Origin: an uncultured Pseudomonadota bacterium
Lineage (GTDB): Bacteria > SAR324 > JACQKK01
NCBI GenBank assembly: GCA_964583525.1
Contig: CAZOXD010000001.1
Location: 47,572 to 111,571 of the forward strand
Length of the DNA: 64,000 nucleotides
Direction of reading: 5' to 3'
Shown here: positions 1-64,000 of the stretch, piece by piece
How the letters are laid out: each line of letters opens with the position of its first letter
Numbering within the stretch: the first letter of the stretch is position 1
The notes under the pieces: model-generated
Database searches by the model: none
The model's input: only the letters and a program-made list of their open reading frames with translations
Told to the model about the DNA's origin: nothing
Translations under genes and position numbers: made by a program

Positions 1-2275
1 TAGCGGTGAGGCCCAGCCGCAGGGCGCCCGCATCCACTTCTTCCGCGGGGGGCAGGGGCTCGCCTTCCAACGCCGTGGTGAACCAGCGCTCGGCGAGGGC
101 GATCACGTTATCGATGCCCCCATCCATCTGGACGCTGGCCCAGCCCAGCCGGTCCGTGTCGAGGCCCTCTCCCTCCAGGTAGAGCCGCATGGCGTCGTTG
201 TGGGTTTGCTCGCAGCCATGCTCCAGCAACAGGCCCCGCTTCACCATGGGATGATCCAGATGACCGAGGAGAGTGCGCAGGAACAATTGGGTGGAATATC
301 CCGGAGCGGCCCCGCACCCCTCCGTGTGCACCAGGGCCACGTACCGGGAGACGGAAGCCCGGGCGGTTTTCTCCGCGTTGAGCTTGTCGGCGATCATCCG
401 CGCCACCTGCGCCGAACAGAGGCTGGTGGGAACGATCAACCCCACCTGATCGCTGGCGTGGCCCTTGTCCGTCCGGTAGGCGGACACACGGGCTGCACCG
501 CCATTCCCGTCCGATTGCCCGGAAACGGGATGAACCGGCAAAGGATTTCCTGAAGGCTGGGGGGCGTCCCGGATGGCCCGCAGGTTGCTTTCACTATCGC
601 CTTCGCCCGTCTGGCGCCAATCCCGCCAGATGGATACCTGGGAATGCCCGGCCTGCTCGCCCAGGCTGGCTCTTCCCGAGGCGATTTCCAAGGTGAGTTC
701 AAAGGTTTCCCGGCCCAACTCCTCCATGGGCACGCCGTCCTGAAAACGGCCCGCGTTCACGTCCATTTCGTTGGCCATCATCTCCCAGCGCCCGGTGGTG
801 GTAACGAATTTCAAAGTGGGAACGAAGGGAAAGTTGGTGATGGAACCATTGCCCGTGACGAACAGGATCACGTTGGAACCGCTGGCCACCTGCCCGGCGA
901 TGCTTTCCAGGTCGTTGCCCGGGGAATCCATGAAGTAATACCCCGGCTCCTGCATGGGAGCGGCGTAGTCGATCACGTGGTCCAGGCGCACCTCGGGATC
1001 CTTCTTGCGGGCCGCGCCGATGGATTTCAGGACGATGTTGTAAAGGCCGCGGTACTGGTTGCCGCCGGATGGATTGCCCTCGGCCGAATGGCCATGCCAG
1101 CGCGCCCGCTCCTTGAAGGTCTCGATCTTGGCGAGGAAGGCGCGGGCCGTGTCCAGGTCGCGCACGTTTTCCAGCACGTAGGGTTCCGCCCCGATCAACT
1201 CGTCGGTCTCGGCCAGATTCGCCGCGCCGCCATTGCGAATCACCTCCTTGGCGACCCACCCGGCCAGGGGATTTCCCGAAATGCCGGAGAAGGCGTCCGA
1301 CCCTCCACATTGCAAGGCCAGCTTCAGGTGCGAAACCGGCTCCTCCGTTCGCACGAATTCGTTGACCACGGGCAGCCAGAGGTCGATCGTTTCCTCCGCC
1401 CGGACCAACTCGGACGCGAACTCCCCTTGTATATCGCAGAAGCTGTGGGTCACGTCCTGGAGGGGATACCCGTGTTCCGTCATGAATTGGCGCAACATCC
1501 CGTTCCCCGCCCGCACGGGGCGCCCTGCGCCTTTTTCCGAATCGGCTGGATGTGCATCACCATACTGTGCAGGGTCCACAGCCAGCACGGCCCCGGTATT
1601 GGGATGCACCATGAACCCGGACAGGGTGCGCAGGAGGAAGTCCAGGTTGTTGGGCGGGGCCTCCCCTCCGCCCTCGGTATGGGTTACCGCCACCACGCCA
1701 TCCACGTTGGGATAGGCCCCCAGGCGGCCTTCGAAGCGCGCCGCCAACGCCCGGGCAAACCCGGAACCGAGGGAGGTGGTGCCCAGCACCAGGATGAAGT
1801 TGCGGGTGCCCACCCCCCGTTCGCCACCGCGGCGAAATCCCTGGAAGGTGCGCGGCTGGGCGTGGCGCTCCACCTGGCGTCCGGCACGGAACCCGGCGGC
1901 ATCCAATTCATAGACGCGCAGGTTGTCCCGGAAATTCGGCTCGGCGGGTAGTTCGAAGTCGAGGGTACGATGCTTGAGGGAGGCGAGGATTTTCTCGTTG
2001 CACACGTATTCCCCAGGCTCCAGCGCCCGCAGGGAATACCCGAAGGGGAGCCCCCAGGACAGCAGGGGCGCCTCCGCCGGGATGGGTGCGTGGACGAATC
2101 GATGTCCTTCCATCACGGTATGGGAAAGCGTGATTTCACCCCCCGCGCCCTCCTCACCCATAGTGGGATCGAGGGAGATGCGCGTGCCGGCCTCCAGCCT
2201 GCGGGTGGCGATGGCCACGTTGTCGGCGGGCATGGGAATCCGGCCCGCCTGATCGAATGGAATCGAGTTGGACAT
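1..2275 (-). CDS. Altronate/galactarate dehydratase family protein (UxaA/GarD-like, SAF + GD_AH_C domains), runs off the window edge; unusually long (>750 aa) with a second partial UxaA-like segment at its C-terminal side
   Basis: Manual minus-strand translation from ATG at 2275 gives MSNSIPFDQAGRIPMPADNVAIATRRLEAG... with UxaA-like motifs (LKLALQCGGSDAFSGISGNPLAGWVAKE, HTEGCG). No stop before position 1, which is why it is absent from the ORF track. Confidence 0.65.
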   Translation of the reverse strand, partial: MSNSIPFDQAGRIPMPADNVAIATRRLEAGTRISLDPTMGEEGAGGEITLSHTVMEGHRFVHAPIPAEAPLLSWGLPFGYSLRALEPGEYVCNEKILASLKHRTLDFELPAEPNFRDNLRVYELDAAGFRAGRQVERHAQPRTFQGFRRGGERGVGTRNFILVLGTTSLGSGFARALAARFEGRLGAYPNVDGVVAVTHTEGGGEAPPNNLDFLLRTLSGFMVHPNTGAVLAVDPAQYGDAHPADSEKGAGRPVRAGNGMLRQFMTEHGYPLQDVTHSFCDIQGEFASELVRAEETIDLWLPVVNEFVRTEEPVSHLKLALQCGGSDAFSGISGNPLAGWVAKEVIRNGGAANLAETDELIGAEPYVLENVRDLDTARAFLAKIETFKERARWHGHSAEGNPSGGNQYRGLYNIVLKSIGAARKKDPEVRLDHVIDYAAPMQEPGYYFMDSPGNDLESIAGQVASGSNVILFVTGNGSITNFPFVPTLKFVTTTGRWEMMANEMDVNAGRFQDGVPMEELGRETFELTLEIASGRASLGEQAGHSQVSIWRDWRQTGEGDSESNLRAIRDAPQPSGNPLPVHPVSGQSDGNGGAARVSAYRTDKGHASDQVGLIVPTSLCSAQVARMIADKLNAEKTARASVSRYVALVHTEGCGAAPGYSTQLFLRTLLGHLDHPMVKRGLLLEHGCEQTHNDAMRLYLEGEGLDTDRLGWASVQMDGGIDNVIALAERWFTTALEGEPLPPAEEVDAGALRLGLTA

Positions 2276-2516
2276 GGGTCATGGTACCAGGGATGAACAC
2301 AGCATTGAAAACGAGTCCATTGCGGGGATTGATCCGCCATTGCCGGCCCGCCGTTCCAACCCCCGCAGGTGCGTTCCCGCCTGAAATGATGGACGGGGAA
2401 TGCGGCGCTCCGCAGGTGGAAAGGGATTAATTTACCAGCAAGGAACGGAAAAATCAGCGGAATTTTCTATGGAATTTTCTGTGGAAATGCCCGGGCGTTC
2501 TTTCCGGTTCCGTCCT

Positions 2517-3701
2517 CTATGGATCGGGAGGAAAGCCGGTGATGCTATTCGTGGTGGAAACCGGCACCAGGGTGGATTCAACGGCCATGGTTTCAACGGT
2601 CGTGGACTCAACGGATGCGGATTCCACGGCGGTGGATTCCACAACCATGGCGACGCGGCGTCTTTTCCGCTTGCGGGGAGTGGACAGGCGGAAGGCGATT
2701 TCGAACATGGTGCGGACGTAATTATCCGAGTGGTTGTATTCCCACACGGCGCGCCACTTTTCACGCAAGGAAGCCTCCGGCGTCCAGCCATGGGAGCGCA
2801 GATAATTCCCCACGCTGGCCATGGCATCGGAGAGATTGTCGAGGTCCACCCGTTCATCGCCGTTGCCGTCCACGGCCCAGCTCAAATAGCTGGAGGGTAG
2901 AAATTGTGGAATCCCCATCGCACCGGCGTAGGAACCCCGCAGGTGGTAGAGCCGATCCGGATTCTCCTGGTACATGGAGAGCACCGCCACCAGTTCCGTG
3001 AGGGCGAAGTCGGCTTTTTTCATCAGCCGCCCAGCCAGCCATTCCTTCTCGATTTCCGGGTGCCGCACCTTGAGCAGTTGGTAATGGCGCTCCACGGCCT
3101 CGGGATGAGCCTCCACGGCCAGGGTGGTGAACACTTCCAGCACCCGGTAGGGAAGCTTCACCCCGCCGAAGCGGGTTTCCACCAGCAGGATGGCCGTGAC
3201 GATCTCGTTGGGAACGCCGTAGACCCGCTCAATTTCCTTGAGTTCGGTGAAGTGCCTGCGCCGGAACTTCCGCGCGATGTGGATGGCGTAGGAGGTCGTG
3301 AACTGGGAATAGATGCGTTCGGAATCCGGGTTCATGGCGTTGAAGGCGATTACGCGGTCCATTTTCCGGAGACGCTGGTCGTAAAACACTTTTTCGATCC
3401 GTCCGCGGTCGAATCCGAATTGTTCCAGGTGATCGATGAGGGGTTCCAACTCGGCGCTGGTAAACTCCTGCTGACCGGAATGGGTGCGCGATTTCGCTGT
3501 GTTCTCAGTTGGGAAAACTCCGCCGGGCAGGGCGAAAGCCCATCCAGCCAGCAGGGCTGCAAGCACCAGCGCGGTCCGCAGGGAGCGCGGCTGCGCCTGT
3601 TTGCACCGCAACGCCAAGCGGTAGCGGCTGTCTGCAGCAGGCAGGAATACAGGCAGGCCCCCCGCGATGTTCCATGTTCCTTTTGTTCCGGATAGCGCCA
3701 T
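2517..3701 (-). CDS. Lytic murein transglycosylase B family protein (MltB-like) with a low-complexity VEST-repeat C-terminal tail
   Basis: ORF-track protein contains an MltB-like core (GSYAGAMGIPQFLPSSY, AVDGNGDERVDL) and an N-terminal hydrophobic signal-like segment. Start is uncertain (3701 or 3734). Confidence 0.7.
   Translation of the reverse strand: MALSGTKGTWNIAGGLPVFLPAADSRYRLALRCKQAQPRSLRTALVLAALLAGWAFALPGGVFPTENTAKSRTHSGQQEFTSAELEPLIDHLEQFGFDRGRIEKVFYDQRLRKMDRVIAFNAMNPDSERIYSQFTTSYAIHIARKFRRRHFTELKEIERVYGVPNEIVTAILLVETRFGGVKLPYRVLEVFTTLAVEAHPEAVERHYQLLKVRHPEIEKEWLAGRLMKKADFALTELVAVLSMYQENPDRLYHLRGSYAGAMGIPQFLPSSYLSWAVDGNGDERVDLDNLSDAMASVGNYLRSHGWTPEASLREKWRAVWEYNHSDNYVRTMFEIAFRLSTPRKRKRRRVAMVVESTAVESASVESTTVETMAVESTLVPVSTTNSITGFPPDP
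2559..2648. repeat. ~6 copies of a 15-bp tandem repeat (gtggattcaacggcc-like) encoding VESTA/VESTT pentapeptide repeats at the C-terminus of the MltB-like protein
   Basis: Direct reading of the sequence; coordinates approximate. Confidence 0.5.
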
Positions 3702-3889
3702 GATCCCACCGGATTGTTTCGCTTCCCCTCCCAAACGGCGCCGGGATCGGCCTTCCGATGGGAGAAGCAGCCATGGTAACGGCTATTTGACGTGAATTCA
3801 AAAGCCGCACCAGGAACAGGGGCGAAACATTGTGGGTACAGGGCGGGATCAGAGGGGGAGGGAGGAAAATCCATCCGCCACCTCCTGGC

Positions 3890-4165
3890 TCACCCTCCTT
3901 CCACGGCGGTGATCAGCATCAATTCGTCGGCGGATTTCAGGGGGGTGCGCAATCCTTCCAGGCGGCGCACGTCCTCCCCGTTGCGGAACAGCACCAGTTG
4001 ATCGTTGAAGACCCCCTCGGATTTCCAGACCAGCGCTTCCAGGGGCGGATACCGCCGGGTAAGATCCTGCAAGGCCTCGCCAATGGTGGCGCCCTCCACT
4101 TCCACCTCGGCCGTGCCGCCGATGCGGTCCGCCAGCAGATTGGCCAAGGAAAGGCGGAGGGTCAT
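3890..4165 (-). CDS. MoaD/ThiS-family sulfur-carrier-like small protein (C-terminal GG)
   Basis: 91 aa, ends ...AVEGG; ubiquitin-like carrier pattern; sits beside the AOR gene. Confidence 0.6.
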   Translation of the reverse strand: MTLRLSLANLLADRIGGTAEVEVEGATIGEALQDLTRRYPPLEALVWKSEGVFNDQLVLFRNGEDVRRLEGLRTPLKSADELMLITAVEGG

Positions 4166-4383
4166 GGGGGGGATACTTCCACGAACTCCGTATGCGAAGA
4201 GGGTTCAGGAATGCGAAGCCCATCTTCTTTCATTCCATCCAGGTGGATATCAATTGCTTCCCGAATCAATGATTTCACTTCATCCAGTGATTCGCCGACA
4301 GCGACACATCCCGGCAAATCAGGGACATACGCCCCAAAACTGGTTTCTCCCTTTTCGTATACGACCAAGTATTTCATGATCAA
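4162..4383 (-). CDS. hicB: HicB-family antitoxin (type II toxin-antitoxin)
   Basis: 73 aa: MKYLVVYEKGETSFGAYVPDLPGCVAVGESLDEVKSLIREAIDIHL matches the HicB/UPF0150 fold signature; overlaps the start of the upstream hicA-like gene. Confidence 0.7.
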   Translation of the reverse strand: MIMKYLVVYEKGETSFGAYVPDLPGCVAVGESLDEVKSLIREAIDIHLDGMKEDGLRIPEPSSHTEFVEVSPP

Positions 4384-4571
4384 GGGGCCTCGAGCCGTGC
4401 TTGTTTCATGATTTGATGTAATGTCCCTTTTGGAACATCAATCCCGTTTTTTCCAGCGACCGTAATTTTACCTGATTTTTCAGCATGTTTAAAATGTCTG
4501 TGACTTCCTTTCATGGATACCATGATCCACCCGTCTAGTTCCAATAACCGAACAACCTCACGGACCTTCAT
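4380..4571 (-). CDS. hicA: HicA-family mRNA-interferase toxin
   Basis: Internal start MKVREVVRLLELDGW...KGSHRHFKH...GKITV...PKGTLHQIMKQA. Typical ~60-aa HicA (YcfA-like). Start chosen inside the longer track ORF 4380..4682. Confidence 0.65.
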   Translation of the reverse strand: MKVREVVRLLELDGWIMVSMKGSHRHFKHAEKSGKITVAGKNGIDVPKGTLHQIMKQARLEAP

Positions 4572-4716
4572 TGGTGTTGGCTCCCCAATATTTATGTACA
4601 GCCGTAAAATTAGTTGTGAGAAATGGACGCGGGATACCGCGCCCTTGGGGTTCGGGAGAAGGAAATTGAGGAGATCGGGCACGGCATACCGCGCCCGTAT
4701 GCTCCATTGGGAGGAT

Positions 4717-6543
4717 TCAGGAGGAAAGCGCCTCCATCTCCGGGCGGAAGACGGCCCACACCTTTTCCCTCAATTCCCCAAAAAACTCCGGGGTGAGGAA
4801 GTTGGGGGTGTCCAGGTTGGGATTGGGATCCTCGAACACCTGGGCGGGGAGGGTGTAGTCGGCGTCGCTGTAGCCCTGCTTTTTCTCCAGGGCCAACCCG
4901 CGCAGGAAGGCGCGCCGCACGGCGGCCAGCAGGTCTTCCTGGGAGACCTCCATTCCGGTGGCCCCCTTGAGCGCGGTGAGCGCCATCTGGTGGTTCATTC
5001 CGGCGAACTTGCAGGAGCCCAGCAGATCGTCCCGCACCTGGTAGAGCCCTTTTTGGGTGATGGCGTCCACCCAGTACTCCATGGAGGTGTCTCCCTGGAG
5101 CGCCAGCAGCATGAAGGTGGCCATGGTCATGTGCCCGCCCGCGATGGCCCAGGCATAGCCGGGATTGGTGTCGGGAACGTAGGCCGGCAGTTCCAGCCCC
5201 TTGACCTGCATGGCGTACCCCGGTTCCGAGAGGGAATTGGAGAGCCGCATCACGCCCCGCCCAATCTCTGGCAGTTCGCCCCGCCCGGTACGGTCGATCA
5301 GTTCCCGGATGGCGGCGTGCTGGCCAAAGGTGGCGCCGTTGAACAACGGCTTGTCCGGGTGGCGGGCGTTGTAGTCGCAAACATAGGAAATGGTGGCGCC
5401 CAGGGAGATGGAGTCCATCCCCAGGTTGTCCACCAGCCGGATCAGGTCGGCGGTATTGTCACCGCCCTGGATGCCCAGGTTGGTGGAGAGCAGGTTCACC
5501 GGCTCGTAATCGAACTTGGCCAGGAAGGCCCCGGCCTTGCCGTCCTCCCCCTTCTCGTAGACGTTCTTGTGGCAGTTGATGCCGCAGCGGAAGCAGCTTT
5601 CGGCCTTGATGACGTGGGTTTTTTCGATCTCGGGGCGGAACATCCGGGCGGCGGTTTCATCCCCCTTGGGGCGGAAGTTGTTTTCCGGGATCACGTGCAC
5701 CTTGTGCAGGGGCTCGTAGTTGGACCAGGTGCCGCCGGTGCCGCCCTTGTTCAGTTCGCGGAACTTGGCCGAGCCGGGCCCGGTGGAAATAGTGCGGTTG
5801 AGATCGCGCACCTCCGGCAGCAGCTTGCCGAGCTTGTCGGTGCTCTGGGCGACGATGGCGAAAAGGTTCTTGTATCCCATCATGCTGCCCATGCCGCCCC
5901 GGCCGGCGAAGCGGCATTTGTCATCCCCGGATTTAAGCTGAGTTTCGGTGCTCAGGGCCACCGCGGCATAGTAGACGTTCTCGTAGCGCTCCCCGGCGGT
6001 GCCGATCACGGCGAAGTGGGCGTCGGGGTACAGGTCACGCAGGTGCATGATCTTCTCGTGGGTGTCCAGTCCCGCCAGCGCGTCCGCCGGCTGCAACTCG
6101 GCGCGGGGGCCGTTTTCGCCTTCGGAGAACACCGCGTAAACCGGGGCTTGCGAGCGGCCTTCGAAAATGACCTCATCGATGCCGGTCCACTTCAGTTTGC
6201 TGCCGAACTTTCCGCTCCCAGCGGACCACATGGCCGCCGGCAGGCCCCGGGCAGAGGCCTTGAGGGGGCTATAGGCGGAAAAATAGGCGCGCAAACCCGT
6301 CATCACGTTGCTGCCGGTGAGCAGCCCCGTATTCACGATGAGGGGATTTTCCGGTACGTAGGCCTGGGCGATATCCCGCTGGGCGAGCAGTTGAAAGGAG
6401 CGCCCGAATCCGCCCAGCACGTCCTCCAGATTGGCGCAGGGAACTTCCTCGATCGTGGCGCTTCCCGTGGCCAGATCAACCGTGCAGCGGTTGTACAGGA
6501 CATCGGAGGGAGCGGGCGTGGGGGATTCGTTGGTCATGCGCAT
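4717..6543 (-). CDS. Aldehyde:ferredoxin oxidoreductase (tungsten-containing AOR family)
   Basis: AOR N- and C-domain motifs throughout (SGDDKCRFAGRGGMGSMMGYKNL, CFRCGINCHKNVYEKGEDGK). Start MRMTNESP placed at internal ATG 6543 (the track ORF extends to 6690 via a non-ATG start). Confidence 0.85.
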   Translation of the reverse strand: MRMTNESPTPAPSDVLYNRCTVDLATGSATIEEVPCANLEDVLGGFGRSFQLLAQRDIAQAYVPENPLIVNTGLLTGSNVMTGLRAYFSAYSPLKASARGLPAAMWSAGSGKFGSKLKWTGIDEVIFEGRSQAPVYAVFSEGENGPRAELQPADALAGLDTHEKIMHLRDLYPDAHFAVIGTAGERYENVYYAAVALSTETQLKSGDDKCRFAGRGGMGSMMGYKNLFAIVAQSTDKLGKLLPEVRDLNRTISTGPGSAKFRELNKGGTGGTWSNYEPLHKVHVIPENNFRPKGDETAARMFRPEIEKTHVIKAESCFRCGINCHKNVYEKGEDGKAGAFLAKFDYEPVNLLSTNLGIQGGDNTADLIRLVDNLGMDSISLGATISYVCDYNARHPDKPLFNGATFGQHAAIRELIDRTGRGELPEIGRGVMRLSNSLSEPGYAMQVKGLELPAYVPDTNPGYAWAIAGGHMTMATFMLLALQGDTSMEYWVDAITQKGLYQVRDDLLGSCKFAGMNHQMALTALKGATGMEVSQEDLLAAVRRAFLRGLALEKKQGYSDADYTLPAQVFEDPNPNLDTPNFLTPEFFGELREKVWAVFRPEMEALSS

Positions 6544-6903
6544 GAATACAACTCCAATGAAGAATCGAATGGGAAAGTCCGGCGGCCGGAATATCAAGGA
6601 ATGAACTTCCGGGGCGGCACCGGGAACCATGGAAGACTTTACGATAGGGTCCGTTGCTTTCAGGAAACCCCATCGGCGGGAAAACGGCAAGGGGGAGGGC
6701 CGGGAGGAAACAGCCCCGTTTGATAATCCGGTTACGGCGAAGGAACTTCAGCTCGCATTCATCCGATTCTTCTCTCTCCGCGGCAGGGCAAGCGCCTGCT
6801 GGCCTGGGGAGACCGAAACCAGTCACGCCGCTTTTCTAAGAAGAGCAAACCTGTTAGGAGATCAGAAAGAGCGGGTCCAACCTAAAATCCAGGTGCACCT
6901 TCC

Positions 6904-7317
6904 ATGGCTTCCACGTTTACTAAAATCATCCAGCGGGAAATTCCCGCGGAAATCGTTCATGAGGACGAGCACACCATCGCTTTTCTGGACATCAACCCCA
7001 AGGCGGAAGGACACACCCTGGTGCTGCCCAAGGTGGAGGTGGCGGCCTTCGACGATTTGCCGGCCGAGGCCCTCCATCGTCTGATGAACGCGGTGCAGGT
7101 GGTGGCGCGGGGCATCCAGGCGGCGATGGGGACCCCCCATTACAATCTGGACCTCAACAACGGCGCTCCCGCGGGCCAGGTGATATTCCATGTGCATTTT
7201 CACATCATCCCGCGCCGCCAGGGAGTGCCCATCGCCCGGCCTTCCCTCAATTTATCAGGGGAGCGGATGAAGGAGATCGCGGCGAAAATCCACGCGGCCA
7301 TTCAATCCGGGATGTAA
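6904..7317 (+). CDS. HIT-family (histidine triad) hydrolase
   Basis: 137 aa with FHVHFHIIP histidine-triad motif. Confidence 0.8.
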   Translation: MASTFTKIIQREIPAEIVHEDEHTIAFLDINPKAEGHTLVLPKVEVAAFDDLPAEALHRLMNAVQVVARGIQAAMGTPHYNLDLNNGAPAGQVIFHVHFHIIPRRQGVPIARPSLNLSGERMKEIAAKIHAAIQSGM

Positions 7318-7449
7318 CCCAGTGCTGCAAATTCCCCTCCATATTCGCGCAGGAATCCGCATCCCGCACCGGGATGATATCCCGGTGCGGAAGGGGGGAG
7401 GTTGGGAGGGGAAACGGCCCCCCATGGGAATAGTGCTTAATGGCAGAAC

Positions 7450-7532
7450 TTCGGGTCAGAAGTTATTGAGCTATATTCTTGTTTTGTAACATTAATAATA
7501 TCAGTTCCTATTGGGTGAGCTTCTGACCCGAA
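7450..7532. repeat. 13-bp perfect inverted repeat (ttcgggtcagaag / cttctgacccgaa) flanking a ~57-nt AT-rich spacer in the convergent HIT/GYD intergenic region
   Basis: Seen directly; possible bidirectional terminator or a small MITE-like or structured element; coordinates approximate. Confidence 0.5.
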
Positions 7533-7535
7533 ATA

Positions 7536-7829
7536 CTAGGGCAGCCCGGCAACGATTTCGCGGTACTCGTCTTCCGGGAAGGCGCGCAGGGATTCGGTGC
7601 GGACATTGCCTTGGGCCCCGATGGCCAGGGCCATTCTGGCGCCCGCCTTGTCGTCCGGCACCGTGCCGATGCTGATGGCGTCGAAGCGGCCCATGGTGAG
7701 ATAGAACGCCTGCAATTCCCCACCGATGGCCTTGTAGGCTTCCCTGGCGGCATCCAGCCGGGCGGGGCCTTCCTTGATGTTGGCGACTCCCTGTTGCGTG
7801 AAATTGATTAAAACGACGTAGGTTTGCAT
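7536..7829 (-). CDS. GYD-domain protein
   Basis: Internal start MQTYVVLINFTQQGVANIKEG...LTMGRFDAISIG; ~97 aa GYD-like. Confidence 0.55.
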   Translation of the reverse strand: MQTYVVLINFTQQGVANIKEGPARLDAAREAYKAIGGELQAFYLTMGRFDAISIGTVPDDKAGARMALAIGAQGNVRTESLRAFPEDEYREIVAGLP

Positions 7830-8178
7830 GAGAAATCTCCTTTCTGAACGGTGAAATCCCGGGAGTCCCAGAATCCCCAACCGGCGAGGCTATCAACTCC
7901 GGGATCGGCAGCCCCTTTGAGAAATTCAAGGGGTGAATGCAGGAAGACCTCTGCCTGATATGGAGGCAGACTGGCCCGATATTGGATTGGGATGAAGCCC
8001 AGGGGGATGAATTCCATGGCGAGCCTCCCGCGTGATTCCTCGTGCGCATGGATGCGCGGAATCGAAGGATGGCCTGCCTCCCTGCAGGGCCGGAGGGAGG
8101 ATCACGCTAACACAAATTATTGTTGGTGTGGAAGGGAATTCCCTTCCTTGATTTACAGCGGATTCGCCCTGAATTCGG

Positions 8179-9870
8179 TTACTCCAGCCCCGCCATTTCC
8201 CGCAGCAGGTTCCAGTTGGCCAAGCGGTCGGCCTGCGCCGCCAGCAGGGCTTCGGAGGGCTCCCCGTCCCGGGAGAACTGCTTGGCGAAGCGTCCCTCGC
8301 TGCGGGCGAATTCCACGAAGGTATAGGGCTCTTTGGTGGCCGGGTCGGGCGCCCAATCCTCGCTGAGGCCCGGGTTGCCCCGCAGGCTGAGGCGGTCGCG
8401 CAAGCGGGGCCCCTTGCGGGGGTCGTGAATCAGCATCGGAAATGCGCGGGACATCACCGCCCGGCGAGCCTGCGCCTGAGCCAGGTCGTCCGCCACGCCG
8501 TGTTCCGGCTGGCAGGTGGCGAACACGTTGACCACCGCCGGGCCGGGGTAGGAATTGGCCTCCCGGATGGCCTGGTAAAAGTGGTTGATATGCACCGTCG
8601 CCGTCTGGGCTACGTAGACGTCCGGGTGCATCATGGCGATGTTGGCCAACTCCTTGCGCCGCTCAACCTTGCCGGGAATCAGGCTCCCGTGGGGCGACAT
8701 TTTAGCGGCCTGGGAAGGCATGGATGCCGTGGACGCCTGCCCGCCGGTATTGGAATAGACCTGGGTATCGAGCACCAGCACCTTGATGTCCATTCCCGAA
8801 GCCAGCATCCGGCTCAGGGCCTGGAATCCGATATCGTACATGGCGCCATCCCCCCCCAGCACCCACAGCCGCTTGCGCTCCCACCCCTGTTGATCCCAGC
8901 GAGTGCGCACACCCATGGCCACCGTGGGGGCGTTTTCGAAGAGGGAATTGCTCCAGGTGACCCGGTAGGGATTGTAAGGGTAGGTGGAGCCGTAGACGGT
9001 GTTGCACCCCGTGGCGGCGATGATGCCGATCTCGTCCCGGGAATAGGCCTCCCCGGTGGCGGCCAGCATCATGCGGATGGCGGTAGTCTCCCCGCATCCC
9101 GCGCAGGATCCGGCCCCACCCACGTAAAGCAGGCAGGCATCCTCCTTGAGCATGGCATCCACGGGAAGCTTCTTTTCCAGGAATCGGGCGGGGGTTTCCG
9201 GTAGGGCCCGCATGTGTTCCGCCAGCGCGCGGTAACGGCCCAGCAGTTCCTCCTCCTTGGGTTCCATTGTCAGGGCGCCGTGACTCCCGCAGACTTCCAC
9301 GCATTCCCCGCACCCCTTGCATTTGGCGGGGTCCACGAAGATGGCGAACAATCCGCCGGCCGCCCCCTTTTTCTCCAGCAGGCCGTGGAATTTCTTGGTC
9401 TCGCACCAATGGGCGCGGAAAACGGCGCGTTCCACCTCGTCTCGGATGGCCTTTTCCTGTTCGGCCACGGCCTCCACTTCGGCCACTTTTCCCAGAATGG
9501 CCGTATCGGGGCAAGTGGTCACACATTCCATGCAGGCCACGCAATTTTCCGCAATGAGGCGGGGCAATTCCGGGGAAACATGGGAAAAATCCCGGAACAC
9601 TCCCGTACCCGGCGGAATGAGGGAGCGGGCGATTCCGGAATCAGCGGGGAGAGCCTCCGCCTTGCCCGAGGAATAGGCGCCGATCACCTGCTCGTTGAAC
9701 TGGCCCACGTACTCGTCCAGGTCCAACTCAAAGGAGGTGAACGCCCAGTGGGGACCGTGGGATTCCAGGGGCTGGTGGGCCTCCTTCATCAACGGCCCCT
9801 CCCCCTGCCCCGACGGGCGGCGGGAAGTAACGTGGGAAATGGTGGTTCGATCCTCTTCTGCGCGGGACAT
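8179..9870 (-). CDS. Pyruvate:ferredoxin (flavodoxin) oxidoreductase, C-terminal subunit (2x[4Fe-4S] ferredoxin domain + TPP-binding domain)
   Basis: CVACMECVTTCP and CKGCGECVEVCG ferredoxin motifs; GCAGCGET and GGDGAMYDIGFQ TPP motifs. Start MSRAEE at ATG ~9870, with GGAGGAG 6 nt upstream. Confidence 0.85.
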   Translation of the reverse strand: MSRAEEDRTTISHVTSRRPSGQGEGPLMKEAHQPLESHGPHWAFTSFELDLDEYVGQFNEQVIGAYSSGKAEALPADSGIARSLIPPGTGVFRDFSHVSPELPRLIAENCVACMECVTTCPDTAILGKVAEVEAVAEQEKAIRDEVERAVFRAHWCETKKFHGLLEKKGAAGGLFAIFVDPAKCKGCGECVEVCGSHGALTMEPKEEELLGRYRALAEHMRALPETPARFLEKKLPVDAMLKEDACLLYVGGAGSCAGCGETTAIRMMLAATGEAYSRDEIGIIAATGCNTVYGSTYPYNPYRVTWSNSLFENAPTVAMGVRTRWDQQGWERKRLWVLGGDGAMYDIGFQALSRMLASGMDIKVLVLDTQVYSNTGGQASTASMPSQAAKMSPHGSLIPGKVERRKELANIAMMHPDVYVAQTATVHINHFYQAIREANSYPGPAVVNVFATCQPEHGVADDLAQAQARRAVMSRAFPMLIHDPRKGPRLRDRLSLRGNPGLSEDWAPDPATKEPYTFVEFARSEGRFAKQFSRDGEPSEALLAAQADRLANWNLLREMAGLE

Positions 9871-9912
9871 GGACACTCCTCCCTGCTGTCGGTTTCAGCC
9901 TGCCGGGGCCTT

Positions 9913-12294
9913 TCAGGTCAGGCGCCCCGCGATCCTGGACAGATCCCCCATGGAGAGGATGCCGACGGGATGGCGGCGGTCCTCCGGCGATTCGGTCACC
10001 ACAAGCCGGTGCACCTGATGGGAGAGCATCTTGTTGACGGCCTCCTTGAGGGACTCCCCCGGCCAGGTGACGATCACGTCGCGTGTCATCAGGTGCCGGG
10101 GCAACAGGGCGGGCAACTCCATCCGCTCCACGGGGCTGAGCCGGGCGCGGGTCAAATCCGTGGTGGAAATGATGCCCTCCATTTCCTTGTTCTCGTTGGT
10201 GACCACCAGGGCGGAGACCTTCTGCTCGCTCATTTTCACCATCACTTCGGGGAGTGGTTGGTCCGCGCGGCATGTGATCACCCCCAGGTGCATGAACTCG
10301 CCCACGGTGTGGCCTGTAAAACGCTGCTGCTCCTCGTCCTCTGCCGCGGCCATCACGGATTGCGGAAGCTCCTTCACCTCGTGGAAGCCCCGTTGGACGC
10401 AACGCAGGTTGGCCATCACCACTTCCTCGGAGAGGCGGCCGAAGTATTTCCGCAGGGCCACTTCCGCCTGTTTCATCAACTCCTCGTCCTGCAGGTCTTG
10501 TTGTTCCCGGAAGGGCGCGCAGCGCAGGAAAACTCCCAGCAGGACGATTCCCTGCATGCGGATTTCCAGTTCCGGGAGGGGAGATTCCTGGCGTGCGATA
10601 CCGGCGGCATCCAGGTAGAACACCCGGGCCCCGGCCTGGCGCAGGCTTCTGCGGGAGGGCATGGGAAACTGCTTCCACAGCGCCGCCTCGCTTTCCGCCC
10701 CCTCCCCCGGCCACTGCACGAAGGCGATGCCCCGGTCACTCATTCCCTGGAACGGGTTGCCCATCTCCAGGGCGTTGATGGTGTTGATGGGCACGAATTC
10801 GGCGTGGTCCATCTCGCAGTGAGTGCGGATCGGGCTGTGGGCCAGGGTCAGGTAGTAATTGGTGGGCAGGCCCTTCTTCTCCGATCCGTAGCGGGGGTAG
10901 GCCTGCACGTGCAACCCGAACAATTCGGCGGATACGGTGGCGATCACCTTGTTGGTGGTCACCGATCCGAACCCCCCGATGGAATACCCACGCATGGAAA
11001 ACGCGCCCTCAGGGCGGAGATCGGGCGCTTCCGTGGCCTCCAGACTGGAGGGATGGGCGATGTTGAGGGTGAAAAAATCCTTCCGTCCTCCCTCCAGGGC
11101 CTCCACCAGCGCAATCAGGTCGGTGGTGCGCACGTCCCGGCTGCCCAGCCCGGCCGATCCGGAGAGAATTTCGGGAATCCGGTGGATCTGGGGATAGCCC
11201 GGGTGCCCGGTAAGCGCATCGAAAAACGAGGCCTTGAGTTCCGTGGTGAGCGGGTTGCTTTGGGCAATGGGATCGTCCATGCGCTCGATGACCGCCAAAG
11301 CCTTCACGTCCTTGAGCATTTCCACCAACTGGGGCCCGGGAAAAGGCCGAAAGGCCGTGGGGTGGACCACTCCGACCTTGATGCCCCGCTGCTCCCGCAG
11401 ATAATCGGCCACCACTTCCGCCGTTTCCGCGGTGCTGCCCAGCGCCACCAGGGCGTATTCCGCGCCGGCCATGCGATAGCCGTTGACCAGGCCATAGTGA
11501 CGCCCGGTGAGCCCGTGAAATTCTTCCATGGCCACTTCCAGCGCCATGGGCACTTGGCTGGTGTAGAAGCGCTGCGCGATCTTGCCCCGCATGTAGGCTT
11601 CCTGATTCTGCACCACGCCGGACATGATGCCATGCTCGGTATCGAATACGGGCCGCAGCCGCTCCCCGGGCGGTCCGATGTAACTGGCCATCAATTCCGG
11701 CTCGGGCAAGCGGATCGTCTCCAGGGTATGGGTGGTGAGGAACCCGTCCTGCACGTTCATGAAGGGGGTTTCCGTGGCCTCGGCGCAGCGCCGGGAAATC
11801 AGGCACAAGTCGGCGGCCTCCTGGGCGTTGCGGGCGAAGAGCATGCCCCACCCCACATCGGACACTCCCATCACGTCGTCATGGCCCGCATGGACGTTGA
11901 GCGCCTGGCTGGTCAAGGCCCGCGCGCCGATATTGAACACCACCGGAAGCCGCTTGCCGCTGATCACATAGAGTACTTCCTTCATCAGGATCAGGCCTTG
12001 GCCGGAGGTGAAGTTGGTCACACGGCCCCCGGCCAGGGCAAACCCCTCCGCGGCAGATGCTGAGGAATGTTCCGATTCGGCTTCCAGAAAGTGCAGGGTG
12101 TCTCCCCACAGGTTTTTCGCCCCGTTGGCGGCGGATTGGGCATATTGAACGCCCATGTTGGTGGAGGGTGTGATCGGAAAAGCGCAGGCGGCTTGGCTGA
12201 CGTGGGTTTCCACCCATACCACACCCCCAGTGCCATCGTCGGCCACCGGAATTCCGGGGAAGGGAGGCGGGGGCAGGTTGCGCTCTTCTTTCAT
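9913..12294 (-). CDS. Pyruvate:ferredoxin oxidoreductase, N-terminal subunit (domains I-IV) fused to a C-terminal CBS-domain pair
   Basis: PFOR domain I (AACAFPITPST...), transketolase-C-like domain II, domain III, then two CBS motifs (HTVGEFMHLGVITCRAD..., HLMTRDVIVTWPGESLKEAVNKMLSHQVHRLVVTE). Start MKEERNLPPPP chosen inside track ORF 9913..12345. Confidence 0.85.
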   Translation of the reverse strand: MKEERNLPPPPFPGIPVADDGTGGVVWVETHVSQAACAFPITPSTNMGVQYAQSAANGAKNLWGDTLHFLEAESEHSSASAAEGFALAGGRVTNFTSGQGLILMKEVLYVISGKRLPVVFNIGARALTSQALNVHAGHDDVMGVSDVGWGMLFARNAQEAADLCLISRRCAEATETPFMNVQDGFLTTHTLETIRLPEPELMASYIGPPGERLRPVFDTEHGIMSGVVQNQEAYMRGKIAQRFYTSQVPMALEVAMEEFHGLTGRHYGLVNGYRMAGAEYALVALGSTAETAEVVADYLREQRGIKVGVVHPTAFRPFPGPQLVEMLKDVKALAVIERMDDPIAQSNPLTTELKASFFDALTGHPGYPQIHRIPEILSGSAGLGSRDVRTTDLIALVEALEGGRKDFFTLNIAHPSSLEATEAPDLRPEGAFSMRGYSIGGFGSVTTNKVIATVSAELFGLHVQAYPRYGSEKKGLPTNYYLTLAHSPIRTHCEMDHAEFVPINTINALEMGNPFQGMSDRGIAFVQWPGEGAESEAALWKQFPMPSRRSLRQAGARVFYLDAAGIARQESPLPELEIRMQGIVLLGVFLRCAPFREQQDLQDEELMKQAEVALRKYFGRLSEEVVMANLRCVQRGFHEVKELPQSVMAAAEDEEQQRFTGHTVGEFMHLGVITCRADQPLPEVMVKMSEQKVSALVVTNENKEMEGIISTTDLTRARLSPVERMELPALLPRHLMTRDVIVTWPGESLKEAVNKMLSHQVHRLVVTESPEDRRHPVGILSMGDLSRIAGRLT

Positions 12295-12548
12295 GGACGA
12301 ATCCGCTGCGGAGAGTGATCCCGGGAGTCCAGGATTTCGCCCCATGCTAACCGGGGAAAACCGGTTCTGCCTTGATATACATCAAGTTGGACAGAGGCGC
12401 CGTCCACCCCCCGTGAATCCCGGATCGGCTCCCTGGGACGGAGCGAATGAACCGGGATATACCAAATTTCCGAAATCCTCCCTCAAGCATGCCAAAGATT
12501 TAAGCCTATTTGTCAGAAAAGGTCTTTCTCAAATCCCCTCGGATGTGA

Positions 12549-12704
12549 TCAGCAACTCGGTGACTTTCCCCCGTTTTTTCGGCTTCTTGGCGGCCGTGTA
12601 GGTGGTTTGCACCTCCTCGATCCGGAATCCGGAGAAGATCTCCCGCACTTCCGGGAGGATTCCGCGCAGATCCCTGAACTCCTCCCTTGCGCCCCCTCCC
12701 CTTC
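12549..12704 (-). pseudogene. Start-less C-terminal gene fragment (…EEFRDLRGILPEVREIFSGFRIEEVQTTYTAAKKPKKRGKVTELLITSEGI*) in the long non-coding stretch upstream of PFOR
   Basis: Manual translation gives a protein-like 50-aa reading frame bounded upstream by TAG with no plausible start. Could be a gene remnant at the prophage left junction. Not in the ORF track. Confidence 0.2.
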
Positions 12705-12932
12705 GAGCGTACTATCGAAATACCGCACACAACGCGGTGAAAGGAGGTGCGGCTTGACCAAGCTATTGATGCACCTCCCGTGAGTTGGAAGCCGTGAAAG
12801 TCGGCAATGACACCCGTAGCCTGAAAGCGTCAGCACCTCGTGCATTTTTGGTGGAGGGAGCCAAGCGTTTCCAGCCGCGCCCGGGAATTTGAAATAGGCG
12901 CCATCGCTGTACCACAACAGCGGTGAGAGGCT

Positions 12933-12966
12933 AAAAAAGCCCCGGTGAATAGCCGGGGCTTTTTCT
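12933..12966. terminator. Bidirectional rho-independent terminator (aaaaaa-gccccgg-tgaata-ccggggc-ttttt) downstream of the lipoprotein gene that closes the late arm
   Basis: Perfect 7-bp GC stem with an A-run upstream and a T-run downstream; read directly. Coordinates +/-2. Confidence 0.7.
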
Positions 12967-12985
12967 TGCGCTCCTCCCCTCCCTC

Positions 12986-13471
12986 CTATTCCACCAGCGT
13001 AAAGTAGACCACCGCGTCGCCGATCAGGGTCGCTCCATCGGCCTCGTAGAGCGATGCGGTCAGGGTGCGCGGGCCCAGGGGCATGTCACTGCATTGGCCT
13101 CCCACGGTGATCTCGAAGGCGTCCCCCGCCGCCACTGTGTAGGGCTGCACGGGCATGATCTCCCAGGTGTCCGCGCCGGCGCAGCCCGCATCGAATATCA
13201 TCCCGATCTGCACGTCCACGTCGAAGTCCAGGGGATTGCTGGCCTGGGTGGTGCCGTTGATGAGGATGCCCCGCGAGACATCCCCCAGCACGATCTCGAT
13301 GGTTTGCGTGGACATTCCTGCCAGGGCCGGGCAGTAGCCTCCCGCCCCCTCGTTGGCCACTTCCGCGCAGGTGATCCGCACCTCCCCGCCTCCGCTCCCT
13401 CCATCCCCTCCGCAGGCCGCCAGCAGCAGCGCCAGCAGGCCCGTCAGGGCCAGGATTCCCTGTTTTTTCAT
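12986..13471 (-). CDS. Lipoprotein (signal peptide + lipobox LLAAC), last gene of the prophage late arm
   Basis: MKKQGILALTGLLALLLAACGG...; AAGGAG RBS upstream; followed by a terminator. Confidence 0.7.
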   Translation of the reverse strand: MKKQGILALTGLLALLLAACGGDGGSGGGEVRITCAEVANEGAGGYCPALAGMSTQTIEIVLGDVSRGILINGTTQASNPLDFDVDVQIGMIFDAGCAGADTWEIMPVQPYTVAAGDAFEITVGGQCSDMPLGPRTLTASLYEADGATLIGDAVVYFTLVE

Positions 13472-13560
13472 GGCATCTCCTTGTATTTACGAGTTGGAGT
13501 GAATCTCCTTATTCTGCCATTCGTTGCCGGCTTGCGGATACCCTTCCTTGCGCCGTGTTC

Positions 13561-14448
13561 TCAGGCGCTGTTTTTCCAGCGCCCCTCCACGGTCATCACG
13601 CCGGCAGGCCCGGAGCGCGGCAGGGCCACGTTGTCCAGCCGCAACCAGTCCTCGTGCAGCAGCTCGTTGATGGATTCCCCCGCCTCGTGCAGTTCCAGCA
13701 GCAGCGCGGTCAGCGGCGCGACGGGATCCAGCAGCGCGACGGTCTTGCCGGTCAGGTCGTTTCCGATGAATGGGTGGGGAATCAGCCCCATGTCGGCCTG
13801 CTTGAGGGCTTGGGTGATCTCGATCTCGGCGTATTGCGGTTTCTCCAGCGCCTCCAGGTAAGCCGCGATCTCCCCGGGCGTGGCCGTCTCCGGGTCGGGC
13901 CGCGGAACGGACACAAGTTCAGTGCGGAAGGCCCGTCCCCCTTCACGACGCGTGGGCATTATTCTGGTGGGGCCGTTGAGCGCCCACGGCGGCTCCGGAG
14001 CGCAGTACACCGCCTCGATTTCGCCCAAGGAGTTCACCAGCGCGAAGATGAAAAGCGGAACCTCCCCGTCCCCAATATCGTAGGGCGGCGAGGCCTGGAT
14101 ATAGAGCTGCTGGGCGTAGACGGTGTTGGTAGTGGCATTGTAAAGGCCGATGATGGTGGCGTAGGAGGTCGTCAGGCTTCCAGCGCCCTGTCTTACGATT
14201 TGGGCGTCGGCAGCCCCCGCCACATTTTTTTTGACCTGCGGATAAAACCCGTACTCTCCACCAGGAAGGGTCAGGTTGGCAGAGCTACTTGTCGACACCT
14301 CCCCCGTGGCCGTGCTCAATCCAGCTTGCACCACGTTCGGCGCCCCGGAATCACCGTTGGCCAGGGCTGTCAGGTTATCGAAGAGCTGCGTCATCTTGAG
14401 GGATGTGAGCTTGCTCCCGAAGGCGAAACTGAGCGCTGTCCAGGCCAT
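13561..14448 (-). CDS. Phage distal tail / fibre-like hypothetical protein
   Basis: 295-aa ORF at the distal end of the tail module; identified by position only. Confidence 0.45.
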   Translation of the reverse strand: MAWTALSFAFGSKLTSLKMTQLFDNLTALANGDSGAPNVVQAGLSTATGEVSTSSSANLTLPGGEYGFYPQVKKNVAGAADAQIVRQGAGSLTTSYATIIGLYNATTNTVYAQQLYIQASPPYDIGDGEVPLFIFALVNSLGEIEAVYCAPEPPWALNGPTRIMPTRREGGRAFRTELVSVPRPDPETATPGEIAAYLEALEKPQYAEIEITQALKQADMGLIPHPFIGNDLTGKTVALLDPVAPLTALLLELHEAGESINELLHEDWLRLDNVALPRSGPAGVMTVEGRWKNSA

Positions 14449-14660
14449 TATTCACCTCCCTGGGCGTATTTCCGTTTTCTCCGATCGATAAAAGCCGCTG
14501 CCACCCCCAAATCCTCCGGACACAGGGTGGGGTTTTCCGCGCCATCCAGCGCGATCCCCCGCAGTTCGCCCCAGCCCGGGAATCCCGCGTCCGGCTGCTT
14601 TTCCTTTTCCTCTTCGCCGCAAACGTCGCAGCGGATCGTTCTCAATATCGGCATTCCCAC
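14448..14660 (-). CDS. Small Cys-containing hypothetical phage protein
   Basis: 70 aa with CDVCGEE...C; fills the gap between tail genes. Confidence 0.35.
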   Translation of the reverse strand: MGMPILRTIRCDVCGEEEKEKQPDAGFPGWGELRGIALDGAENPTLCPEDLGVAAAFIDRRKRKYAQGGE

Positions 14661-14745
14661 CTCCTGTTGGTTGTTTTGCAGTTCCTATCCGCGTTTATCG
14701 GCGTTCATCGGCGGTTCTAATGCTGTTGTTTTTCGCAGTTTCAAT

Positions 14746-15939
14746 TCACAGGAGCCGCCCCGGCCCGTCGTCCAGAATCCCGAACAAGTCGTCGTCCAGG
14801 ATGAAGTCCTGATAGATCTGCGAGCCGTCCACCTGGATCGCCGAGCGGCCCCGATCCAGGTCGATCTCGTAGCCCATCACCCGCCAGGTGAAGGATGAGT
14901 TCACCCCGAGGTACCCGTCCACGATGCGCACCGTCTCCCCGATCTGCCGGGCCAGCGGCGTCAGCGCGCCCTCGATGCGGTATTTCTCGTAGGGGCTTGA
15001 AGCGAAGTCCACCAGCCGCTCGGCCAGGTTCTGCGCGGTGGCGCTGCTCACGTACCAGATGCTCTCGTCGCGCTCCACCTCCTCGCGCAGCCCGAAGGAG
15101 TTCACGGATGCGATATTGACGCCGAAGGTGGCGATGGTGTGATAACGCGAATCCACGTCGTAGGCGGCATAGACCCACTGCTTGTTGACTATCGCCTGAT
15201 CGTCGATCTCCAGCGTGATCCCCATGGCTGTGTCGTCGTCGATCAGCGTCTCGTGGGAATCGGCCTCGGCGAAGCGGAAGAACCCCAGCTTGTTGTTCTC
15301 CACAAAGATGGCTGAATTGGTGACCCGCCCCAGCCGCCGCAGGGCGTCGTTGACCTTCACCCCGTCGAAGCGCGCCTTCATGAAGACGTTGTCGCCGCTC
15401 CACACCCCGGCCCATGTCTCGAAGCTGGGGTAATCGATGTCCTCGTTGGCCGCGTCGCGGGAATCCACCAGGCCCCCATAGCAGGTGACCAGCGTCCAGG
15501 CGATCTCGGAGGGCAGGTAATCGGTATCGGTGAAGGTCACCGGCTCGTCCGAGGTGCCCACCACGGCTTCGGCGAAGTCCTTGATCTTGTCCAGCATCTG
15601 CAGGTTGACCAGCCCGCGCGAGTATTTCACCTTGTCCACCCGCCCCGTGAAGACGTCGATCAGCTCGTCCCCGGAATCGGGGTGCGTGAACCCGATGCTT
15701 ACCTTGCACTCGCTGCGCAGGTGGGTCTTGTCGTCCTTGAAAAAATTGATCTCCTGATCCTCGTTGCTCAGGTCGATCGACAACGCCACGGGCCGGATAT
15801 CGTTCCAACTGCGGGCCAGCCGCGGCCAGCGCAGCACCCGGCCGGAATAATCCGAATCCCCGATGGTGAAGACCCGCTTGGGCGCAGAGGTCTTCTCCGC
15901 CGTCTGATCCACAAACCACGATGTCACCTGGTAGGCCAT
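14746..15939 (-). CDS. Phage tail protein (distal tail / tip candidate)
   Basis: 397-aa ORF downstream of tape measure and the 117-aa gene; positional assignment. Confidence 0.5.
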   Translation of the reverse strand: MAYQVTSWFVDQTAEKTSAPKRVFTIGDSDYSGRVLRWPRLARSWNDIRPVALSIDLSNEDQEINFFKDDKTHLRSECKVSIGFTHPDSGDELIDVFTGRVDKVKYSRGLVNLQMLDKIKDFAEAVVGTSDEPVTFTDTDYLPSEIAWTLVTCYGGLVDSRDAANEDIDYPSFETWAGVWSGDNVFMKARFDGVKVNDALRRLGRVTNSAIFVENNKLGFFRFAEADSHETLIDDDTAMGITLEIDDQAIVNKQWVYAAYDVDSRYHTIATFGVNIASVNSFGLREEVERDESIWYVSSATAQNLAERLVDFASSPYEKYRIEGALTPLARQIGETVRIVDGYLGVNSSFTWRVMGYEIDLDRGRSAIQVDGSQIYQDFILDDDLFGILDDGPGRLL

Positions 15940-15950
15940 ATTTTAATATC

Positions 15951-16016
15951 CGGGCGGGCTTGCCCGCCTCCTGCCCTCCCCTCTCCGTTTGCGGAGAGGG
16001 GCAGGGGGGTGAGGTT
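15951..16016. repeat. Conserved structured intergenic element, copy A (gggcttgccc hairpin + cccctctcc-gtttgc-ggagagggg hairpin + ggggggtgaggtt)
   Basis: Near-identical to a second copy at 21620-21683; both sit in ~75-nt intercistronic gaps of the late operon. Read directly. Confidence 0.6.
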
Positions 16017-16368
16017 AGTACGTCTCCAGCTCGATCACGCCCTCGTAGAGATCGTCATGGGGCTTGATGAAGCGCCCGAAAGGCAGCCGCGAATTGACGA
16101 TCTGCACCGAGTTCACCGTGGCGTCGGAGGTGTTCATGAAGAGCAGCTTGGTGTTGGAGTCCCACCAGGAATTGACCGCCCAGGCGTCCGCCGAATCGAT
16201 GAAGCGCGCCGTGAACTTCCAGCGCTCGTAGCCGCCCCAGCGGTAGCGGAACATCGCTCCGGAGCGCACCCGGTGGGCGTCCTCCACCTTCACGTTCTCC
16301 TGCAAGAAATCCCATTCGGGCTCGAAGCTCACCGAATTGGCGCTGTCCACAAAGAGATCCCAGGGCAT
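16015..16368 (-). CDS. Hypothetical phage tail-associated protein
   Basis: 117-aa ORF immediately downstream of tape measure. Confidence 0.45.
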   Translation of the reverse strand: MPWDLFVDSANSVSFEPEWDFLQENVKVEDAHRVRSGAMFRYRWGGYERWKFTARFIDSADAWAVNSWWDSNTKLLFMNTSDATVNSVQIVNSRLPFGRFIKPHDDLYEGVIELETY

Positions 16369-16369
16369 C

Positions 16370-18352
16370 TCAGACCCCTCCCCGGCCGCGCTGGGCGAAG
16401 TTGGGCCTCACGCCGCTGCGATCCAGGTTGTCCAGCGCCTTGATGATGGGCCCGGCCACGATCTCGCGCATGTCGCGGTCGTCCATCCGCATCAGGGTGT
16501 CGAAGTTGGTGGCGTTCTCCAGAATGTGGACGTTGAGGTTTTCAACGGTGATGGATGAGCCTCCCCCGCCCCCCTGTCCCCGCAGGAAGGCCGTCAAGTC
16601 CCGGTTTTGCAGGGGGGAGAGCACCCTTTCCCCCTGTTGCAGCAGGAAGGTCTGCTCGGCGGGCACGCTGGTCAATCCTCCATGCGCCGCGGGCGGCTTC
16701 TGCTTGGAGATCATCGCCGCGTTGGCCAGGCCCTGCGCCACGGCCGCGGCCGCCAGCACGTAGCTCAGCGGGGGCGGCGCGCTCGCCAGCGCCTTGGTGG
16801 CCGCCAGATAGGTGGCGATGATGGTCTGCCCGTAGGCCAGCGCCTTGTAGAGCTTGAAGGTCTTGGCCCCGCTCACCCGCGCCAGCGCCGCGAAGCCCCG
16901 CAGCGCCGTCTGGCTCTGCGCCAGCCGCGCATCCAGCGCCGCTTTTTCGATCTCCAGGATGGCCCGGTTGTGATCCTCGATGACGGCCTGTTCCAGGGAG
17001 TGGTTGCCCGCCGCCGTTTCCATGCGGCGCTGGAACTGCTCGTTTTCCAATACGAGCCGCCGATCGAAGTCCGTGACCATGTTCTCGAAGGCGATCTGGC
17101 GCATCAGGTCTTGTTGCTCCAGGTTGCGCTGCGCCGCAGCGGCTTCCATGGCTTCCACGAACCCGGCGAATTCGCCTTGTTTCGCCAGGACTTCATTCTG
17201 GTATTGCTCCAGCCGGGCCAAGCGGGAATCGTTGGCCTGCTGCTCGATGAGGGCGGCTAAGTGCGCGAAACTGGATGCCTCGGCGGCCAGTTCCGCATTG
17301 GTCTGGGCGGTGGCGGCGATCCTGGCGCGCTCGGCATCCACCCAGGACTGCACCCGCTCTTCGGCCACCCGCACCTCATGGGCGAGCAGCCCGTCCGCCA
17401 TTTTCTGTTGCGCCTCCAGCGCCGCCTTGCTGACGAGCGTGACCTGCGCCTGTTTGGCCGCGACCGCCCCCAGCGTTCCCCCAAAGTCGCTGTAGGCCAT
17501 GTCCGCTTCCCGCGTGGCCTGGGCGTTCTCGCGCAGGGTATCAATCCCGGCCCGCATCAGCCGGTAGGCCGCCGCGGTGGGGGGAAACCATTTCAGCCAG
17601 GCGTCCAGCCAGGACAGGATTTCATCCCGGTGCTCGCGGTAGAGGAACACGCCGTCCTCCATCACCTTGAAAAGCTCGGTGAGGGCGGGAATCACCTCGT
17701 CCGCTGTCTCCTTGCTCAACCCCCCCAGGGCGCTGTTGAGGCCCAGCAGGGCGTCGTTGAAGCGCGACGCGGCCTCGGCGTCGTCGGTGCCGATGACGAT
17801 TCCCAGCCGTTCGGCTTCCTCCCCCGCCTTTTTGAAGCCCGCCGCGCCTTGCGTCATGGTCTGCAAGAGCGCCACGCCCTCGGAATCGAACAGCTTGAAG
17901 GCCAGGCGCACCTTGTCGCTGTTGCTTTCCACGCCGTGCAGGGCCTCGGCGAAGGTGCGCAATTGCTCGTCGGGGGTCATCCGGCCCAGCTTCTCCGCGT
18001 CCAGGCCCAGCTCCCGGATGGCGTCCTTGGCCTCGCCGGTGCCCACGGCGGCCTCCCCCACGCGGCGCGTCATGCGCTGCAGGGCCATGTCCAGCGTAGC
18101 CGTGGCCACCCCGGAAAGCCGGGCCTGGAAGTGCAGCTTGCTCAGCTCCTCGGTGGTCAGCCCCAAGCGCTGCGAGGTCTTCAGCGCGGCGTCCTCGGAC
18201 TTGGCGAACCTGTTGGCGAGAGCGAACACAGCCGCACCCGCCGCCGTGGCCGCGGCCGCTACCAGCGTGATCTGCCCGCGCAGGCCCGAGAAGCCTTTGG
18301 AGAACTCGTCGCGCGCCCGCAGCGAGAATTCGATTGTGTTGCCCAGCGCCAT
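16370..18352 (-). CDS. Tail tape measure protein
   Basis: 660 aa, Ala/Gln-rich coiled-coil repeats (LEQQDLMRQIAFENM...) and a hydrophobic C-terminal region; sits after the chaperone and frameshift pair. Confidence 0.8.
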   Translation of the reverse strand: MALGNTIEFSLRARDEFSKGFSGLRGQITLVAAAATAAGAAVFALANRFAKSEDAALKTSQRLGLTTEELSKLHFQARLSGVATATLDMALQRMTRRVGEAAVGTGEAKDAIRELGLDAEKLGRMTPDEQLRTFAEALHGVESNSDKVRLAFKLFDSEGVALLQTMTQGAAGFKKAGEEAERLGIVIGTDDAEAASRFNDALLGLNSALGGLSKETADEVIPALTELFKVMEDGVFLYREHRDEILSWLDAWLKWFPPTAAAYRLMRAGIDTLRENAQATREADMAYSDFGGTLGAVAAKQAQVTLVSKAALEAQQKMADGLLAHEVRVAEERVQSWVDAERARIAATAQTNAELAAEASSFAHLAALIEQQANDSRLARLEQYQNEVLAKQGEFAGFVEAMEAAAAQRNLEQQDLMRQIAFENMVTDFDRRLVLENEQFQRRMETAAGNHSLEQAVIEDHNRAILEIEKAALDARLAQSQTALRGFAALARVSGAKTFKLYKALAYGQTIIATYLAATKALASAPPPLSYVLAAAAVAQGLANAAMISKQKPPAAHGGLTSVPAEQTFLLQQGERVLSPLQNRDLTAFLRGQGGGGGSSITVENLNVHILENATNFDTLMRMDDRDMREIVAGPIIKALDNLDRSGVRPNFAQRGRGGV

Positions 18353-18933
18353 CTACTTCCTCTCCTTGGAGACCTGATCGGAGATCAGACCGAACATTTC
18401 CACCGTGAGATTTTCCTGCGCCGGATACCCGCCCGGCACGGGCCAGTCGTTGCGCGTCATGCTTCCGCCGTCTCCGGGGGAGTGGCAGTGCCGCCAGGCA
18501 TCCCACCAGACTGCGAAGGGGTGTCCTCCAACGACGATTCGCTCCTTTTGCCGGAGTCCGCCGCAGACTCTTGCGACAGCGTTGCGGACTTTTTTGCCGT
18601 TTCATCCCCCAACAACGATTCCTCGATCAGCAGGGCTCCCATTTTGTCGACGAGGTTGTTGAAGTAGGAATGCGTCAGCATCTGATCCAGCGTGGCTTCC
18701 CGGCCGCCGATGGTCAGCCCGTGGAATTCCGTCACATAATCAGGGAGGATCGCCGCGACTCCCTGCACCGAATCCAGGAACACCTGGTACACGCTTTGCC
18801 CCTCCTCCCTCACCAGTCCCATGGATGGGGCCAGCTTGATCTGATCGGCCCGCGTGAGGCGCTTCATGCGCCCGGTGACCACGTCCCCGTCGAACTCGAT
18901 CCGAAACTCGAAGTCCGGTGTGAATGCGCTCAT
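18353..18933 (-). CDS. Predicted -1 frameshift fusion product of the tail chaperone (GT-like), extended ~80 aa and stopping exactly at the tape-measure start
   Basis: -1 frame downstream of A_AAA_AAG reads VRNAVARVCGG...MTRNDWPVPGGYPAQENLTVEMFGLISDQVSKERK* and ends with TAG immediately before the ATG of the tape measure (manual translation). Confidence 0.45.
18457..18933 (-). CDS. Tail assembly chaperone (G-like) ending in a low-complexity tail that contains the slippery site
   Basis: 158 aa between the tail tube and tape measure; contains ...ETAKKSATLSQ... encoded by gca aaa aag. Confidence 0.55.
   Translation of the reverse strand: MSAFTPDFEFRIEFDGDVVTGRMKRLTRADQIKLAPSMGLVREEGQSVYQVFLDSVQGVAAILPDYVTEFHGLTIGGREATLDQMLTHSYFNNLVDKMGALLIEESLLGDETAKKSATLSQESAADSGKRSESSLEDTPSQSGGMPGGTATPPETAEA
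18589..18595 (-). other. Canonical -1 programmed ribosomal frameshift heptamer A_AAA_AAG in the tail chaperone gene
   Basis: Minus-strand gca aaa aag (plus strand ctttttt g) in the zero frame; position fixed from track coordinates (K114-K115 of the 158-aa ORF). Confidence 0.55.
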
Positions 18934-18979
18934 CGTTCCTCACTGTAATTGAGGGTGAAATATTGCACGGTCTGTTGCG

Positions 18980-19945
18980 TCAATACGCGGCCTGTGCGTT
19001 GCCCAGGATCACCTGCAGGCCCGTGGCCGAGTTGACCGAGTAGACCCCGGCCGCCGAGATCGAGACCTCCATTTCGCCCGGCCCGCCCGCCAGCGGCTTG
19101 AACTCTTTGTAGCGCAGCAGCGGCGCCTTGATGGTGCAGATCTCGTTGTAGCCGCTCTGCACCGCGGTGGAGCCCTCGAAGTGGAGGATCAATTCGCGCT
19201 CGGCCTGGGTGAGAAACTGCTGGTACTCGTCCTGATCGTCGAACTTGAGCGTCCCGTCGATGCTGATGGCCCGGGAGCCCGTGCGCTTGACCCGGCTGGG
19301 CACCTTGGAATTATTGAGGGTGTGCATCGCTTCGAGCTGTTCCTCGATCTTCACGGTGAACTGGGTGAACTGATCCACCGCCGCGCCGCCCAGTTGGGAA
19401 GATCCCTGATCCCACGTCCAGAGCTTGTTGGTGGGGTAGCTGGCCGCCGCCGCCACCACCTGGGAGTAGGCCCCGCCCACGATGCCCAGCTTGGCCTTGA
19501 GCAGCTCCCCCGCGCTGATGTTCAGCTCCAGCGAGGCCCCCACCAGATCCTGGTAGAGGAAGGCGCTGCCGGCGTCGTCCATGTATTTTTGCAGCGTGAA
19601 GGGGTTGCCCGCGGACAGCTTGTCGAAGTCGCTCGTCCTCGGCTCGAAGGTGTGGGTGTAGAGCGCGTCGGAGGTGACCGTGGCGGGCGGCCCCAGCACC
19701 GCTTTCAGCAAAACGCCCAGGGAAACCGGGTCGGCTTCCATCTCGATCTCCCCGGGGATGGAGGTGGGCCCCTCGTAATAGTCCCCCTCGTCGAAGATGC
19801 CCCGCATGCCCTGCGCCACCAGGGGCGGCTTCTCAATCCCCACGCCCTCGCTCAGGGCGGGCAGCCAGAAGTAGCTGTCCTGATTGAGCGTCCCGTAGCT
19901 GTTCTGGAAGCTCAGCCCCAGCCTGAAGTTCTGTCCGTAGCTCAT
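18980..19945 (-). CDS. Major tail (tube) protein
   Basis: 321-aa ORF immediately upstream of the chaperone and frameshift pair; no sheath gene present, so a siphovirus-type tail. Confidence 0.6.
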   Translation of the reverse strand: MSYGQNFRLGLSFQNSYGTLNQDSYFWLPALSEGVGIEKPPLVAQGMRGIFDEGDYYEGPTSIPGEIEMEADPVSLGVLLKAVLGPPATVTSDALYTHTFEPRTSDFDKLSAGNPFTLQKYMDDAGSAFLYQDLVGASLELNISAGELLKAKLGIVGGAYSQVVAAAASYPTNKLWTWDQGSSQLGGAAVDQFTQFTVKIEEQLEAMHTLNNSKVPSRVKRTGSRAISIDGTLKFDDQDEYQQFLTQAERELILHFEGSTAVQSGYNEICTIKAPLLRYKEFKPLAGGPGEMEVSISAAGVYSVNSATGLQVILGNAQAAY

Positions 19946-20151
19946 GTTGCCTCCTCGTTATCCGCCTGCGTTTTGGACTGCGCTTTGCCGGGCTTTTGCG
20001 CCAGGCGTTGCTCTATATAATTGTCGGCCAGTTCCACCGGCAGGGTTTTCTTTTCGCCGGGCCGGGCCATGCCATGGCCGGGAATGAACTTCTCCTCGCC
20101 CGTCCAGACGATTTCCCGCGTCATGCGGGGCGCTCCGATCTTTTCGCTCAT
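19942..20151 (-). CDS. Small hypothetical head-tail protein
   Basis: Internal start MSEKIGAPRMTREIVWTGEEKF... inside track ORF 19942..20466; 4-nt overlap with the neighbouring gene. Confidence 0.4.
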   Translation of the reverse strand: MSEKIGAPRMTREIVWTGEEKFIPGHGMARPGEKKTLPVELADNYIEQRLAQKPGKAQSKTQADNEEAT

Positions 20152-20600
20152 GCCGTCCTCTTCTCGCATTGAATGGAAATCATGGAGTACTGCACCCGCA
20201 GCGTCTCCGAATCGAACTCGTTGAAGCCGTCCTCCACGGTCAGCCCGGTCACCTGATCCACCGTGCCGCCCAGGGTGAAGTCGGTTTTGAGGGCGTTCAG
20301 CACGTCGGTCTCGTACTCGCAGAGCAGATCCTCGGCGTCCGCGCCGTCCTTGTAGCTGGCCGCCAGCACGATCACCCGGAAGACCAGCTCGCCCTTCAGG
20401 TTGCGCCCGCCGCTGGCGATGGTGGCCGGATCGTACTCGACGCCATCGCGGTAGACCCCGATCCACGGCGCGGCCTCGGGGTTCATCTCCGCGAAGTTGG
20501 CCCGCTCCACCTGGTAGGGCTTTCCGTCGTCCGTGGCCGGGGGAAGCTGATCCTCCAGCAGGGCCACGATGGCCTTGGTGATATCGGCCCGGTTGATCAT
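20148..20600 (-). CDS. Phage head-tail joining / tail completion hypothetical protein
   Basis: 150-aa ORF in the connector block; translational coupling overlaps on both sides. Confidence 0.45.
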   Translation of the reverse strand: MINRADITKAIVALLEDQLPPATDDGKPYQVERANFAEMNPEAAPWIGVYRDGVEYDPATIASGGRNLKGELVFRVIVLAASYKDGADAEDLLCEYETDVLNALKTDFTLGGTVDQVTGLTVEDGFNEFDSETLRVQYSMISIQCEKRTA

Positions 20601-21139
20601 ATGCGCTTCCCGATCGGTTTCATGGCGTGCAGCCCCTTGCGCAGGTTGCGCTCGAAAATTTTCCGGATATCGTTGCGCACCTCGCTGTGTTTGGGCAGCA
20701 GCCGCCGTTCGGGCAGATCGCCCAGCCCCTCATGGTGGGCCTCGGCGTAATCCAGGTCGGAGCCGATGCCCGCGTTATTGGCCGTGGCGAAGGGGACAAA
20801 GCTGAGGCGCAGCCGCCCGGTGTCCTGCAAAATCTTGAAGCGCGCGGCAGCCAGCGGCACGGCGCCGCCGAAGCCCCGCACGTTGCGGACGCCCCGGAAG
20901 TTCCCGCCGCGCAGGTTCTTGCGAATGCGCCCCAGCACCGTCGCCGGCGCCAGCGGCTCCCAGCCGCCCACGTTCCCGCCCTCGGAGCGGAAGTTCTTCT
21001 GCACCCACCTGTCCAGGAACACCGCCGCCTGCTTGTAGCTGGTGTTTACCCAACTGCGCTTGAGCCCCTTGAGCGCCTTGTCCGTGCGCGCTTTGAGCAC
21101 GGCGGCGGGGGGATCCATCTTCATTTCAATGCGGGGCAT
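20597..21139 (-). CDS. Phage virion morphogenesis (head-tail) family protein
   Basis: 180 aa, ...WEPLAPATVLGRIRKNLRGGNF...AARFKILQDTGRLRLSFVP..., resembles the virion morphogenesis/gpS-like family. Confidence 0.45.
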   Translation of the reverse strand: MPRIEMKMDPPAAVLKARTDKALKGLKRSWVNTSYKQAAVFLDRWVQKNFRSEGGNVGGWEPLAPATVLGRIRKNLRGGNFRGVRNVRGFGGAVPLAAARFKILQDTGRLRLSFVPFATANNAGIGSDLDYAEAHHEGLGDLPERRLLPKHSEVRNDIRKIFERNLRKGLHAMKPIGKRI

Positions 21140-21147
21140 GGCTGCTC

Positions 21148-21606
21148 CTAATCACGCGCGTTCTCCTCGTCGTTGACCATGTCCGAGTCCACCCGGAAGG
21201 CCAGGGTGTCGCCGTGGCCGAAGATGGGGTGGTAGTTCGCCGTGTTGGAGAAGGCCGCCCCGCCGCCTCCGGAGGCCGCCAGTTGGGTGCCGTCGTCGAG
21301 CACCATCACTTCGCGCCCGGCGATCAGGGCCTCGATGCGGGCCTCGATGGCGTCCTGTATCGCCTTGGCCTTTTTGCCGTCGTGGGGTCTCTGCCAGCGG
21401 GCGTAGACCAGATCGACGGTCAGATCCTTGGCGGTGAGGTTGGTGGGCGTAAAGGGCGCGGTGAAGTACGCGCCCAGCTTGGCGTCCAGCTCCAGCTCGG
21501 CCGGGGCGATCCAGGCGGAGTCCACCCGCGCCGCGTCGGAATCCACCCGGCTCAGGGACGGATAACGCGCCAGCACGTCCGCGCTCCAGCTTGCGTAGGT
21601 TCCCAT
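21148..21606 (-). CDS. Head-tail connector protein (Mu gp36/DUF1320-like candidate)
   Basis: 152-aa ORF first after the GT gene in the connector block. Confidence 0.4.
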   Translation of the reverse strand: MGTYASWSADVLARYPSLSRVDSDAARVDSAWIAPAELELDAKLGAYFTAPFTPTNLTAKDLTVDLVYARWQRPHDGKKAKAIQDAIEARIEALIAGREVMVLDDGTQLAASGGGGAAFSNTANYHPIFGHGDTLAFRVDSDMVNDEENARD

Positions 21607-21619
21607 GGCTCAATTTCCG

Positions 21620-21683
21620 CGCGGGCAAGCCCGCGTCCAGCCCTCCCCTCTCCCGTTTGCGGAGAGGGGTTGGGGGTGAGGTT
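21620..21683. repeat. Conserved structured intergenic element, copy B (gggcaagccc hairpin + cccctctccc-gtttgc-ggagagggg hairpin + gggggtgaggtt)
   Basis: Matches copy A at ~55 of 63 positions; sits between the GT gene stop and the connector gene start. Confidence 0.6.
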
Positions 21684-24600
21684 TCACCAATACTTTCCGC
21701 CCAGATCGGCGGTCTTGTTTTCAATGGCCTTGCGCGCCAGCAGTTGCAGGTCTTCCACGCTGGCGAAGTACCCCTCCACCGCCGAGACGTCCGCGGGCTT
21801 GCCGTTGAACTGCATGGCCGCGTCCACCCCGAAGGCCGCCTCGAAGCCCTCCCCCAGCACCCGCGCGTGGTTGGAGTAGAACTCCACGGCGTCCTTGGCC
21901 CAGCGCACAAAGCCGCCCTCGGCCAGTTCGCGCCACAGGGCGATGCCCTCCCGGGCCCGCTCCATGACGGCCTCGGTGATCACCATCCCGTTGCGCTGCA
22001 GCTCGTAGCGGTTCACGTGCTCCAACTCGCGGATCCACAGAAACTTGGCCAGGTTGCGCTCGGGATACTTCTCGCGGTCGCGGATGAAGAGCGGGTGATT
22101 GCGCTGAAAGCGCTTGAGGCGGGTGGACTCGTCGTCGTAGCCGTCGTGGGCCACGGTGATCTCCGGAGGCAGCGCCATCGCCCAGCCCTGGCCCTCGTTC
22201 AAGCCCGTCTCCGGGTGCTCGTGCACCATCCCGATGAAGCGCATGCCGATGTGGTTGCGGAATATCTTGGCCGGCAGGTCGATCTTGTCGATGCCCAGCG
22301 GCTCGAAGCCATAGTGCACCTGGCGCATGGCGTAGGCGTTGAATTGGTTGGGGCGCAGGTAGAGCGCCAGGGTTTCCGCCCCGTGCAGCACCTCGTCGTG
22401 ATCGAGCCAGAGAATCCACTGGCAGGACGCCCGCTCCACCGTGGCGTTGCGGGCCTCGTCGAAGCCCACCTCCAGCGGAGACTTGCCGGGGAAGATCCGC
22501 ACGGCGATATCCGGGTAGTCCTCCACAAAGGCGTGGATCACATCCTCCGTGCGATCGCTCGTCGTCTCGTCCAGGGCGATCACCAGCTCGTCGATGATGG
22601 GCGCCGCGCTATCCAGGCAGCGCCGCAGCCGCGCCTCGCCGTCTTTCACGATCATGGCCAGGGTCACGGTCTCGCGCGGGGCCTGCACGGAGAACTTGCG
22701 GGCCATGTCGATGGCGCGGCTGCCTTCCGTGGGCTTGGCGTAGTGGGTGACAAAGCTCCCCAGCGCCTCCCCCCGCGCGGTCTGGCCCGCCGAGGTCATC
22801 ACGATCCCGAAATCCGGGTGATGGCCGAACATCTCGAACAGGTCGGCGCGCTCCAGGTGGTGCAGGTGCGCCCGCCAGGGATGGTGCTGGCGGTACTTCT
22901 GCCCTTCCCAGGGCCCGAAGGGCGTGGTGATCACCATCCGCCCGCCTTCCTTCAGGGACTCGGCCAGCCTGTCGGCCAGGGCGCCCGGATCGTTGACGTG
23001 CTCCAGCACCTCGGCGGCGATGATCAGGTCGAAGGGATCGGCTAAATACCGCATGGGTACTTCATCGCCGAACAGGAACGCCACATTCTTCACATCGTCT
23101 TTTTCCCTCCAGGCCTTGGCCTTCTCGATGTTGGAGGCCACCAGGTCGATCCCGATGAACTCCAGCTTGGGGAAGCGCTTGGCCAGGTTGATGGTGTAAT
23201 GGCCGTGGGCGCAGCCGTAGTCCAGCACCCGCGCTCCCTCGGGCAACTGCCCCACGTGGCGGGCCACCGTCTCGTAGCGGGCGTTGCCGTCCAGTTCCTC
23301 CGGCCCGTACTCCATCCCGCGCTCCGCCTCGTAGCGGTAATAAGCCGCGTAGTGCCCGGCGAAGGTCTCCTCCCGCGCGAAGGCGTAGCACTCGTCCAGG
23401 TCGGCCTCGATCCTGGCGGCCACGGGATGTCCGCCCCAGTGCGGGCTATCCTTCAGGTCATTCGGCGTGGCTTTGATGGCGCGTTCCAACACCTTGATGT
23501 CTGAGAGCCGGTGCAGGTGCTTGCCCACGGCCACGGAGTTGGAGGTCTTAGCGGCGAGGATCTCCGCCACCGTTTCCTCGAAGACGTCCGCCGAGGTTTC
23601 CCAGGTGTGGGGGAAATGCCGGGGGACGCTCATCCCGGGCGAGGTCAGGGCAATCTGTTCCATGAACGCGTCGATGTCCGGCCCGCCGTTCTTCAAGGGA
23701 ATCAGCCCCGCGCCGTCGTACTCGTCCACCGTATCGGGCAGCGCCCCCACGTCCGAGGCGATGATAGGCAGCCCGGCCGCCATCGCTTCCATGGCGGAGA
23801 TGCAACTGGTTTCCTCGAAGTCCGATGGGTAGACCCAGGCGTCGGCGCAGCGCTGCACGCCGGCCAGTTCGGCCTTGGTGAGATAGCCCAGGGCGGTGCA
23901 GTTGGGCAGCGCCTCGATACGGCCCCACAACTCGCGGTAGAGAGGCGCCATCTCGGGCGTGGTGTTGTCGTAGCCGCAGACAAACAGGTGGTAGCGCGGG
24001 GCATCCGGACTCATGGACTCGCTGCACGCCAGGCGCTCCATGATGCCGTCCGGGGCCACCAGGTGTTCCAGGCCGCGCTCCGGACGCGAGACGTAGATCA
24101 GCTTGACCACGTCCCCGCCGCCGCCATGGTGCAGCTTGACCAGATCGCGCATCCGCTCGGCGATGTTATTGGTGCCGGACTCGATCTTGCCCTCGTAGAG
24201 CGCCGGGTCGATCCCGTTGGGGAGCGGCTTGACGATTTCCGGGCGCACGCCCCAGGCCTCGGCCACCTGCAGGCCGTGCCAGGCCGACACCGGGAGCAGC
24301 GCGTCCACGTTCCAGAGCGATTGCGCGGCCAGGGAGCGCAGGCGTTTCCGCGCCAGGTCGTGCAGCCAGAGCAGGTTGCACTTGGAATTCCAGGCGAAGG
24401 CGAACCCCAGCGGGTTGCGCTGGATGACGATCGCGTCGTTTTGCAGGTAGCGGGCCCGGTAGTGAAAGGCCTCGCCCAGCGGCTTCTCGGGGCTGACCGC
24501 GCCGTGATACACGTAGGTCACGCCATCCCAGCGGCCTTGATCGCGGCTGCTGGTGAACACGGTCACGTTGTGATCCCGCGCCACCAGTTCCCGCGCCAGG

Positions 24601-24692
24601 TAGTAGGCCGCCGACTCCGATCCGCCCAGCGACTGCTGGGCAATCGTCTCTCCGTTGAAGGGCATCCCGCCCGCATGAATCGTGATGAACAT
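21684..24692 (-). CDS. Three-domain glycosyltransferase-methyltransferase: GT4 (group 1) glycosyltransferase + class I SAM-dependent methyltransferase + GT2 glycosyltransferase, ~1003 aa, embedded in the phage structural module
   Basis: GT4 N-terminus (MFITIHAGG...GGSESAAYYLARELVARDHNVTVF); MT motif (VLDYGCAHGHYTINLA...FDLIIAAEVLEHV); GT2 (LAMIVKDGEARLRRCLDSAAPIIDELVIALDETTSD...WILWLDHDE). Start chosen at the internal Met of track ORF 21684..24767. Confidence 0.75.
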   Translation of the reverse strand: MFITIHAGGMPFNGETIAQQSLGGSESAAYYLARELVARDHNVTVFTSSRDQGRWDGVTYVYHGAVSPEKPLGEAFHYRARYLQNDAIVIQRNPLGFAFAWNSKCNLLWLHDLARKRLRSLAAQSLWNVDALLPVSAWHGLQVAEAWGVRPEIVKPLPNGIDPALYEGKIESGTNNIAERMRDLVKLHHGGGGDVVKLIYVSRPERGLEHLVAPDGIMERLACSESMSPDAPRYHLFVCGYDNTTPEMAPLYRELWGRIEALPNCTALGYLTKAELAGVQRCADAWVYPSDFEETSCISAMEAMAAGLPIIASDVGALPDTVDEYDGAGLIPLKNGGPDIDAFMEQIALTSPGMSVPRHFPHTWETSADVFEETVAEILAAKTSNSVAVGKHLHRLSDIKVLERAIKATPNDLKDSPHWGGHPVAARIEADLDECYAFAREETFAGHYAAYYRYEAERGMEYGPEELDGNARYETVARHVGQLPEGARVLDYGCAHGHYTINLAKRFPKLEFIGIDLVASNIEKAKAWREKDDVKNVAFLFGDEVPMRYLADPFDLIIAAEVLEHVNDPGALADRLAESLKEGGRMVITTPFGPWEGQKYRQHHPWRAHLHHLERADLFEMFGHHPDFGIVMTSAGQTARGEALGSFVTHYAKPTEGSRAIDMARKFSVQAPRETVTLAMIVKDGEARLRRCLDSAAPIIDELVIALDETTSDRTEDVIHAFVEDYPDIAVRIFPGKSPLEVGFDEARNATVERASCQWILWLDHDEVLHGAETLALYLRPNQFNAYAMRQVHYGFEPLGIDKIDLPAKIFRNHIGMRFIGMVHEHPETGLNEGQGWAMALPPEITVAHDGYDDESTRLKRFQRNHPLFIRDREKYPERNLAKFLWIRELEHVNRYELQRNGMVITEAVMERAREGIALWRELAEGGFVRWAKDAVEFYSNHARVLGEGFEAAFGVDAAMQFNGKPADVSAVEGYFASVEDLQLLARKAIENKTADLGGKYW

Positions 24693-24806
24693 CTTCCCTG
24701 ATGCTCCCGGTTTGGGCCGCCTCCCCATTGACAGGATAGGCGACGAATTAGATAATTTTCTTAGCATTCAAGCCAAGGATGGCTCCCTCATTGGAAAGGA
24801 TTCCTC

Positions 24807-25025
24807 ATGCTGAAAATGCCCTCGAAATCCATTGCTGTTGGTGTCACGTTTACGGTTGCCGGCTTCTCGCTCGGCACCCTCGCCTCCTTGAACGGCCGTG
24901 AAGATTGCGATCCCATCCACAACCTCTGCGATGCTAAATCCCGTATGGATTATTCGATCCATAGGGATCGGGCCGCGGAGTTTTGGGATACTTCGGCGTT
25001 CGCAGTTTTCACCCCCTTTAAATAG
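24807..25025 (+). CDS. Putative moron: small membrane protein on the opposite strand in a lower-GC islet
   Basis: 72 aa with a hydrophobic segment IAVGVTFTVAGFSLGTLASL; opposite orientation to the late operon. Confidence 0.3.
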   Translation: MLKMPSKSIAVGVTFTVAGFSLGTLASLNGREDCDPIHNLCDAKSRMDYSIHRDRAAEFWDTSAFAVFTPFK

Positions 25026-25034
25026 CCTCGGCTC

Positions 25035-25511
25035 TCAAGCCTGCGCCTTGGGGGAGATTTCCTCCCAGACGGCGTCGCGTTCCTCCGCCGTCACGGGCGG
25101 CGAGAGCGAGGTGAGCGCGTTGATGCGGGCCACGTCGGGCTTGCCGTCCTTGCCGAAGCCCTCCCCGCCCGCCAGCATCTGCGCGATGGAGATGGCGATG
25201 GAGCCGAGGCGCTGGGCGGCGTCGCGATCGGTGACAGCATCGTCTCGAACCAATGAGATTTTCTCCAAACGCTTATTCAAGCCGTCCATTCCTTTCACGG
25301 CCTCCTTGCGTTCGGCGCGCAACCTGGTCAGCTCGTACTTCTCCTTCCCGGAAAGGGGCGCGCCTTTCGCCGCGTTGAGGTTACGCGCCTGCTCGGCGGT
25401 AAGTTTGGCGGGCAGCAGCCGCTCGCCGGTGAAGCCGAAATCGGCCGGGTTTTCCTTCAGCGCCCTCAAGGCCGCTTTCCGGTTCGGATCCTTCCAGTGC
25501 GGTGTCAACAT
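25035..25511 (-). CDS. Hypothetical phage head protein
   Basis: 158-aa ORF between the major capsid and GT genes. Confidence 0.45.
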   Translation of the reverse strand: MLTPHWKDPNRKAALRALKENPADFGFTGERLLPAKLTAEQARNLNAAKGAPLSGKEKYELTRLRAERKEAVKGMDGLNKRLEKISLVRDDAVTDRDAAQRLGSIAISIAQMLAGGEGFGKDGKPDVARINALTSLSPPVTAEERDAVWEEISPKAQA

Positions 25512-25575
25512 TTCACTTGCTCCGGTGATGGAAGCGGGCTCCGGTAATATGAGCGGGCCCGCTCCCGGGTTAGGG

Positions 25576-26538
25576 TCAAGAGCTCGACGTGGTGTTGGTG
25601 ACCAGGGCGATCAGAGGCTGGGAGACGATCTTCTCGTCCTGGTAATAGCCCACCTCCACCTCGTCGCAGTGGCGGCGAGTATCGTAGGGGTGGCGCTCCA
25701 CCTGCCGGTTGGGAAGCCCGGGGGCGGCCCAGCGGAAGCGGTAGCCCGCGCTCGGGGTCTGCGTGGAAGGCGCGTCCGGCGCGTAATACAACGCCACGTG
25801 ATCGGCCCAGATGCGATCCAGGCTCATGGCGATCGCTTCTTCGGCCGTGTTCTTGTAGGCCCCGCCCACGATGATCTCCATTTCCAGCACCGCCTCGGCC
25901 TGCTGCACACTGGGGTAGATTCCACCCCCCGTCACGTTGGGGTTGGTGGACTTGTCGATCACGGATGCGTTGCGGCGGAAGTTCCGCCAGGCTAGGCCGG
26001 AGAAGACCGCCTTGTTGGGGCGGTAGCCCGTGGCGTCCTCCACCTGATCGATCTTGGTGAGCAGGTCGTTGATGGGATCGGAGTTGCTGAAGTCCGACCA
26101 GGCCGACCCCACCGCCGCATAGGTGCCCACATTGGCGAGGGTCAACATCAGGGCGGCCACGCGGATTTCCTCGTCCAGCGCCAGACCGTCCATCACCCGG
26201 TTGACCCGCCCTTCCTCGAACTGCTGGATGAAGATGGGATCCATGTTGGCCCGGTCTTCGATGGTCACATCGGCCTTCAGCGCGTAGTTATCGCAGTGGA
26301 AGCCGTCCGAGGAGACGCGCGAATGGATCTTGTTGGCCTCGCCGCCACGGGAGCGGCGGGTGTTTTCCTGGCGGAACAAGTCCGCCTGCTCGAAGATCAC
26401 GTACTTGTCGGTCTGCTTGGGCACCGTCACCAGCGGGAAAACCCGGTCGGCGATAAAGCCCATGGGCCGATAGTTGATCGCGATTTGCGAGAGGTGCTGG
26501 TCGATGTGCAGCTCCCGTCCAGTTCCGTATGCTGACAT
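25576..26538 (-). CDS. Major capsid protein (DUF2184/E-like family candidate)
   Basis: 320 aa following protease/scaffold and DUF2190 genes; paralogous to 51653..52660 (shared motifs NYRP.GFIADR.FP, FIQQFEEGR, W.RNFRRN..VIDK.TNP.V.GGG.YPS, PYDTRRH). Confidence 0.65.
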   Translation of the reverse strand: MSAYGTGRELHIDQHLSQIAINYRPMGFIADRVFPLVTVPKQTDKYVIFEQADLFRQENTRRSRGGEANKIHSRVSSDGFHCDNYALKADVTIEDRANMDPIFIQQFEEGRVNRVMDGLALDEEIRVAALMLTLANVGTYAAVGSAWSDFSNSDPINDLLTKIDQVEDATGYRPNKAVFSGLAWRNFRRNASVIDKSTNPNVTGGGIYPSVQQAEAVLEMEIIVGGAYKNTAEEAIAMSLDRIWADHVALYYAPDAPSTQTPSAGYRFRWAAPGLPNRQVERHPYDTRRHCDEVEVGYYQDEKIVSQPLIALVTNTTSSS

Positions 26539-26939
26539 TATGCCACCTCCCCTGAGTCGCCCATATAGGCTACGGTTGCGAAATTGAAGGCCCCGGTGCC
26601 CACGGCGCCGGAACCCACGGCGGTATCCAGGCAGCGTCCCACCACGTAGGAGCCGCTGTTGGCCTCGATCATGTAGCCCGAGGTGGTCACCGTGAGGCGC
26701 TTGCCCTTGGCGACGGCCGCGCCGGCCGTGAACTTCATGATACCGGCGTAGCCGAGGGTGATGTGCTCGCCGTTCTTGCCGCCGTAGAGCAGCAGGCCTC
26801 CGGCCTCGCGGCCGTTGGCGGCGGGCTTCCCGTCATCCAGGGCGATGGCCTTGAAGATGTCGCCGCTGCCCGGGGTCAGGTCGTTCACGTCCTCCCCGGC
26901 CGCCATCGTGTGGGTGAAAAATCTTCCTTCGACGCTCAT
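26538..26939 (-). CDS. DUF2190-like phage head protein (decoration/accessory)
   Basis: 133 aa, Gly/Ala-rich, located between protease/scaffold and capsid, as is typical for DUF2190. Confidence 0.45.
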   Translation of the reverse strand: MSVEGRFFTHTMAAGEDVNDLTPGSGDIFKAIALDDGKPAANGREAGGLLLYGGKNGEHITLGYAGIMKFTAGAAVAKGKRLTVTTSGYMIEANSGSYVVGRCLDTAVGSGAVGTGAFNFATVAYMGDSGEVA

Positions 26940-26941
26940 GA

Positions 26942-28270
26942 TCAGGCCCTCCCGTCAGAGATGTTGGCGGTGTAGCCCCGGTATTCCCGGGCCAGTTGCG
27001 GGTTGGCCCGCATCACCAGTTGCGATGCCTTGGAGTAGGAAATGTCCTTCTCCGCCATCAGGGCGTTGGCCTTCTCGGCCAGCTCGTCCGAGGCGTCGCG
27101 GGTGGCGTCGTAATCCTGGCCTCCCCGATCCTCGCTGAGACCCTGCTCGCCTCCGGGCTTGCGCTTGCCCCCGGCGTTGGCGAAGGTCTTCACCTCCTCA
27201 ACGTCGATGGTCTCCACCCGGGCGTCGTCGGCCAGGCCGATCGCCTTGGAGAACGCCTCGCGCTGCGCAGGGATAATGCTCCCGGCCTTGACGCCTTCCT
27301 CCAGGGCGGCCTCGACCTCGGCCCGTTTGGCCACGATGGCCTGTTTCTTTTCGGCTTCCACGCGCTCGCTTTCCTTGCGCGCGAACTCCGTGGTTTTGGC
27401 CTGTTCCTCCTCCAGCTTGCGCTGGGATTCGGCCAGTTGCGCCTTCAGAGCTTCTTCGCTCATCTCGATATCTCCTTCGTTGTTGTTGGTTTTCGCGGAA
27501 AATTCCTCGTTGTAATCGAGGGCCTCGATCTCCCAATTGGGCAAGACCTCGTCGGCCTTTTCCATGCCCTGCTCCGCGATGATCCATTCCCGGATCCCGC
27601 GCAGCACGCGCATCAGCGCATCGGTCTGCCCGTTGGAGAGCGCGAGGCGGATCTGCTCGGCTGGCTTCTTCCCGGTGATGCCCGCCGCGTGGGCGAGTTT
27701 CCCGAGAGGAAGCTCTTTTATCGCAAACAGCCGATCGAGCAGTTTTCCCGCGTCTGCTTCCGGTTTGTTGGTTTTCACATCGCCCTCCAGGGGCTTGTGG
27801 TTGATCGCGGTGAAGACCATCCTCCGACCCCCGGCAGGCCCGGTTTGCGAAAGATATTCGGTCAGATCCGCGAGGTTGTTGACCGCGGGCAATGTGGCCC
27901 CCAATAGGGCCACGCCCGACAGCACGTACTTGTAATCCTGTCCCTTATGCCGCGCGTCCATATCCAACTCCACTGACACGGTGCGGTAGGCGCGGCTGGC
28001 GATGGCGTCCCCCACCACGTCGGGGAGATCGATAAAGTGGGCCAGCAGCTTCTCGCCTTCCACCCACACCTTGTCGACCCACCCCAGGGCCGGCATGCCG
28101 TCCGTGAGCGGTTGATCCTCATCGTGGCCCAGCTTCAAGGGCACCTTTCGGACTTCCTTCAGCGCCTCGAAGTTGGCCGCGATGGCCTCCAGGTCTTCCA
28201 CGGTGAACGGGTAGCCGTTCCAGGTGCCCACCGCGAAGATCTCCGCGTCCTGCTCATGCGTGAATTTCAT
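26942..28270 (-). CDS. Mu I-like prohead protease fused to scaffold (coiled-coil C-terminal half)
   Basis: N-terminal MKFTHEQDAEIFAVGTWNGYPFTVEDLEAIAANFEALK resembles Mu-like prophage I protein; C-terminal EEALKAQLAESQRKLEEEQAK coiled coil. Confidence 0.65.
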   Translation of the reverse strand: MKFTHEQDAEIFAVGTWNGYPFTVEDLEAIAANFEALKEVRKVPLKLGHDEDQPLTDGMPALGWVDKVWVEGEKLLAHFIDLPDVVGDAIASRAYRTVSVELDMDARHKGQDYKYVLSGVALLGATLPAVNNLADLTEYLSQTGPAGGRRMVFTAINHKPLEGDVKTNKPEADAGKLLDRLFAIKELPLGKLAHAAGITGKKPAEQIRLALSNGQTDALMRVLRGIREWIIAEQGMEKADEVLPNWEIEALDYNEEFSAKTNNNEGDIEMSEEALKAQLAESQRKLEEEQAKTTEFARKESERVEAEKKQAIVAKRAEVEAALEEGVKAGSIIPAQREAFSKAIGLADDARVETIDVEEVKTFANAGGKRKPGGEQGLSEDRGGQDYDATRDASDELAEKANALMAEKDISYSKASQLVMRANPQLAREYRGYTANISDGRA

Positions 28271-28382
28271 TTTCCGTTCTCCGTTCTCTCCAGTTTGCTT
28301 CCACCCGGTGCAGCCATAGCGCCGCGATGCCCAGCGCCACCAGGGCCGCTCCCGTCATCGCGATGCGCAGGGCCAGATACAT
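28254..28382 (-). CDS. Possible small membrane protein in the portal/scaffold gap
   Basis: MYLALRIAMTGAALVALGIAALWLHRV...; fills the 119-nt gap; low confidence. Confidence 0.25.
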   Translation of the reverse strand: MYLALRIAMTGAALVALGIAALWLHRVEANWRERRTENEIHA

Positions 28383-28389
28383 ATCGGGC

Positions 28390-30741
28390 TCATCCAAATC
28401 CGTCCTGGGGTTCGACCGCGGGGCCGTCGCTGGCTTCCCAGGCATCGTCCCGGGTCACCGCGATCAGCACCGAGCGGCATTGAAAGTGATTGGGCGGGCG
28501 GTAGTTGGGGCGGCCCGTCCAATATTCCGAGTCCATCTCGTAAACCTTGCCGTCCAGCTCGCGGCAGATGGCCGTGGTGCGGCCGTCGAGGATGGCCGAG
28601 TATTCCTGGGCTTCCACGTACCCCTCCAGTTCCGGATCGGCGAAGAAGGAGTAACGCGCCTCGTTGACGGCCTCGAAGAGATTGGTGCGCACCACGTTCA
28701 CCAGCCGGGCGTCGGGGTTGACGGTCTCCAGCACGCGGCGCAGGCGTTCGCGGGCGGGCTCGTCCAGGTCGTCGGCGATCGCCTCCTGCGCTTCCGCGCC
28801 CAGCATCCCTTTCCGGGAAAGCTCGGTGTAGATCTCCTCCACCATTTCCTCGGTGGTAGCCGTGGTCTTGATGCCCTTGGAGAGGATGTTCCTGATGGTG
28901 GCCAGGGCGTCCTCGCTCAGCTTGCCGGCCATGGCGAAGCTCTTGGAATCGAAGAACGCCGCCGCCGCATCCTCGATGCCGGCCATATCGATGCGCTGGG
29001 CGAACTCCGCTCCGCGCCGGGCCTTGGCGATCTCGTCCCGGGCGTGGCGCCGGCCCAGCCCCCAGCCCTCTTCCAGCATCTGGCGCAGTCCCTTGCGGAG
29101 CCGGGTCACGTCCTTGGCGGCGAAGCTCAACGCGCCTATGGCTTCCACGTCTCCATCGATCTGTCCCAGCTGCTTCCCGCGCACGATGGCCGCCAGGGCG
29201 ATCACGGCCCGGCCCATGGCGGCGCTGGCGGCATCGACGCCCGTTGCCTCCAGATCCCCCGCTCGCTTATCGATCACGGCGAAGTCCACCCGCCGCGCCG
29301 CCCGCGTGAACGCCCGCGCGTTGATGTTGGAAAGCGCGGCCCGGGAAAGCCCGCTGATGGTGATGTTGGCCTGGGCGCTGACGGACTCCTCGCCGGGGGC
29401 GTCCGCGGGCGGCTCCACCTCCGGCCCTTCGGAGCCCGGCGCTTCCGGAGCCGCGCCGCCCGGCTGCTGGCCGGGCCCTTGGGGGCTCACCTTGAGGGGC
29501 TCGCCGCGGGGCGGGAAACCCATCATATCGCGCAGGTGCTCCTCGTCGGTGTCGGACGGAACCACCGATCCGGCGGCGACAGCGTCCTTCCAGGATTTGA
29601 TGAGGCGCTCCAGCAGTTCCACCGAGGCAGGCTTGAACTTGAACTTGGGATAGATCCCGTCTCCCCAGTTGAGATCCCCCAGATCGCGCCAAAGCTGCTC
29701 GTCCAGGGTTTCCTCCAGCCGCCCGGCGTCGGCTTCCAGGCTCATCAGGAAGGCTTCCAGTTGGGTCTGGCTCTGGGAATAGCTGCCCGTCTGCCCCTGC
29801 TCGCTCAGGCCCAGCAGGTTGGGCACCAGCAGCGCCTTGCCGATGCCCTTGTCGCAGCGGGCGATGCGCTCGTCGTAGGCCACCTTGGTCTGGGGGTGTT
29901 TGGTTTCCAGGTCGATCCCGTTGGGGAGCAGCAGCCAGGTCTTGCTGTTGATGTTGGCCATCATCTCCTTCAACGTAGCCAACTCCGCGCTGCCTTCGGT
30001 GATGTTGCGGCTGCCATCGGGCTTGAGGATGATAAACCCGGCCGCGTGACGCTCCATCCAGATATTCCAGAACTTGATCACCATGTCCTTGGAGAACCAG
30101 TCCCGGTAGGCCTCGCGCAGTTCGCTCTGGCCGTAGTGCTCGTCGATGTCCGGATTCTGCACGTAATGGATGAAGCGGGCCGCATCGATCTCGATCTCCT
30201 GGCCGCCCACCCGCTGCACGATCTTCTCGATGTTGCCGTGCTTGTCGGTGTGGAACTGGAAGGTGTGCGCCGGCCGGGCCTTGAGCCGTTCCAGGCCCCA
30301 CCAGGTCTTGCCCTCGTGCTCGATTTGTCCGTAGACCTTCTCTGTCAGCGAGAAACCGTTGATCATCCCGGCCATCACGCCGTTGAGGGCGTCGCGGAAG
30401 CTGCCCTTCATCTCCGACACGATGCGCTCGCAGATCGCGATGCGGCGCTCGCTCTCCTCCTCGCCCAGGGCCTCGTCGTCCAGTTGGAAAAACCAGCTCC
30501 GCGCCGTGATGGCGTCGCGCCGGAACTTGACCACCGCCTTCACCTGCTCGTCCAGCATCATTTTGCGGTAGATGGCTGCGCCCTTGCGCCCGATCAGGTC
30601 GTCCGGGTTGTACTTGGGGAAGTCCCGTGCGGAGTAGATGCGGCTGTCCGCCCAGGCCACCTCGCCCATGGGCGGCGCTTCGGGCTTTTCCGTTGCGAAG
30701 AAACCCCGCACTCCGCTGGCGATGCTCCGCAGGGCGCTCAT
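28390..30741 (-). CDS. Portal protein (DUF935, Mu gp29-like) fused to Mu F-like head morphogenesis domain
   Basis: N-terminal DUF935-like region; C-terminal SAILDGRTTAICRELDGKVYEMDSEYWTGRPNYRPPNHFQCRS matches the Mu F / SPP1 gp7 family. Confidence 0.75.
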   Translation of the reverse strand: MSALRSIASGVRGFFATEKPEAPPMGEVAWADSRIYSARDFPKYNPDDLIGRKGAAIYRKMMLDEQVKAVVKFRRDAITARSWFFQLDDEALGEEESERRIAICERIVSEMKGSFRDALNGVMAGMINGFSLTEKVYGQIEHEGKTWWGLERLKARPAHTFQFHTDKHGNIEKIVQRVGGQEIEIDAARFIHYVQNPDIDEHYGQSELREAYRDWFSKDMVIKFWNIWMERHAAGFIILKPDGSRNITEGSAELATLKEMMANINSKTWLLLPNGIDLETKHPQTKVAYDERIARCDKGIGKALLVPNLLGLSEQGQTGSYSQSQTQLEAFLMSLEADAGRLEETLDEQLWRDLGDLNWGDGIYPKFKFKPASVELLERLIKSWKDAVAAGSVVPSDTDEEHLRDMMGFPPRGEPLKVSPQGPGQQPGGAAPEAPGSEGPEVEPPADAPGEESVSAQANITISGLSRAALSNINARAFTRAARRVDFAVIDKRAGDLEATGVDAASAAMGRAVIALAAIVRGKQLGQIDGDVEAIGALSFAAKDVTRLRKGLRQMLEEGWGLGRRHARDEIAKARRGAEFAQRIDMAGIEDAAAAFFDSKSFAMAGKLSEDALATIRNILSKGIKTTATTEEMVEEIYTELSRKGMLGAEAQEAIADDLDEPARERLRRVLETVNPDARLVNVVRTNLFEAVNEARYSFFADPELEGYVEAQEYSAILDGRTTAICRELDGKVYEMDSEYWTGRPNYRPPNHFQCRSVLIAVTRDDAWEASDGPAVEPQDGFG

Positions 30742-31043
30742 GATTCCCTCCGCTTGGCGGTGAAGGGAACCTTCCAAAAGCCGTCCCGCCCGCTGCTGGC
30801 CACGACTGTGATCTCGGCGGTGTACTCGGCGTCCTCCGTGGTGGACAAGGCCTTGTCCACGGTGGCGCGGTAGACCCCGTCCGACCCGGCGACGTAATCC
30901 ATGGCGAGAGGGAAGGTGACTCCGCTCACTTCATTCTCATTGGCGTCCTTGATAGTCACCGTGACCGTGGCGTTGTTGATGGGCCCGTCCCTGTCCCAGA
31001 TGGCCAGCTCGGCCTCGTTGTCGTTGAGATGAAACCAGGCCAT
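30738..31043 (-). CDS. Small hypothetical head protein (Ig-like beta-rich)
   Basis: Internal start MAWFHLNDNEAELAIWDRD...; ATGA overlap with the portal start. Confidence 0.4.
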   Translation of the reverse strand: MAWFHLNDNEAELAIWDRDGPINNATVTVTIKDANENEVSGVTFPLAMDYVAGSDGVYRATVDKALSTTEDAEYTAEITVVASSGRDGFWKVPFTAKRRES

Positions 31044-31044
31044 G

Positions 31045-32433
31045 TCAGCCCCCCACCCTGGCGCGGCCGCCAAGCACCGGGTGCAGATCGGGGCGCCCCT
31101 CCACGGCCGGCCGGAAGACCGCCCGGCCATCGATCACGGGATGTAGGGAGATGTCCGCGTAGATGGGGAGGCCCGCCGCCGCGCCACTCTCAGCTTCCAC
31201 CGTGGGCGCCAGTCCGGTCAGCGTGAACGTGCCCAGAGGCGGGGCCACCGATGCCCCGGCCGCCACGGCAGGAGTCTGTCCGGACAGCGCGAACGTCCCC
31301 AGGGGCGGAGCCACCGACGCGCCGGCCGCCACGACCGGAGCTTGCCCGGACAGCGTGAACGTGCCCAGGGGCGGGGCGACGGAAGCGCCACCGGCCACGG
31401 CCGGAACCTGGCCCGCCAGCGCGAAAGTCCCCAAAGGCGGCGCGACGCTGGCGCCGCTGGCGACGGCTGGAACCTGGCCGGCCAGGGTGAACGTGCCCAG
31501 TGGCACGGCGATGTCCACGCCCGCCGCTGTGTCGATGGTTGGAGCGAATCCTGTCAGGGAGAATGTGCCCAGGGGGGCATCGACCTTGGCGCCGGTTCCC
31601 ACTGCCGGAACCTGCCCGGTCAACGCGAATGTTCCCAACGGCGGGGCGACGCTTGCGCCGGCCGCCACGGCTGGAACCTGCCCGGTCAATGCGAAGGAAC
31701 CGGCCGGCACTGTCACGCCGGCACCGGAGGCCACGGCCGGAACCTGTCCGGCCAGGGTGAACGTGCCCAAGGGAACCGCCACCTCCGCGCCCGAGGCGGT
31801 TTCGATGGTGGGAGCGAAACCCGTCAGGGAAAACGTGCCCAGCGGCGGGGCGACGCTCGCGCCCCCGGCCACGGCGGGAACCTGCCCGGCCAGCGCGAAG
31901 CTGCCCGCGGGTGCATCCACCTTGGCGCCGGTGCCCACTGCGGGAGTCTGCCCGGCCAGCGTGAAGGTGCCCAGGGGAGGGGCCACCGATGCGCCACTGG
32001 CGACGTCCGGCACTTGGCCGGCCAGCGTGAACGTGCCCAGGGGGACGGCGATGTCCACGCCACCGCCGCTGACTGTCACGACCTGTGTACCGGTCAAATC
32101 CTCCGCACCGCCATCGTTGTTATCGATGGTTTTGATTCGGATGTAATAGGTGCCGGCCGTGTTTGCTGTGACCGTTTTTGTCTTGGCGGTAGAATCGCCA
32201 ATCCCCAGTACGGGATTCGGGGTGGGCGTCGTCAGCGCTGCCCCGGTAGAGGGGATGTCAACATAGTTCGCGGGCGAGTCTCCATTTCCTTCATCCCACT
32301 GCCAATGCATGTCGTAATCAAGCCCGCCATGCAAACCTTCGGTGATTTGGGCGCCGAACAAAAAAGTATCTGACTCGGCGGGTGCGGGATCGCTGAGCGG
32401 TTGAGTAATCGCAACTGATGAAACGATGGCCAT
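31045..32433 (-). CDS. Repeat-containing virion protein: N-terminal Ig-like region plus ~13 tandem 22-aa repeats (consensus GASVAPPLGTFTLAGQVPAVA)
   Basis: Protein from the ORF track shows near-perfect 22-aa periodicity; located between the terminase block and portal. Confidence 0.6.
   Translation of the reverse strand: MAIVSSVAITQPLSDPAPAESDTFLFGAQITEGLHGGLDYDMHWQWDEGNGDSPANYVDIPSTGAALTTPTPNPVLGIGDSTAKTKTVTANTAGTYYIRIKTIDNNDGGAEDLTGTQVVTVSGGGVDIAVPLGTFTLAGQVPDVASGASVAPPLGTFTLAGQTPAVGTGAKVDAPAGSFALAGQVPAVAGGASVAPPLGTFSLTGFAPTIETASGAEVAVPLGTFTLAGQVPAVASGAGVTVPAGSFALTGQVPAVAAGASVAPPLGTFALTGQVPAVGTGAKVDAPLGTFSLTGFAPTIDTAAGVDIAVPLGTFTLAGQVPAVASGASVAPPLGTFALAGQVPAVAGGASVAPPLGTFTLSGQAPVVAAGASVAPPLGTFALSGQTPAVAAGASVAPPLGTFTLTGLAPTVEAESGAAAGLPIYADISLHPVIDGRAVFRPAVEGRPDLHPVLGGRARVGG
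31176..32061. repeat. ~13 x 66-bp tandem repeat array (coding, inside 31045..32433)
   Basis: Derived from protein periodicity; long antisense ORFs in this region (31163..32146, 31342..32373) are artefacts of the repeat. Confidence 0.6.
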
Positions 32434-32799
32434 CTAGACCTCCTCAACTTTCAAGCAGCACCTTTTCGCACCCTGCGCCCAGCGCTCGTTGACAAAGTCC
32501 ACGTCCAATTGCTGTTTAGGCCACGCCGCGCAGGACATGGGCTTGCAGGCCATCCCCCGTTCCGCTTGAAACATGCAGCGCAGATCATCTGTTAAAAACT
32601 CGCACCGCTGGCCGTTCACCCCCTTCCAGTTGATCTTGACGCAGCACAAGGCCCCGCAGATTTCGGTGGGGCAGCGCAGACCGCCGTTTCCATCGTCCAC
32701 GTATCCAGTCACCTGGTAGGATTTCCCATCGCGTCCGATAAACTTCTCGATGCGCCAGTCCTCGGTGCGGAAGGTGATAAATGAATATTGGCCGGGCAT
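32434..32799 (-). CDS. Cysteine-rich small protein (C-x3-C-x3-CC ... C ... C ... C), putative metal-binding
   Basis: Internal start MPGQYSFITFRTEDW...; CPTEICGALCCVKINWKGVNGQRCEF... Confidence 0.4.
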   Translation of the reverse strand: MPGQYSFITFRTEDWRIEKFIGRDGKSYQVTGYVDDGNGGLRCPTEICGALCCVKINWKGVNGQRCEFLTDDLRCMFQAERGMACKPMSCAAWPKQQLDVDFVNERWAQGAKRCCLKVEEV

Positions 32800-33248
32800 C
32801 AGGTCACCGTGAAAATTCCCGAGCCGTTGTAGGTGATCTGGAAGTTGGTGCCGTCGCCCGCGCTTTCCGCCGCGCCGAAGTCGATGGAACACATCAGCAG
32901 ATCGGCGGAGGGCACGGTGGAGTCCTCGTCGTAGATCACCGCGTCGGTACAGTCGCCGGAGGTGGAAATCGGCCCGCCCGAGGCCGTCCAGACGCTGTCG
33001 GCCGCGTCGAAGGTGACCACTCCGCCCGATTCCACCCAGGTCACCGAGGCCAGGGTCTCCAAGCCCTGGGTGTAGCCGTTGCCCGTGGGAATCTCGTTGG
33101 CGGCGATCTGCGACTTGTTTGTGTTGCCGGGGGTGAAGGCGTGGGTGGAGTTCATCAGGATGACGTCCCAGACATCGGTGTCAAAATCCATCCCGCCGTC
33201 GCACGCGAATTCCATGAACTGGTTGTAGAAATTGATCGTGACCGCCAT
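32799..33248 (-). CDS. Acidic hypothetical phage protein
   Basis: Internal start MAVTINFYNQFMEF... Confidence 0.4.
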   Translation of the reverse strand: MAVTINFYNQFMEFACDGGMDFDTDVWDVILMNSTHAFTPGNTNKSQIAANEIPTGNGYTQGLETLASVTWVESGGVVTFDAADSVWTASGGPISTSGDCTDAVIYDEDSTVPSADLLMCSIDFGAAESAGDGTNFQITYNGSGIFTVT

Positions 33249-33249
33249 T

Positions 33250-33549
33250 TCAGGCCTCCTTCCGTTGCCTGGGTTTACCAACCGGCACGGCGATGCCGGC
33301 GCCCAGCGGCAACCCGTTGGGCGGCTTTTCCATCCCGTAGGTTTTCAGGTTGGCCAGGCTGGTCTGGAACTCCGCCAGCTTCTCCTTCCAGCGCGGGGCC
33401 TTGGGATGGCCCGGATGCGCCTTGAGGTTGGCCTTGAGCTTTTTCACGTTGGGCAGGATGCGATCCACCCGTCCCACGATGCGCGCGGCTTTGAGATCGG
33501 TGGGGTCGGCCTCGTGCATCTTGCGGGCCGCCGCGATGATGTCGGTCAT
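33250..33549 (-). CDS. Small basic hypothetical protein
   Basis: 99-aa ORF in the translationally coupled series. Confidence 0.35.
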   Translation of the reverse strand: MTDIIAAARKMHEADPTDLKAARIVGRVDRILPNVKKLKANLKAHPGHPKAPRWKEKLAEFQTSLANLKTYGMEKPPNGLPLGAGIAVPVGKPRQRKEA

Positions 33550-33866
33550 GTCAGTCTCCGGTGGTTCGGTTGGGCGCTTCCATTGGCGCCGTTGCCTTTC
33601 GGCAGCGGATCACTCCTGCCCGCCATCAGCGCCCGGTCGTCGACCTGGAAGAGCTTTTTGCAGGTAAGGCATTCCAGATTGGTGAGCTTGGCCGCGCCGT
33701 GGCTGACCAGCCGGACATGGGCGCGGAAGGCCATCATCCCGCACCGGTCGCAGCGGATGAGCTTCTCCCCCGCGCTGGGCACGATGATCTGCGGCGTCAT
33801 CCGCAGCGGCGTCTTCTTCGACGGAATGATGAGCGGGCTCTTCCTGAGCCTGTTGCGTTTCGGCAT
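33546..33866 (-). CDS. Small zinc-finger-like protein (CxxC...CxxC)
   Basis: ...IRCDRCGMMAF...LECLTCKKLF... Confidence 0.4.
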   Translation of the reverse strand: MPKRNRLRKSPLIIPSKKTPLRMTPQIIVPSAGEKLIRCDRCGMMAFRAHVRLVSHGAAKLTNLECLTCKKLFQVDDRALMAGRSDPLPKGNGANGSAQPNHRRLT

Positions 33867-33879
33867 CCCTGCCTCCTCC

Positions 33880-35427
33880 TCAAGTCAACCCGGCATCGTA
33901 GCCGGCGTTCTCGGATTCGCCCCCGGCCACGGGGACGGCGATGCCCAGCAGCGAGTCGATCAGCCGCCAGGCGTTTTCGGCGGCGTCCGGGCCGTCCAGG
34001 TTGCCACGCTGGGGGAAGAACACGTGCTGATCCACAAGCCTGTCCTGGTCTGAATCGCCTTGGATGAAATGGACGGCGCCGCGCTCCCAGGCGGCGGTCA
34101 TGCGCATGATGCGCACGTCCTTGGGGATCAGGTTCACCACCTGTTGACCCAGGGCTTCCACGGGCAGCCCCCGCGCGGCGCGGGCCTGCTCCAACGGGAA
34201 CTCGAACAACTCCTGGAACCCGTTGGCCTCGTAACCGGAAACCCAGATCCAATGACCGCGCCCCATCACCGCCTCGACCTGGTTGAAGTACTCCGCCACC
34301 TGCTCGGTGGGGGAAGCCGTGCGCGAGAGGAACGCCTTCAGGCAGAAACGGTGTCCCAGTTCGGGATCGAGGGCCCAGGTTTCGATGGCCTTCCAGTCGC
34401 CGCCGCCCTGCTTGCGGGAGATGGCCGGATCCCAATAGACGGCGATCAGCAACGGGCGGTGCTCAAGCTGCTCGCGGCGGTAGTGGCGCACCCACTCGCG
34501 GCGGAAGGCGCTGTCCTTGTTGACCGCGATGAGGAGATATTCCAGGTTGAAGTCGTCCGGCTCGTCAGCCAGTTCCTCGCGCTTGGCGGCGATGAAGGCC
34601 GCGTCGAAGCGCACGGGATCGGTGGGGTTGCCGTCGCTGTCCGCGATGGGATGGATGAACTTGGCCCAGGCCTTGCTCTGGCTGCGTTCCAGGCGCGAGA
34701 TGGCGCAGTCCTCGGTCAGGCGGGTGCCGATGGCGATCAGCTTGTAGCCGGTCTTGCGCATGGCGGGGATGATCTTGCGGCGGATGTCGGTCAGGAGTTT
34801 GGTGATCGTGTCGGGATTGCGGGCGTCCTGGTCGTCCTGGAAGTCGTCCAGCTTCCACCTGTCCGGACGCCGGTTGTGAACAACGGAGCGCAGACCGCGC
34901 AGGCCGGAGGCCACCGAGTGACCCATCACCTCCGCGCCGTTGCGCAAGACAAAGTGGGAGCGCCCCCACACCGGGCCGAAGGCCAGATCGCCGTAGTCCT
35001 GGCGCAGGCGGGCGTTGGCCTCGAACTCAAGGCGCACCTGCAGCGTGGTGGGGTAGGTCTGGGGATCGGTCTTGGAGGTGAGCACGGTGAAGTCCGAATC
35101 GCCGGTGCACAGCTCGCGCACGGTCTCGGCGTAGGTTTCCCGGGTGGACTTGCCCCGGCCGCGGTGCTCCACGTCCAGCACCAGGCGCTTGGAATCGCGC
35201 ACCTCCGCCCAGCGGTCGTCGATTTCCGTGAACGGCTCGTCGAAGAGGTGCGGGAAGTAGTGCTTGAAGAACCAGAAGCGGTCGGCCTTGCCGCGCCGCT
35301 TGCGCTCCGCGATGGCCGCGTCCGAGCCGTCCGGCAGTTCGCTGGTGGCTTCGGCGATCAGGCGCCGGTGCTCGGCCTCCAGCTTGTCCAGCTCGCGGTT
35401 GAGCTGCCGGTCGGTGAGGTCAGGCAA
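33880..35427 (-). CDS. Terminase large subunit
   Basis: 515 aa; N-terminal ATPase-like region (LVLDVEHRGRGKSTRETYAETV) and C-terminal nuclease-like region; sits after TerS. Confidence 0.75.
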   Translation of the reverse strand: MPDLTDRQLNRELDKLEAEHRRLIAEATSELPDGSDAAIAERKRRGKADRFWFFKHYFPHLFDEPFTEIDDRWAEVRDSKRLVLDVEHRGRGKSTRETYAETVRELCTGDSDFTVLTSKTDPQTYPTTLQVRLEFEANARLRQDYGDLAFGPVWGRSHFVLRNGAEVMGHSVASGLRGLRSVVHNRRPDRWKLDDFQDDQDARNPDTITKLLTDIRRKIIPAMRKTGYKLIAIGTRLTEDCAISRLERSQSKAWAKFIHPIADSDGNPTDPVRFDAAFIAAKREELADEPDDFNLEYLLIAVNKDSAFRREWVRHYRREQLEHRPLLIAVYWDPAISRKQGGGDWKAIETWALDPELGHRFCLKAFLSRTASPTEQVAEYFNQVEAVMGRGHWIWVSGYEANGFQELFEFPLEQARAARGLPVEALGQQVVNLIPKDVRIMRMTAAWERGAVHFIQGDSDQDRLVDQHVFFPQRGNLDGPDAAENAWRLIDSLLGIAVPVAGGESENAGYDAGLT

Positions 35428-35647
35428 GAGGAATCTCCGTTACGCTGGTCTTGAGGTGAGCCTCCAAATACTCATGGAATTCCTTTGATCCGAGAAGATT
35501 GAAGACCGCCTCACGCACCGCGTGTGAAAACCCGGCAACGCCCTCCTGAAGGTTCGGCCCTATCAGGGCGCACCATTGATCCCCTTCTATAGAAACCTTG
35601 ATGTTGAATCCCAGTTTTTCCACCTGCTGTTCGCTGAGGTCAGCCAC
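35420..35647 (-). CDS. Small hypothetical protein
   Basis: 75 aa between TerS and TerL. Confidence 0.35.
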   Translation of the reverse strand: MADLSEQQVEKLGFNIKVSIEGDQWCALIGPNLQEGVAGFSHAVREAVFNLLGSKEFHEYLEAHLKTSVTEIPLA

Positions 35648-36110
35648 GCGAGATCTCCATGGTGAAAGCCTTGAGGTGCTCGGTCATCAGGGCGTGGGCC
35701 TCCGGGTTGACGCGCTTGAGGAAATCCATCAGCTCGCGGGTGTAGCGCAGGGCCAGGCGCTTGTAGTCGATGTCCTTTTGCAGCTTGCGCACGCGCTCGG
35801 CGGTTTCCAGCAATTGATTCAACTCCTTGCGGCGGTCGGTGATCCCCTCCAGGTTTTCCGGCTCCACCTTGTTCAGCGATTTCGCCAGGTTGTTGATCTG
35901 GCTCTGCACGGCGGCATAGATGCCGTGGTAGCCCCGGGCGGACTGCTTGCGCGCCTCGTCCCAGTCGAACCAGTCCCGCCAGCGGCGCAGGGTCGTCGGC
36001 GAGATTCCGCAGGCCGCGCAGATCTCCTTTTCGGAAGCCTGGGCCTGCACCCACATTTCCCCGGCGACCTGCCCCTGCCAGCTGTCACGCTTGATGGCCC
36101 GCTTGCTCAC
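35640..36110 (-). CDS. Terminase small subunit / HTH DNA-binding protein
   Basis: 156 aa with HTH (CAACGISPTTLRRWRDWF) directly upstream of TerL. Confidence 0.5.
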   Translation of the reverse strand: MSKRAIKRDSWQGQVAGEMWVQAQASEKEICAACGISPTTLRRWRDWFDWDEARKQSARGYHGIYAAVQSQINNLAKSLNKVEPENLEGITDRRKELNQLLETAERVRKLQKDIDYKRLALRYTRELMDFLKRVNPEAHALMTEHLKAFTMEISRG

Positions 36111-36221
36111 GCTAAAACCCCGTCCGAATGCCGTCCGAATGGCCCGTCAATCGCTTGGCCGGGCTCATGGCGGGCCACCCCGCGCATCCGGGCCGGATCG
36201 CCGCGCAGGGACGCGCTGCGC

Positions 36222-36686
36222 TCAATCCGCCGTCCCCGCTTTCAGGGAGACGCTGGGCGCGCTGTCCTTCATGTCGCCCAGACGGCGCAGGGTGGCGTCG
36301 TCCATATGGTTCTTGACTTCTTTCTGGATCGGCGACGCGCTGAACTTGAAGAAGTCCGCCAGATCCAGCCGCTCGTTTTCCTCCAGGAACTTGTGCAGCG
36401 CGGCCGAGTCGGTGAACTTGTCTTTTAGCGCGAAGGAGCGCCCGCCCAGGGTGACCGCGATCGCGCCGGCCGCGTTGAGCACGCTGTAGGTTTCATGGAG
36501 TCCGTGCTTCGCTTCCAGCGCCGGGCGCAGCCTCTCGAATCTTTCGATGACTTGCGCGCGCATCTCCCCCAGATTCTGCTGCGCTTTCACGTACTCCCCG
36601 GCGCACTGGAGCAGGCCCTCCAGTTCCTGGGTCTTCTTTTCGCCCATCTTGAGCGGCGTCTCCACGCTTCCCTGCTTGATTTTCAT
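36222..36686 (-). CDS. Hypothetical phage protein
   Basis: Internal start MKIKQGSVETPLKMGEKKTQ... Confidence 0.4.
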   Translation of the reverse strand: MKIKQGSVETPLKMGEKKTQELEGLLQCAGEYVKAQQNLGEMRAQVIERFERLRPALEAKHGLHETYSVLNAAGAIAVTLGGRSFALKDKFTDSAALHKFLEENERLDLADFFKFSASPIQKEVKNHMDDATLRRLGDMKDSAPSVSLKAGTAD

Positions 36687-36693
36687 CGGTTCC

Positions 36694-36936
36694 TCACGTT
36701 GTGATTTTCGAGGGTTCGGGTTGGGGCGGGGCTTGTTCGGGCCCACCCGGCTCTATTGGTCGGGCGCAGGTCACCATGGCGGCCGGGTAGATTCTCTCGC
36801 TCCAGGAAATCACCTCCATGGAATGAGAGAGGGTGGCCTGGGGATGAGAACGCTTGCACATTTTCTCCAGCGCCTCCGGCTCCGGCGCTCCCGTGAAGGC
36901 CGTCAACCAAATCGTCCAGATCAGGATCACGTCCAT
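36694..36936 (-). CDS. Small membrane protein with N-terminal TM segment (lysis-associated candidate)
   Basis: MDVILIWTIWLTAFTG...; fits exactly in the gap between neighbouring genes. Confidence 0.3.
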   Translation of the reverse strand: MDVILIWTIWLTAFTGAPEPEALEKMCKRSHPQATLSHSMEVISWSERIYPAAMVTCARPIEPGGPEQAPPQPEPSKITT

Positions 36937-36938
36937 TT

Positions 36939-37193
36939 CTACCCTCCCGTTCCCAGTAGTGATTTCAGCCAGCCCAGCGCCAGGGCCAGCGCCGCCCAGA
37001 ACATCGCGCCGATTGTCCAGATGATGATGGTCTTCTTCTCCAGCGAGCGCAGGCGCTGCTCGTGATCGGTGTCGATGCGGTCGGTGGATTCCTTGGCGGC
37101 CTTGGCGTAGGCCTTGGTTTCGGCCATGTCGGCAACCAACTGGCTCCAATCGCGCTGCGATACGTAAACCTGCTGGCCCTTGCTTACGCCCAT
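36939..37193 (-). CDS. Small protein with C-terminal TM segment (spanin-like/lysis accessory candidate)
   Basis: 84 aa, ...TIIIWTIGAMFWAALALALGWL..., immediately downstream of the endolysin. Confidence 0.4.
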   Translation of the reverse strand: MGVSKGQQVYVSQRDWSQLVADMAETKAYAKAAKESTDRIDTDHEQRLRSLEKKTIIIWTIGAMFWAALALALGWLKSLLGTGG

Positions 37194-37209
37194 CGCGGAA
37201 CCCTTCCGT

Positions 37210-37785
37210 TCAAAACCACGGCTTGAGGAAGCCCTTGATTTTCATCGAGGCCCAGGCCGGCGATTTGACGTAGCGGATCTTCTCGTAGACGCCGTCGCCC
37301 TCGCGCACCACGTGCTTGCCGGGGCCGGTGTTGCCCTCGACGGTGCCCATCTTCACGCCGCCCTCCAGGATTTCCGTGACGATGCCGACGTGCCCGCGCG
37401 AGGTGGCCCGGCCGTCCTTGTGGTATTGCCACAAGACCAGGCAGCCCGGCTCCGGCGCGGCGATGCGCGCCTTTTTGGGGGACTTGTTCCAGACGGTCAG
37501 CACGTGTTCGCTGGCATAAAGCCGCGCTTCGGGCGAGCCGCCGATGGCCAGGCCCAGCCTGTCCACCTGCTCGATGCAGAACCAGGCGAAGGACGCGCAC
37601 CACGGCTCGCCTTGGGCGCGGCCGTCCACGGCCTTTTGGAAACGCTCCACCGCCTGGCCGCGGTTGTCGCCGCCGCGCTCGGAGAAGCCGATCCATTCCC
37701 TGGCGAAGAAGATCAGCGCGTCGGGCTTGCGGTGATCGGGCAGCGCCACATCGAAGATGCCCGGATCCGGGATCGTCGGGGCCAA
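37210..37785 (-). CDS. CHAP-domain peptidoglycan hydrolase (endolysin)
   Basis: Catalytic Cys (EPWCASFAWFC) and His (GHVGIVTEI) motifs; downstream of the holin. Confidence 0.7.
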   Translation of the reverse strand: MAPTIPDPGIFDVALPDHRKPDALIFFAREWIGFSERGGDNRGQAVERFQKAVDGRAQGEPWCASFAWFCIEQVDRLGLAIGGSPEARLYASEHVLTVWNKSPKKARIAAPEPGCLVLWQYHKDGRATSRGHVGIVTEILEGGVKMGTVEGNTGPGKHVVREGDGVYEKIRYVKSPAWASMKIKGFLKPWF

Positions 37786-37788
37786 CGT

Positions 37789-37974
37789 TCAGCCCCGGTT
37801 CTTGCCTAAGTCCGCCAGGCCCTGGCCCAGCACGTAGGTTCCCAGCGGGCCGATGATCATCAGCACGGTTTCCAACGGGATCCCCCAGCCGAAGACGGCG
37901 TTGAGGGCGGGGACGGCCGCCGAGACAAAGGCGACGATCCACTTCTTGGATTTCCAGAAAGGTTTCTCGCTCAC
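37789..37974 (-). CDS. Holin-like small membrane protein
   Basis: 61 aa with two hydrophobic segments; first gene of the lysis cassette. Confidence 0.5.
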   Translation of the reverse strand: MSEKPFWKSKKWIVAFVSAAVPALNAVFGWGIPLETVLMIIGPLGTYVLGQGLADLGKNRG

Positions 37975-38009
37975 GTTTCCGCTCCTGGCGTTGGTTCGCT
38001 AGACGAACG

Positions 38010-38060
38010 GGGGCCATTATATATCCCCGCCCGGGAGGGATAAGCGTGAACGGCCAGCGT
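38010..38060 (-). promoter_or_regulatory. Candidate late promoter (TATAAT -10 box, weak -35) upstream of the holin gene, preceded by a near-palindrome tccccgcccgggaggga
   Basis: Read directly from the 220-nt intergenic region; activator-dependent late promoters typically lack a good -35. Confidence 0.3.
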
Positions 38061-38196
38061 GCGGAATTGAAGGGGGGTTGCGGGCTGCCGCGTCAAACGT
38101 GCGCGGGCGGTCTGTGCGGGAAGTGCGGGGCGCGGGACGCGCCGGAGAGAATTACACCCTAGCGGGGAGGGGGAGGGGTGTCAATGGGATGGGATT

Positions 38197-38643
38197 TCAA
38201 CCATAAGGTGTAAGGCCGCTCGCTGTTCTTGAAGACTGATTTTTACAGTGAGGGCAGGCCCAAATTAGATGCCCAAATGCTTGCAATTCAGAACTGTCTT
38301 TGTTCCGGGTTGGAGTCAATCTTATTGCCAGGTTGTGGGCATTCCAGCATGCGGAACAGTAGCGCCCTTCACTGGGATCCTCCTTGCCCTTGAGAAAATA
38401 GGAATGCTCCACGGGATCGAACTCCAGTTCCTCCTTGAGTTCCAGGGCACTTTCCAGGTCGCGGATTTTCTCCTCGGCTTCCACCAGTTGCACACGGATC
38501 TCAGCATAGTTAGAGATCACCTCGGCTAGGTGCGCCTGGAGTTCGGCGTTTTCGAGGGTCTTGGCAATATCCCTTGCGGCCTTGATCAACTCGTAGCTGG
38601 ATTTCACGGCCGCCAGGGCGCCGGTTATTTCCGCTATGGCCAT
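38197..38643 (-). CDS. Coiled-coil protein with C-terminal zinc ribbon (CxxC...CxxC)
   Basis: 148 aa; sits directly after the immunity gene. Confidence 0.45.
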   Translation of the reverse strand: MAIAEITGALAAVKSSYELIKAARDIAKTLENAELQAHLAEVISNYAEIRVQLVEAEEKIRDLESALELKEELEFDPVEHSYFLKGKEDPSEGRYCSACWNAHNLAIRLTPTRNKDSSELQAFGHLIWACPHCKNQSSRTASGLTPYG

Positions 38644-38659
38644 GGGTGTGCTCGCTTTT

Positions 38660-38986
38660 TCAGGTCAGAATTCCCAGGTAGAAAAGCAACGCGTAGATCG
38701 CCGCCAACAATCCCAGCGCCCCGGCCGTGATGAGGAGACGGCCCCCCGCCGTGAGGCCCTTGATCTGAAAAGGGGAGGGCTTGCCGGGGACGTGCTCGGG
38801 CCGGCCGGAAGTGTCCACCTTGGTTAGCGCCCAGATCAGCGCCACGGCCCAGCCGAGGAACGTCCAGCCCAGCAGCACATTCACCGCCACGATGGCCAGG
38901 GTTTGGTGATGGCGGCGGGAACCGGCGACGACCGAGGGCACGATGTAGAGCGCCAGGCCAAGGCCCGATAGTATGATCAGTTCCAT
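38660..38986 (-). CDS. Superinfection immunity protein (Sim/Imm family, PF14373-like)
   Basis: Motif LLGWTFLGWAVALIWAL typical of this family; adjacent to the repressor. Confidence 0.6.
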   Translation of the reverse strand: MELIILSGLGLALYIVPSVVAGSRRHHQTLAIVAVNVLLGWTFLGWAVALIWALTKVDTSGRPEHVPGKPSPFQIKGLTAGGRLLITAGALGLLAAIYALLFYLGILT

Positions 38987-38995
38987 GCTCCGCCC

Positions 38996-39439
38996 CTACT
39001 CTCCCGGCTCCTTGCCCCCGTTGGCCACCCCGTCATAGCCGAACGGCTCCGGCTTGGGTTCCTTCACTTTGGCCTCCGCCTCGGCCAGCTTGTATTTTCC
39101 CACCTGGTTCCGAAGTTTGATGTTTTCCTGCGTTAGCTTATCCAGGTGATCGTTGAGGCGGGAAATGTCGGCCTTGTATTCCTTGACGATCCCCAGCACC
39201 GCGCTTTCCTCCAGCATCGCACCCGGCCCGCTGAAGATATTCCCTTCCCCCGTCTCAAGCCAATGCCGCTCGATCTTGAACACGCAGCTGATGGCCGTGA
39301 GCAGGAGGGGTGAAGTGTTGCCGCCTTTGAGCAACCGGCTCACATGAGTCGGCGTGACCCCCAGCCTTTCAGCAAAAACATTCTGCCTTAATCCGAGTAC
39401 GGACAAAAGAATTTCCAGGCGTTTCGGGAAGTTTTTCAT
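38996..39439 (-). CDS. XRE-family HTH repressor (prophage c/CI-like)
   Basis: HTH LGLRQNVFAERLGVTPTHVSRLLKGG; divergent from the ner/cro-like gene. Confidence 0.7.
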   Translation of the reverse strand: MKNFPKRLEILLSVLGLRQNVFAERLGVTPTHVSRLLKGGNTSPLLLTAISCVFKIERHWLETGEGNIFSGPGAMLEESAVLGIVKEYKADISRLNDHLDKLTQENIKLRNQVGKYKLAEAEAKVKEPKPEPFGYDGVANGGKEPGE

Positions 39440-39566
39440 GATAAATTCGCTTCAGGTGATTTTACGCTTGACATAAATAACCTGAAGTCATTATTCTGTT
39501 CTTCCGTGACGGATCGGGAGTCGTTTTCATTCCCGGTTAATCTTCATACCTACCATTCGTAGAGCC
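39440..39566. promoter_or_regulatory. Divergent switch region with 8-bp inverted repeat cttcaggt...acctgaag (~22 bp apart) overlapping a TTGACA -35 element
   Basis: Read directly; candidate operator for the repressor/Ner. Confidence 0.4.
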
Positions 39567-39809
39567 ATGACCGAAAACAAAATCAGCCACATGGAACGCT
39601 CCCGGCGCATCCGCAAGCACAAGCTGCAGGCGCTGCTGGTGGAAAATGACATCGGCCTCTCCGAGATCGCCGCCGCCACCGGCCTGGAACGCGAAACGGT
39701 GCTCAAGGTGGTGGCCGGCCATCGCAACTCTCCCCTGGTCGCCGATTTCCTTTCCGGCCGCCTCGGGCCTCCTTTCGAGCGGATCTGGTATGAGGCCCCC
39801 GCAGCGTAG
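39567..39809 (+). CDS. Ner-like (Mu Ner/Nlp family) DNA-binding protein, cro analogue
   Basis: 80 aa; ...ERETVLKVVAGHRNSPLVADFLSGRLGPPFERIWYEAPA resembles the Ner C-terminal consensus (PWVIWPSRY). Confidence 0.65.
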   Translation: MTENKISHMERSRRIRKHKLQALLVENDIGLSEIAAATGLERETVLKVVAGHRNSPLVADFLSGRLGPPFERIWYEAPAA

Positions 39810-39891
39810 ATCGCAGCGCGGGACACAGGGGCGCGTCTACCCTTCCTGACGCGTCTCACTCGGGAAGCATCACCGATCGCAGGGGGCCGGC

Positions 39892-40923
39892 ATGAACGGG
39901 AAATTCGGAAGAACCATCACCATCGCCGTACCGCTCATCATCCTCAGCCTGGGGATGTACATTCTCCAGTTCCACGCCATCGCATTCTGGACGGGGCGCT
40001 TCGGCGTCCTCACCGGCTGGGCCGTCTCCCTCACCCTGGAGGGCGGCGCGCTCTGGCTGTGGTGGAAGCCCCGGGCGGGGTGGCGCTTCCTGGGCGGAAT
40101 CGCCACCCTCGTCCTGCTGGCCGGGCCGCTCTACGTGACCGGCCAGCCGTTGCTGGAGGAAATGGCGGAAGGGGATTCCCGGGGAAAACGGCTTTTGGCG
40201 TTGGAGGCGCGGATCGCCACCCTGGGCGCGGAGAAGACCGGGCTGCTGGAGGTGATCGTCGGGCAGCAGCGGCGGGGCTGGCAGGGTCTGCTGGAGGATG
40301 TGAACGGGAAGCTGGACTCCGCCGCGGATGAACGCTCCCGGCTGCTGCTGCCCGCGGCCCGGATGGACTGGGAGGCGCGGGGTCTGATCGCCATGAACCT
40401 GGCCGCGCTGGCGCTGGCCCAGGCCTTCAACGTGCTGGCGATCCTCTTCCTCTCCACGGCTTTCCGTACCGGTACAGTACCGGTTCGGAATACCGGTACA
40501 GCCGATTCCGAACCAGCGGTACAACCCAGGTACTCCGCGGCTTCGCCACCTGTACCACCTGTACCGGTACAACCCGCGGTTTCATTACCGCACCCCGCCC
40601 CCGAACCTGCGCGAGCGCCCCCTGCCGCGCCGGTTCACCCCGGAGCGCCCGGCCTTGGCGATAGGCCGGGCCGCTCCCTTTCCGCCGATTTCTGCAAGCC
40701 CGACTTGTTCACCCTGCGCCGCCTCCAGGATGCGGTTTCCAAACAGGTGGAAAGCCTGGGCGGGGTCAATAAATTCTGCGCCCGGCACCAGGTCAACAAG
40801 CCGGATTATTCCAAGCTGATGCAACACGAGGAGCGCGTGAAAAACGGGGGCGATCTGATCAGCCTGCGCAAGTTCAACGAGTGGCGGGAGAAGTTCCTGC
40901 CCGAAAACGTCAAGGAGGCGTAA
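39892..40923 (+). CDS. Membrane protein (3-4 TM) with Pro-rich linker and C-terminal soluble domain; hypothetical
   Basis: 343-aa ORF from the track. Confidence 0.5.
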   Translation: MNGKFGRTITIAVPLIILSLGMYILQFHAIAFWTGRFGVLTGWAVSLTLEGGALWLWWKPRAGWRFLGGIATLVLLAGPLYVTGQPLLEEMAEGDSRGKRLLALEARIATLGAEKTGLLEVIVGQQRRGWQGLLEDVNGKLDSAADERSRLLLPAARMDWEARGLIAMNLAALALAQAFNVLAILFLSTAFRTGTVPVRNTGTADSEPAVQPRYSAASPPVPPVPVQPAVSLPHPAPEPARAPPAAPVHPGAPGLGDRPGRSLSADFCKPDLFTLRRLQDAVSKQVESLGGVNKFCARHQVNKPDYSKLMQHEERVKNGGDLISLRKFNEWREKFLPENVKEA

Positions 40924-40926
40924 ACC

Positions 40927-41457
40927 ATGAGCGAGAATCCCATGCAATTGAATACAACCCGCTTCGGAACTATCGGGATCAATGACGGCCAGATGCTGAC
41001 TTTCGGAGACGGATTGCTAGGTTTCCCCGAACACACCCGTTACGCATTGATTGAGGCCGAGATCGGCGATCCCTTCCTGTTGTTGAGATCGTTGGTCGAT
41101 AAGTCCGTCAGATTCCTGGTGATCGAACCATCGCATTTCTTCCCCTCCTACTATTTCACGGTAAAGAAGGCGCAGATCAAGGCATTGGATACCGACGATG
41201 TCGATGATCTCCAGGTGCTCGTCCTAGTGACCATAGCCCCCAACATCCTGGACGTTACCGCCAATCTGCTGGGGCCGATCGTCTTCAACAAGAAAAACCG
41301 CATCGGCATGCAGATATTGCTCGACGATTTCAATTTAAGCACTCGGGAGCCTCTCTTCAATGACCGGCCGGATAACGAGGCCGAAGCAGTCGGCATGGTG
41401 ACTCGGGAAAACCGCACAGCCTCCGCGCGCGCAGCCATCCACGGTCTGGAGGCCTAG
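40927..41457 (+). CDS. fliW: FliW-like protein (flagellar assembly factor / CsrA antagonist family) with a ~30-aa C-terminal extension
   Basis: TRFGTIGINDGQMLTFGDGLLGFPEH..LIE......FLLLRSLVDKSVRFLVIEPSHFFPSYYF...LVLVTIAPNI..VTANLLGPIVFN follows the FliW consensus along the whole core. Confidence 0.7.
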   Translation: MSENPMQLNTTRFGTIGINDGQMLTFGDGLLGFPEHTRYALIEAEIGDPFLLLRSLVDKSVRFLVIEPSHFFPSYYFTVKKAQIKALDTDDVDDLQVLVLVTIAPNILDVTANLLGPIVFNKKNRIGMQILLDDFNLSTREPLFNDRPDNEAEAVGMVTRENRTASARAAIHGLEA

Positions 41458-41460
41458 CCG

Positions 41461-41742
41461 ATGAGCGCCAGGCAAAAGTGCTGCCACGTCTGCGCGAGCC
41501 ATTGCTTCATGATTTACGAGAGCGGCGGGGATCTCTTTCTGCGCTGCGCCAATTGCCACGTGGTGCAGGAGAGGCAGCCCAGGCAGGCCCCGGCCGGAAC
41601 GCTCGTGCCCATCGAGGACGCCGCCAACCTGAACTGGCTGCCCATGCCCGCGCGCACCGAACGTCTGCTGACGGCCGCGTTCGAGACGGCCAGCGAGCAG
41701 TTGGACGATTACTTCCAATCCCATCCGGAGAAGCTGACGTGA
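41461..41742 (+). CDS. Small zinc-finger protein (CCHVC...CANCH)
   Basis: 93 aa. Confidence 0.45.
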   Translation: MSARQKCCHVCASHCFMIYESGGDLFLRCANCHVVQERQPRQAPAGTLVPIEDAANLNWLPMPARTERLLTAAFETASEQLDDYFQSHPEKLT

Positions 41743-42335
41743 GCATCGGCGACGGACGCCACAAGCTGGCCACGCGGGAGGAACGCGAGATTCACGGCGC
41801 GATCCTGCGGGAAACCCGCGCCCTGTGCGAGCGCTGGGCCGCGCGGCGGCTGGCGGATATCGAGGAGGCCGAGGGGATCGCGGTCAACAAGACCGTGGCC
41901 CTGGACGAGCTGGCCGAAGCCCTGGGCATGAGCCGCCGCCAGCTCTCCGCTTACGGTTCTGACGTGCCCATCACCCTCGCCAAGGCCGTGCGGCTCTCCC
42001 AGGTCTCCGGCGATCCGGCCCTGCTGCACCTGTTCGCCCGCTACCTGGGGGCGCTGGCCGTGCGCATTCCCCGCCCGGAAGAGATCGCAGGCCTGGCCGA
42101 AGTCAACGCCGAACTGTTCGCCAACTCGAAGGAGGCCGTCGAGTTCCAGGGCGCGGCCCTGGCCATGGGCGGGGAGGAATACGGCCCGGACGATCACGCC
42201 ATCACCAGCAAGGAGGGCCTGGAGGACATGGAGCAGTCCGTGCGCCTGATCCTGGCGTCTTCCCTGAAAGCCACCGGCAAGGCCGAACTCCCCGCCGCGC
42301 TGCACCTGACCCGATCCAATGGAGGAAACCAATGA
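41739..42335 (+). CDS. HTH-containing phage regulatory protein (hypothetical)
   Basis: GTG start overlapping the previous stop (GTGA); ...KTVALDELAEALGMSRRQLSAYG... HTH. Confidence 0.45.
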   Translation: MSIGDGRHKLATREEREIHGAILRETRALCERWAARRLADIEEAEGIAVNKTVALDELAEALGMSRRQLSAYGSDVPITLAKAVRLSQVSGDPALLHLFARYLGALAVRIPRPEEIAGLAEVNAELFANSKEAVEFQGAALAMGGEEYGPDDHAITSKEGLEDMEQSVRLILASSLKATGKAELPAALHLTRSNGGNQ

Positions 42336-43555
42336 ACAACCCTGAATCCCTCGTCCCCGCGCTGTACAAAGCGCCGGACGCAGATCACGCCGCCAAGCTG
42401 CTGGAAAGCCTGGAACTGGAGGAACTCAAACCCATCGCCCGCGAGGTGTGCGGGATGCGCCGTTTTAACGGCAAGGCCACCGCCGAGGGACTGCGCTTCA
42501 ACATCCTCCGCCAACTGGAAGCCCGCGCCGCCAGCGTGGTCACGCCGGTGACCATCGGGGACACCATCACCGACGCCGACTCGGGCGAGGAAGTGATCAT
42601 CTCCGAGGACTTCCAGGCCCAGGTGATGGAGATCAACCACCGCCTGATGCAGGCCCAGTTCTCGATCCAGAAAGGGATGGTGGATGTCTGCCGGGCCGTC
42701 AAGGATTTCCGGGACGCCAAGGGCTACCTGCTCTCCGGCTATCACTCCTTCAAGGCCTATTGCGACGCGGGCGAACTGCGGGTGATGGGGGAAACCAAGT
42801 CCCGCGCCTGGGCCTACAACATGATCGCCTTCATCGAAAAGCTGGGGGGGAAGGTTGTCCAACGCGCTGGACAACTTCCGCAACGCGACCTTCTCCGTTT
42901 GACCATGATCCTGGGAGAGCCGGGGATGGAGGACACCCTGGAAGAACTGCAATCCAAGGGGCGGCTCCGCTACATCGGGGACGATGGCCAGGAGGTGGTG
43001 CTGCAGCTCCCCAAGAGCGCCGAGGACACCGAGGGTTGGAAGACCTACCTGGAATTCGCCGAGCGGGAACGCCGCCGCAACCGGCGCCAGGTCAACGAGC
43101 TGTCCGACGAGATGCTGCTGGCCCGCGAAGAGCACGAGAAGGAAATCCAGGCTCTGCGGGATCGCATCGCGGAACTGGAAGGGCGCACGGACGAGGAGAT
43201 CGCCGCGCTGCTGGAAAAAGAGGAACTCACCCCGCAAGAGGCGGCCACGCTCAAGAACGATCTGCGCAACATCCGGGCGGATCGCGCCTCCCTGGAATCC
43301 CGCAACGGCGATCTCAGCGAACGGCTGGAACGCTACCACCGCGAGGGCGTGGACATGGGCGGCCTGGAGAAGGTGCGCAAGACCTGCGCCGAGTTCCGCG
43401 GCAAGGTTTCCGATGCCATCGAACTGATCTCCCCGCTGCTGCCCCATGCCGGCGACCTGAGCGATCTGGCCGTGCAGGAAATCCTGGAGGCCATCTACGG
43501 CGAAAACAACAAGCTGGGCGTTCTCTCCAGCCGCTTCGACGAGGCCGGAGAATGA
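42332..43555 (+). CDS. Hypothetical early protein with C-terminal coiled coil
   Basis: 407-aa ORF; ATGA-type overlaps on both sides. Confidence 0.55.
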   Translation: MNNPESLVPALYKAPDADHAAKLLESLELEELKPIAREVCGMRRFNGKATAEGLRFNILRQLEARAASVVTPVTIGDTITDADSGEEVIISEDFQAQVMEINHRLMQAQFSIQKGMVDVCRAVKDFRDAKGYLLSGYHSFKAYCDAGELRVMGETKSRAWAYNMIAFIEKLGGKVVQRAGQLPQRDLLRLTMILGEPGMEDTLEELQSKGRLRYIGDDGQEVVLQLPKSAEDTEGWKTYLEFAERERRRNRRQVNELSDEMLLAREEHEKEIQALRDRIAELEGRTDEEIAALLEKEELTPQEAATLKNDLRNIRADRASLESRNGDLSERLERYHREGVDMGGLEKVRKTCAEFRGKVSDAIELISPLLPHAGDLSDLAVQEILEAIYGENNKLGVLSSRFDEAGE

Positions 43556-43818
43556 GTCCAGAGCGCACATTCGATGAATTGAAGGAATTGAAACACCGCA
43601 ACATGGTGTGGGGATACCTTATTTTGGATGGGAAGCAGCATGCCAGCGTCTGGTGTCATTCCGGGCAGAGGCAGGTGATTGACGATTCGGATATCGGAGC
43701 AGACGGCGCCGCTCATTTTAAATGCAAATGCACATACGACATTGAATGCGGCCTCGAGGGAACGATCCTGCTCCATGGCTGGGATCCCGGGCACATCAAC
43801 GGGGGACGGGCCGCATGA
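43552..43818 (+). CDS. Small hypothetical protein (lower GC)
   Basis: 88 aa by manual translation, MSPERTFDELKELKHRNMVWGYLILDGKQHASVW... Confidence 0.4.
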   Translation: MSPERTFDELKELKHRNMVWGYLILDGKQHASVWCHSGQRQVIDDSDIGADGAAHFKCKCTYDIECGLEGTILLHGWDPGHINGGRAA

Positions 43819-44186
43819 CCGATCAAAAATACATCGGATTTCTCGAATCCAGGAACGCCTGTTTGCACACGACCGTTGTGCGCCTACTGGCTGTCATGGA
43901 GAAAAGCGGAGCTGGCGATATCCATTGGATAAAAACCGGAGAAAGAATTCAGGAAACCGCCGCACAAGGAACCTCTGAAGCCACAGCCGAACGATTTATC
44001 AAGTGTTTTGGTGAGATGTCGGAAGTGACAGATGCCGCAAAGGCGTTTCTAACAACCGGAACGCCGGAGACAAAGAGCGCATTGCAAAAAAAACTGGCGA
44101 TATATGAACGGGGAGAAAACCGCCGCACCCGCAATATTCAGGCCTTGGCTAAGAAAGGCGAACCCTGGTGGGACGCGAAGCCATGA
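43815..44186 (+). CDS. Small hypothetical protein
   Basis: Internal start MTDQKYIGFLESRNA... Confidence 0.4.
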   Translation: MTDQKYIGFLESRNACLHTTVVRLLAVMEKSGAGDIHWIKTGERIQETAAQGTSEATAERFIKCFGEMSEVTDAAKAFLTTGTPETKSALQKKLAIYERGENRRTRNIQALAKKGEPWWDAKP

Positions 44187-45838
44187 CCGACCCTATCCAC
44201 ACCCTCTATCTGGACACCCTGGGCGCGGACAAGGCCGCCCGCAAGGCCGCCGTCGCGGAGACCGCCGCGCGGCTGGGCCTCCAGTCCGACACTGTGCGCA
44301 AGAAGCTGGACAAACTGGGCCGCGCCCGCTCAGAGCCCCGCGCGCGCGCAACCGATCCCGAGTTGGAAGCAGCCGTAAATATCGTGTGGGAATTCAAGCT
44401 GACCCCGGACGGGCCCATCGCCACCGAAGCCGCGCTGCAACTGGCGATCAGCGAGGGCAGGCTGTTCAAGGCCTGGCCGGTGGGTTCCCTCAACGCCGCC
44501 GCCAAGCGGCTCGGCCTGAGCGAACAGGCCGCCTACTGCCGGCGCATGGAAGCTCCCCACGCCAACCGCACCCACCGCGTGGACGCTTCCGGTTCGCGTC
44601 ACTTCCAGGTAGTGGAGGATGCCGGGGACGGGGACTGGCTGCTCCGGGTCTGCCGGGCCGAGCAGCGCAACAAGCGCTGGCGCGGGGAGGATGCCAGCAA
44701 CCTGCTCTGGATCGTGACGGTCATCGACGACTATTCGCGCGTTTTCAACGTGGGCTACCAGGTGGCTCCGGGGGAAAGCGCGGCCATGATCCAACGCTTC
44801 CTGGTGGAAACCTGGCGCGACGCCCAGCCGCGCGGCCTGCCCGAGGTGCTGATCGCGGACAACGGATCGTTCGCCAAGGAGACCTCCTCCAAGGCGCTGC
44901 TGGCCTTCTTCGACATCCAACTGATCACCGGCCAGCCCTACAATTCCCAGCGCAACGGGCGGGTGGAGCGGCCCATCCGCACCATCAAGGAGGGCTTCGA
45001 GCGCCCCATGCTGGCCACCCATGACCTGGGATCGATCGTGCGGCTCTCGCAACTCAAGGAAGAGTTGAAGGTTTTCATCGCAGGAGTGAACGGGAGCCGC
45101 CATCCCATCAGGCGCGACCGCACAAAGCGCGAGGACTGGGAGCGCGGGATGGCCTTCCGAGAGTTGCGCGAGTGCCCCCAGGACGCGCTCCACTACGCCA
45201 CCTGGCGCGAGCAGCGCACCGTCACGGCCGAGGGCGCCGTCCAGCACAAGAACAAGCTGCTGGAAATCGTGGATCTCCCCTACGGTCTGCGCGGCCGCAA
45301 GATTACGCTCTGTTACAACGCCTCCGGAGAAATCATCGCCGAGCACGAGGGCGCGCGCTACGCCGTGCGCGGCTTTGTCCCGGTGACCCTGGGCGGCTAC
45401 GAGAGCCAAGCCCATACCGGGCGCGGCGATCCGCCCTCCAAAGCCGCCGCCGCCAAGGCCGAGGCCCGCCAGAAGACGGGCGTGGGCTTCCATGCGCCGG
45501 AGCGCCAAGCCGCCATCAAAGCGGCCGGCGAGCAGCCCCATGCCCCGGGCGAGCAGGCGCTCCCCGGCGCGGGCGCGCGGGTGATTACACCGCCGCCGCG
45601 CATCCGGGACGCGGTGCAGGTAATATCCGGCAAAACCGATCCCTTCCAGATCGCGTCCGACCGCTACAAAACCGTGGACGAGGCCGTCGCGGCGGTGCAG
45701 GAAATCGTCGGCAAGCCCAGCCACGTCTGGCTCAACAAGGAGCAGCGCCAAACGCTGGAGAAGATTCTGCGCGGCTTCGATCTGGATCGCCGCAAAACCG
45801 CCGCGCTGGCCGATCGACTGCGCCAGCAAAGCGCGTGA
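44183..45838 (+). CDS. Mu-like DDE transposase (MuA/rve-family integrase core)
   Basis: ...WIVTVIDDYSRVFNVGYQVAPGES...VLIADNGSFAKE...GQPYNSQRNGRVERPIRTIK... DDE triad with N-terminal DNA-binding region. Confidence 0.8.
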   Translation: MTDPIHTLYLDTLGADKAARKAAVAETAARLGLQSDTVRKKLDKLGRARSEPRARATDPELEAAVNIVWEFKLTPDGPIATEAALQLAISEGRLFKAWPVGSLNAAAKRLGLSEQAAYCRRMEAPHANRTHRVDASGSRHFQVVEDAGDGDWLLRVCRAEQRNKRWRGEDASNLLWIVTVIDDYSRVFNVGYQVAPGESAAMIQRFLVETWRDAQPRGLPEVLIADNGSFAKETSSKALLAFFDIQLITGQPYNSQRNGRVERPIRTIKEGFERPMLATHDLGSIVRLSQLKEELKVFIAGVNGSRHPIRRDRTKREDWERGMAFRELRECPQDALHYATWREQRTVTAEGAVQHKNKLLEIVDLPYGLRGRKITLCYNASGEIIAEHEGARYAVRGFVPVTLGGYESQAHTGRGDPPSKAAAAKAEARQKTGVGFHAPERQAAIKAAGEQPHAPGEQALPGAGARVITPPPRIRDAVQVISGKTDPFQIASDRYKTVDEAVAAVQEIVGKPSHVWLNKEQRQTLEKILRGFDLDRRKTAALADRLRQQSA

Positions 45839-45850
45839 GAGGGCAGAGAA

Positions 45851-46030
45851 ATGAAACACCTGTTGAAAAAACGGACACCGATTCACATAAAGCATCTCCG
45901 AGCTGCCGCCAAAGCGTTCGAGGAAATGATCGATCTTGGGGAGGAATTCCGGGGATCGGGGACAGACAGTGATCAGCGGTACCGCCTGATGAAAGAGCTC
46001 AGGGAATTCGCGGCTTGGCTTGAGGGATGA
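45851..46030 (+). CDS. Small hypothetical protein (59 aa)
   Basis: Manual ORF MKHLLKKRTPIHIKHLRAAAKAFEEMIDLGEEF...; below the track size cutoff. Confidence 0.35.
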   Translation: MKHLLKKRTPIHIKHLRAAAKAFEEMIDLGEEFRGSGTDSDQRYRLMKELREFAAWLEG

Positions 46031-46050
46031 TTGAACGGAGAGAGCAACCC

Positions 46051-46167
46051 ATGATCTTCACTATCATCGTGCTGGCCGGGTTTCTCGCGGCCGGAATCGT
46101 CCTGGGCTGGCTGGTGAAACACGCCGTCAAAGCCACGGTGGAAATCTTCTCGCAGTTCAACCGCTGA
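46051..46167 (+). CDS. Small membrane peptide (38 aa)
   Basis: MIFTIIVLAGFLAAGIVLGWLVKH...; GGAGAGAG RBS. Confidence 0.35.
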   Translation: MIFTIIVLAGFLAAGIVLGWLVKHAVKATVEIFSQFNR

Positions 46168-46188
46168 AACCAGGGAAAGGAGAAAGCG

Positions 46189-46362
46189 ATGCGCGCATTG
46201 ATCTTGATCGAGGACGACGGCAAGGGCGGGGTCAACCTGGAAATAGGGGTCACCACTATCGACTATGACCCCGAAAGCCCCGCGCTGCTGGTGCACCGCG
46301 AACTGGTGGATCGGGCCTTGGAACTGACATCCAAACCCAAACCGGGAAAGGAGCAGGGATGA
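46189..46362 (+). CDS. Small hypothetical protein (57 aa)
   Basis: MRALILIEDDGKGGVNLEIGVTT...; strong RBS GGAAAGGAGAAAG; ATGA overlap with the next gene. Confidence 0.4.
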   Translation: MRALILIEDDGKGGVNLEIGVTTIDYDPESPALLVHRELVDRALELTSKPKPGKEQG

Positions 46363-46811
46363 GTATTCCAAGCGAACATTTTGAAAATGCTTTTCGCGGC
46401 GGCGGCGGGATCAGGGCCGAATGTGATTTTTGTGGGCGAGTCCATTTTACAACGCTTCCATTCGCAGGGGATTGGGAGGAAGGAGAATTTGAAAGCCTCA
46501 TTGAAAGAGCAGAAAACAACCCCGATCAATACATCGCAGAAGGCCGATACGATTCAATAACATATGGAACCCTGGCGGGGCGCACCTATGTTCTTGATTG
46601 CCCATGCGTCGAGGAAAAGGTGCTCCCTTATGAGAACTTCATTTGGAACTACAGGCACCAGATTCTTTCCTACCACCAAATGAGAACGAAGTCGGAGCGA
46701 GATGAAGCCGAGCGTAACCATGAAGAGGTGAGCGACCAATACAAACCTTGGTGTGCCCCAACAACCCGCCAACAGGAAATAAACAGAGCCAGATCAAGGA
46801 TGCTCTCATGA
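46359..46811 (+). CDS. Cys-containing hypothetical protein (lower GC)
   Basis: 150-aa ORF; CDFCGRVHF...LDCPC. Confidence 0.45.
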   Translation: MSIPSEHFENAFRGGGGIRAECDFCGRVHFTTLPFAGDWEEGEFESLIERAENNPDQYIAEGRYDSITYGTLAGRTYVLDCPCVEEKVLPYENFIWNYRHQILSYHQMRTKSERDEAERNHEEVSDQYKPWCAPTTRQQEINRARSRMLS

Positions 46812-47746
46812 CCCCCACCAAGCCCGAAATGCTGGAGTTCCTGGGGCTGGCCCGGGATCCCTTCGCCAAGCTGCGCGAGGCGGGGGACGTCTGGCCAAGC
46901 GTGACGTTGCGCTCGGCGCGGCACCTGGTGGACTACGCGCTCTCGCATTCCGAAATGGTGGCCATGCTGGGGGGCTTCGGGGTGGGCAAGACCACCCTCC
47001 TCCACGCCGCCCTGGAGTCGGTCGAGCAAGGGCCCGGAGAAACCATCGCCATTCACGTGGCTGGCTCCAAGGACACCCTGCGCATCTCGGCCGTGGTGGA
47101 GGAGATGCTGCGCGGGCTGGGCAACGACCGCCTCCCGCAGAGCGAGACCGCCCGCCGCCGGATGCTGAAAGCGGCGCTGGTGGGCGCCTTCGGCCAAGAC
47201 AAGCGGATCGTGCTGGTGATCGACGAGGCCCACCGCATGAAGGGCATCACGCTGAAAGCGCTCAAGGAACTCCACGAGCAGAGCCGCCACGCCTGGCGCG
47301 AGGCGACCTTCGCCATTCTGCTGGCCGGGCACCGGCAACTGACCGCCCTGGCCCATTTCGAGGCGCGGGACTTCCTGGCGCGGCTGGAGTCCCACAACAT
47401 TCTGCACCTGAGCGCCCTCAGCGCCGGGGAAGCCGCCATGTACATCTGCCACCGGCTGGACGCCGCGGGCGCTCCGCAACTGCTGGAGATGGACACGCTG
47501 GAACTCCTGGCGCGGCGCGGGACGCCGCTGGAGATCAACCGCACCATGTGGCGGATCTTCGAGGCGGCGTACCTGAAGAACGTGAAACCGATCACGCCGG
47601 AGCTGGTGCGGGCCGTGCTGCCCACGCCCCCGGCCCCGCCGGACGCAAGCGCCGGAAACATCGACGACCTATTGAAGGGTCTGAGCGAACCGAACGGAGG
47701 CAGGGATGCCGCAAGCAGCAACATCAGAACCGCCCATGGTGAGTGA
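46808..47746 (+). CDS. MuB-like AAA+ ATPase (transposition target DNA activator), paralog 1
   Basis: Walker A GGFGVGKTT, Walker B VLVIDEAH; conserved N-terminus (MLEFLGL..DPF..L, DYALSHSEMVA). Confidence 0.7.
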   Translation: MTPTKPEMLEFLGLARDPFAKLREAGDVWPSVTLRSARHLVDYALSHSEMVAMLGGFGVGKTTLLHAALESVEQGPGETIAIHVAGSKDTLRISAVVEEMLRGLGNDRLPQSETARRRMLKAALVGAFGQDKRIVLVIDEAHRMKGITLKALKELHEQSRHAWREATFAILLAGHRQLTALAHFEARDFLARLESHNILHLSALSAGEAAMYICHRLDAAGAPQLLEMDTLELLARRGTPLEINRTMWRIFEAAYLKNVKPITPELVRAVLPTPPAPPDASAGNIDDLLKGLSEPNGGRDAASSNIRTAHGE

Positions 47747-47975
47747 GGCGGAATCGATTTTGGACGACGTGCGGGAGCTTCTGGCGATGATCCCGGAGAT
47801 GGAAGCCACGCGGAAGGTATTCGGCAAAAGGCTGGCGGACACCCTGGAGAAGATGCGCGTCTTCAACCACCAACACGCGGCGCACCTCCCGCCCGGCACG
47901 GTGCGGCTGCTGGAAGACATCTACGGCCAGGTGGAATCCTACGCCGGGGTGATCAAGCGCGAGTTGCGCCAATGA
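47706..47975 (+). CDS. Small hypothetical protein
   Basis: 89 aa; GGAGG RBS; overlaps the end of MuB paralog 1. Confidence 0.35.
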   Translation: MPQAATSEPPMVSEAESILDDVRELLAMIPEMEATRKVFGKRLADTLEKMRVFNHQHAAHLPPGTVRLLEDIYGQVESYAGVIKRELRQ

Positions 47976-48219
47976 TTGCCGGAGCGCTCCCGGCCGGGCT
48001 GATTAAACCCCGGCGCCCGCGGGAGGAGCGGCGCGTGTTTGCCAACGGCACGTCATATCCAGCCGCTCCTGGGCGCCGGAATAGGAATCGCCCGCGGGAC
48101 TCATAACCCCGCAAAGGGCCTGCGGTTTCTGTTGATTGCCGGAGGCCTCCGGTTCGACTCCGGGGCCCGGGCGGGAGCGCACTTTTTCCAACGCTGGATG
48201 AGCAACGAGGAGACACCTC

Positions 48220-49245
48220 ATGAACCCACTAATGCCGGAAATCCTGGAGCACTTCGGACTGGAGCGCAACCCGTTCGGGAAGCTGGCCGGTGATGGGGAA
48301 TTCTACGCCTCGCCGGAATTCCGCAGAGCCTACGCCACGGTGGACTACGCGCTCTCGCATTCCGAAATGGTGGCCATCGTGGGGGACGTGGGCTCGGGCA
48401 AGTCCGAGGCCATGGTGGCCGTGAAGGAGCATCTCAAGGCGCGGCCCGAAGCCCCGGTGAACTTCATCGAGGTGCTGCACCCGGACAAGGGGACGATGAA
48501 GATCGGCTCGGTGCTCGAAGCCTTCATCCAGATGCTGGAGATCGCGCGGCCCGGGCAATCCCAGCAGCGGCGGGCCTGGCACGTCAAGTTCGCAATCCAG
48601 GAGCGCTGGCGCCAGGGCGAGCGCTTCATTCTGATCATCGACGAGGCGCACCGGCTCAGCGGGCCGTTCCTGAAATCGCTCAAGGAGTTGCACGAGCAGA
48701 CCCGCTTCGGCCACATGGCAGCCCTGATCGGGATCGTGCTGCTGGGGCACGAGAGCCTGCTGAGCAATTACCAAAAGGTGGCGTCGGACGTGTACCAGCG
48801 CCTGGACGCCGGGCACGTCTGCACGATGGGGAGCATGACCCCGCTGGAAATCGATGAATACATCGCGCATCGGGTTGCGGCGGTCAACGGGAACGGCCTG
48901 TTCGACGGCGAGGCCCGCCGCGCGGTGGGGCGGCTGGCGTCATCGCCGTTGGGCGCGAACCGCATCTGCGCCAAGCTGCTGGCCACGGCCTACACGCGCG
49001 GCCAGGACGCCGTGACCCTGGAGGAAGTCTACGCCGCCTACGACCGCCGCGCTTTGGCCGACCTGCTGGGGCTGAGCGCTCCGGCCATCGCCGGGCGGGC
49101 CGGGATCGGCCGCAGCACGGTGCACGACGTGTTCGATGGGCGCGGCAAGGGGAGCGCCGCCAAGGTGGATGCCGTGTTGCGTGAGGCCATGAGCGCGGCC
49201 GGGCAGCAGGAAGCGGATCGGCAATCAGAAGCGAAGGAGGCGTGA
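48220..49245 (+). CDS. MuB-like AAA+ ATPase, paralog 2
   Basis: Walker A GDVGSGKSE, Walker B ILIIDEAH; same conserved N-terminal motifs as paralog 1 (ILEHFGLERNPF, DYALSHSEMVA). Confidence 0.7.
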   Translation: MNPLMPEILEHFGLERNPFGKLAGDGEFYASPEFRRAYATVDYALSHSEMVAIVGDVGSGKSEAMVAVKEHLKARPEAPVNFIEVLHPDKGTMKIGSVLEAFIQMLEIARPGQSQQRRAWHVKFAIQERWRQGERFILIIDEAHRLSGPFLKSLKELHEQTRFGHMAALIGIVLLGHESLLSNYQKVASDVYQRLDAGHVCTMGSMTPLEIDEYIAHRVAAVNGNGLFDGEARRAVGRLASSPLGANRICAKLLATAYTRGQDAVTLEEVYAAYDRRALADLLGLSAPAIAGRAGIGRSTVHDVFDGRGKGSAAKVDAVLREAMSAAGQQEADRQSEAKEA

Positions 49246-49246
49246 G

Positions 49247-49654
49247 ATGGATGCCGGCGAAATTTTGTTGCTGCTGCGGCATTGCAAATTGGCGTTCGAC
49301 CGAGGCTGGGAGGATCTCTGCGCCAACGGGCTGTCGATCCGTGAATCGCACACGCTCCTGCTCGTTGAGAAGGATCCCGGAATGCGGGTGGGACAAATCC
49401 GGGATGCGATCGACGTCCACAAGAACCACGCAACGCGTATCGTCAACACCCTGGAGGCGTCGGGGCTGGTGCGGAGGGAAAGAGAAAACTCGCGACATTG
49501 CCGGGTTCTTATCACTCCTGCCGGGCGGAGCAAGGTCAAGACGATCCGGGAAAACCTGAACCGTTTGGCCTCGTATTACTGGGGCGATCTGCCGGCCGCG
49601 GATCTGGAAGCGATGGAGCGGGTCGTCAACCATCTGCTGGAGCGCAGCCGATGA
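49247..49654 (+). CDS. MarR-family transcriptional regulator
   Basis: 135 aa with winged-helix region (ESHTLLLVEKDPGMRVGQIRDAIDVHKNHATRIVNTLEASGLV). Confidence 0.6.
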   Translation: MDAGEILLLLRHCKLAFDRGWEDLCANGLSIRESHTLLLVEKDPGMRVGQIRDAIDVHKNHATRIVNTLEASGLVRRERENSRHCRVLITPAGRSKVKTIRENLNRLASYYWGDLPAADLEAMERVVNHLLERSR

Positions 49655-50148
49655 AGCCCGGAGATCCCATCGGAAAGCAGAAGATCAAGCTGCTGCACGT
49701 GCTGTTCGCCAAGTTCGACCCGGACGCCGTGGAGGCCATCCGGGACGGCATCGCCGAGGTTACCGGGGACACCTCCACCCTTTCCCTCAACGAGGCGCAG
49801 GCCTGGGAAGTCATCAACGGACTTTGCCGCGAGTTGCGCCAGAACAATCCCGCGCCGATCTGCGTGGTCTGGTGCGAGGGCTACACCATGGGGCGGCTGC
49901 CCAGGGGCGGCATCGATTGGGAGACGCGGATTCCCAGCCAGGCGCAGATCTGGGGGATTCACAAGCTGATGCGCGGCGCCGGAGTGCTGGACGGCCAGGC
50001 CTTCCTGGCGGCGCGGTTCCCGAAGATCGTCCCGGACGGAGTGATCCGCACCGCGCGGGAGGCGTGGCAGGTCTCCAAAAGCCTGCGGGCGATGGGAGCC
50101 AACCGAACTGAACCGCGCCAGGGAGGCGCGGCCGCAATGGGAGCCTGA
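49651..50148 (+). CDS. GemA-like (Mu gp16/DUF1018) regulatory protein
   Basis: Internal start MKPGDPIGKQKIKLLHVLFAKF...; family placement approximate. Confidence 0.45.
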   Translation: MKPGDPIGKQKIKLLHVLFAKFDPDAVEAIRDGIAEVTGDTSTLSLNEAQAWEVINGLCRELRQNNPAPICVVWCEGYTMGRLPRGGIDWETRIPSQAQIWGIHKLMRGAGVLDGQAFLAARFPKIVPDGVIRTAREAWQVSKSLRAMGANRTEPRQGGAAAMGA

Positions 50149-50456
50149 TGGAAAATAAGCGCAAGGAAGCGCGGCGAACCGTGACCGTGCAGGTGGCCGC
50201 GGACATGCTTCACGCATCGGAGGATACCGTGCGGCGGCTGGTCAAGGCCGATCAGATCGAGGCCTACCGGCGCGGCAAGCGGATCATCCTGCTGTATTGG
50301 GATTCGGTGGAAGCGTTCATCGAATCCGAGAAGTCCATCGGCCCTTACGATCACGAGCTGCGCGGCGACAAGGCCGAGGCCCGGCGCCGCGAAATCCGCA
50401 CCCGGCGCGCCGAGCTGGAAGCGCGGCAACTGGGACTTTTGGGGGACGAGGCATGA
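50148..50456 (+). CDS. Excisionase-type HTH DNA-binding protein (at the position of Mu Mor)
   Basis: HTH TVQVAADMLHASEDTVRRLVKADQIEAYRRGKRI. Confidence 0.45.
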   Translation: MENKRKEARRTVTVQVAADMLHASEDTVRRLVKADQIEAYRRGKRIILLYWDSVEAFIESEKSIGPYDHELRGDKAEARRREIRTRRAELEARQLGLLGDEA

Positions 50457-50833
50457 CGGAAGCTGCGTCCATCGAGATTTGCACGAGATGCCCGCTGCCA
50501 GAATGCGACGAGGAAAGCGCGGTATGCCCCTTCTACGGCAACGACGGGGTTGCACAACATCCTAATGAACGGAAGCGGAAGCAAAACAGCGAGTACTTGC
50601 GCAGGCGTCGGGCCAATGACCCGGCCTTCCGGGAACGGAGGCGGAAGCAAAACAGCGAGTACGTGCGCAGGCGCTACGCTGAAGACCTGGCCTTCCGGGA
50701 ACGGAGGCGGAAGCAAAACAGCGAGTACATGCGCAGGCGCTACGCTGAAGACATGGCTTTCCGGGAACGTCATCGAGAGTACTGCCGGGATTACCGGCGC
50801 AGGCGCCGGGCCGCCGCGAAGGAGAAGGCATGA
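50453..50833 (+). CDS. Small protein with N-terminal Cys4 zinc finger and three 22-aa basic tandem repeats (RRRKQNSEYxRRRYAEDxAFRE)
   Basis: Manual start at ATG 50453; the repeats are exact at the DNA level with 66-bp period. Confidence 0.5.
   Translation: MTEAASIEICTRCPLPECDEESAVCPFYGNDGVAQHPNERKRKQNSEYLRRRRANDPAFRERRRKQNSEYVRRRYAEDLAFRERRRKQNSEYMRRRYAEDMAFRERHREYCRDYRRRRRAAAKEKA
50571..50768. repeat. 3 x 66-bp tandem repeat (coding)
   Basis: ggaRgcggaagcaaaacagcgagtac... repeated at 50571, 50637, 50703; coordinates +/-2. Confidence 0.6.
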
Positions 50834-51150
50834 ACGGCTTCTGCCACACCTGCGGCTACACGCTGCGCAAGGTGGCCAACGGCTCGCTGGAGTGGTGCAC
50901 GTTTTGCGGAAAGGTCGCCCCGGCGTTCCCCTTCGACCCCGACGAGGAAGAGGTGAAGGAAGTGCGCAGGGAATGGGAAAAACAGGGCGGAAAGATCGTC
51001 CGCCTCCCCTACGACGGGGACTGGATTCCGGATGTGGCGGTGGAAGCCACCGCCGATACGATCTTCGCCACCCTGCTGGAAGCGAGGCAGGTGGTTTATC
51101 TGTATCAGGGCCGGAAGAAGCTGAACCTGAAAACCAGGAGGAAGCCATGA
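50830..51150 (+). CDS. Zinc-ribbon small protein
   Basis: MNGFCHTCGY...WCTFCGK; 106 aa. Confidence 0.5.
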   Translation: MNGFCHTCGYTLRKVANGSLEWCTFCGKVAPAFPFDPDEEEVKEVRREWEKQGGKIVRLPYDGDWIPDVAVEATADTIFATLLEARQVVYLYQGRKKLNLKTRRKP

Positions 51151-51323
51151 ACTGGGAAGGAATCGCGCTGGTGATGGGCTGCCTGGCCGCACTGGCGGCA
51201 TGGAAAGCCTGGAAGGCCGGCAAGGAACTGCGGGCCGAGCGGGAGCGGATGGCCCGCAACCTTCAACCAACAATCGACCGCCAGGGCACCGTGCCCTGGG
51301 GCAACGACGAGGTGGCGAACTAA
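51147..51323 (+). CDS. Small membrane protein (58 aa)
   Basis: MNWEGIALVMGCLAALAAWKAWKAG...; AGGAGG RBS. Confidence 0.4.
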   Translation: MNWEGIALVMGCLAALAAWKAWKAGKELRAERERMARNLQPTIDRQGTVPWGNDEVAN

Positions 51324-51532
51324 TTGGTGAGCCAGTCCCCGAAAATCGGGCTTATTGCTGCAAAAGCCGAAACCTCCTGCTCCGCGTTTGGAACATGGAG
51401 CGGGGTGTAGGTCTCGTGGCGCGTGTGCGGCTGCTCCGCAATCACCTCATGCCTCTGGTGTTCGCCCGAAGAAGCGGCAGCCAATAGCGCGAGAACTACT
51501 ATTGTAGTGATGGTTTTTTTGTCGAGAAACAT
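51320..51532 (-). CDS. Putative moron: small secreted/membrane protein in an AT-rich islet, opposite strand
   Basis: 70 aa with N-terminal hydrophobic segment TITTIVVLALLAAASSG; the islet 51330-51650 is markedly AT-rich relative to its surroundings. Confidence 0.35.
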   Translation of the reverse strand: MFLDKKTITTIVVLALLAAASSGEHQRHEVIAEQPHTRHETYTPLHVPNAEQEVSAFAAISPIFGDWLTN

Positions 51533-51652
51533 AAGCCTTCCGTGGCTAGAGGTGAATTCATTTTCACTGCAATAAGGGTCTCAAACAACTATTTTTTTGT
51601 CAACGCCGGAGTGCCGGTGATGGAGCAGTAAACCCCAACCAAGGATGATGCG

Positions 51653-52660
51653 ATGAACGCCATGGAAGGCTTGAAGCAAAATCCATCGCGGCTGCTGGCC
51701 GAGCGGGCAGCGGAGAAAATGCAGGAGCTGGGTCTCTCCTACAACGAGGCCGCTGAATATGTGCTGATGACCAACCCGGGGCTAGCGAAGCGCTACCAAG
51801 AGTTCACGCTTGAAGGGCCACCGCCACCGCCTGATTGTCCCATCGATCACCATCTTTCCCGGGCGGCCAACAACTACCGGCCGGCCGGATTCATCGCGGA
51901 CAGGATTTTCCCCACGGCCCCTTGCAGGGAAGAAGACGGGGAGATGTACCACGCCATGGCTGACGTGACGCTGGAAGGAAGGGGCAGCGCCAATCCGTGT
52001 TTCATTCAGCAATTCGAGGAAGGGCGGACACACAGGACGCTGGACTCGCTCTACCTGGATTGGGAACAGCGGATGGGGAGGATGTTGCTCGCTCCCGAGA
52101 GCAGGATTCCCGTGCGGACGCCGTTCTATCCCTGGAGCATTTATGCCGAGGATACGCCCCTCGATGATATTTACGAGGCGATGGCCGAAGTGGAAAACGC
52201 CACCGGAAAGGAAGCCAACCGGATCCTGTTTTCCGGCACGGCCTGGCGGCACTTCCGGCGCAATCAGAAGGTGATCGACAAAGCCACCAATCCTCACGTG
52301 AGCGGGGGCGGTTTGTATCCATCGACCCACCAGATAGAAGCCCTGCTGGGGCTGCAGGTGCTGGTGGGGAACGCTTGGTACAACGCCGCCGAGGAAGCCA
52401 TGCCTTTGAACCTGACTCAAGTCTGGGGCGCGGGAGTGCTGGTGTACCGGGCCGCGGAACGGAGCAACATTCAGGAACCGTCCTTGGGCTGGAATCTGCG
52501 CTGGACGCCGCCCGGAATGAGCGGGCCGTGGGTGGTGAAGCGTATGCCTTACGACACGCGGCGGCATCTTTCGGAGATCCTTGTAGCCTGCCGGGGCGGG
52601 GAGATGCTGAGCAAGCCGGCGCTGGGCTGCCTGATTCCCAACGTAGTGGAGGCGCCATGA
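51653..52660 (+). CDS. Second major-capsid-like paralog (same family as 25576..26538) with a ~50-aa N-terminal extension, located in the early arm
   Basis: Shares motifs with the late-arm capsid gene (ANNYRPAGFIADRIFP, CFIQQFEEGR, WRHFRRNQKVIDKATNPHVSGGGLYPS, MPYDTRRH). Confidence 0.6.
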   Translation: MNAMEGLKQNPSRLLAERAAEKMQELGLSYNEAAEYVLMTNPGLAKRYQEFTLEGPPPPPDCPIDHHLSRAANNYRPAGFIADRIFPTAPCREEDGEMYHAMADVTLEGRGSANPCFIQQFEEGRTHRTLDSLYLDWEQRMGRMLLAPESRIPVRTPFYPWSIYAEDTPLDDIYEAMAEVENATGKEANRILFSGTAWRHFRRNQKVIDKATNPHVSGGGLYPSTHQIEALLGLQVLVGNAWYNAAEEAMPLNLTQVWGAGVLVYRAAERSNIQEPSLGWNLRWTPPGMSGPWVVKRMPYDTRRHLSEILVACRGGEMLSKPALGCLIPNVVEAP

Positions 52661-53034
52661 AAACCCTATCGATTCAACAGCCGTGGGCGTGGGCGATCCT
52701 CCATGCGGGCAAGGACGTGGAAAACCGCAGATGGAGAACCACCTACCGCGGGCCGCTGCTGATTCACGCGGGGAAGTCGTTTGACCTGGACGGATTTGGT
52801 GAATTGGTGCATTTGCGCCCCGATTCACACATCCCTCCCTCCAGCCACTTCCCCCGGAGCGGCATCGTGGGGCGGGTAGAGTTGGTGGACATCGTTCACG
52901 TGGACACACTGCCCAGCAACCCCTGGGCGTTCGGGCCGTGGTGCTGGCTGTTGAAGCATCCCCAGCCACTGCCCCTCAAGCTCTGCAAGGGGCAGTTGGT
53001 GTTGTTCGAGATCGACTACGAGGCCCTGCCATGA
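52657..53034 (+). CDS. ASCH-domain protein
   Basis: MKTLSIQQPWAWAILHAGKDVENRRW... typical ASCH N-terminus; ATGA overlap with the previous gene. Confidence 0.6.
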   Translation: MKTLSIQQPWAWAILHAGKDVENRRWRTTYRGPLLIHAGKSFDLDGFGELVHLRPDSHIPPSSHFPRSGIVGRVELVDIVHVDTLPSNPWAFGPWCWLLKHPQPLPLKLCKGQLVLFEIDYEALP

Positions 53035-53882
53035 ACCCCATCCCCGACAACGTGTATTTCCACTGCGTGGCGCTGAGCACGCCGAAGATGGCGGTGTCCC
53101 TCTGCCGCGCCAACCGGGCCAAGCCGGAGGGGTTGAAGGTGAAGGGAGCCTACATCGAAGGCGGGGTTCCAAAGCCCATGGCCTGCCGGATTTGCACCCT
53201 CTTCGGCGACCTGGAAGCGGGGCATATCCCCACCATGACTCTGGATGAAGCGAAGCGGGACGTGAAGGCGCAGCCTCCGGAGCCGGTGCAGGCAGCGCCC
53301 CCGGTGGAGCGCCCGCTGGTCAAATCACCGGAAGGCCGGGTGCATGAAGCCGATCTTGAACCCAAACAACCACCCAAGGAGCAGCCCATGGAAGGCGAAA
53401 AGAAGATCAGCAAGGCCCAGCAGATCCGGGACTGGTTGGGCGAACACGGCCCGGCGGCCTGCGCCGAGGTAGCCGACGCGCTGGGAATGGAGAAGAAAAA
53501 CACGGCGGCCCAACTATCGGGGATGATTGCCCATGGATTGGTGGAGAAATCCATCGGAGAGGACAACATCAATCTCTACTCCCTGGCAGACGGAAACCAG
53601 GCTCCACCGGCGCCGGAGAAGGAGGAACCCGAACAGAGCAACGTCCTGCCGCTGCGGCCTCTGGACGCGCCGGCGCCGGAAAAGCCGGGGCAACCGGTGA
53701 AGCAGATCCACCGCTCCCTGCCGGAAGAGTTGGGGCTGAGCCTGGAATGCGGGCTGCGTGATTCCCTGGACGACCTGCGCAGACATCTGGCCTGGGAGAA
53801 CGACGGGTTGGGACTGGCGTTGCTGAAAAAACACGAGATCAGCGGCGAAGTCCTGAAACTATTCCTGGAGAGGCGGCGATGA
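53031..53882 (+). CDS. Hypothetical protein with central winged-helix-like region (position of Mu late activator C)
   Basis: 283 aa; ...ISKAQQIRDWLGEHGPAACAEVADALGMEKKNTAAQLSGMIAHGLVEK... Confidence 0.4.
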   Translation: MNPIPDNVYFHCVALSTPKMAVSLCRANRAKPEGLKVKGAYIEGGVPKPMACRICTLFGDLEAGHIPTMTLDEAKRDVKAQPPEPVQAAPPVERPLVKSPEGRVHEADLEPKQPPKEQPMEGEKKISKAQQIRDWLGEHGPAACAEVADALGMEKKNTAAQLSGMIAHGLVEKSIGEDNINLYSLADGNQAPPAPEKEEPEQSNVLPLRPLDAPAPEKPGQPVKQIHRSLPEELGLSLECGLRDSLDDLRRHLAWENDGLGLALLKKHEISGEVLKLFLERRR

Positions 53883-54394
53883 AGATGCCCGAATTTCCCC
53901 CCTGGCAATGGCTGGCCTGGTTTCTCGCGGGGCTGGGCATTGCGCTGGCGGGAGCGGCGTTTCAAGCCCGGGCGCACACCCCGCAGCCGGTGAAACCGGC
54001 GCAGGTACGCGAGGCGGCGTGGGAGTTCGAGGTGCCGCTGGAGATGCTGCTGGCCGTGTGGGAGGAGGAATGCCAGTACCGCCCCACCTGCCCGCGCGGC
54101 CCGGCCGGAGAGTGGGGGCCGTTCCAGATCATGCGCATCGCCGCGGTAGATGCGGGCTGCGCCTGGGAATGGCGCGGCGGGCCGGGCAACGCCCGCTGCG
54201 CCGCCAAAATCCTGGCCCGGGCCTGGCAGCGCTGCGCCTGGCGGCGGCGGGGGGCATTCTCTCGCTACAATCTGCCCGCGGCCCGCTGCCGCGCCACGGC
54301 CTACGCCTGGCGCGTCGAGCAGCGCATGATAGCCCTGCAACGCCAGGCCGCGCACAACCGGGAAATCGAACTGCTGGAAGGGAGGGGAGGGTGA
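53879..54394 (+). CDS. SLT-domain lytic transglycosylase (Mu-lys-like lysozyme) with N-terminal membrane anchor
   Basis: ...EFEVPLEMLLAVWEEECQYRP...GEWGPFQIMRIA... SLT-like catalytic region. Confidence 0.5.
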   Translation: MKMPEFPPWQWLAWFLAGLGIALAGAAFQARAHTPQPVKPAQVREAAWEFEVPLEMLLAVWEEECQYRPTCPRGPAGEWGPFQIMRIAAVDAGCAWEWRGGPGNARCAAKILARAWQRCAWRRRGAFSRYNLPAARCRATAYAWRVEQRMIALQRQAAHNREIELLEGRGG

Positions 54395-54702
54395 TGGGCG
54401 AATTTAACGATGTCGTGAAGGCGGTCACGGACTGGGGAGCAAAGACCTTCGGGGATCACCGGAGGTCAAAGGTTCCTGGCATTCTGAAGCACCTGGAGGA
54501 GGAAATTGAGGAACTGCTCGAGGATCCTGACAGCGCTGAAGAGCAGGCGGACTGCTTGATGCTGATATTCCAGTTGTCCCGCGCCACAGGAGTTGATCTG
54601 GAGAAGGCGGTGCTCGATAAACTGGAAATCAACAAACGCCGGAAATGGGCGCGTATTCCGGGCGTCGGATACAGTAAGCACGTTGAGGAAGGGAGGGGAT
54701 GA
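54394..54702 (+). CDS. MazG-like nucleoside triphosphate pyrophosphohydrolase
   Basis: ~102 aa; ...FGDHRRSKVPGILKHLEEEIEELLEDPDSAEEQADCLMLIFQL... MazG EExxE-type helix pair. Confidence 0.5.
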   Translation: MGEFNDVVKAVTDWGAKTFGDHRRSKVPGILKHLEEEIEELLEDPDSAEEQADCLMLIFQLSRATGVDLEKAVLDKLEINKRRKWARIPGVGYSKHVEEGRG

Positions 54703-55232
54703 TGGAACAACAATCTTTATTGCCGGATGATCCCCCAGAAATAACGGGCCGAGCTTATTTCAGCGATTGCGGCCAATACCGCTATATGCTGACTCGGGAT
54801 TGGGCTCATGAAAAAGGAACAGCGGTTTTTATCATGCTGAATCCGAGCACCGCCGATGAAAAAGAGGACGATCCCACCATTCGGCGGTGCATTGGATTCG
54901 CAAAGCGGTGGGGGTACGGGCGGATCGAAGTTGTAAATCTATTCGCCTGGAGGGCCACAAATCCCGCTGATTTAAAGAAAGCACTCGACCCGATTGGAGT
55001 GAAAAACGATGCTCATATATTCGATGCCTGCGACTTTACCGGGCCTGTGATTGGCGGAATCGTGATAGCGGCTTGGGGGGCGCATGGCGGCTGGAATAAT
55101 CGGGATAACCAGGTTTTGGGAATGCTGGCGCAGCATGACTTCCCTGTTCATTATTTAACCCTAACCAAAGACGGGAAGCCGCGGCACCCGCTCTATCTCA
55201 AAAACGATCTCACCCCAATCCCATGGATCTGA
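54699..55232 (+). CDS. DUF1643-family protein
   Basis: ...YRYMLTRDW......VFIMLNPSTADEKEDDPTIRRCIGFAKRWGYGRIEVVNLFAWRATNP... family-typical motifs; lower GC. Confidence 0.55.
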   Translation: MMEQQSLLPDDPPEITGRAYFSDCGQYRYMLTRDWAHEKGTAVFIMLNPSTADEKEDDPTIRRCIGFAKRWGYGRIEVVNLFAWRATNPADLKKALDPIGVKNDAHIFDACDFTGPVIGGIVIAAWGAHGGWNNRDNQVLGMLAQHDFPVHYLTLTKDGKPRHPLYLKNDLTPIPWI

Positions 55233-55233
55233 C

Positions 55234-56127
55234 GTGACCGAGAACACCTCCATCGGTTGGACGGATCACACCTTCAACGCTTGGTTGGGCTGCACCCGCT
55301 TTGGCCCCGGCTGCCATAATTGCTACGCGGAGAAATGGGCCAAGCGCTCGGGCTTGGTCACCTGGGGTAAAGGCCAGCCGCGCCGCCTGACCACGGATGC
55401 CAACTGGGCCATGCCGCACCGGTGGAATGCGCGGGCGCAGGACAACGGCCGGCCGGAGTGGGTCTTCTGCGGGAGCCTGATGGATTGGGCGGATCGGGAA
55501 GTCCCGGACGCCTGGCGCACACGCCTCTTCGCGCTGATCCGGGGGACGCCCTGGCTGCGCTGGCAACTGCTCAGCAAGCGCGTGGAGGAGATCGCGCGTT
55601 GCCTGCCGGAGGACTGGGGACGCGGCTACCCGAACGTGGCCCTGGGCATGACGGCTGTCAATAACGACGAGTTGGATAGGGATGCCTGGCGGTTCCTGAA
55701 GATACCGGTGCTCTGGCACTTCCTCTCCTACGAGCCGGGCTTGGAGGGGGTGGATCTGCGGCGCTGGCTGCTTTGTTTTTGCTGCCTGGACAGGTTGAAA
55801 TATCGAGGGCCTGATTGGGTCTGCACCAAGTGCGGGCACACCGATCAGAACGTGGGCTGCGGTATATTCGACCAAGTTATCATCGGCGGGGAGAGCGGAG
55901 GCGGGCGTAAGGCGCGGGCCTTCGATCCGGACTGGGCGCGGCGGGCAGTGGCCGATTGCCGGGATGCGGGCGTGAAGGTGTACGTCAAGCAGATGGGCTC
56001 GGTGTGGGCGCGGGAAAACAAGGCGGAGAACCGCAAGGGCGAAGACCCCGCCGAATGGCCGGATGACCTTCGCGTTCAGGAAAGACTGGAGGACGCGAGC
56101 CGAACTGCCTTAACAGCGGGCTCGTAG
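55234..56127 (+). CDS. Phage Gp37/Gp68-family protein (DUF5131)
   Basis: N-terminal IGWTDHTFNAWLGCTRFGPGCHNCYAEKWAKR matches the family signature; GTG start. Confidence 0.65.
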   Translation: MTENTSIGWTDHTFNAWLGCTRFGPGCHNCYAEKWAKRSGLVTWGKGQPRRLTTDANWAMPHRWNARAQDNGRPEWVFCGSLMDWADREVPDAWRTRLFALIRGTPWLRWQLLSKRVEEIARCLPEDWGRGYPNVALGMTAVNNDELDRDAWRFLKIPVLWHFLSYEPGLEGVDLRRWLLCFCCLDRLKYRGPDWVCTKCGHTDQNVGCGIFDQVIIGGESGGGRKARAFDPDWARRAVADCRDAGVKVYVKQMGSVWARENKAENRKGEDPAEWPDDLRVQERLEDASRTALTAGS

Positions 56128-56542
56128 TACTCATTCCCCCACTCATCCACCTACCACCATCTTTTTCTGATAGGCCATAAGCCAGTCACAGGAATAGCAG
56201 TTTGGCATGTTTGAAGGGTTTCCCCGGAAATTCCTGACAGGGAGCACAGGGGGGGGATCGAACAGAAACCCATAGAAAATCGACCCCATGATGCCGGCCC
56301 AATCCAGCCGGGATTGTGGCGTGATTGACACGCCCCGGCCGGGAACTGACCTGAGAAAACCAGCCCGGAGACCCTCCCAGGGAACCCAATTGCAAATCTA
56401 AATCTTTGGAATCAATGATGATTATGATCGGAATCACATTGGGGTCAACCTTTTGCATTCAGGGAGGAAGTATCGTGCTTTTGCAGCGATGGAAGGTTAT
56501 TTCGAATTGGAAATTCGTGAATTTGTCAACATTGAGGTGACC

Positions 56543-57250
56543 ATGAAATATCTCGTCCTTTTTCTTTCCGCCACATTGCTGTTGGTTGCAGGGTGCGCCA
56601 AGGATCGCGCGCCGAAAACCGGCGAGGCGCCCAGCAAACTGGCCGGCGTGAACGATCCCAACGGAGGCTGGTCCGTTCCTCCCGGACAATCCGAGGTAAC
56701 GGATCCCGGGTACAAGCCGGCTGAAGAGGGGGAGTTGAATCCTTATGAGCGGCCACAGAACCGCACAACCCCGGGGGCCAGCCGTGAAAACGGTGATGCC
56801 GTCAGCCGGATCAAGGAAGCGCAGGTAAAACCCCTGGTGCCGGCCTTTCCCGCACGGATGCGCCAGGAGCGGGTCAACGCCCTGCGCAGGATTCACTTCG
56901 GATTCGATAGATGGGATCTCAGCGATGCGGCCAAGGCCATCCTGAATGAAAACGCCCGCTGGCTCAAGGCCAATCCGGATGTGCGGGTACGCATCGAAGG
57001 GCATACCGACGAACGCGGTACCGGAGAATACAATCTGGCCCTGGGAGAACGGCGTGCCTTGAAGGTACGCGGGTATCTCATTTTCAAGGGGATCCCAGCC
57101 GAAAATCTGAAAACGGCCAGTTTTGGCGAGGAAATGCCCCTGGCCCCCGCCGCCGGCGAGGGCGCCTGGTCCATCAACCGGCGGGCCGAATTTAGCCGCG
57201 TGAAAAAGCCGAAGGTCTCCCGGATCGGCACCGGGCACTCTTCAGGCTGA
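56543..57250 (+). CDS. pal: Peptidoglycan-associated lipoprotein / OmpA-family lipoprotein
   Basis: Lipobox LVAGC; OmpA-like C-terminal domain (RIEGHTDERGTGEYNLALGERRA...NRRAEF). Confidence 0.7.
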   Translation: MKYLVLFLSATLLLVAGCAKDRAPKTGEAPSKLAGVNDPNGGWSVPPGQSEVTDPGYKPAEEGELNPYERPQNRTTPGASRENGDAVSRIKEAQVKPLVPAFPARMRQERVNALRRIHFGFDRWDLSDAAKAILNENARWLKANPDVRVRIEGHTDERGTGEYNLALGERRALKVRGYLIFKGIPAENLKTASFGEEMPLAPAAGEGAWSINRRAEFSRVKKPKVSRIGTGHSSG

Positions 57251-57556
57251 TCCCCGCTGCCCCGGCCTCCCTGCCGGCGCCTGCAATCGGATCCCATGGG
57301 AATGGGGCATCCGGGAAGGATGCCCCGCCCCCGGCTTGACTCTCCCCCGGTACTCGCTCGTTCCTTCCTTTCCCGCCTTCACGGACGGGGAAATCTACAG
57401 CCCGTCCACCAGTCCGGCCTTGGGTTCCCTCCCTGGAATTTCCGTCCGAATTCAGCGGTTCCAGCAGAATACAATAATATTGTAATTATCTGTTATAACT
57501 AATATAAAATATTTTAAAGAATTTATTAACGCAGAAGATGGTACTCGAAGCCGTTT

Positions 57557-59020
57557 TTACTGGAGCCGGGCCAGTTTCGCCTGAAGGGAACGGGCATTAG
57601 CCAGGTCTTTCCGGGCCTGAGGATGTTTGGGGTCCAGACGCAGTACCCGATCCCATTCCCGGATCGCGCCTTCCAGGTCTTCCTCCAGGAAGAGGGTCAC
57701 ACCCGTGATGTAGTGGACCTCGGCCTGTTGGTCCTTCAGTTTGCTCCGCACCCGCGCGAGGATCTTTTTGGTATCCTTGTATCCCGGCTCCACCCGGGAG
57801 AGGTATTTCATGGAGGCGATGTAATCCTTTTTCCGGTTTTGTAGTTTTCCTTCGGCATAATGGGATTTGTTGAACATCTCCCGCACCCTGGGATTGGCTG
57901 GGTCTTCCTCCAACGCCGATTCGGCGGCAATGGCGGCCTTGGCGAAATTCTTCTTTTTGTAGAGACCCTCGGCCTTCTTGATACTCCGGGCCGATTCCTG
58001 CTGGTCGTATTCCTTTTCCTGGGCTTGCGGCCCCGCGGACTCCTGCAACACGGCATCCGCACCGGTGCTTGTCCGAACCGCAGCAGCCCCTTGCGCCTTC
58101 GCAATCAGGGAGGATTTCGGTTGCGATTTGCTGGCGGGTTTCTTTTTCCGGGGCGTGGATTTTTTAACGGATGTTCGCTTTTTGGTTTTTGATTTGTCGG
58201 ATTCACCGGCTTTGCCGGGTTTGCCGGTTTTAATGGTAGCCGCCTTGGGTTCGGAGGCGCCCGGCTCTTCTTCGGGGATCACACCCACCATGATCGGCAA
58301 TCGAATGACCTCCCCCGGTTGCAGGGATCGCCGGCCCTTGGATTTGCCGAAGTAATCCACCAGGAAGGCCAGATCGGGGTCACCGTAGGTTTTCCGGGCG
58401 ATTTTACGGGCGGTGTCTCCCTTGCGCACCTTGTAATTCCGCAGGCTGCGGGAATTGAGGGTCTCCTTGACCATGACCAGGGATGCCTTGTGCTCCGGGT
58501 CGTAACTGAGGGTGCGCAGATATTCCTTGAAGGCCAGGCTGTAGGCCTTTTTTTTCAGGTATTTCCGGGCCTGCTGGAAATGACGGGTGGATCTTTTCCG
58601 GTTGTCGGAGCGTATGGCCTGGATCCGCATGCGGGCCTCGGCATCCCCTGATTTGAGGCTGGCCACTGCTTCCCACCGCACCAGGGCTCTCCCCCAGTTC
58701 TTGGCCTTGTCGTCGGCCTTGGCCAGGCGGCGGAAGCGCTCGCTGAGTCCGGAAAAGGGATCGCGGGGAATCTTCACCCGCAGGCGGGGAGGGGGTGGGG
58801 GCGAAGAGTGGCGCGATGCCAGCAAAATCCCCCCTCCCCGCAAATACCCCGGGGGGCTCGATTGGGATGATTCTCCCCGTTCCCCCGCCAGCGCGCCGTT
58901 CCAGGAAAGGCCGGTCAGGGGCAGGACGGCGAGCACAGAGAAAATGAGCAGCGAAAGAAGGCCCGCACCCCGAATTCCGGGATGGACGATTTCCGAATAT
59001 TTCCAGGGACGGCGGGTCAT
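57557..59020 (-). CDS. LysM-domain and TPR-like repeat protein with Lys-rich linker
   Basis: LysM (YKVRKGDTARKIARKTYGDPDLAFLVDYF) and C-terminal TPR-like helices. Confidence 0.55.
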   Translation of the reverse strand: MTRRPWKYSEIVHPGIRGAGLLSLLIFSVLAVLPLTGLSWNGALAGERGESSQSSPPGYLRGGGILLASRHSSPPPPPRLRVKIPRDPFSGLSERFRRLAKADDKAKNWGRALVRWEAVASLKSGDAEARMRIQAIRSDNRKRSTRHFQQARKYLKKKAYSLAFKEYLRTLSYDPEHKASLVMVKETLNSRSLRNYKVRKGDTARKIARKTYGDPDLAFLVDYFGKSKGRRSLQPGEVIRLPIMVGVIPEEEPGASEPKAATIKTGKPGKAGESDKSKTKKRTSVKKSTPRKKKPASKSQPKSSLIAKAQGAAAVRTSTGADAVLQESAGPQAQEKEYDQQESARSIKKAEGLYKKKNFAKAAIAAESALEEDPANPRVREMFNKSHYAEGKLQNRKKDYIASMKYLSRVEPGYKDTKKILARVRSKLKDQQAEVHYITGVTLFLEEDLEGAIREWDRVLRLDPKHPQARKDLANARSLQAKLARLQ

Positions 59021-60339
59021 CTCATAGTCCTGGAATTGTAGGTGGAAAGATTTTTGGCGAACTCCTTGAGAGAATATTCACCGTACACCATGGAGCGGAG
59101 CACCCTGTAATTGGAGATGAAGAAGGGGTTGGAGCCTCTCCGCACCGTAAAAGCAGCCCTGTACCCGAGTTTTTCGGCCAGGGCGGTGACCAGATGATTG
59201 GTCTCCCCGTAGGGGTAGGCCAGGAACTGGCATTTCTTGCCGATCTTTTTCTGGATCAAGACGCGGGAATCCTGCAATTCCTTCTCCACGATCTTGAAGT
59301 ATGCCTGGATGGTTTCGCCGGGTTGCATTTTCAGGCTGCGATGGGACCGCGAGTGGCACTGCACGTCGATCACCCCGCTCTTCTCGATTTTCCGCACCTG
59401 TTTCCAGGAGAGGGAGCGCTTCGCCGTTTCCACCAGGTCGGTATAGAGAAACAAGGTGGCCTTGAAACCGAACCGCTTCAGGATGGGCAGGGCGATATCG
59501 TAAGTGGAACGCCAGCCATCGTCGAAGGTGAGGACGACGGATTTTTCCGGTACCTGCCCCTCGAATTCCATGAATCGGACAAACTCTTCCAGGGAAATCA
59601 CCTGATAGCGATTGCGCTTCAGGTAGGCCATTTGCAGTTCGAAATCGGTCGCCATCACCGCCATCCGGGAGGCTTTGATCCGCGACAGGCGGTGGTAGGT
59701 GAGGATGGGGACAGTGCGGAAGCCGCGGTAGGTGAGGCTGCCCGGCTCGAAGACCTTGCGTGGAATCAATACGGCCCTGAAGGGCACGAGCGTAGGCAGA
59801 TCGTTGAACTCCTTGATGATCCACCCTTTCCCGGGGTCCTTCAGGTGCTGCTTGGCCAGGGATTCGAAGGTGTCGTGAATTCTGGGTACCACCCCCAGAA
59901 AGTTGCGGTAGCGCCGCACCTTGTAATCATAGGGGACATCGGCAACGACGGGGTAGATGTTGCGTTCGTTGCCCCGTCCGTCCAGGGCGATCAGATAGTA
60001 ATAATAGGTTTTACCGTTCCGCAAACCCTTGTGTATATAGGATGTCCCCCGGATTCCCTTGATCGGGTTCTTCCGGGCCGTGGCGATATCCGGGGACTGG
60101 GACCAGAAAAGCGTGTAGGATTTGGCGATGGAAAGGGACTGCCATTTGAGGTGAATTTTTCCCTTCACAGCCCAGGTACTAAATTCCGCCTGGGGTTTGG
60201 CGCTCCTTTTGGGGGTCCAGGGTTGCCCCTCCTTGGTGGGGCCGTCGGCGGAGGCGCATCCTTCCAGGATGAATAACAGCGCCACCGCAAGAGAGAACCA
60301 TGATAATTTGGACGGCATGGGACGGTTTCGTGGGATCAT
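59017..60339 (-). CDS. Polysaccharide deacetylase (NodB homology domain) with N-terminal FN3-like region
   Basis: VVLTFDDGWRSTYDIALPILKRFGFKATLFLY NodB motif; signal peptide. Confidence 0.7.
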   Translation of the reverse strand: MIPRNRPMPSKLSWFSLAVALLFILEGCASADGPTKEGQPWTPKRSAKPQAEFSTWAVKGKIHLKWQSLSIAKSYTLFWSQSPDIATARKNPIKGIRGTSYIHKGLRNGKTYYYYLIALDGRGNERNIYPVVADVPYDYKVRRYRNFLGVVPRIHDTFESLAKQHLKDPGKGWIIKEFNDLPTLVPFRAVLIPRKVFEPGSLTYRGFRTVPILTYHRLSRIKASRMAVMATDFELQMAYLKRNRYQVISLEEFVRFMEFEGQVPEKSVVLTFDDGWRSTYDIALPILKRFGFKATLFLYTDLVETAKRSLSWKQVRKIEKSGVIDVQCHSRSHRSLKMQPGETIQAYFKIVEKELQDSRVLIQKKIGKKCQFLAYPYGETNHLVTALAEKLGYRAAFTVRRGSNPFFISNYRVLRSMVYGEYSLKEFAKNLSTYNSRTMR

Positions 60340-62042
60340 GACTTGGACTTTCCTTTCCCGGATTTTTTCTCGCCGATATTGAATCCCATCACCTTGTACA
60401 CCTTGAGCGCCTCGCTTTTTCCCTTCACCTTTTGGGGGGGAAGGGCATGCACCTTCAGGCCGTTGCCCATGGCATCGAGCACCGACTGACTGATTACCGT
60501 TTCGCCGGAGCCCGCCAGACCGTTGATGCGGGAAGCCACGTTCACGCTGTCGCCAATGACGGTATATTCGATTTTGTCCTGGGAACCGATGTTCCCCGAG
60601 ACGACGGGCCCGGCGTTGATCCCGATGCCGACCTGGTTCAACACACCCTTCTTGTTCTTCCTCCCCGCTTCCGCAAATTCCACCTGCATTGCCATCGCGG
60701 CGCGCACCGCCTTTTCCGCATGGTCCTTGCTGTGGATGGGGACGCCGAAAACTCCCATTACCGCATCCCCGATAAACTTGTCCACATAACCGCCTTCCTC
60801 TTGAATATGGCGGGTGGCGATGTCGAAGTATTCATTGAGCGCCTCCACGACGGCTTCAGGCTTACGGCCTTCGGAATAGGAGGTAAACCCGCGGATGTCG
60901 GTGAAGAGCACCGAGGCGTTGCTGAGGCGTCCCTTCAGCCATGCGTTTTCCGGATCGGCCATGATCATGTCCAGCACTTCCGACCCCACGTACTTGCCGA
61001 AGGATTCCTGCATGAGTGCTTTTTTCAGCAATTCCCCGGACATGAAATTGAACGCGCTGGCCAGATCCCCCAACTCGTCGTTGCGGATTTTTTTGATCTT
61101 GAAGCGCAGATTGCCCAGGCCGATTTCCTGCGTGGCCATCACAAGATCGTAGATGGGCCTGGAAAAATTGGCGCCCATGAAAAGCGATACCATCACCCCA
61201 AGGATGATTACCAGCAGGCTCAACAGGATGATGTATATGGTTTCCCGAAGGATCTGTTCGTTAATGAAGTCCAGCGAAACGCCCACGCTGACGCTCCCCA
61301 GGTTCTTCTTCCGGAAGGTAATTTTGGTTGCGAGTTCCAGAATCTCCTTTTCCTCCGGATCGAAATAGCTGAAGTGAGAGATTTTCCCTTCCTTCACCAC
61401 CGGCGTTTTTCGTGTGAATTTCTCCCGTTTGCGCCGGATTTTGGATGGATCGGTATGGGCCTGCACCCTCCCTTTGCGATCAATGATGAGGGCGTACTCG
61501 ACCCCCTCGATACGGGAGGTCTCCTTGACCAGGGTGTTGAGTTGGAGAACGCTTTCGTTGAGCAGCGGAATGCGCGCGTTGTTGGCAATGTAGTTGAGGC
61601 TCACCTTTCCCATCTTCACGGTCTGGTCGTACAATTGCTCCCGCTGGCGGCCGAGAATCACAAAACTTAGCGTGAGAATGGTGAACCAAATGATGAAGAT
61701 CACCCCGATGGATAGCTTGGTTTTGATGGACAGGCGGAATCCAAAGCGCTTTTCGTCCGATTTTAATCCCCGGGTGCGAAGGTAGTTGTCCAAATCGTCG
61801 TCCAGGGAGGTCAGGCTCGATCCGTAGCGATGGTTGAACGCCGCCACGATATCCGCTTCGGTGGTGATTCCCATTTCCACCAGGGTGTGGCCAAGGCTGA
61901 GTTTGTTTTTGCGTTGCTGGCCGAGCGCCTTCCGGAGTTCTTTTTTGCTGAGAACCTTTTCTTCGAGCAGCACTTGCCCCAACTTCATGTGCTGGCGGGG
62001 CCGCGTTCCCGTGGATGGTTTTGATTTTTTGGATTTGGCCAT
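60336..62042 (-). CDS. Membrane-anchored class III adenylate/guanylate cyclase with N-terminal MshEN-like (T2SSE_N) domain and HAMP domain
   Basis: N-terminal KLGQVLLEEKVLSKKELRKALGQQ fits the 24-residue MshEN c-di-GMP-binding motif; TM segment; HAMP; cyclase core (FTDIRGFTSYSE...GDAVMGVFG). Confidence 0.7.
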   Translation of the reverse strand: MAKSKKSKPSTGTRPRQHMKLGQVLLEEKVLSKKELRKALGQQRKNKLSLGHTLVEMGITTEADIVAAFNHRYGSSLTSLDDDLDNYLRTRGLKSDEKRFGFRLSIKTKLSIGVIFIIWFTILTLSFVILGRQREQLYDQTVKMGKVSLNYIANNARIPLLNESVLQLNTLVKETSRIEGVEYALIIDRKGRVQAHTDPSKIRRKREKFTRKTPVVKEGKISHFSYFDPEEKEILELATKITFRKKNLGSVSVGVSLDFINEQILRETIYIILLSLLVIILGVMVSLFMGANFSRPIYDLVMATQEIGLGNLRFKIKKIRNDELGDLASAFNFMSGELLKKALMQESFGKYVGSEVLDMIMADPENAWLKGRLSNASVLFTDIRGFTSYSEGRKPEAVVEALNEYFDIATRHIQEEGGYVDKFIGDAVMGVFGVPIHSKDHAEKAVRAAMAMQVEFAEAGRKNKKGVLNQVGIGINAGPVVSGNIGSQDKIEYTVIGDSVNVASRINGLAGSGETVISQSVLDAMGNGLKVHALPPQKVKGKSEALKVYKVMGFNIGEKKSGKGKSKS

Positions 62043-62477
62043 GATTTTTCCTTGCCGGCCTCGCCTGAAATGCTACTCCGTTGCGGTGGATTTCCGAAGC
62101 GAGAGGAGGGGGGACCTTATCGCTGGAAACTCGCTAATGGACAACGAATTGACAATAGTCTCCCCGGCAGATTTGCCTGATTCGCCGGGAGCCGGATTTG
62201 AGGATGTCTGGGAATGGGTCGATTTGAATCGAATCTGTCATTCCAAGCGACAAAACGAACCTGGATTCCCTCCTCCTATCCCGTATTCGGATACAATACT
62301 GGTTTGAGAAGCATACCCAAACTTCTTGTGGGAGTCACCTCCCCCATAGAACTTGGCGTCGGAATTTCGTATCTTAAGAGCTGATAATATTTATGTTAAA
62401 TAACAATAAGATAGCATGACAACTCCTGACGCGAGGTTCTGCCATTTAGCACTTGGGCGGGACACCACCGGCCGCAG

Positions 62478-62520
62478 GTTGACAGGTCAATGATATTGAC
62501 AGGCCGGTGATATTGACATG
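62478..62520. promoter_or_regulatory. Palindrome TTGAC-AG-GTCAA followed by two direct repeats TGATATTGACA upstream of the thiolase-like gene
   Basis: Read directly in the AT-richer upstream region; candidate operator/promoter elements. Confidence 0.3.
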
Positions 62521-62650
62521 GGAAGGGCGGCTTCGTTATGGTTGCACAGTCGGCGATGATTATATCCTGCAATATCAGTTGTTTATCCAGAATGCCCGGC
62601 CCGGATTCCTTCCGGGCGGTTCCCGTTCAACCTCCGTTCAAGGCGCAACC

Positions 62651-63817
62651 ATGAGCTCCCGGCAGCCGGTCATCGTCAGCGTGGCCGATATCCCTCTGGA
62701 AAACGGGATGGTGACCCGGGGGGAAAACGTGCTGGAACTCCAAGCCCGCGCCGCCAAGGCCGCCCTGGAGGAAGCCGGCCTGACCCTCAAGAACGTGGAC
62801 GGGCTGCTGACGGCGGGCAGTTGGGGCATCCCCGGTCCCGGCAACATGATGACCCTTACCGTGAGCGAATACCTGGGCATCCAGCCCACGTTCATGGATG
62901 GCACCCAAATCGGGGGTTCCTCCTTCGAGGCCCATGCGGCTCATGCGGCCCTGGCCCTCCAGGCCGGATTTTGCACCGTGGCCCTGATCACGTACGGCAG
63001 CACCCAACGCTCCCTGCGCGAGCGTTCCATGGGTGCCCGGGGGCCGGGCCTGACGCTCCAGTTCGAGTCGCCCTACGGCCTGCCGAATCCGGTGGGGGCC
63101 TACGCCATGGCGGCCATGCGGCATATGCACCAGTACGGCACCAGCTCGGAGCAGTTGGCCGAAATCGCCGTGGCCACCCGCAAATGGGCCGCGCTCAACC
63201 CGGCGGCCACCATGCGCGATCCGATCACGGTGGAGGACGTGCTGGAAAGCCCAATGATCGCCGAGCCGCTGCACCTGCTGGACTGTTGCCTGATCACCGA
63301 TGGCGGCGGAGCGATGGTGATGACCACGGTCGAGCGTGCGAGGGACCTGAAGAAGCCGCCGCTGCATGTGCGCGGATACGGGGAGACCCTCACCCATGCC
63401 ACCATCTCCTCCATGCCGGACCTCACCCTCACCGGGGCGGCCACCAGCGGCCGGCGCGCCATGGAAATGGCCGGGGTCACCCATGGAGAGATCGACGTGG
63501 TGGAAATCTACGATTCGTTCACCATTACCGTGCTGCTGACCCTGGAGGCCCTGGGATTCTGCGGGAGGGGGGAAGGCGGCGCCTTCGTCTCCGGGCAACG
63601 CACGGTCCCCGGCGGGGACTTCCCCTTGAACACCAACGGCGGCGGGCTCTCCTGCTACCATCCGGGAATGTATGGGCTGTTCCTGCTGATCGAGGCGGCC
63701 CGCCAACTGTGGGGGGAATGCGGGGACCGTCAGGTGCCCGATGCCCGCATCGCCCTGGCCCACGGGACGGGCGGGGTGCTTTCCAGCTCCGTCACCTGCA
63801 TCCTCTCCCGGGAGTAA
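62651..63817 (+). CDS. Thiolase-like protein (SCP-x / nonspecific lipid-transfer-type thiolase family)
   Basis: Internal start MSSRQPVIVSVADIPL...; thiolase-fold motifs; followed by a DUF35-type partner. Confidence 0.65.
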   Translation: MSSRQPVIVSVADIPLENGMVTRGENVLELQARAAKAALEEAGLTLKNVDGLLTAGSWGIPGPGNMMTLTVSEYLGIQPTFMDGTQIGGSSFEAHAAHAALALQAGFCTVALITYGSTQRSLRERSMGARGPGLTLQFESPYGLPNPVGAYAMAAMRHMHQYGTSSEQLAEIAVATRKWAALNPAATMRDPITVEDVLESPMIAEPLHLLDCCLITDGGGAMVMTTVERARDLKKPPLHVRGYGETLTHATISSMPDLTLTGAATSGRRAMEMAGVTHGEIDVVEIYDSFTITVLLTLEALGFCGRGEGGAFVSGQRTVPGGDFPLNTNGGGLSCYHPGMYGLFLLIEAARQLWGECGDRQVPDARIALAHGTGGVLSSSVTCILSRE

Positions 63818-63876
63818 GGCGGGAAACAGGTGGGGGCGCATTCATACATCAACCATCATCCGGAATCGATCGCGCC

Positions 63877-64000
63877 ATGAGTTACGAAAAACCATTGCCC
63901 GTGATGAACGAAGAGTCGCGCCCCTTCTGGGAGGCCTGCCGGGAGGGCCGGCTGATGTTGCAGCGCTGCGGCGATTGCGGCGGGTACGTGTACTATCCCC
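63877..64000 (+). CDS. DUF35 / OB-fold zinc-ribbon protein (thiolase partner), partial at window end
   Basis: MSYEKPLPVMNEESRPFWEACREGRLMLQRCGDCGGYVYYP. Confidence 0.55.
   Translation, partial: MSYEKPLPVMNEESRPFWEACREGRLMLQRCGDCGGYVYYP

Follow-up and report, generated by a model that had tools for sequence, protein, structure and literature searches.

Gene content and organization

The window, meaning the entire 64,000-nucleotide stretch of DNA that was analyzed, carries phage genes arranged in two divergent arms (Table 1). The late arm runs leftward on the minus strand and the early arm runs rightward on the plus strand, as the initial annotation had assigned them, and the two diverge at 39440-39566. 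That region has the same arrangement as B3 ORF17/ORF18 and BcepMu gp16/gp17, and it presumably has a regulatory function. Flanking it are the repressor proposed earlier and, on the early side, an 80-aa HTH protein that occupies the position of Ner or Cro. The designation of the latter as Ner holds by position but not by sequence, as the BLASTP comparison to Mu Ner yields E=3.

Table 1. Features of the element and its borders, in window coordinates
Feature	Position	Strand	Evidence
Target-site duplication, left copy, GGGA	12454..12457	.	Flanks insert; single GGGA in L015
Left terminal inverted repeat, TATACCAAATTTCCGAAATCCTCCCTCAAGCATGCCAAAG	12458..12497	+	Pairs with reverse complement of 56200-56239
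Left-end non-coding region; terminator-like hairpin about 12940-12965	12498..12985	.	No ORF with coding-type GC3
Distal tail genes and terminal lipoprotein (161, 295, 70, 397, 117 aa)	12986..16368	-	GC3 0.79-0.89
Tape measure protein, 660 aa	16370..18352	-	phrog_9483, E 3e-57
Tail/head-tail block: tail chaperone-position gene, small ORF, head-tail gene	18457..21606	-	phrog_290, phrog_4204, phrog_26 across block
Tail tube	18980-19945	-	PF18906 (Phage_tube_2) 4.7e-25
Tail terminator	20148-20600	-	PHROG
Neck1/Mu G-like	20597-21139	-	PHROG
GT4 glycosyltransferase, SAM methyltransferase and GT2 glycosyltransferase fusion, 1027 aa, inside structural module	21684..24767	-	Pfam
Head genes, including 158-aa protein	25035..28270	-	phrog_673 1.6e-10 within block
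Major capsid protein	25576-26538	-	phrog_1005 1.6e-60
Small scaffold-like protein	26538-26939	-	
Protease/scaffold protein ("Mu I")	26942-28270	-	phrog_976 (head maturation protease) 1.3e-43
Portal (Mu gp29 type) fused to Mu F-like head morphogenesis domain, 795-aa ORF	28390..30777	-	PF06074 1.2e-53; PF04233 5.9e-12
Six-gene block separating terminase from portal	30738..33866	-	phrog_644 matches 32799-33281
462-aa protein of 22-aa repeats	31045-32433	-	Repeat family D1
Large terminase	33880-35427	-	phrog_38 2.7e-51
75-aa ORF in terminase block	within 33880..36110	-	
DUF1804 protein, Mu gp27/small-terminase position	35640-36110	-	PF08822 1.6e-7
Small genes; 61-aa membrane protein in holin position	36222..37974	-	Gene calls
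CHAP-domain endolysin	37210-37785	-	PF05257 8.3e-8
Immunity side of late arm, including phrog_1244 protein	38197..39439	-	Profile matches
Superinfection immunity protein	38660-38986	-	PF14373 1.7e-15
XRE-type repressor	38996-39439	-	HTH_3 (PF01381) 3.9e-7; phrog_2328 1.1e-11
Divergent regulatory region	39440..39566	.	Between leftward repressor gene and rightward first early gene
Proximal early genes, including two small ORFs	39567..44186	+	Pfam/PHROG
80-aa HTH protein, Ner/Cro position	39567-39809	+	Position; kept in L005, L006
343-aa membrane protein	within 39567..44186	+	
FliW homolog	40927-41457	+	PF02623 3.3e-33
CII-like activator	41739-42335	+	PF06892; phrog_101 listed for proximal early block
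407-aa family-specific protein	42332-43555	+	Kept in L005, L006
DDE (rve-type) transposase TnpA, 551 aa	44183..45838	+	phrog_310 (transposase) E 8.7e-21
MuB-like AAA+ ATPase 1, TnpB1, 312 aa	46808..47746	+	PF13401 (AAA_22) 3.3e-14; phrog_296 (DNA transposition protein) 2e-16
MuB-like AAA+ ATPase 2, TnpB2, 341 aa, C-terminal HTH	48220..49245	+	PF13401 1.5e-13; HTH_31; phrog_296 2.9e-26
Distal early genes, including small ORFs	49247..51532	+	Pfam matches
MarR	49247-49654	+	Pfam
165-aa protein, GemA position	within 49247..51532	+	phrog_286, weak
102-aa HTH_17 protein	within 49247..51532	+	Pfam
Basic protein encoded by 66-nt tandem repeats; zinc-finger protein	within 49247..51532	+	
Accessory end of early arm	51653..56127	+	Pfam matches
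Second capsid-like gene	51653-52660	+	phrog_1005 1.3e-21
ASCH, 283-aa winged-HTH-like, 171-aa, dATP/dGTP pyrophosphohydrolase, DUF1643, DUF5131	within 51653..56127	+	Pfam
Right terminal inverted repeat, inward TGTCAGGAATTTCCGGGGAAACCCTTCAAACATGCCAAAC, terminus ...CTGACA-3'	56200..56239	-	Contig break and L015 homology
Target-site duplication, right copy, GGGA	56240..56243	.	Comparison with L015

The late arm supplies a complete set of lysis, packaging, head, and tail genes. All phage genes look intact, with a G+C fraction at third codon positions (GC3) of 0.8-0.9. The predicted DUF935 portal and Mu F homologs are both present, fused in one ORF. The Mu I homolog is recognized by its PHROG profile but has no Pfam match. 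The major capsid protein is 27% identical to that of B3 (E 1e-15). The glycosyltransferase fusion has a 1011-aa ortholog at the same position in the non-transposable relative L101. No PHROG names attach to the distal tail genes, in which the terminal lipoprotein bears a lipobox signal peptide and the 397-aa protein has 61 homologs, every one in phage tail modules. The tail set comprises a tube, a tape measure, a neck, and a tail terminator, and no sheath was found, consistent with the siphovirus-type tail previously proposed. Beyond these genes, the left-end region (12498..12985) has neither Pfam nor Rfam matches. A start-less gene fragment that had been placed near the left end is not borne out: its GC3 is 0.48-0.59, as opposed to the values of the phage genes, and it too has no Pfam match.

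The early arm encodes the transposition functions. Specifically, it contains the anticipated DDE transposase, in which the triad D134, D226, and E262 is invariant in the family alignment. The transposase had been called MuA-like; however, BLASTP finds no similarity to MuA, and TnpA groups instead with the rve-type enzymes of phiSHP3 (23% identity, 7e-16), BcepMu (gp9; 23%, 2e-7), and B3 (25%, 2e-8). Judged by sequence, TnpA is a distant (23-25% identity) relative of these transposases. An AF2 model matches the folds of ShCAST TnsB (1.6e-13), IstA (about 1e-12; 1.1e-12), and the MuA transpososome 4fcy (E 1.5e-8), in structural alignments with 12-16% sequence identity.

Downstream lie two AAA_22 genes, in agreement with the MuB-like ATPases originally suggested, and both carry intact Walker motifs (in TnpB1, GFGVGKT and VIDEAH). 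They are 27-30% identical to TnpB of BcepMu, phiSHP3, and B3. TnpB2 is 27% identical to MuB by BLASTP (1e-8), and its best solved-structure match is likewise MuB (8xvb), a weak one at E 0.021. TnpB1 has BLASTP orthologs in the relatives L005 and L006, and gene order and Pfam place a TnpB1-sized AAA_22 gene at the same position in L099. Two orthologous ATPases are kept in four of the four family members examined. The order of MarR and HTH_17 is the same in L005 and L006; L099 keeps MarR and has, at the HTH_17 position, a 99-aa gene with no recorded Pfam hit.

The insertion and its ends

Comparison with the unoccupied locus L015 defines a single insertion of 43,782 bp at window positions 12458-56239. 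Specifically, L015 is 98% identical, joins the two flanks directly, and lacks all 43,782 bp; such a comparison had been advised in the initial annotation. The core of that annotation, a single transposable prophage with divergent arms and no integrase, holds, and is now supported by the empty site together with a duplicated target and inverted repeats at the termini. Homology to L015 stops at 12457 and picks up again at 56240. Independently, Logan contig L011 ends at 12428, the left boundary minus 30 nt. On the right, host contig L013 begins at 56240 and phage contig L009 runs on to 56269, so that the two overlap by 30 nt (k-1) where the graph branches. Both intervals earlier nominated for the ends contain the true ends, while the overall extent, put at 12600-56400, is corrected. 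GGGA occurs once in L015 and twice in the window, on both sides of the insert, giving a 4-bp target duplication (n=1 insertion) rather than the 5 bp that had been expected. The site is intergenic, with a pyruvate:ferredoxin oxidoreductase gene on one side and a pal/OmpA-like lipoprotein gene on the other, in the chromosome of an uncultivated bacterium. The flanks diverge from the empty allele by about 1.5-1.6% per site, and a second allele of the locus appears to coexist with the insertion in the same sample. Given this small difference and the apparent coexistence, the prophage was probably acquired recently.

The terminal 40-mers pair as inverted repeats at 25/40 identical positions, with no gaps and no shift in register. 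Among 539,121 pairs of 40-mers taken from the junction regions, just 8 reach this score; the terminal pair is the best non-self match across the entire window, and neither 40-mer has an internal copy above background there. The right end of L005 aligns in register (...TTTCTAACA). Inward from the right, the terminus reads TGTCAG (TGTTAG in L005), which supplies the CA of the TG...CA repeats foreseen earlier, but the left terminus reads TATACC and thus begins with TA. The tgaaag motifs (12738-12830) once taken as end marks lie ~280-370 bp inward of the left end and lack a right-end counterpart.

We consider it very likely that 12458-56239 is one complete transposable temperate phage of the B3/BcepMu organizational type with a siphovirus-type tail. 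Several observations weigh against this reading. The Pfam rve match of TnpA (25.7 bits) falls under the curated cut-off of 32.6 bits, and the TnpA model is of moderate confidence (pLDDT 65). With 25/40 matching positions the inverted repeat is weak, and the search for second and third subterminal binding sites found none. No GemA or Mor homologs were identified, nor any similarity to those of B3, BcepMu, and phiSHP3. At 43.8 kb, the element exceeds the 36-39 kb typical of transposable phages (PMC8705779). The 4-bp stagger and mobility itself rest on one documented insertion.

The left terminus raises the alternative that the prophage is cryptic and immobile, its left TG having mutated to TA such that the transposase no longer processes that end. 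Mu and B3-like phages are described as having conserved TG-CA ends (PMC8705779), and the TA, facing TG at the right end and in L005, could mark a disabled left end. We regard immobility as unlikely: the genes all look intact with coding-type GC3, the nearly identical empty allele and the apparently coexisting one argue for a recent insertion, and Leptospira prophages with TA ends have been described as candidate active elements (PMC8705779).

Less probable still is that the true duplication spans 5-7 bp, like those of Mu, B3, and Tn552, with a point mutation at one junction and termini shifted by 1-3 bp. The known transposable phages quoted in the literature consulted duplicate 5 bp (Mu) or 6 bp (B3) (PMC8705779), and the empty site ACCGGGA matches the right junction ACAGGGA at 6/7 positions. 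However, only the 4-bp reading sets the AATTTCCG and CATGCCAAA blocks in one register, at positions 8 and 31 of each end, and it yields a CA right terminus like that of L005. Because flank divergence is ~1.6% per site, it is more likely that the AC matches by chance than that a SNP arose at exactly that base.

That the region combines two independent or nested elements, for instance a late region plus a separate transposon or a right-hand 5 kb left by another phage, is highly improbable and largely refuted. The early arm does contain another capsid-like gene, a divergent one with 40% identity to the main capsid protein, there is a dip in GC at 51-52 kb, and the structural module accompanies a non-transposition replication module in L101. 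Against this, the empty site differs by one uninterrupted stretch of 43,782 bp that has just one pair of ends, whose 40-mers lack internal copies above background. L005 and L006, moreover, keep the late arm, repressor, and early arm together, L099 keeps the early arm, and accessory genes recur in these relatives' early arms: DUF5131 in L006 and L099, the pyrophosphohydrolase in L099, and DUF488 in L005 and L099. Mosaic descent of the modules, which is likely, is a different matter from two elements existing today.

Finally, an ordinary integrase-type prophage at an att site has next to no probability and is refuted. Nothing was found in its favor: none of the ORFs scanned belongs to an integrase or recombinase family, as originally noted for integrases, no tRNA, Rfam match, or att site was found, the flanks share 4 bp only, and the terminal repeats are inverted rather than direct.

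Relationship to known phages and module ancestry

The two-arm layout, for which limited precedent had been claimed, is shared nearly gene for gene with B3, BcepMu, and the siphophage phiSHP3, and is known in the literature as the B3 organization. B3 and phiSHP3 are both siphoviruses. From their central repressor/HTH pair, one arm carries the HTH gene, a CII-like activator, a ~300-400-aa protein, TnpA, TnpB, and accessory genes; the other carries lysis genes, a gp27-like small terminase, a large terminase, a Mu-type portal, F, a protease/scaffold, a small scaffold, a capsid protein, and a tail without a sheath. Homology is detectable for TnpA, TnpB, capsid protein, and portal at 23-27% identity, too low for nucleotide-level alignment. 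Like the element, these phages lack an integrase and have A/T-rich AAATTTC-type motifs near their termini. In contrast to them, the element has two TnpB paralogs rather than one, its left terminus is TA, it shows neither a recognizable GemA nor a Mor, and a single ORF holds both portal and F. A gene block of 3 kb separates its terminase from its portal, a glycosyltransferase-methyltransferase gene sits within its structural module, and its genome is larger (43.8 kb versus 37.6-38.4 kb); its duplication is 4 bp, that of B3 is 6 bp (PMC8705779).

BcepMu resembles the element in its divergent arms, its rve/Tn552-type transposase followed by an ExeA-like AAA_22 ATPase, its early-arm pyrophosphatase, and its Mu-type head module. 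It differs in that its tail is contractile and P2-like, it has a single ATPase, its arm ends with GemA and Mor, and its termini are TG. With Mu, the element shares a DDE transposase plus an AAA+ target-DNA activator, a short target duplication, absence of an integrase, a head module of Mu-type portal, F, and gp27 families, and, by prediction, a life style. BLASTP detects no similarity to MuA, Ner, or c, and the tail of Mu is contractile and its target duplication is 5 bp. Apart from c, the entire Mu genome is unidirectional, as are the genes shown in its first 5.5 kb, whereas the element is two-armed. The best structural matches of the TnpA model are to TnsB/IstA/Tn552-type systems (Tn7-like elements, IS21), which also place an AAA+ ATPase alongside; those are non-viral transposons, while in this element the module drives an entire phage genome.

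Mu, B3, and BcepMu suggest by analogy how the element would work. Its transposase would bind the terminal repeats, bring the ends together, and join the 3'-OH (CA) termini to target DNA at positions staggered by 4 bp. Either ATPase, or both, may load on target DNA and deliver it, MuB-style. During lytic growth, the genome would replicate through successive rounds of replicative transposition, and headful packaging would draw on integrated copies, host ends included. The lysis-lysogeny switch would lie between the arms, formed by the leftward XRE repressor and the rightward small HTH protein.

The portal, Mu F, and protease homologs had been offered as signs of transposability. They are not evidence for it, because the same structural module occurs in L101, where a VapE-like primase gene adjoins the tail genes, and in many Bacillus and other phages. 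The element is a divergent variant of the B3-type transposable phages, with an already known layout, set apart from described phages by its 4-bp duplication (n=1), TA left terminus, second ATPase, and combination of modules. Specifically, a rare transposition module is joined to a common structural module that is also found in non-transposable phage, and the ancestry of these modules is likely mosaic.

Exact ends of the insertion

The genes at ~12.4-56.3 kb form one phage-like block, bordered by two pyruvate:ferredoxin oxidoreductase (POR) genes on the left and an OmpA/Pal-like lipoprotein gene on the right. Genes were called by third-position G+C and checked against the database gene calls of the same metagenomic scaffold. 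The G+C content of the window is ~64%, and the closest homologs of the flanking POR, from MAGs, are 72% identical. Three assemblies of one sample, made independently, contain the same sequence. In the Logan assembly (k=31; sample run SRR8799001), a phage contig (L009) ends at 56269 and a host contig (L013) starts at 56240. This 30-nt (k-1) overlap puts an assembly-graph branch exactly at 56239|56240. Likewise, the left-hand phage contig, L011, stops at 12428, so that the boundary is expected at 12457|12458. These exact 30-nt breaks, at 56240-56269 and 12428-12457, imply that the lysogen shares SRR8799001 with another allele, probably that of the empty site.

The unoccupied locus is present in L015, a JGI contig that we reached through a protein clustering with the Pal-like one. 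On it, the oxidoreductase and Pal genes lie next to each other, and the contig matches the left flank up to 12457 (98.5% identity) and the right flank from 56240 (98.3% identity), bearing out the comparison that the initial annotation had proposed. The L015 junction reads ...GAATGAACC-GGGA-GCACAGG.... GGGA occurs once in the empty site and on either side of the insert, so the insertion made a 4-bp target duplication, documented at this one insertion only. The insert is 12458-56239, 43,782 bp. In the host flank, ~244 bp (window 7291-7535 versus L015 254-498) do not align in these otherwise 98%-identical contigs; this stretch looks like a small replaced or highly divergent segment.

The two ends match, ungapped, at 25 of 40 positions, in exact register at the independently found boundaries, and both have AATTTCCG at position 8 and CATGCCAAA at position 31. 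The score of this terminal pair is reached by only 8 of 539,121 40-mer pairs from the junction regions, and across the whole window neither terminus has a better non-self match than the other. The right end of the element reads ...CTGACA-3', ending in CA; the right end of a relative on L005 (NODE_287) aligns with it and ends ...TCTAACA. The left terminus is TATACC, with TA in place of TG. The candidate motif for left ends in NODE_287 and in the Glassbacteria contig VRUH01000040.1 is TGTNAGRAANNTCCG; for NODE_287 the right end only was read, and none of its proteins is among the matches listed in the tail-tube and distal-tail searches. Thus, the TG...CA inverted repeats and 5-bp duplication suggested for checking are present in part: the inverted repeat and the CA right end are there, while the left end is TA and the duplication 4 bp. 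A brute-force scan of both junctions and of 50.4-51.7 kb for exact 5-bp duplications with TG-starting inverted repeats gave nothing convincing; in hindsight, the scan was set for neither the 4-bp duplication nor the TA left end. The tgaaag motifs, which on present evidence are not transposase-binding sites, have no right-end counterpart, and neither inverted-repeat block recurs at other subterminal positions.

A longer, imperfect duplication, ACCGGGA in the empty site and ACAGGGA at the right junction, would agree at 6 of 7 positions, but it would break the register of the repeat and cost the CA terminus, and we regard it as improbable beside the 4-bp duplication. A right end at ~50.5-51.6 kb, considered since no gene follows Mor in B3 and BcepMu, is rejected in view of the empty site, the inverted repeat at 56239, and the accessory end genes that the relatives share with the window phage (DUF5131 and pyrophosphohydrolase in L006/L099).

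The block is a single element rather than two. Comparison with the empty site reveals one clean insertion, neither terminus recurs inside the element, and the order of late arm, repressor, and early arm is kept in L005 and L006, contigs from other samples and hosts (L006 from a Candidatus Glassbacteria MAG). L099, a 14-kb contig, covers the early arm only, in the same gene order. At the accessory end of that arm, DUF5131 recurs in L006 and L099, the pyrophosphohydrolase recurs in L099, and DUF488 is present in L005 and L099. No integrase or recombinase family was found anywhere in the phage block, and no tRNA gene in the window. The earlier reading of a single transposable prophage is therefore confirmed by the empty site, the duplication, the terminal inverted repeats, and the lack of an integrase, and neither alternative raised with it, an integrase/att/tRNA junction or two independent elements, was found.

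Two arms and a siphovirus-type tail

The late arm, on which every gene lies on the minus strand, and the plus-strand early arm diverge from 39.5 kb.

Features of the prophage, its flanks, and related contigs (late arm listed from the centre outward)
Feature	Location	Position	Strand
POR genes (n=2)	left flank	8179-9876; 9913-12345	minus
XRE repressor	late arm, innermost	38996-39439	minus
Superinfection-immunity protein	late arm, beside XRE repressor		minus
CHAP endolysin	late arm	37210-37785	minus
DUF1804 protein, Mu gp27 type	late arm	35640-36110	minus
Large terminase	late arm	33880-35427	minus
Six-gene 3-kb block, including 462-aa repeat protein	late arm, between terminase and portal		minus
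Coding tandem repeat, 66-nt period	late arm, terminase-portal interval	31045-32433	minus
Mu-type portal and Mu F fusion, 795 aa	late arm	28390-30777	minus
Protease/scaffold protein, then small scaffold-like protein	late arm		minus
Major capsid protein	late arm, after scaffold-like protein	25576-26538	minus
GT4 glycosyltransferase, SAM methyltransferase, and GT2 glycosyltransferase fusion, 1027 aa	late arm	21684-24767	minus
Neck, tail terminator, tail tube (PF18906), chaperone-position gene, 660-aa tape measure protein	late arm		minus
Distal tail genes (n=4) and lipoprotein	late arm, outer end		minus
81-nt repeat, two copies	late arm	15936-16016; 21603-21683	
80-aa HTH protein, membrane protein, FliW homolog, CII-like activator	early arm, start		plus
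FliW homolog	early arm	40927-41457	plus
407-aa family-specific protein	early arm		plus
DDE transposase	early arm	44183-45838	plus
AAA_22 ATPases (n=2)	early arm	46808-47746; 48220-49245	plus
MarR, 165-aa protein, HTH_17 protein	early arm, after ATPases		plus
Coding tandem repeat, 66-nt period	early arm	50567-50806	plus
Second capsid-like gene	early arm	51653-52660	plus
Accessory genes, last DUF5131	early arm, end	55234-56127 (DUF5131)	plus
OmpA/Pal-like lipoprotein gene	right flank	56489-57250	plus
ATPase pair	L005	12593-13507; 14576-15571	
ATPase pair	L006	11868-12794; 12974-14086	
ATPase pair	L099	5785-6717; 6991-7977	
Glycosyltransferase fusion ortholog	L101	1035-4070	

No sheath or baseplate family was found in the phage block, so the siphovirus-type tail reported earlier holds. 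The Mu-type head module (gp27 DUF1804, gp29 portal, gp30 F) is present as PF08822, PF06074, and PF04233, with portal and F in a single ORF, whereas B3, BcepMu, and the matching Bacillus phages have two genes. More than 200 homologs of the tail tube were found, at 50-60% identity. Among long contigs the nearest is L101, which shares the structural module down to the glycosyltransferase fusion; over the 21-kb region read, its tail is followed first by lysis genes and then by a VapE-like primase gene, an arrangement indicating a phage that is not of the transposable type. Since the same head families thus occur in non-transposable phages, transposability should not be read from Mu-type genes for portal, F, and protease, a caution for annotation. 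The ~1,000-aa fusion sits between the capsid and neck genes, the same position as its L101 ortholog. This shared placement suggests that the protein has a virion-linked function, possibly in glycosylating structural proteins, and that the gene is not an accessory one inserted by chance.

Several further features stand out. The 81-nt repeat (73% identity between its only two copies in the window) contains two G+C-rich hairpins and lies directly upstream of two late-gene start codons. One coding tandem repeat encodes the late-arm protein of ~22-aa PLGTFxLxGQxPxV... units; the other encodes a highly basic protein with RRRKQNSEYxRRRYAEDxAFRE repeats. The second capsid-like protein shares 40% identity over 309 aa with the major capsid protein of the same phage, and its first ~52 residues resemble the protease/scaffold C-terminus (39% over 44 aa); it therefore looks like a scaffold tail fused to a capsid protein. 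None of the relatives L005, L006, and L099 has the gene. It may be left over from another phage; we speculate that it might alternatively act as a capsid-assembly decoy for superinfection exclusion. FliW is a flagellin-binding partner and CsrA antagonist. The FliW homolog (Pfam 3.3e-33), which the relatives lack, may enable the phage to disturb the motility of its host or regulation by CsrA.

Transposition machinery and kinship

The element, whose limits are known precisely, is a divergent transposable phage of the B3/BcepMu kind. Specifically, it has a homologous rve/Tn552-type DDE transposase (TnpA), AAA_22 ATPases (TnpB) after TnpA, and divergent arms; the empty site, the GGGA duplication, and the lack of an integrase likewise fit this type. 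Integrase-type prophages differ in their tyrosine or serine recombinase, att direct repeats, or tRNA, all absent here. By BLASTP, the transposase is 23% identical to phiSHP3 TnpA (7e-16), 23% to BcepMu TnpA (2e-7), and 25% to B3 TnpA (2e-8), and it matches phrog_310 at E 8.7e-21. The transposase had been called MuA-like, yet it has no BLASTP similarity to MuA (best E 3.7), matches Pfam rve only below threshold, and lacks matches to the MuA-family domains (Mu DNA-binding, DDE_2 core, Mu-transpos_C); only a fold-level match to 4fcy relates it significantly to MuA. D134, D226, and E262 are invariant in the family alignment (n=8 members). An AlphaFold model of moderate confidence (pLDDT 65) has an RNase-H-like core followed by a beta-rich domain, with TnsB, IstA, and MuA transpososome chains as its best structural matches.

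Two AAA_22 (ExeA-like) ATPase genes lie downstream of TnpA. Both products are 27-30% identical to TnpB of B3, BcepMu, and phiSHP3, and the second also matches MuB, weakly, and carries a C-terminal HTH. The paralogs are 36% identical to each other, with Walker motifs intact in both, and by BLASTP each is nearer its L005/L006 counterpart than its own paralog. L099, judged by gene order and Pfam domain, also has this pair, so that two ATPases are found in 4 of 4 family members examined. In contrast, B3, BcepMu, and phiSHP3 have one such ATPase each in their full records, and Mu has one in its first 5.5 kb.

The layout had been described as unusual. However, B3, BcepMu, and phiSHP3, as annotated, have this divergent two-arm architecture as well, with almost every gene in the corresponding place, and two-arm organization is part of the definition of B3/BcepMu-type phages (PMC8705779). 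Since phiSHP3 is a B3-like transposable siphovirus (PMC8228603), both layout and tail type have precedent. Thus, the initial annotation is right in substance and wrong about unusualness. Mu itself (Muvirus) differs in its unidirectional early-to-late order; in the first 5.5 kb of its record, only the repressor gene lies on the other strand.

A few variant features of the phage are real. The target duplication is 5 bp in Mu and 6 bp in B3 (PMC8705779), and the termini of both are TG...CA (for B3, PMC8705779, PMC2628397), unlike the 4-bp duplication, TA left end, and CA right end here. TA ends have so far been reported only for some Leptospira prophages (PMC8705779). No Pfam, PHROG, or BLASTP match to GemA/Mor was found in the window phage; comparable positions hold the 165-aa and the 102-aa HTH_17 proteins, conserved in the relatives. 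The Leptospira transposable prophages likewise lack Mor/C (PMC8705779). In a full-text search, we found no literature linking transposable phages to a 4-bp duplication. IS21 and some retroviral integrases make a 4-bp stagger.

The transposition module is rare, amounting to 10 protein clusters among 5.8 billion. Transposase relatives were found neither in IMG/VR, by single-protein and alignment queries, nor in GTDB representative genomes, and in JGI metagenomes as three short fragments only.

Proposed mechanism and significance

Given the observed ends, duplication, empty site, and gene set, dynamic steps can be proposed by analogy with Mu, B3, and BcepMu. The transposase would bind the terminal repeats, synapse the ends, and join their 3' CA termini to the target strands at points staggered by 4 bp, the ATPases presumably acting as target-DNA activators. 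Lytic replication would proceed by replicative transposition, DNA would be packaged by headful from integrated copies, and the repressor and the small HTH protein would govern the switch from the 127-bp divergent region.

We tentatively propose, with less than even confidence, that the window phage and its relatives on L005, L006, and L099 form a distinct, undescribed lineage of B3-type transposable siphophages. Its transposition machinery would differ in mechanism from that of every characterized transposable phage by having two anciently duplicated, dedicated MuB-like ATPases, one with a C-terminal HTH, and a 4-bp stagger in place of 5 or 6 bp.

Transposable phages serve as models of DDE transposition and as genetic tools, and to our knowledge nearly all that have been characterized come from Proteobacteria. 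The present element, from an uncultivated host, is an example delimited in full: the empty site is at hand, and the exact ends, the inverted repeats, and the target duplication are all established. It further shows that the B3-type architecture is retained even where the proteins have diverged to 23-25% identity. Finally, two features depart in concrete, testable ways from the Mu/B3 paradigm, in which a single activator goes with a 5- or 6-bp stagger: the MuB-like ATPases form a conserved pair, and the duplication is 4 bp.

Follow-up and report, generated by a model that had tools for sequence, protein, structure and literature searches.

Why should a compact prophage late operon contain two long gaps, and why should both be filled by nearly the same structured sequence? 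The question is raised by two spacers of 75 and 77 nt, the only two long gaps in the examined stretch of the operon, where the other late-gene junctions mostly measure -4 to +8 nt. They lie in a stretch of 64,000 nucleotides that was analysed as a whole and is referred to here as the window. An initial annotation had described two related elements at 15951-16016 and 21620-21683 and had considered them as an attenuator or terminator, an RNase processing site, a small REP-like repeat, or a marker of module boundaries. In our judgement the spacers are probably copies of a dispersed repeat of about 75 nt that belongs to the BoxC/PIT/TM type, a passenger inserted in one prophage lineage and not a control element evolved by the phage.

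Position, sequence, and folding of the two copies

Both elements are present where they had been described. A repeat search of the window recovers them as a two-copy family of 81 nt (15936-16016 and 21603-21683), and their alignment over about 100 columns has a mean column identity of 84% with an unbroken shared core. A third copy was not found in the window by pattern searches allowing up to three mismatches, and 100 shuffled sequences returned no match. As had been claimed, each element, read in the sense of the transcript, immediately follows a stop codon and takes up the whole distance to the next start, with the correction that the genes are encoded on the minus strand. Copy A makes up the whole 75-nt spacer (15940..16014, minus strand) between the stop codon of a 117-aa gene (16015..16368, minus strand), which comes after the tape-measure gene, and the start of its conserved partner, a 397-aa gene (14746..15939, minus strand). 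Copy B makes up the 77-nt spacer (21607..21683, minus strand) between the stop codon of a 1027-aa gene (GT4, methyltransferase, and GT2; 21684..24767, minus strand), which is conserved across the phage family, and the start of a 152-aa gene (21148..21606, minus strand), the first of the connector/tail block. The 397-aa and 152-aa genes lack the GGAG/GAGG Shine-Dalgarno sequence found before most other late genes, the latter having a weak one. The genes flanking both copies align end to end with their homologues: the C-terminus of the 117-aa protein aligns to the end in 26 of 26 relatives, and homologue alignments of the 397-aa protein start at residue 1-3 in 23 of 26.

Each copy indeed contains two GC-rich hairpins. 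The main one is a 9-bp stem of CCCCTCTCC and GGAGAGGGG in both copies and belongs to a core that, on the G-rich plus strand, reads CCCCTCTCC-loop-GGAGAGGGG-N3-4-GGGGTGAGG, that is, a Y arm, an R arm, and a third (RH) domain forming perfect mirror triads. In copy A (core at 15978..16014, plus strand, 9/9 triads), the Y arm (15978-15986) is followed by the loop GTTTGC, the R arm (15993-16001) by the loop CAGG, and the RH domain occupies 16006-16014. In copy B (core at 21645..21681, plus strand), the same arms lie at 21645-21653 and 21661-21669, followed by the loops CGTTTGC and TTG, respectively, and the RH domain lies at 21673-21681. The second hairpin, which adjoins the core and was located by alignment and folding, has a 6-bp stem (GGCGGG/CCCGCC). 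In plus-strand letters it reads GGCGGG-CTTG-CCCGCC in copy A (15951..15968) and CGCGGG-CAAG-CCCGCG in copy B (21620..21635), so that the two stems differ by one compensatory change from G-C to C-G and the loop is flipped. RNA folding bears these structures out, as 87-nt segments reach -43 to -49 kcal/mol (z = -2.8 to -4.4 versus shuffles). When the plus strand is folded as single-stranded DNA with Watson-Crick pairs only, the RH domain stays unpaired on the 3' side of the hairpin.

Identity and distribution of the core

The segment GGGGTGAGG is an exact (9/9) antiparallel mirror of the purine arm GGAGAGGGG and can thus be read as a third-strand domain. This mirror relationship had not been part of the initial annotation. 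BoxC, PIT, and TM elements are G/C-rich class II intrastrand triplex motifs (Holder et al. 2015, NAR 43:10126, PMC4666352), and more than 260 genomes contain BoxC/PIT/TMECO elements, which are intergenic and multi-copy and often form inverted doublets (PMC4666352). Such motifs are defined by a pyrimidine-only (Y) arm and a fully complementary purine-only (R) arm of at least 8 nt with a short loop between them, and in both copies the arms pair at 9 of 9 positions. In the ITxF definition, the purine arm is followed on its 3' side, across a loop of 1-6 nt, by the third (reverse-Hoogsteen) domain with the triads G*G-C, A*A-T, or T*A-T, and here that second loop measures 4 nt in copy A and 3 nt in copy B. 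The first loop has 6 nt in copy A and 7 nt in copy B (or 6 nt plus a bulged C), the latter being 1 nt beyond the ITxF limit (1-6) and within the range of Hoyne et al. (0-10). The window has two Y-R-RH motifs, whereas 200 Markov-simulated windows had none. Furthermore, the third strand changes together with the purine arm among family members: it is a perfect mirror in 31 of 124 non-canonical hairpin-strands, compared with 1 in the parallel and 2 in the permuted control. The strict TMECO expression CCCTCNCCC N3-6 GGGNGAGGG N3 GGGNGAGGG has no match on either strand of the window because the motif here is shifted in register by one base. Rfam likewise gave no match in the window at gathering thresholds, the best relaxed matches (E ~0.2-0.9) being far below the gathering scores. 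Both cores are perfect 9-triad class II purine intrastrand triplex motifs of the BoxC/PIT/TM type, with a triplex potential that is predicted from their sequence.

The core is also dispersed and multi-copy well beyond the window. Exact matches to the hairpin including its GTTTGC loop are present at 24 genome loci (Planctomycetota, Acidobacteriota, Armatimonadota, Chloroflexota, SAR324, and others) and at no fewer than 120 metagenome loci, nearly always followed by GGGGTGAGG, and uncultivated viral contigs contain at least 101 complete copies of the core. The same Y/R/RH arrangement is found in the host's nearest available relative, the MAG GCA_035266845.1 (AOR 80% identical, syntenic), with one copy in a 21.8-kb syntenic sample and GTTTGC-loop copies on two other contigs. 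The proposal of a small REP-like extragenic repeat is therefore borne out as regards the class of element, and further copies do exist in abundance, only not as a third copy in the window. Since the core is a generic dispersed repeat, its location in a phage is essentially incidental, which is the outcome that the initial annotation had itself named as contrary to its proposal.

The repeat pool of the host lineage is the most likely source of the two copies. The ~18 kb of host flank within the window holds no copy, so that a host origin is indirect, and since neither the prefix GCCCT nor the left-hand small hairpin is shared by any database copy, the exact subfamily has no known source. The exact long pattern had no match in IMG/VR, and megablast with the 10-kb region and blastn with the element gave no informative match against cultured phages and plasmids. 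In 174 family copies, the conserved stretch extends from ~7 nt ahead of the Y arm to 1 nt past the RH domain. The collected copies have a preferred orientation relative to flanking genes and are strongly co-oriented within contigs, which suggests a process that distinguishes the strands, be it insertion, replication, or selection at the RNA level. This orientation bias is left unexplained by a model of purely neutral passengers. Inverted doublets are present in high-GC relatives of the repeat family, and an unrelated phage contig (L202) carries three copies in late-operon gaps, all in the same orientation.

Three other readings of the collected loci were considered and rejected. In many soil copies, a long stretch shared beyond the hairpin looked like an insertion sequence targeting the repeat and turned out to be an extra hairpin of ~55 nt inside loop 2, followed by the usual GGGGTGAGG. 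Arrays with a 72-nt period in a viral contig are not CRISPRs, as their "spacers" are identical. Finally, GGGGGTGA is not a Shine-Dalgarno sequence: some copies precede a start codon, and most, including those of the window, face a stop codon on the other strand.

Insertion and alternative explanations

Related phage loci were gathered with an alignment of tube-protein homologues, a single 397-aa query having given none in IMG/VR. The element is missing from all 42 loci and is not a conserved cis-element of the phage family. In 24 of 25 relatives the 117-aa/397-aa junction measures -1 to +3 nt with the overlap TAATG or TGATG, and the GT/152-aa junction measures -4 to +9 nt in seven of the eight relatives with adjacent genes. 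No hairpin occurs at these junctions in the relatives except for an unrelated one in L181. Because the motif is absent and the junctions are overlapping or tight, both copies are lineage-specific insertions, insertion being the mechanism that we infer. At a protein identity of ~45-60% to the relatives, the insertion boundaries are approximate, and the two copies may have arisen independently or by copying within the phage.

A passenger repeat agrees with what was observed: the motif belongs to a known type, is widely distributed, and is missing from relatives, the flanking genes are intact, and there is no U-tract. The unit would consist of the triplex-motif core, the small GC hairpin, and a short A/T-rich tail, and the two copies would be paralogues that entered two stop/start junctions of one prophage lineage. 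At the DNA level, the G-rich strand, which serves as the template strand of the late operon, has hairpin-plus-third-strand potential. In the RNA, the C-rich sense transcript alone would be produced, predicted to form a stable 9-bp hairpin that begins 13-15 nt past the stop codon. A structured spacer of 75 nt without a good Shine-Dalgarno sequence would take the place of translational coupling, and the net effect may be a modest, REP-like shift in the relative expression or stability of the flanking cistrons.

An alternative, which we regard as unlikely, is that the copies are recombination or instability sites that mark or create module boundaries, being either scars of or substrates for the gain and loss of cargo, since triplex or hairpin DNA would favor breaks, slippage, or illegitimate recombination. 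The copy B junction indeed holds extra genes (0.4-6.7 kb) in 17 of 25 relatives, the copy A junction holds an insert of 1.07 kb in one, and the two copies, in direct orientation, enclose the 5.6-kb connector-tail-tape-measure block. Motifs of the TM type go together with local sequence variability: in E. coli, their loci vary significantly more than control intergenic sites (PMC4666352). However, the relatives with cargo at these junctions lack the motif, a deletion between the copies would remove essential tail genes, and the TMECO triplex, which forms in vitro, was undetected in vivo (PMC4666352). The module-boundary idea of the initial annotation holds only loosely: copy B lies at a junction of variable cargo, and copy A sits inside a tail-module gene pair, conserved and with its coupling intact in 24 of 25 relatives. 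The 1027-aa glycosyltransferase gene is a conserved family gene and not an inserted module.

It is likewise doubtful, though conceivable, that BoxC/TM-type elements are mobile units that insert in a preferred orientation directly 3' of stop codons, phage late operons included, such that the C-rich strand is transcribed. They would then act at the RNA level through the stable hairpin, possibly together with a class IV pyrimidine-motif RNA triple helix formed via the 5' CCUCACCCC tail, and serve as modules that protect 3' ends or uncouple translation. If this were true, the two clean insertions described here together with the arrangement in L202 would be the first before-and-after evidence of mobility and target choice.

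A cis-regulatory signal evolved by the phage (an attenuator or terminator within the operon, or a site for RNase processing or stability that would fix the stoichiometry among enzyme, tail, and distal-tail proteins) appears distinctly improbable. Both copies are exactly intercistronic, fold stably, and begin their hairpin 13-15 nt past the stop codon. In E. coli, the upstream gene is expressed less when a REP hairpin lies within ~15 nt of the stop codon, and 3' hairpins stabilize upstream mRNA, two effects that count in favor of such a signal. One copy in L202 is followed by CTTTTT, so that some copies of the family could terminate transcription. In the window, however, the transcript after the hairpins reads CGGAUAUUAAAAUAUG and CGGAAAUUGAGCCAUG, and since neither contains a U-tract, the window copies are not intrinsic terminators; a terminator scan called neither site. 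The terminator or attenuator proposed initially is further disfavored by the tail genes downstream of both copies, by the 42 related loci, which lack the element and have overlapping junctions, and by the occurrence of the same sequence as a generic repeat in many non-phage settings. According to the summary in PMC4666352, PIT elements acted as neither promoters nor terminators in E. coli.

Very unlikely is a MITE-like element moved in trans by a transposase that duplicates a TNA target. The insertions are clean and lie between intact genes, and each copy is bordered on both sides by the 3-nt sequence of its upstream stop codon as a direct repeat (in transcript sense, TAA...TAA for copy A and TGA...TGA for copy B). 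With two events only, this triplet may belong to the element or match by chance. Inspection by eye showed no convincing terminal inverted repeats (the ends match at only ~5 of 9 positions), the 174 family copies have no conserved target or duplication, and no candidate transposase was identified. Chance, or GC-rich hairpins that are merely compositional and without common origin, would be helped by the GC-rich genome (62.6%) and its frequent antisense and low-complexity runs but is already refuted by the shuffle and simulation controls and by the 81 nt shared also outside the stems.

The late-operon spacers are thus likely an ordinary, known repeat class in a less usual location, without a phage-specific control role, and the element by itself carries little weight. 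As a natural experiment on the function and spread of the repeat family it may be of use, because the insertion states are clean and the ancestral TAATG/TGATG overlap can be inferred. Furthermore, the family is common in uncultivated viral contigs, contrary to the observation in E. coli that TMECO has no link with phages, plasmids, or transposons (PMC4666352). For annotation, caution is advised: such spacers should not be called terminators or phage regulatory RNAs.

Comparison with known systems

Intrinsic terminators at moron boundaries resemble the window copies as GC-rich stem-loops directly past a stop codon in a late operon. They differ from them in that the window copies have no U-tract and the upstream 1027-aa gene is conserved and not a moron. 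Mycobacterial MIRUs are repeats of 40-100 nt that fill intra-operon gaps and abut stop and start codons, consisting of direct tandem units with small ORFs that preserve translational coupling. The window element shares the size range and the position between genes of one operon, whereas no ORF with a standard start codon was seen by eye in either copy.

REP/BIME elements of enterobacteria and pseudomonads, which come with RAYT transposases, are likewise short, GC-rich, palindromic intergenic repeats. Within operons they often lie past stop codons, where they fold into stable RNA hairpins and can shift the relative expression of flanking cistrons. Unlike REP/REPIN, neither window copy has a GTAG-type head or forms a doublet, and the mirror third strand that defines the window element is not a REP feature. 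REPs are also usually specific to a species or genus, whereas the window core is nearly identical across phyla.

The closest likeness is to BoxC/PIT/TMECO. The window differs from these elements by the extra small GC hairpin and A/T tail in its repeat unit, by its location in a prophage late operon, which is unlike E. coli TMECO, and by the orientation and co-orientation bias of the loci collected here, of which E. coli TMECO has none. Both are strictly intergenic and multi-copy, with inverted doublets in some genomes, and share a 9-nt Y arm, a loop of 3-7 nt, a 9-nt R arm, a loop of 3-4 nt, and a 9-nt mirror third strand of G/T/A. The loop-2 types TTA and CCG are common to E. coli TM and the collected loci, and the E. 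coli element CCCTCTCCC-TGT-GGGAGAGGG-CCG-GGGTGAGGG is near-identical to CCCCTCTCC-GTTTGC-GGAGAGGGG-CAGG-GGGGTGAGG of the window.

Anatomy and setting of the two copies

The window is bacterial chromosomal DNA with a prophage at roughly 12.5-57 kb, and genes of the host (aldehyde:ferredoxin oxidoreductase, 2-oxoacid:ferredoxin oxidoreductase, and thiolase) are found at both window ends. The prophage encodes a Mu-type portal fused to MuF and, in its divergent gene block on the plus strand, an rve-family transposase. The late genes occupy the minus strand and, in the order of transcription, start with the major capsid region and the gene of a 1027-aa protein that joins GT4 glycosyltransferase, SAM methyltransferase, and GT2 glycosyltransferase (GT-MT-GT, 21684-24767, minus strand), after which copy B of the repeat (21607-21683) and a 152-aa gene follow. 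The order continues with tail completion, tail terminator, tube, chaperones, tape measure, a 117-aa gene, copy A (15940-16014), and a 397-aa gene.

The pair of conserved elements described in the initial annotation is present at both positions, with 84% mean column identity over ~100 columns. Its placement after a stop codon and ahead of the next start is correct in the transcript sense, as the late genes lie on the minus strand, and the gaps measure 75 nt (copy A) and 77 nt (copy B) versus -4 to +8 nt at most other late junctions. The alignment yields the common core GCCCTCCCCTCTCC(C)GTTTGCGGAGAGGGG, followed by NNGGGGG(G)TGAGGTT. Together the copies form an 81-nt repeat family (D5), the sole pair of this kind in the window, where searches at 2-3 mismatches gave no third copy and shuffled versions of the window not one match. 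Both proposed hairpins are real, namely a 9-bp stem (CCCCTCTCC/GGAGAGGGG) and a 6-bp stem that reads GGCGGG/CCCGCC in copy A versus CGCGGG/CCCGCG in copy B, which amounts to one compensatory pair. The loop of this small hairpin is flipped between the copies (CTTG versus CAAG).

On the plus strand, each copy comprises, in this order, CCCCTCTCC as pyrimidine arm, a loop of 6-7 nt, GGAGAGGGG as complementary purine arm, a second loop of 3-4 nt, and GGGGTGAGG. The last of these mirrors the purine arm exactly, with T or A facing the two A's. A purpose-written scan for pyrimidine arm, purine arm, and mirror third strand found nothing in the window beyond these two 9/9 motifs, and 200 simulated windows yielded none. 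The core has the architecture of a class II purine-motif "intrastrand triplex".

Other repeats and signals are also found in the prophage. Between the terminase-like and portal genes, a 462-aa ORF (31045-32433, minus strand) consists largely of ~22-aa tandem repeats (APPLGTFTLAGQVPAVAxGASV), corresponding to a DNA repeat family with a 66-nt period (D1). The plus-strand early region contains a 108-nt unit in three tandem copies offset by 66 nt (D2, 50567-50806), and two paralogous plus-strand genes 3' of the rve transposase (46748-47746 and 48220-49245) have stretches of 67 nt and 43 nt in common at 77-87% identity (D6, D18). Moreover, a sigma-70-like site (TTGACA-17-GATAAT, 11/12 positions) lies on the plus strand at 24728-24756, antisense to the start of the GT-MT-GT gene.

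Distribution of the family and origin of the copies

The exact hairpin with a GTTTGC loop was found at 24 loci in species-representative genomes (Planctomycetota, Acidobacteriota, Armatimonadota, Chloroflexota, Fibrobacterota, SAR324, and unclassified MAGs), with nine of the hairpin-bearing contigs belonging to one MAG, and at least at 120 loci in metagenomes; nearly all of these loci continue with GGGGTGAGG. High-GC organisms have a 17-20-nt GC hairpin with GNRA-like loops inserted into loop 2 and keep the third strand. A longer variant from one soil lineage carries a ~55-nt hairpin (GTCGCCTTTGGGGTCGG...CGACCCCAAAGGAC) in loop 2 ahead of the retained GGGGTGAGG (metagenome contigs L046, L050, L107, L128, L133, and others). 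Among members with other stems, the third strand is a perfect mirror of the purine arm in 31 of 124 hairpin-strands, compared with 1 for the parallel and 2 for the permuted control. The third strand thus covaries with the purine arm, which makes the fetched loci a single coherent family as understood in the literature. Among 174 distinct copies, conservation stops ~7 nt ahead of the pyrimidine arm and 1 nt past the third strand, so the small GC hairpin and A/T tail of the window copies, which no database copy shares, are subfamily-specific. In a minority of copies (L105, L152, L060, L079, L130, and others) the GTTTGC loop is inverted relative to its flanks; together with the flipped small-hairpin loop of copies A and B, this suggests that loop inversion is frequent in the palindromes of this repeat.

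The aldehyde oxidoreductase encoded in the host flank shares 80% identity with its counterpart in MAG GCA_035266845.1, where the region is syntenic. This MAG also occurs twice among the genome matches for the hairpin (L008, L018), and a further copy, identical in arms and third strand, lies within its 21.8-kb syntenic sample. The repeat is therefore present in the host lineage. The syntenic locus (L316, DATFMP010000018.1; unclassified MAG SMAG_U9228), which was compared with window positions 1-12400, is the closest available host relative, and the next-nearest named homologues belong to Lambdaproteobacteria/SAR324. Upstream of its oxidoreductase gene, OmpA and TetR genes are found where the window holds the prophage.

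In 42 related phage loci (tube protein 27-59% identical) the triplex motif is absent. In 24 of 25 relatives, the junction between the 117-aa and 397-aa genes measures -1 to +3 nt (TAATG or TGATG), and that between the GT-MT-GT and 152-aa genes measures -4 to +9 nt in seven of the eight relatives having these genes adjacent. Homologue alignments extend to the C-termini of the upstream genes and, for the downstream genes, begin at residue 1-3, which shows that the genes in the window are intact and that the spacers are pure additions. The simplest reading of these sequence comparisons is that two lineage-specific insertions of one ~75-nt element from the repeat pool of the host lineage would have produced the spacers. 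The two copies could stem from separate insertions, or from one insertion followed by copying within the phage.

The glycosyltransferase gene is not a moron, as it occupies the same place in related phages: 27 related phage loci have the GT-MT-GT gene at 36-46% identity, in every case located between the major capsid and connector genes. Its product is thus an enzyme of the whole family encoded within the structural module and may serve virion or host glycan modification. At the junction that follows the gene, equivalent to 21607-21683, 17 of 25 relatives (L161-L188) carry additional genes (0.4-6.7 kb), and this junction is a variable-cargo hotspot of the phage family. Related loci also show a 46-nt hairpin of unrelated sequence at the GT junction (L181) and a 1.07-kb insert at the 117-aa/397-aa junction (L179).

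Expression and orientation in phages

The element is not an intrinsic terminator, one of the functions initially considered: no U-run follows either hairpin, a terminator scan calls neither site, and tail genes lie downstream of both. A purine-motif triplex is possible in DNA only (PMC4666352), and the late operon is transcribed from the G-rich strand, the transcript being its C-rich complement. In the transcript, the 9-bp hairpin starts 13-15 nt past the stop codon, and the 75-nt spacer would take the place of translational coupling. Most other late genes have a GGAG/GAGG Shine-Dalgarno, which the 397-aa and 152-aa genes lack, and the element tail CGGAWATT.. is the only sequence upstream of them (15925-15939 and 21592-21606). 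Because of the C-rich transcript hairpin, the replaced coupling, and the missing Shine-Dalgarno, we expect at most a REP-like shift in the relative expression or stability of the flanking cistrons.

In IMG/VR, the signature of purine arm and third strand was found in at least 120 stretches, including at least 101 complete motifs with exactly the arms of the window. One unrelated phage contig (L202), with terminase, portal, scaffold, major head/capsid, adaptor, and Neck1 genes, has three complete copies in the orientation of the window (11021-11054, 11386-11419, and 13405-13438). They fill late-operon gaps of 34-40 nt, with ACCTCACCCC 3-4 nt past the stop codon; one is followed by CTTTTT and could have a terminator role. 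Another viral contig (L263, IMGVR_UViG_3300020057_000061) contains tandem arrays of three plus four units with a 72-nt period flanking a gene (1730-2830); a CRISPR was ruled out here, since the inter-unit sequence is itself repeated.

Orientation was classifiable for 71 copies, based on crude gene calls (ORFs plus GC3). By these crude calls, the configuration of the window (G strand antisense to two co-directional genes) occurs 37 times versus 17 for the opposite one (p = 0.009), and on the third-strand side the neighbouring gene is antisense in 48 copies versus 23 (p = 0.004); for 21 of these 48, its stop codon is no more than 20 nt away. Of 78 pairs of copies separated by more than 300 nt on the same contig, 71 have both members on the same strand. 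These biases are tied to gene co-orientation and sampling, and the gene calls are rough; they are a lead and not a result.

Comparison with known triplex-motif repeats

The E. coli counterpart (e.g., CCCTCTCCCTGTGGGAGAGGGCCGGGGTGAGGGC), formerly BoxC and PIT, was renamed TMECO (Holder et al. 2015, PMC4666352). There are 23 copies in MG1655 and 3610 across 262 proteobacterial genomes, always intergenic and at some loci as inverted doublets (PMC4666352). As ssDNA, TMECO forms a stable triplex in vitro, and in vivo none was detected; promoter and terminator activity is absent, and in E. coli the motif was reported to be unassociated with phages, plasmids, or transposons (PMC4666352). TMECO is further associated with locally raised sequence variability (PMC4666352), which the position of copy B at a cargo hotspot fits and does not prove as causation.

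Of the earlier interpretation, the REP-like repeat thus stands, specified as one of the BoxC/PIT/TM family, and the terminator and the phage-specific module marker are dropped. The pair is mainly of value as a clear natural case for studying the spread of these repeats, which are long known and still unexplained, and the possible relevance of their orientation. Compared with TMECO, the window motif is shifted by one base and for that reason fails the strict TMECO regex, whereas it meets the general definition; the element is a BoxC/PIT/TM member, new in being a register-shifted variant with an extra hairpin.

Follow-up and report, generated by a model that had tools for sequence, protein, structure and literature searches.

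The window (the whole stretch of DNA analysed, 64,000 nt) contains a ~43-kb prophage in which the gene for a three-domain enzyme has the major capsid gene on one side and the head-tail connector genes on the other, where the first-pass annotation had placed it. The neighbouring genes are all on the minus strand and are listed below, together with the parts of the enzyme and capsid genes that are discussed in the text.

26538..26939, minus strand: 133-aa head protein, annotated as scaffolding, possibly a cement/decoration protein (phrog_673, E 1.6e-10)
25576..26538, minus strand: major capsid protein, 320 aa, HK97 fold (phrog_1005, E 1.6e-60)
25579..25596, minus strand: codons for the last six capsid residues, N-T-T-S-S-S, candidate glycosylation site
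25035..25511, minus strand: 158-aa gene between the capsid and enzyme genes, N-terminus MLTPHWKDPNRKAAL
21684..24692, minus strand: GT4 - SAM methyltransferase - GT2 fusion gene, 1002 aa plus stop (ORF, Pfam, homologue alignment)
23643..24692, minus strand: GT4 domain (GT-B, retaining-type), residues 1-350 (Pfam PF13439, PF00534, PF13692)
22848..23282, minus strand: class-I SAM-dependent methyltransferase domain, residues 471-615 (Methyltransf_23 and four related Pfam models)
22053..22676, minus strand: GT2 (GT-A) domain of GmaR/SunS/ThuS type, residues 673-880 (profile versus PDB, NCBIfam TIGR04195)
21687..22052, minus strand: C-terminal helical bundle and small alpha/beta unit, residues 881-1002, candidate acceptor-binding domain (AF2 model)
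21148..21606, minus strand: 152-aa conserved gene directly 3' of the enzyme gene (tblastn synteny, 54 loci)
20597..21139, minus strand: Neck1/tail-completion gene (phrog_26, E 5e-18)
20148..20600, minus strand: tail-terminator gene (phrog_4204, E 6e-7)

The gene for the 133-aa head protein, 5' of the capsid gene, is kept with the module in 52 related loci, and the 152-aa gene, which had no family match in PHROG and NCBIfam searches, opens the connector block in all relatives. The 158-aa gene found no Pfam, NCBIfam or strong PHROG match; the N-terminus of its product resembles that of a small (55-89 aa), Lys-rich gene present at this place in most relatives. The enzyme gene had been described as translationally coupled to the structural operon, which the spacing does not support. 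Upstream lies a 342-nt gap (24693-25034) that holds an opposite-strand ORF of 72 aa with its own TTGACA-17-GATAAT promoter, and downstream a 77-nt gap with a perfect 9-bp stem-loop. Neither a promoter of its own on the minus strand nor a riboswitch was found for the enzyme gene, whose GC3 (0.89) matches that of the adjoining genes (0.87-0.90). No mobile ends were found flanking it, so that the objection raised with the initial description, a host insertion bounded by such ends, falls away. The prophage is temperate: it has genes for a repressor and for superinfection immunity, and the enzyme gene lies ~14 kb from both, in the late head-tail block.

The extent of the gene initially proposed, 21684-24692, holds and corresponds to 1002 aa plus stop; a protein identical to its product is present in public data (P0001). 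The longest version of the ORF begins at ATG 24767 on the minus strand, encodes 1027 aa and also ends at 21684. The start is nonetheless placed at ATG 24692 (MFITIHAGG...), since the matching residue begins all 25 aligned full-length homologues, and the 75-nt extension 5' of it overlaps the near-consensus antisense promoter. The three domain calls were likewise upheld by a Pfam domain search, in which each domain exceeded the curated cut-offs. In the GT4 part, Glyco_transf_4 covers residues 23-164 (PF13439, 40.5 bits versus a gathering cut-off of 28.5), while Glycos_transf_1 and Glyco_trans_1_4 cover residues 231-346 (PF00534, 42.8 versus 26.4; PF13692, 45.6 versus 27). Homologue alignment reveals the invariant motifs GGSE (23-26) and RPERGL (203-208) together with the E-x7-E nucleotide-sugar motif of the C-domain (FEETSCISAMEAMAAG), which is diagnostic of GT4 and in which E294 is nearly invariant and E302 invariant among 26 homologues. 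The closest solved relatives by profile search against the PDB are MshA (3c4q, 1e-11), GlgM and PimA/B. The central domain is matched at residues 476-611 by five models above cut-off (Methyltransf_23/31/25/12/11), the best being Methyltransf_23 with 78.2 bits and E 7.5e-22. It carries motif I as VLDYGCAHGH (489-498; invariant at D491, G493 and A495-H498), AAEVLEHV at 558-565 and 35 invariant columns in the homologue alignment, and its solved relatives in the same kind of search are generic (3mgg; WbdD at 1e-5). The third domain, matched by Glycos_transf_2 at residues 680-789, displays the motifs D-x3-T-x-D, GF-x2-ARN, W-x-D-x-DE (with the DXD formed by D764/D766), HEHPE (824-828), H-x-GY and RF-x-RN. 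It is followed by the C-terminal region (881-1002), which matched no Pfam family and is conserved across the enzyme family. The catalytic motifs of all three domains do not vary among 26 full-length homologues (43-50% identity), and conservation is similar from domain to domain, which indicates that all three activities are under selection. As initially claimed, the protein has no TM segment: the mean Kyte-Doolittle score over 19 residues peaks at 1.38 and stays under 1.6 throughout.

The GT2 domain is the most informative about the acceptor. In profile searches against the PDB it matches GmaR with E 1.1e-24 to 1.8e-24 over ~190 residues, with shared motifs along the whole domain, then SunS (1.4e-20) and ThuS (6e-19), while polysaccharide GT2s follow at ~1e-5. 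An AF2 model of residues 655-1002 (pLDDT 84.6) retrieves SunS/ThuS structures by Foldseek (7msp, 7msk, 7msn; E about 6e-16 to 1e-14, 300-380 columns) in alignments that extend past the GT-A core into the C-terminal helical domain; the next fold follows at 4e-8 and polysaccharide GT2s lie between 1e-5 and 1e-8. The SunS family is also the sole GT2 family among the 25 best of 56 NCBIfam matches (TIGR04195, E 3e-14), with 52.6 bits versus an equivalog cut-off of 350, making the enzyme a relative of that family and not a member. GmaR is a flagellin O-GlcNAc transferase (PMC9638930), and the glycocin transferases carry out O- and/or S-glycosylation of peptides (PMC12457901, PMC8620827). By sequence profile and model, the GT2 module groups with these protein and peptide transferases and not with the polysaccharide GT2s.

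The search for homologues in other phage structural modules found the enzyme in 214 IMG/VR loci and in 571 clusters at 50% identity; its gene nearly always comes immediately after that of one and the same capsid family. In particular, the gene follows this family in every one of the 73 IMG/VR loci whose sequence extends far enough upstream and, conversely, is present in 55 of the 57 evaluable loci picked by capsid alone; the link holds in about 128 of 130 evaluable related loci and is also seen in MAG loci. Pairwise identities of capsid and enzyme are correlated (Spearman 0.61, 60 loci). The enzyme gene is a conserved core gene of the head module that co-diverges with the capsid gene and not a one-off, as hundreds of uncultured phages keep it at the same site. 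The arrangement had been called unusual, which applies to cultured phages, where none of 50,697 phage records holds a full-length match, and not to metagenomes, where it is common. The MAG labels of relatives suggest hosts among Proteobacteria, SAR324 and 'Deltaproteobacteria'. At the same site in relatives there are further GT4-like genes, two genes for SAM methyltransferases, one resembling a sugar C-methyltransferase and one of the radical SAM type; such additional glycan-building genes are as expected of a variable glycan locus.

The capsid protein is the most likely candidate acceptor of the glycan. Its AF2 model matches 3bjq (1e-20), lambda gpE, HK97 and Che8 (8e16) by Foldseek, and in the model its C-terminal tail (...ALVTNTTSSS, with the conserved Ser318) extends as a free coil beyond the last beta strand. 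Relatives share the ending V-[NTG]-S-[SVA]-[TQS], and a Ser is found at position +16 after YYQDE in 91 of 101 unique capsid tails, replaced by Cys or Thr in four others. The Ser318 tail is a candidate glycosylation site on this sequence pattern, with exceptions in both directions. Three relatives keep the enzyme and lack the tail motif, their capsids ending in FLMSGAVA (L216), VLVKDVD (L217, with no Ser or Thr at all) and YLLTGAWA (L218), while two GT-less relatives (L215 and L219) still have the Ser at the same position, so that it may be conserved for structural reasons.

Established at this locus are three domains with intact catalytic motifs, the GT2 kinship, the capsid-adjacent position and the co-divergence with the capsid. 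The conserved place beside the capsid gene and the likeness of the GT2 to protein transferases indicate that the enzyme probably sugar-coats a virion protein. Two options had been offered at first, glycosylation of the virion and lysogenic conversion, in which a host glycan is modified. The evidence points to a protein as the target, most probably one of the virion, given the GT2 kinship, the capsid link, the missing promoter, the matching GC3 and the absence of mobile ends; conversion of a host glycan is less favoured. The best explanation, to which we give an even chance, is that a virion protein, most likely the capsid protein, is glycosylated late and in the cytoplasm and that the glycan is methylated. 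We infer the formation of the glycan, its donor sugars, the sequence of steps, which protein and residue accept it and how the phage benefits as follows. The enzyme would be soluble and late-expressed, and its three activities would work on a phage structural protein in the cytoplasm. The GT2, a putative metal-dependent inverting GT-A enzyme with its own helical acceptor-binding domain, would prime the acceptor protein by taking a first sugar from a UDP-sugar of the host and attaching it to a Ser/Thr hydroxyl (or a Cys thiol in some relatives). The N-terminal GT4, a retaining GT-B enzyme, would then add one or more further sugars, and the central class-I methyltransferase would O-methylate the glycan with SAM. 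The outcome would be a capsid coated with methylated glycan, and such a coat could mask the surface, alter stickiness or stability, or protect against proteases or other binders. A more ambitious version, which we regard as possible and rather doubtful, is that a large lineage of uncultured tailed phages of ~40-50 kb, assigned mostly to Proteobacteria, SAR324 and 'Deltaproteobacteria' MAGs, vertically inherits a one-polypeptide 'glycan coat machine' as a core head-module gene, in which the GT2 primes the capsid C-terminal Ser (or Cys) and the GT4 and methyltransferase extend and methylate the product. This would be the first such system outside Actinobacteria phages, evolutionarily independent of the mycobacteriophage one, and capsids with a glycan coat would then be common in environmental phages.

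Among the alternatives, the one that survives best, which we consider unlikely, is that the enzyme works on a host glycan at the cytoplasmic membrane face, building or modifying O-antigen, capsule, EPS or some other lipid-linked polysaccharide, either in the lysogen as lysogenic conversion or late in infection, for instance against progeny re-adsorbing to debris. GT4, GT2 and methyltransferase are usual parts of polysaccharide pathways, in which multi-domain fusions also occur, and generic polysaccharide GT4 and GT2 enzymes are among the weaker PDB profile and Foldseek matches. Moreover, the element is a temperate prophage, and distant three-domain homologues (~30% identical) occur in cellular, non-phage contexts of Myxococcota MAGs, in glycan-like clusters that also hold another GT4 as well as methyltransferases of TylF-like or other types. 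However, the GT2 module is 8 to 19 orders of magnitude nearer to the protein/peptide transferases than to polysaccharide GT2s, the enzyme has no TM or amphipathic membrane anchor, and its gene, with no promoter of its own on its strand, lies inside a late structural block away from the immunity and attachment regions. In addition, the strict, co-divergent capsid linkage spans hosts that appear to belong to several phyla, which is hard to reconcile with a host-specific glycan acceptor. Gtr-type O-antigen conversion relies on an integral membrane glucosyltransferase and a flippase, usually encoded near the attachment or immunity region, whereas the enzyme described here has no hydrophobic segment and its gene is far from the repressor and immunity genes.

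Less probable again is that the acceptor is a host protein such as flagellin or pilin, whose modification would alter motility or block other phages. GmaR, the nearest solved relative of the GT2 module, does glycosylate flagellin (PMC9638930), and the prophage in the window encodes a homologue of the flagellin-binding factor FliW (E 4e-34). However, the FliW homologue was not found in the IMG/VR relatives by a method that detects close relatives only, the TPR and antirepressor parts of GmaR are missing because the enzyme ends ~120 residues past the GT-A core, and this reading leaves the late head operon position and the capsid linkage unexplained. Maturation of a small secreted glycocin-like peptide, as SunS performs for sublancin on the SPbeta prophage, is improbable. 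It would account for SunS and ThuS being the top structural matches of the GT2 module, for a small gene adjoining the enzyme gene in most relatives, and for the match to SPbeta yolJ in the phage-record search, SunS itself being prophage-encoded. Against it, the small neighbours are Lys-rich and have neither paired cysteines nor double-glycine leaders, no gene for an ABC transporter/peptidase, a thiol-disulfide oxidoreductase or immunity lies next to the enzyme gene, the SunS family score is far below its cut-off, and known glycocin systems have no GT4 or methyltransferase domains. The least probable reading is that phage DNA is the substrate, its bases being glycosylated and methylated ahead of packaging as an escape from restriction, which would fit the classical DNA-modifying role of phage glycosyltransferases, the diverse DNA glycans cited in PMC12619734 and late expression beside packaging and head genes, but is opposed by the protein-type GT2 with its helical acceptor domain, by the lack of similarity to known DNA glycosyltransferases in phage records, PDB profiles and Foldseek, and by a Pfam search of most larger prophage genes that found no hydroxymethylase, thymidylate-synthase-like or other base-activating gene among them.

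To our knowledge, glycosylation of bacteriophage particles has so far been shown solely for some mycobacteriophages, and the study that described it reportedly saw little sign of virion glycosylation in other phages. If the capsid is glycosylated by this enzyme, a phage lineage widespread in the environment would share virion glycosylation as a conserved trait, and the trait would have an independent origin, from a GT2 that glycosylates proteins and is kin to the flagellin and glycocin transferases. With one gene and one candidate acceptor the system is directly testable, and it bears on how and why phages wear sugars, be it to mask the surface, gain stability, adhere to particles or mucus, or avoid receptors on debris. 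Moreover, if one polypeptide primes, extends and methylates a protein-linked glycan, it would be a compact tool for the glyco-engineering of phage capsids and HK97-fold nanocages.

Several known systems resemble parts of this enzyme. In WbdA/WbdD of E. coli O9a and in ManT/MeT1 of the mycobacterial methylmannose polysaccharide, GT4/GT2 and methyltransferase enzymes serve polysaccharide synthesis, and a GT4 and a SAM methyltransferase cooperate to give methylated or methyl-capped glycans, WbdD being a weak match of the methyltransferase domain here. Their acceptors are lipid-linked or free oligosaccharides, however, and their GT2/GT4 enzymes are not known to be of the SunS/GmaR type; we know of none that is a phage head-module gene.

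Closer to the GT2 module is GmaR of Listeria monocytogenes, whose homologous N-terminal GT2 catalytic domain is its best sequence match, and with which it would share the O-glycosylation, in the cytoplasm, of the building block of a surface polymer that self-assembles afterwards. In flagellin islands such a GT2 is often accompanied by methyltransferases, as in C. difficile (PMC4441256). Unlike the enzyme described here, which has no TPR match in Pfam, GmaR (637 aa) continues into C-terminal TPR, linker and antirepressor domains (~460 residues; PMC9638930), acts on flagellin and is not fused to a GT4 or methyltransferase. SunS and ThuS share the same motif set over the full length of the GT-A domain, a following helical domain and protein or peptide acceptors, whereas identity is ~19% and only here is the module fused to GT4 and methyltransferase domains. 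Beside the enzyme gene no glycocin precursor, export or immunity gene was found, the neighbours being capsid, connector and small Lys-rich, Cys-less proteins.

The nearest functional parallel is offered by the mycobacteriophages Che8, Corndog and Myrna, whose virion glycosylation is described in PMC12619734, PMC11600133 and PMC12363180. Glycans are carried there on the C-termini of capsid and tail-tube subunits (Freeman 2023, via PMC12619734 and PMC11600133), and the glycosyltransferase genes adjoin an O-methyltransferase gene, with a cluster O gene set described (PMC11600133). A tblastn search of the 50,697 phage records at E <= 1e-5 gave no mycobacteriophage match. Also, the tail tube is targeted in those phages, whereas the tail tube in the window has no Ser/Thr tail at its C-terminus, and the MAG labels point here to Proteobacteria, SAR324 and 'Deltaproteobacteria', not to Actinobacteria. 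Nevertheless, both systems pair phage-encoded, cytoplasmic glycosyltransferases with an O-methyltransferase, as predicted here from the domains, and the targeted HK97-fold capsid C-terminus has its counterpart in the Ser/Thr tail of the window capsid, whose model matches the Che8 capsid in fold. With its three activities fused in a 1002-aa polypeptide encoded inside the head module after the capsid gene, such an enzyme, if it glycosylates the virion, would be a variation on the known mycobacteriophage theme.

The enzyme gene lies on the - strand and ends at 21684. Its longest open reading frame starts at 24767, with a 75-nt 5' extension that overlaps an antisense promoter, while in all 25 full-length homologues aligned the first residue corresponds to the ATG at 24692 (MFITIHAGG...). 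Thus, the gene spans 21684-24692 (1002 aa plus stop), as proposed by the first-pass annotation, which had read it from the sequence alone as a GT4 - SAM methyltransferase - GT2 fusion without a transmembrane segment. Indeed, all three domains exceed the curated Pfam cut-offs: GT4, with Glyco_transf_4 at residues 23-164 and Glycos_transf_1 / Glyco_trans_1_4 at 231-346; a class-I SAM methyltransferase at 476-611 (5 models above cut-offs, best E 7.5e-22); and Glycos_transf_2 at 680-789. A PHROGs search agrees, and no membrane helix was found at typical hydropathy (maximum 1.38 in 19-residue windows). At 0.89, the GC3 of the gene falls within the range of its neighbours (0.87-0.90). An identical protein is encoded on a 3.9-kb Logan contig, and a second, larger contig is also recorded.

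Host metabolic genes on both flanks, namely aldehyde and 2-oxoacid ferredoxin oxidoreductase genes up to 12345 and TPR, adenylate cyclase and thiolase genes from 57557, delimit a prophage of about 43 kb. No tRNA was found in the window. The neighbours of the enzyme gene all lie on the - strand, and their order confirms its placement between capsid and head-tail connector genes.

Prophage genes, with - strand genes in transcription order, followed by + strand features
38996-39439, -, HTH repressor
38660-38986, -, superinfection-immunity protein
37210-37785, -, CHAP lysin
35640-36110, -, DUF1804, small-terminase-like
33880-35427, -, large terminase
between large terminase and portal, -, five small genes and a 462-aa repeat protein
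28390-30777, -, portal fused to a Mu F-like domain
26942-28270, -, protease/scaffold
26538-26939, -, 133-aa head protein
25576-26538, -, major capsid protein (phrog_1005, E 2e-60)
25035-25511, -, 158-aa gene
21684-24692, -, the enzyme
21148-21606, -, 152-aa gene
20597-21139, -, Neck1/tail completion
20148-20600, -, tail terminator
18980-19945, -, tail tube, with a chaperone gene next
16370-18352, -, tape measure, after the chaperone gene
down to about 12986, -, four distal tail genes
24728-24756, +, sigma-70 promoter of the antisense 72-aa ORF (TTGACA-17-GATAAT, 11/12 match)
24807-25025, +, antisense 72-aa ORF between the 158-aa and enzyme genes (ribosome-binding site AAGGA)
40927-41457, +, FliW homologue, early region (Pfam FliW E 3.7e-34)
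44168-45838, +, DDE (rve) transposase-like gene, early region
46748-47746 and 48220-49245, +, two AAA_22 ATPase genes, early region

The head module is of the Mu type (Portal_Mu with Mu F fusion, DUF1804 and a 3bjq-like capsid) and, together with the DDE transposase and the two AAA_22 genes, hints at a transposable phage; the designation "Mu-like transposable" was downgraded, as the gene order is not that of Mu. The 462-aa protein (31045-32433, -), which is the repeat protein mentioned in the earlier annotation, carries about 16 tandem repeats of 21-22 aa (APPLGTFTLAGQVPAVAxGASV) in a region of 73% GC. Its PHROG match is weak. No homologue was found in any related locus, which makes it unlikely to be the conserved acceptor. 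FliW is a flagellin-binding assembly factor; its homologue here is preceded, in an overlapping layout, by a 343-aa gene and followed by a 93-aa gene, and its presence in one prophage with a domain resembling a flagellin transferase deserves mention.

The gene had also been described as translationally coupled to its neighbours, which does not apply: 342 nt separate it from the upstream gene, with room for the antisense ORF and its promoter, and 77 nt from the downstream one. The 72-aa product has a single hydrophobic, signal-like segment, and gene calling on an independent Logan contig recovers it too; no family match was found for it, and it resembles a prophage-expressed moron. The downstream gap (21607-21683) contains a perfect 9-bp stem-loop, CCCCTCTCC-GCAAAC-GGGAGAGGGG, then a second GC-rich hairpin lacking a T-run, a structure that could serve RNA stability or attenuation at the junction of enzyme and connector genes. 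A search for known RNA families and riboswitches in the gaps around the gene, including the long upstream one, found none. The possibility of a host insertion bounded by mobile ends is not borne out, the only flanking repeats being short, imperfect and of the kind expected by chance.

No cultured phage carries the enzyme: tblastn against 50,697 phage records returned single-domain matches only, at about 25-38% identity, megablast of the 22 kb structural region gave no nucleotide match, and the nearest cultured capsid relatives are below 32% identity. None of the characterised phages can serve as a reference. The combination is unusual in a phage head module, as first suggested, as far as cultured phages are concerned, but it is common in metagenomes, with 214 IMG/VR loci carrying the gene. 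A search of 5.8 billion proteins recovered full-length relatives in at least 120 clusters, with lengths of about 960-1050 aa, identities of 42-50% and, in nearly all, query coverage of 99-100%, many of them on contigs of 40-54 kb, and an exhaustive search of 1.84 billion representatives gave 571 clusters at E <= 1e-30, of which the best 150 are mostly full length. A few cluster representatives reach 1250-1560 aa owing to extra N-terminal parts.

The order portal - protease - 133-aa protein - capsid - enzyme - 152-aa protein - Neck1 - terminator - tube - tape measure is kept wherever the contig is long enough among the 80 IMG/VR loci fetched, and MAG contigs have the same gene order. When L001, the window's own short contig, is added, the capsid gene lies upstream in 73/81 loci and the 152-aa gene downstream in 54. 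Conversely, when loci are picked by capsid alone, the enzyme follows in 55 of 65 further loci; eight are too short to tell, and the two that lack it represent one phage. Capsid and enzyme pairwise identities are correlated (Spearman 0.61; 1770 pairs from 60 loci, the pairs not being independent), as would be expected if the two genes had long been inherited together. Conservation is similar in the three catalytic domains, with 62 (GT4), 35 (methyltransferase) and 38 (GT2) invariant columns. By these sequence comparisons, the enzyme gene belongs to the conserved core of an uncultured phage lineage whose hosts, known only as MAG labels of relatives, are apparently diverse. The finding is real, and more general than could be seen from a single sequence.

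Around this constant core, the neighbouring genes vary (L handles denote related loci or contigs). In most relatives a small Lys-rich, Cys-free gene of 55-89 aa lies between the capsid and enzyme genes (gaps of L002-L081); it occurs in three sequence types, starts with MALTPH..D.NR or MLRDDAI.. and has in some copies a helix-extension-helix / Rho_N-like C-terminus. The window's 158-aa protein has only the N-terminal MLTPH..D.NR motif in common with it. The capsid-enzyme gap of L060, L071 and L080 holds an extra GT4-like gene (316-347 aa), L217 (9250-10209 and 14266-14949) encodes a 319-aa Glycos_transf_1 protein with a radical SAM gene downstream, L026/L027 have two paralogous SAM methyltransferases at the same site, and L218 (10297-11556) has a 419-aa sugar C-methyltransferase-like gene there. 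This suggests a lineage-specific elaboration of the putative product; indeed, glycan-tailoring genes piling up at one site are what a diversifying glycan would be expected to leave. Many relatives (L002-L005, L007, L011, L015-L017, L022-L024, L035, L036, L047, L049, L053, L061, L063) also have, between the enzyme gene and the 152-aa connector gene, an insert of 2.5-5.5 kb that the window phage lacks. Its recurrent layout comprises a protein of about 175 aa overlapping the enzyme stop codon, several of 140-260 aa, a large one of 420-1070 aa and one of about 90 aa. The inserts were considered as a source of sugar-nucleotide or further GT genes and rejected, since Pfam found none and PHROG gave only weak "tail fiber" matches; the proteins may be head fibres or decorations.

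Enzyme-less relatives include L206 and two genomes, L215 (3432-15838) and L219 (4589-16831), that carry compact clusters of about 11-12 kb in the order terminase - Portal_Mu - protease - small head protein - capsid - connector - tube_2 - few tail genes, with a capsid 59% identical to that of the window. The small post-capsid gene is missing too, and the called genes of the stretch read include no enzyme, replication, lysis or integration gene. The clusters of L215 and L219 sit at one host position, after an aminotransferase gene and atpI/atpB/atpE, and look like domesticated, gene-transfer-agent-like relatives of the phage lineage.

For the GT2 module, a family profile run against all PDB sequences matched GmaR (E 1.8e-24), SunS (E 1.4e-20) and ThuS (E 6e-19), with ordinary polysaccharide or teichoic-acid GT2s at about 1e-5, and the alignments have motifs in common along the whole GT-A domain (D-x3-T-D, F-x2-ARN, DWI-x2-IDADE, R-[IL]-F-[RK]-N, VHE-x-P, H-x-GY, RN). 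The AlphaFold2 model of residues 655-1002 (mean pLDDT 84.6, pTM 0.78) comprises a GT-A fold, a helical bundle and a small alpha/beta unit; in a Foldseek search of the PDB, SunS and ThuS account for the six best matches (E 6e-16 to 1.4e-14, over 300-380 aligned columns) and the next fold follows at 3.7e-8. TIGR04195, "SunS family peptide S-glycosyltransferase", is the sole GT2 family among the best 25 of 56 NCBIfam matches, with a score of 52.6 bits against a cut-off of 350. On profile evidence the enzyme is thus a relative, not a member, of the SunS family TIGR04195, and its initiating GT2 module stands in the same relation to the SunS/ThuS and GmaR families. In GmaR, the N-terminal ~180 residues act as a flagellin GlcNAc transferase (PMC9638930), peptides are O- and/or S-glycosylated by glycocin transferases (PMC12457901), and enterocin F4-9 bears beta-O-GlcNAc on Ser and Thr (PMC8620827). 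By kinship, the module belongs with the transferases that glycosylate proteins, and it carries a helical domain of its own. GGSE and E-x7-E motifs are present in the GT4 module, which has generic retaining relatives (MshA 1e-11, GlgM, PimA/B), and the methyltransferase domain is of a generic class-I type by sequence.

A soluble three-domain enzyme with intact motifs, a fixed site after the capsid gene inside the late block, and co-divergence with the capsid form the basis for a proposed mechanism, which we infer as follows. Using a host UDP-sugar, the GT2 module would prime a Ser/Thr (or Cys) residue on a structural protein, which is probably the capsid subunit, with Ser318 as a possible site; the GT4 module would then extend the glycan and the methyltransferase domain methylate it, yielding a virion with a methylated glycan coat. 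Between virion glycosylation and modification of a host glycan, the options left by the first-pass annotation, the function leans clearly to protein glycosylation, most likely of a virion protein, to which we give roughly even chances.

The capsid gene is the constant upstream neighbour, and its product ends in ...YYQDEKIVSQPLIALVTNTTSSS. Among 101 unique tails from 146 loci, residue 16 after YYQDE is Ser in 91, Cys in two, Thr in two, Gly in one and Ala in one; four tails are shorter, lack that position and end in ...SCA or ...SCAA. The C-terminal motif reads V-[NTG]-S-[SVA]-[TQS]-COOH, and its Ser is residue 318 of the window capsid. Replacement by Cys or Thr keeps a glycosyl acceptor; ThuS-type enzymes accept both Ser and Cys (compare PMC12457901). 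A capsid model made with database homologues has the HK97 fold (mean pLDDT 72), in which the hydrophobic stretch forms the last beta strand and NTTSSS a free coil; its best Foldseek match is the Bordetella prophage capsid 3bjq (1e-20), with lambda gpE, HK97 and Che8 also found. Natural controls, obtained by locating the contigs of capsids with non-canonical tails, had a mixed outcome: the enzyme is present in L216 (FLMSGAVA) and L217 (VLVKDVD, without Ser or Thr), and probably in L218 (YLLTGAWA), while the enzyme-less L215 and L219 keep the Ser. The capsid tail is therefore a candidate site rather than an established one, and we give its C-terminal Ser in particular well below even chances. 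The tail-tube C-terminus, which ends in GNAQAAY, was ruled out as acceptor for the window phage.

Modification of a host polysaccharide, for which the domain types are suited, is unlikely. Full-length three-domain homologues of 27-33% identity do occur in non-phage contexts in Polyangiaceae / Myxococcales MAGs (L092, L096, L098), next to genes for a response regulator, a TylF-like methyltransferase, another GT4, another methyltransferase, a sigma factor and an aspartyl protease; these cellular homologues may be the source of the phage gene, and such contexts of Myxococcota proteins about 30% identical to the enzyme would agree with a polysaccharide substrate. The kinship with SunS/ThuS and GmaR does not, nor do the absence of a membrane-association signal, the placement in the late operon and the capsid linkage across apparently diverse hosts. 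A host protein acceptor such as flagellin, suggested by the GmaR kinship and the FliW homologue in the same prophage, is improbable, as it leaves the synteny unexplained; FliW was not seen in the IMG/VR relatives either, a weak test, as the method detects close relatives only. Glycocin maturation, with no adjacent precursor, exporter or immunity gene, is very improbable despite the SunS/ThuS kinship, and DNA glycosylation, for which Pfam scans of most of the larger prophage genes found no base-activating enzyme, is if anything even more so.

Glycosylation of a virion protein by this enzyme can be set beside that of mycobacteriophages, in which glycans are found at the C-termini of capsid and tail-tube subunits, as stated in PMC12619734, citing Freeman 2023. 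Full-text literature searches found no paper on the enzyme family, nor on virion glycosylation in such phages, and the phage system is still unproven. The likeness lies in the combination of GTs with a methyltransferase, an O-methyltransferase in the mycobacteriophages, and in the capsid C-terminus, here predicted from sequence, so that the candidate site would parallel the mycobacteriophage capsid glycans. The mycobacteriophage enzymes have no detectable homology to the window enzyme (tblastn, 50,697 phage records). In contrast to theirs, the activities are fused in one polypeptide encoded inside the head module, and, by the MAG labels of relatives, the enzyme belongs to phages of bacterial phyla other than that of the mycobacteriophage hosts.
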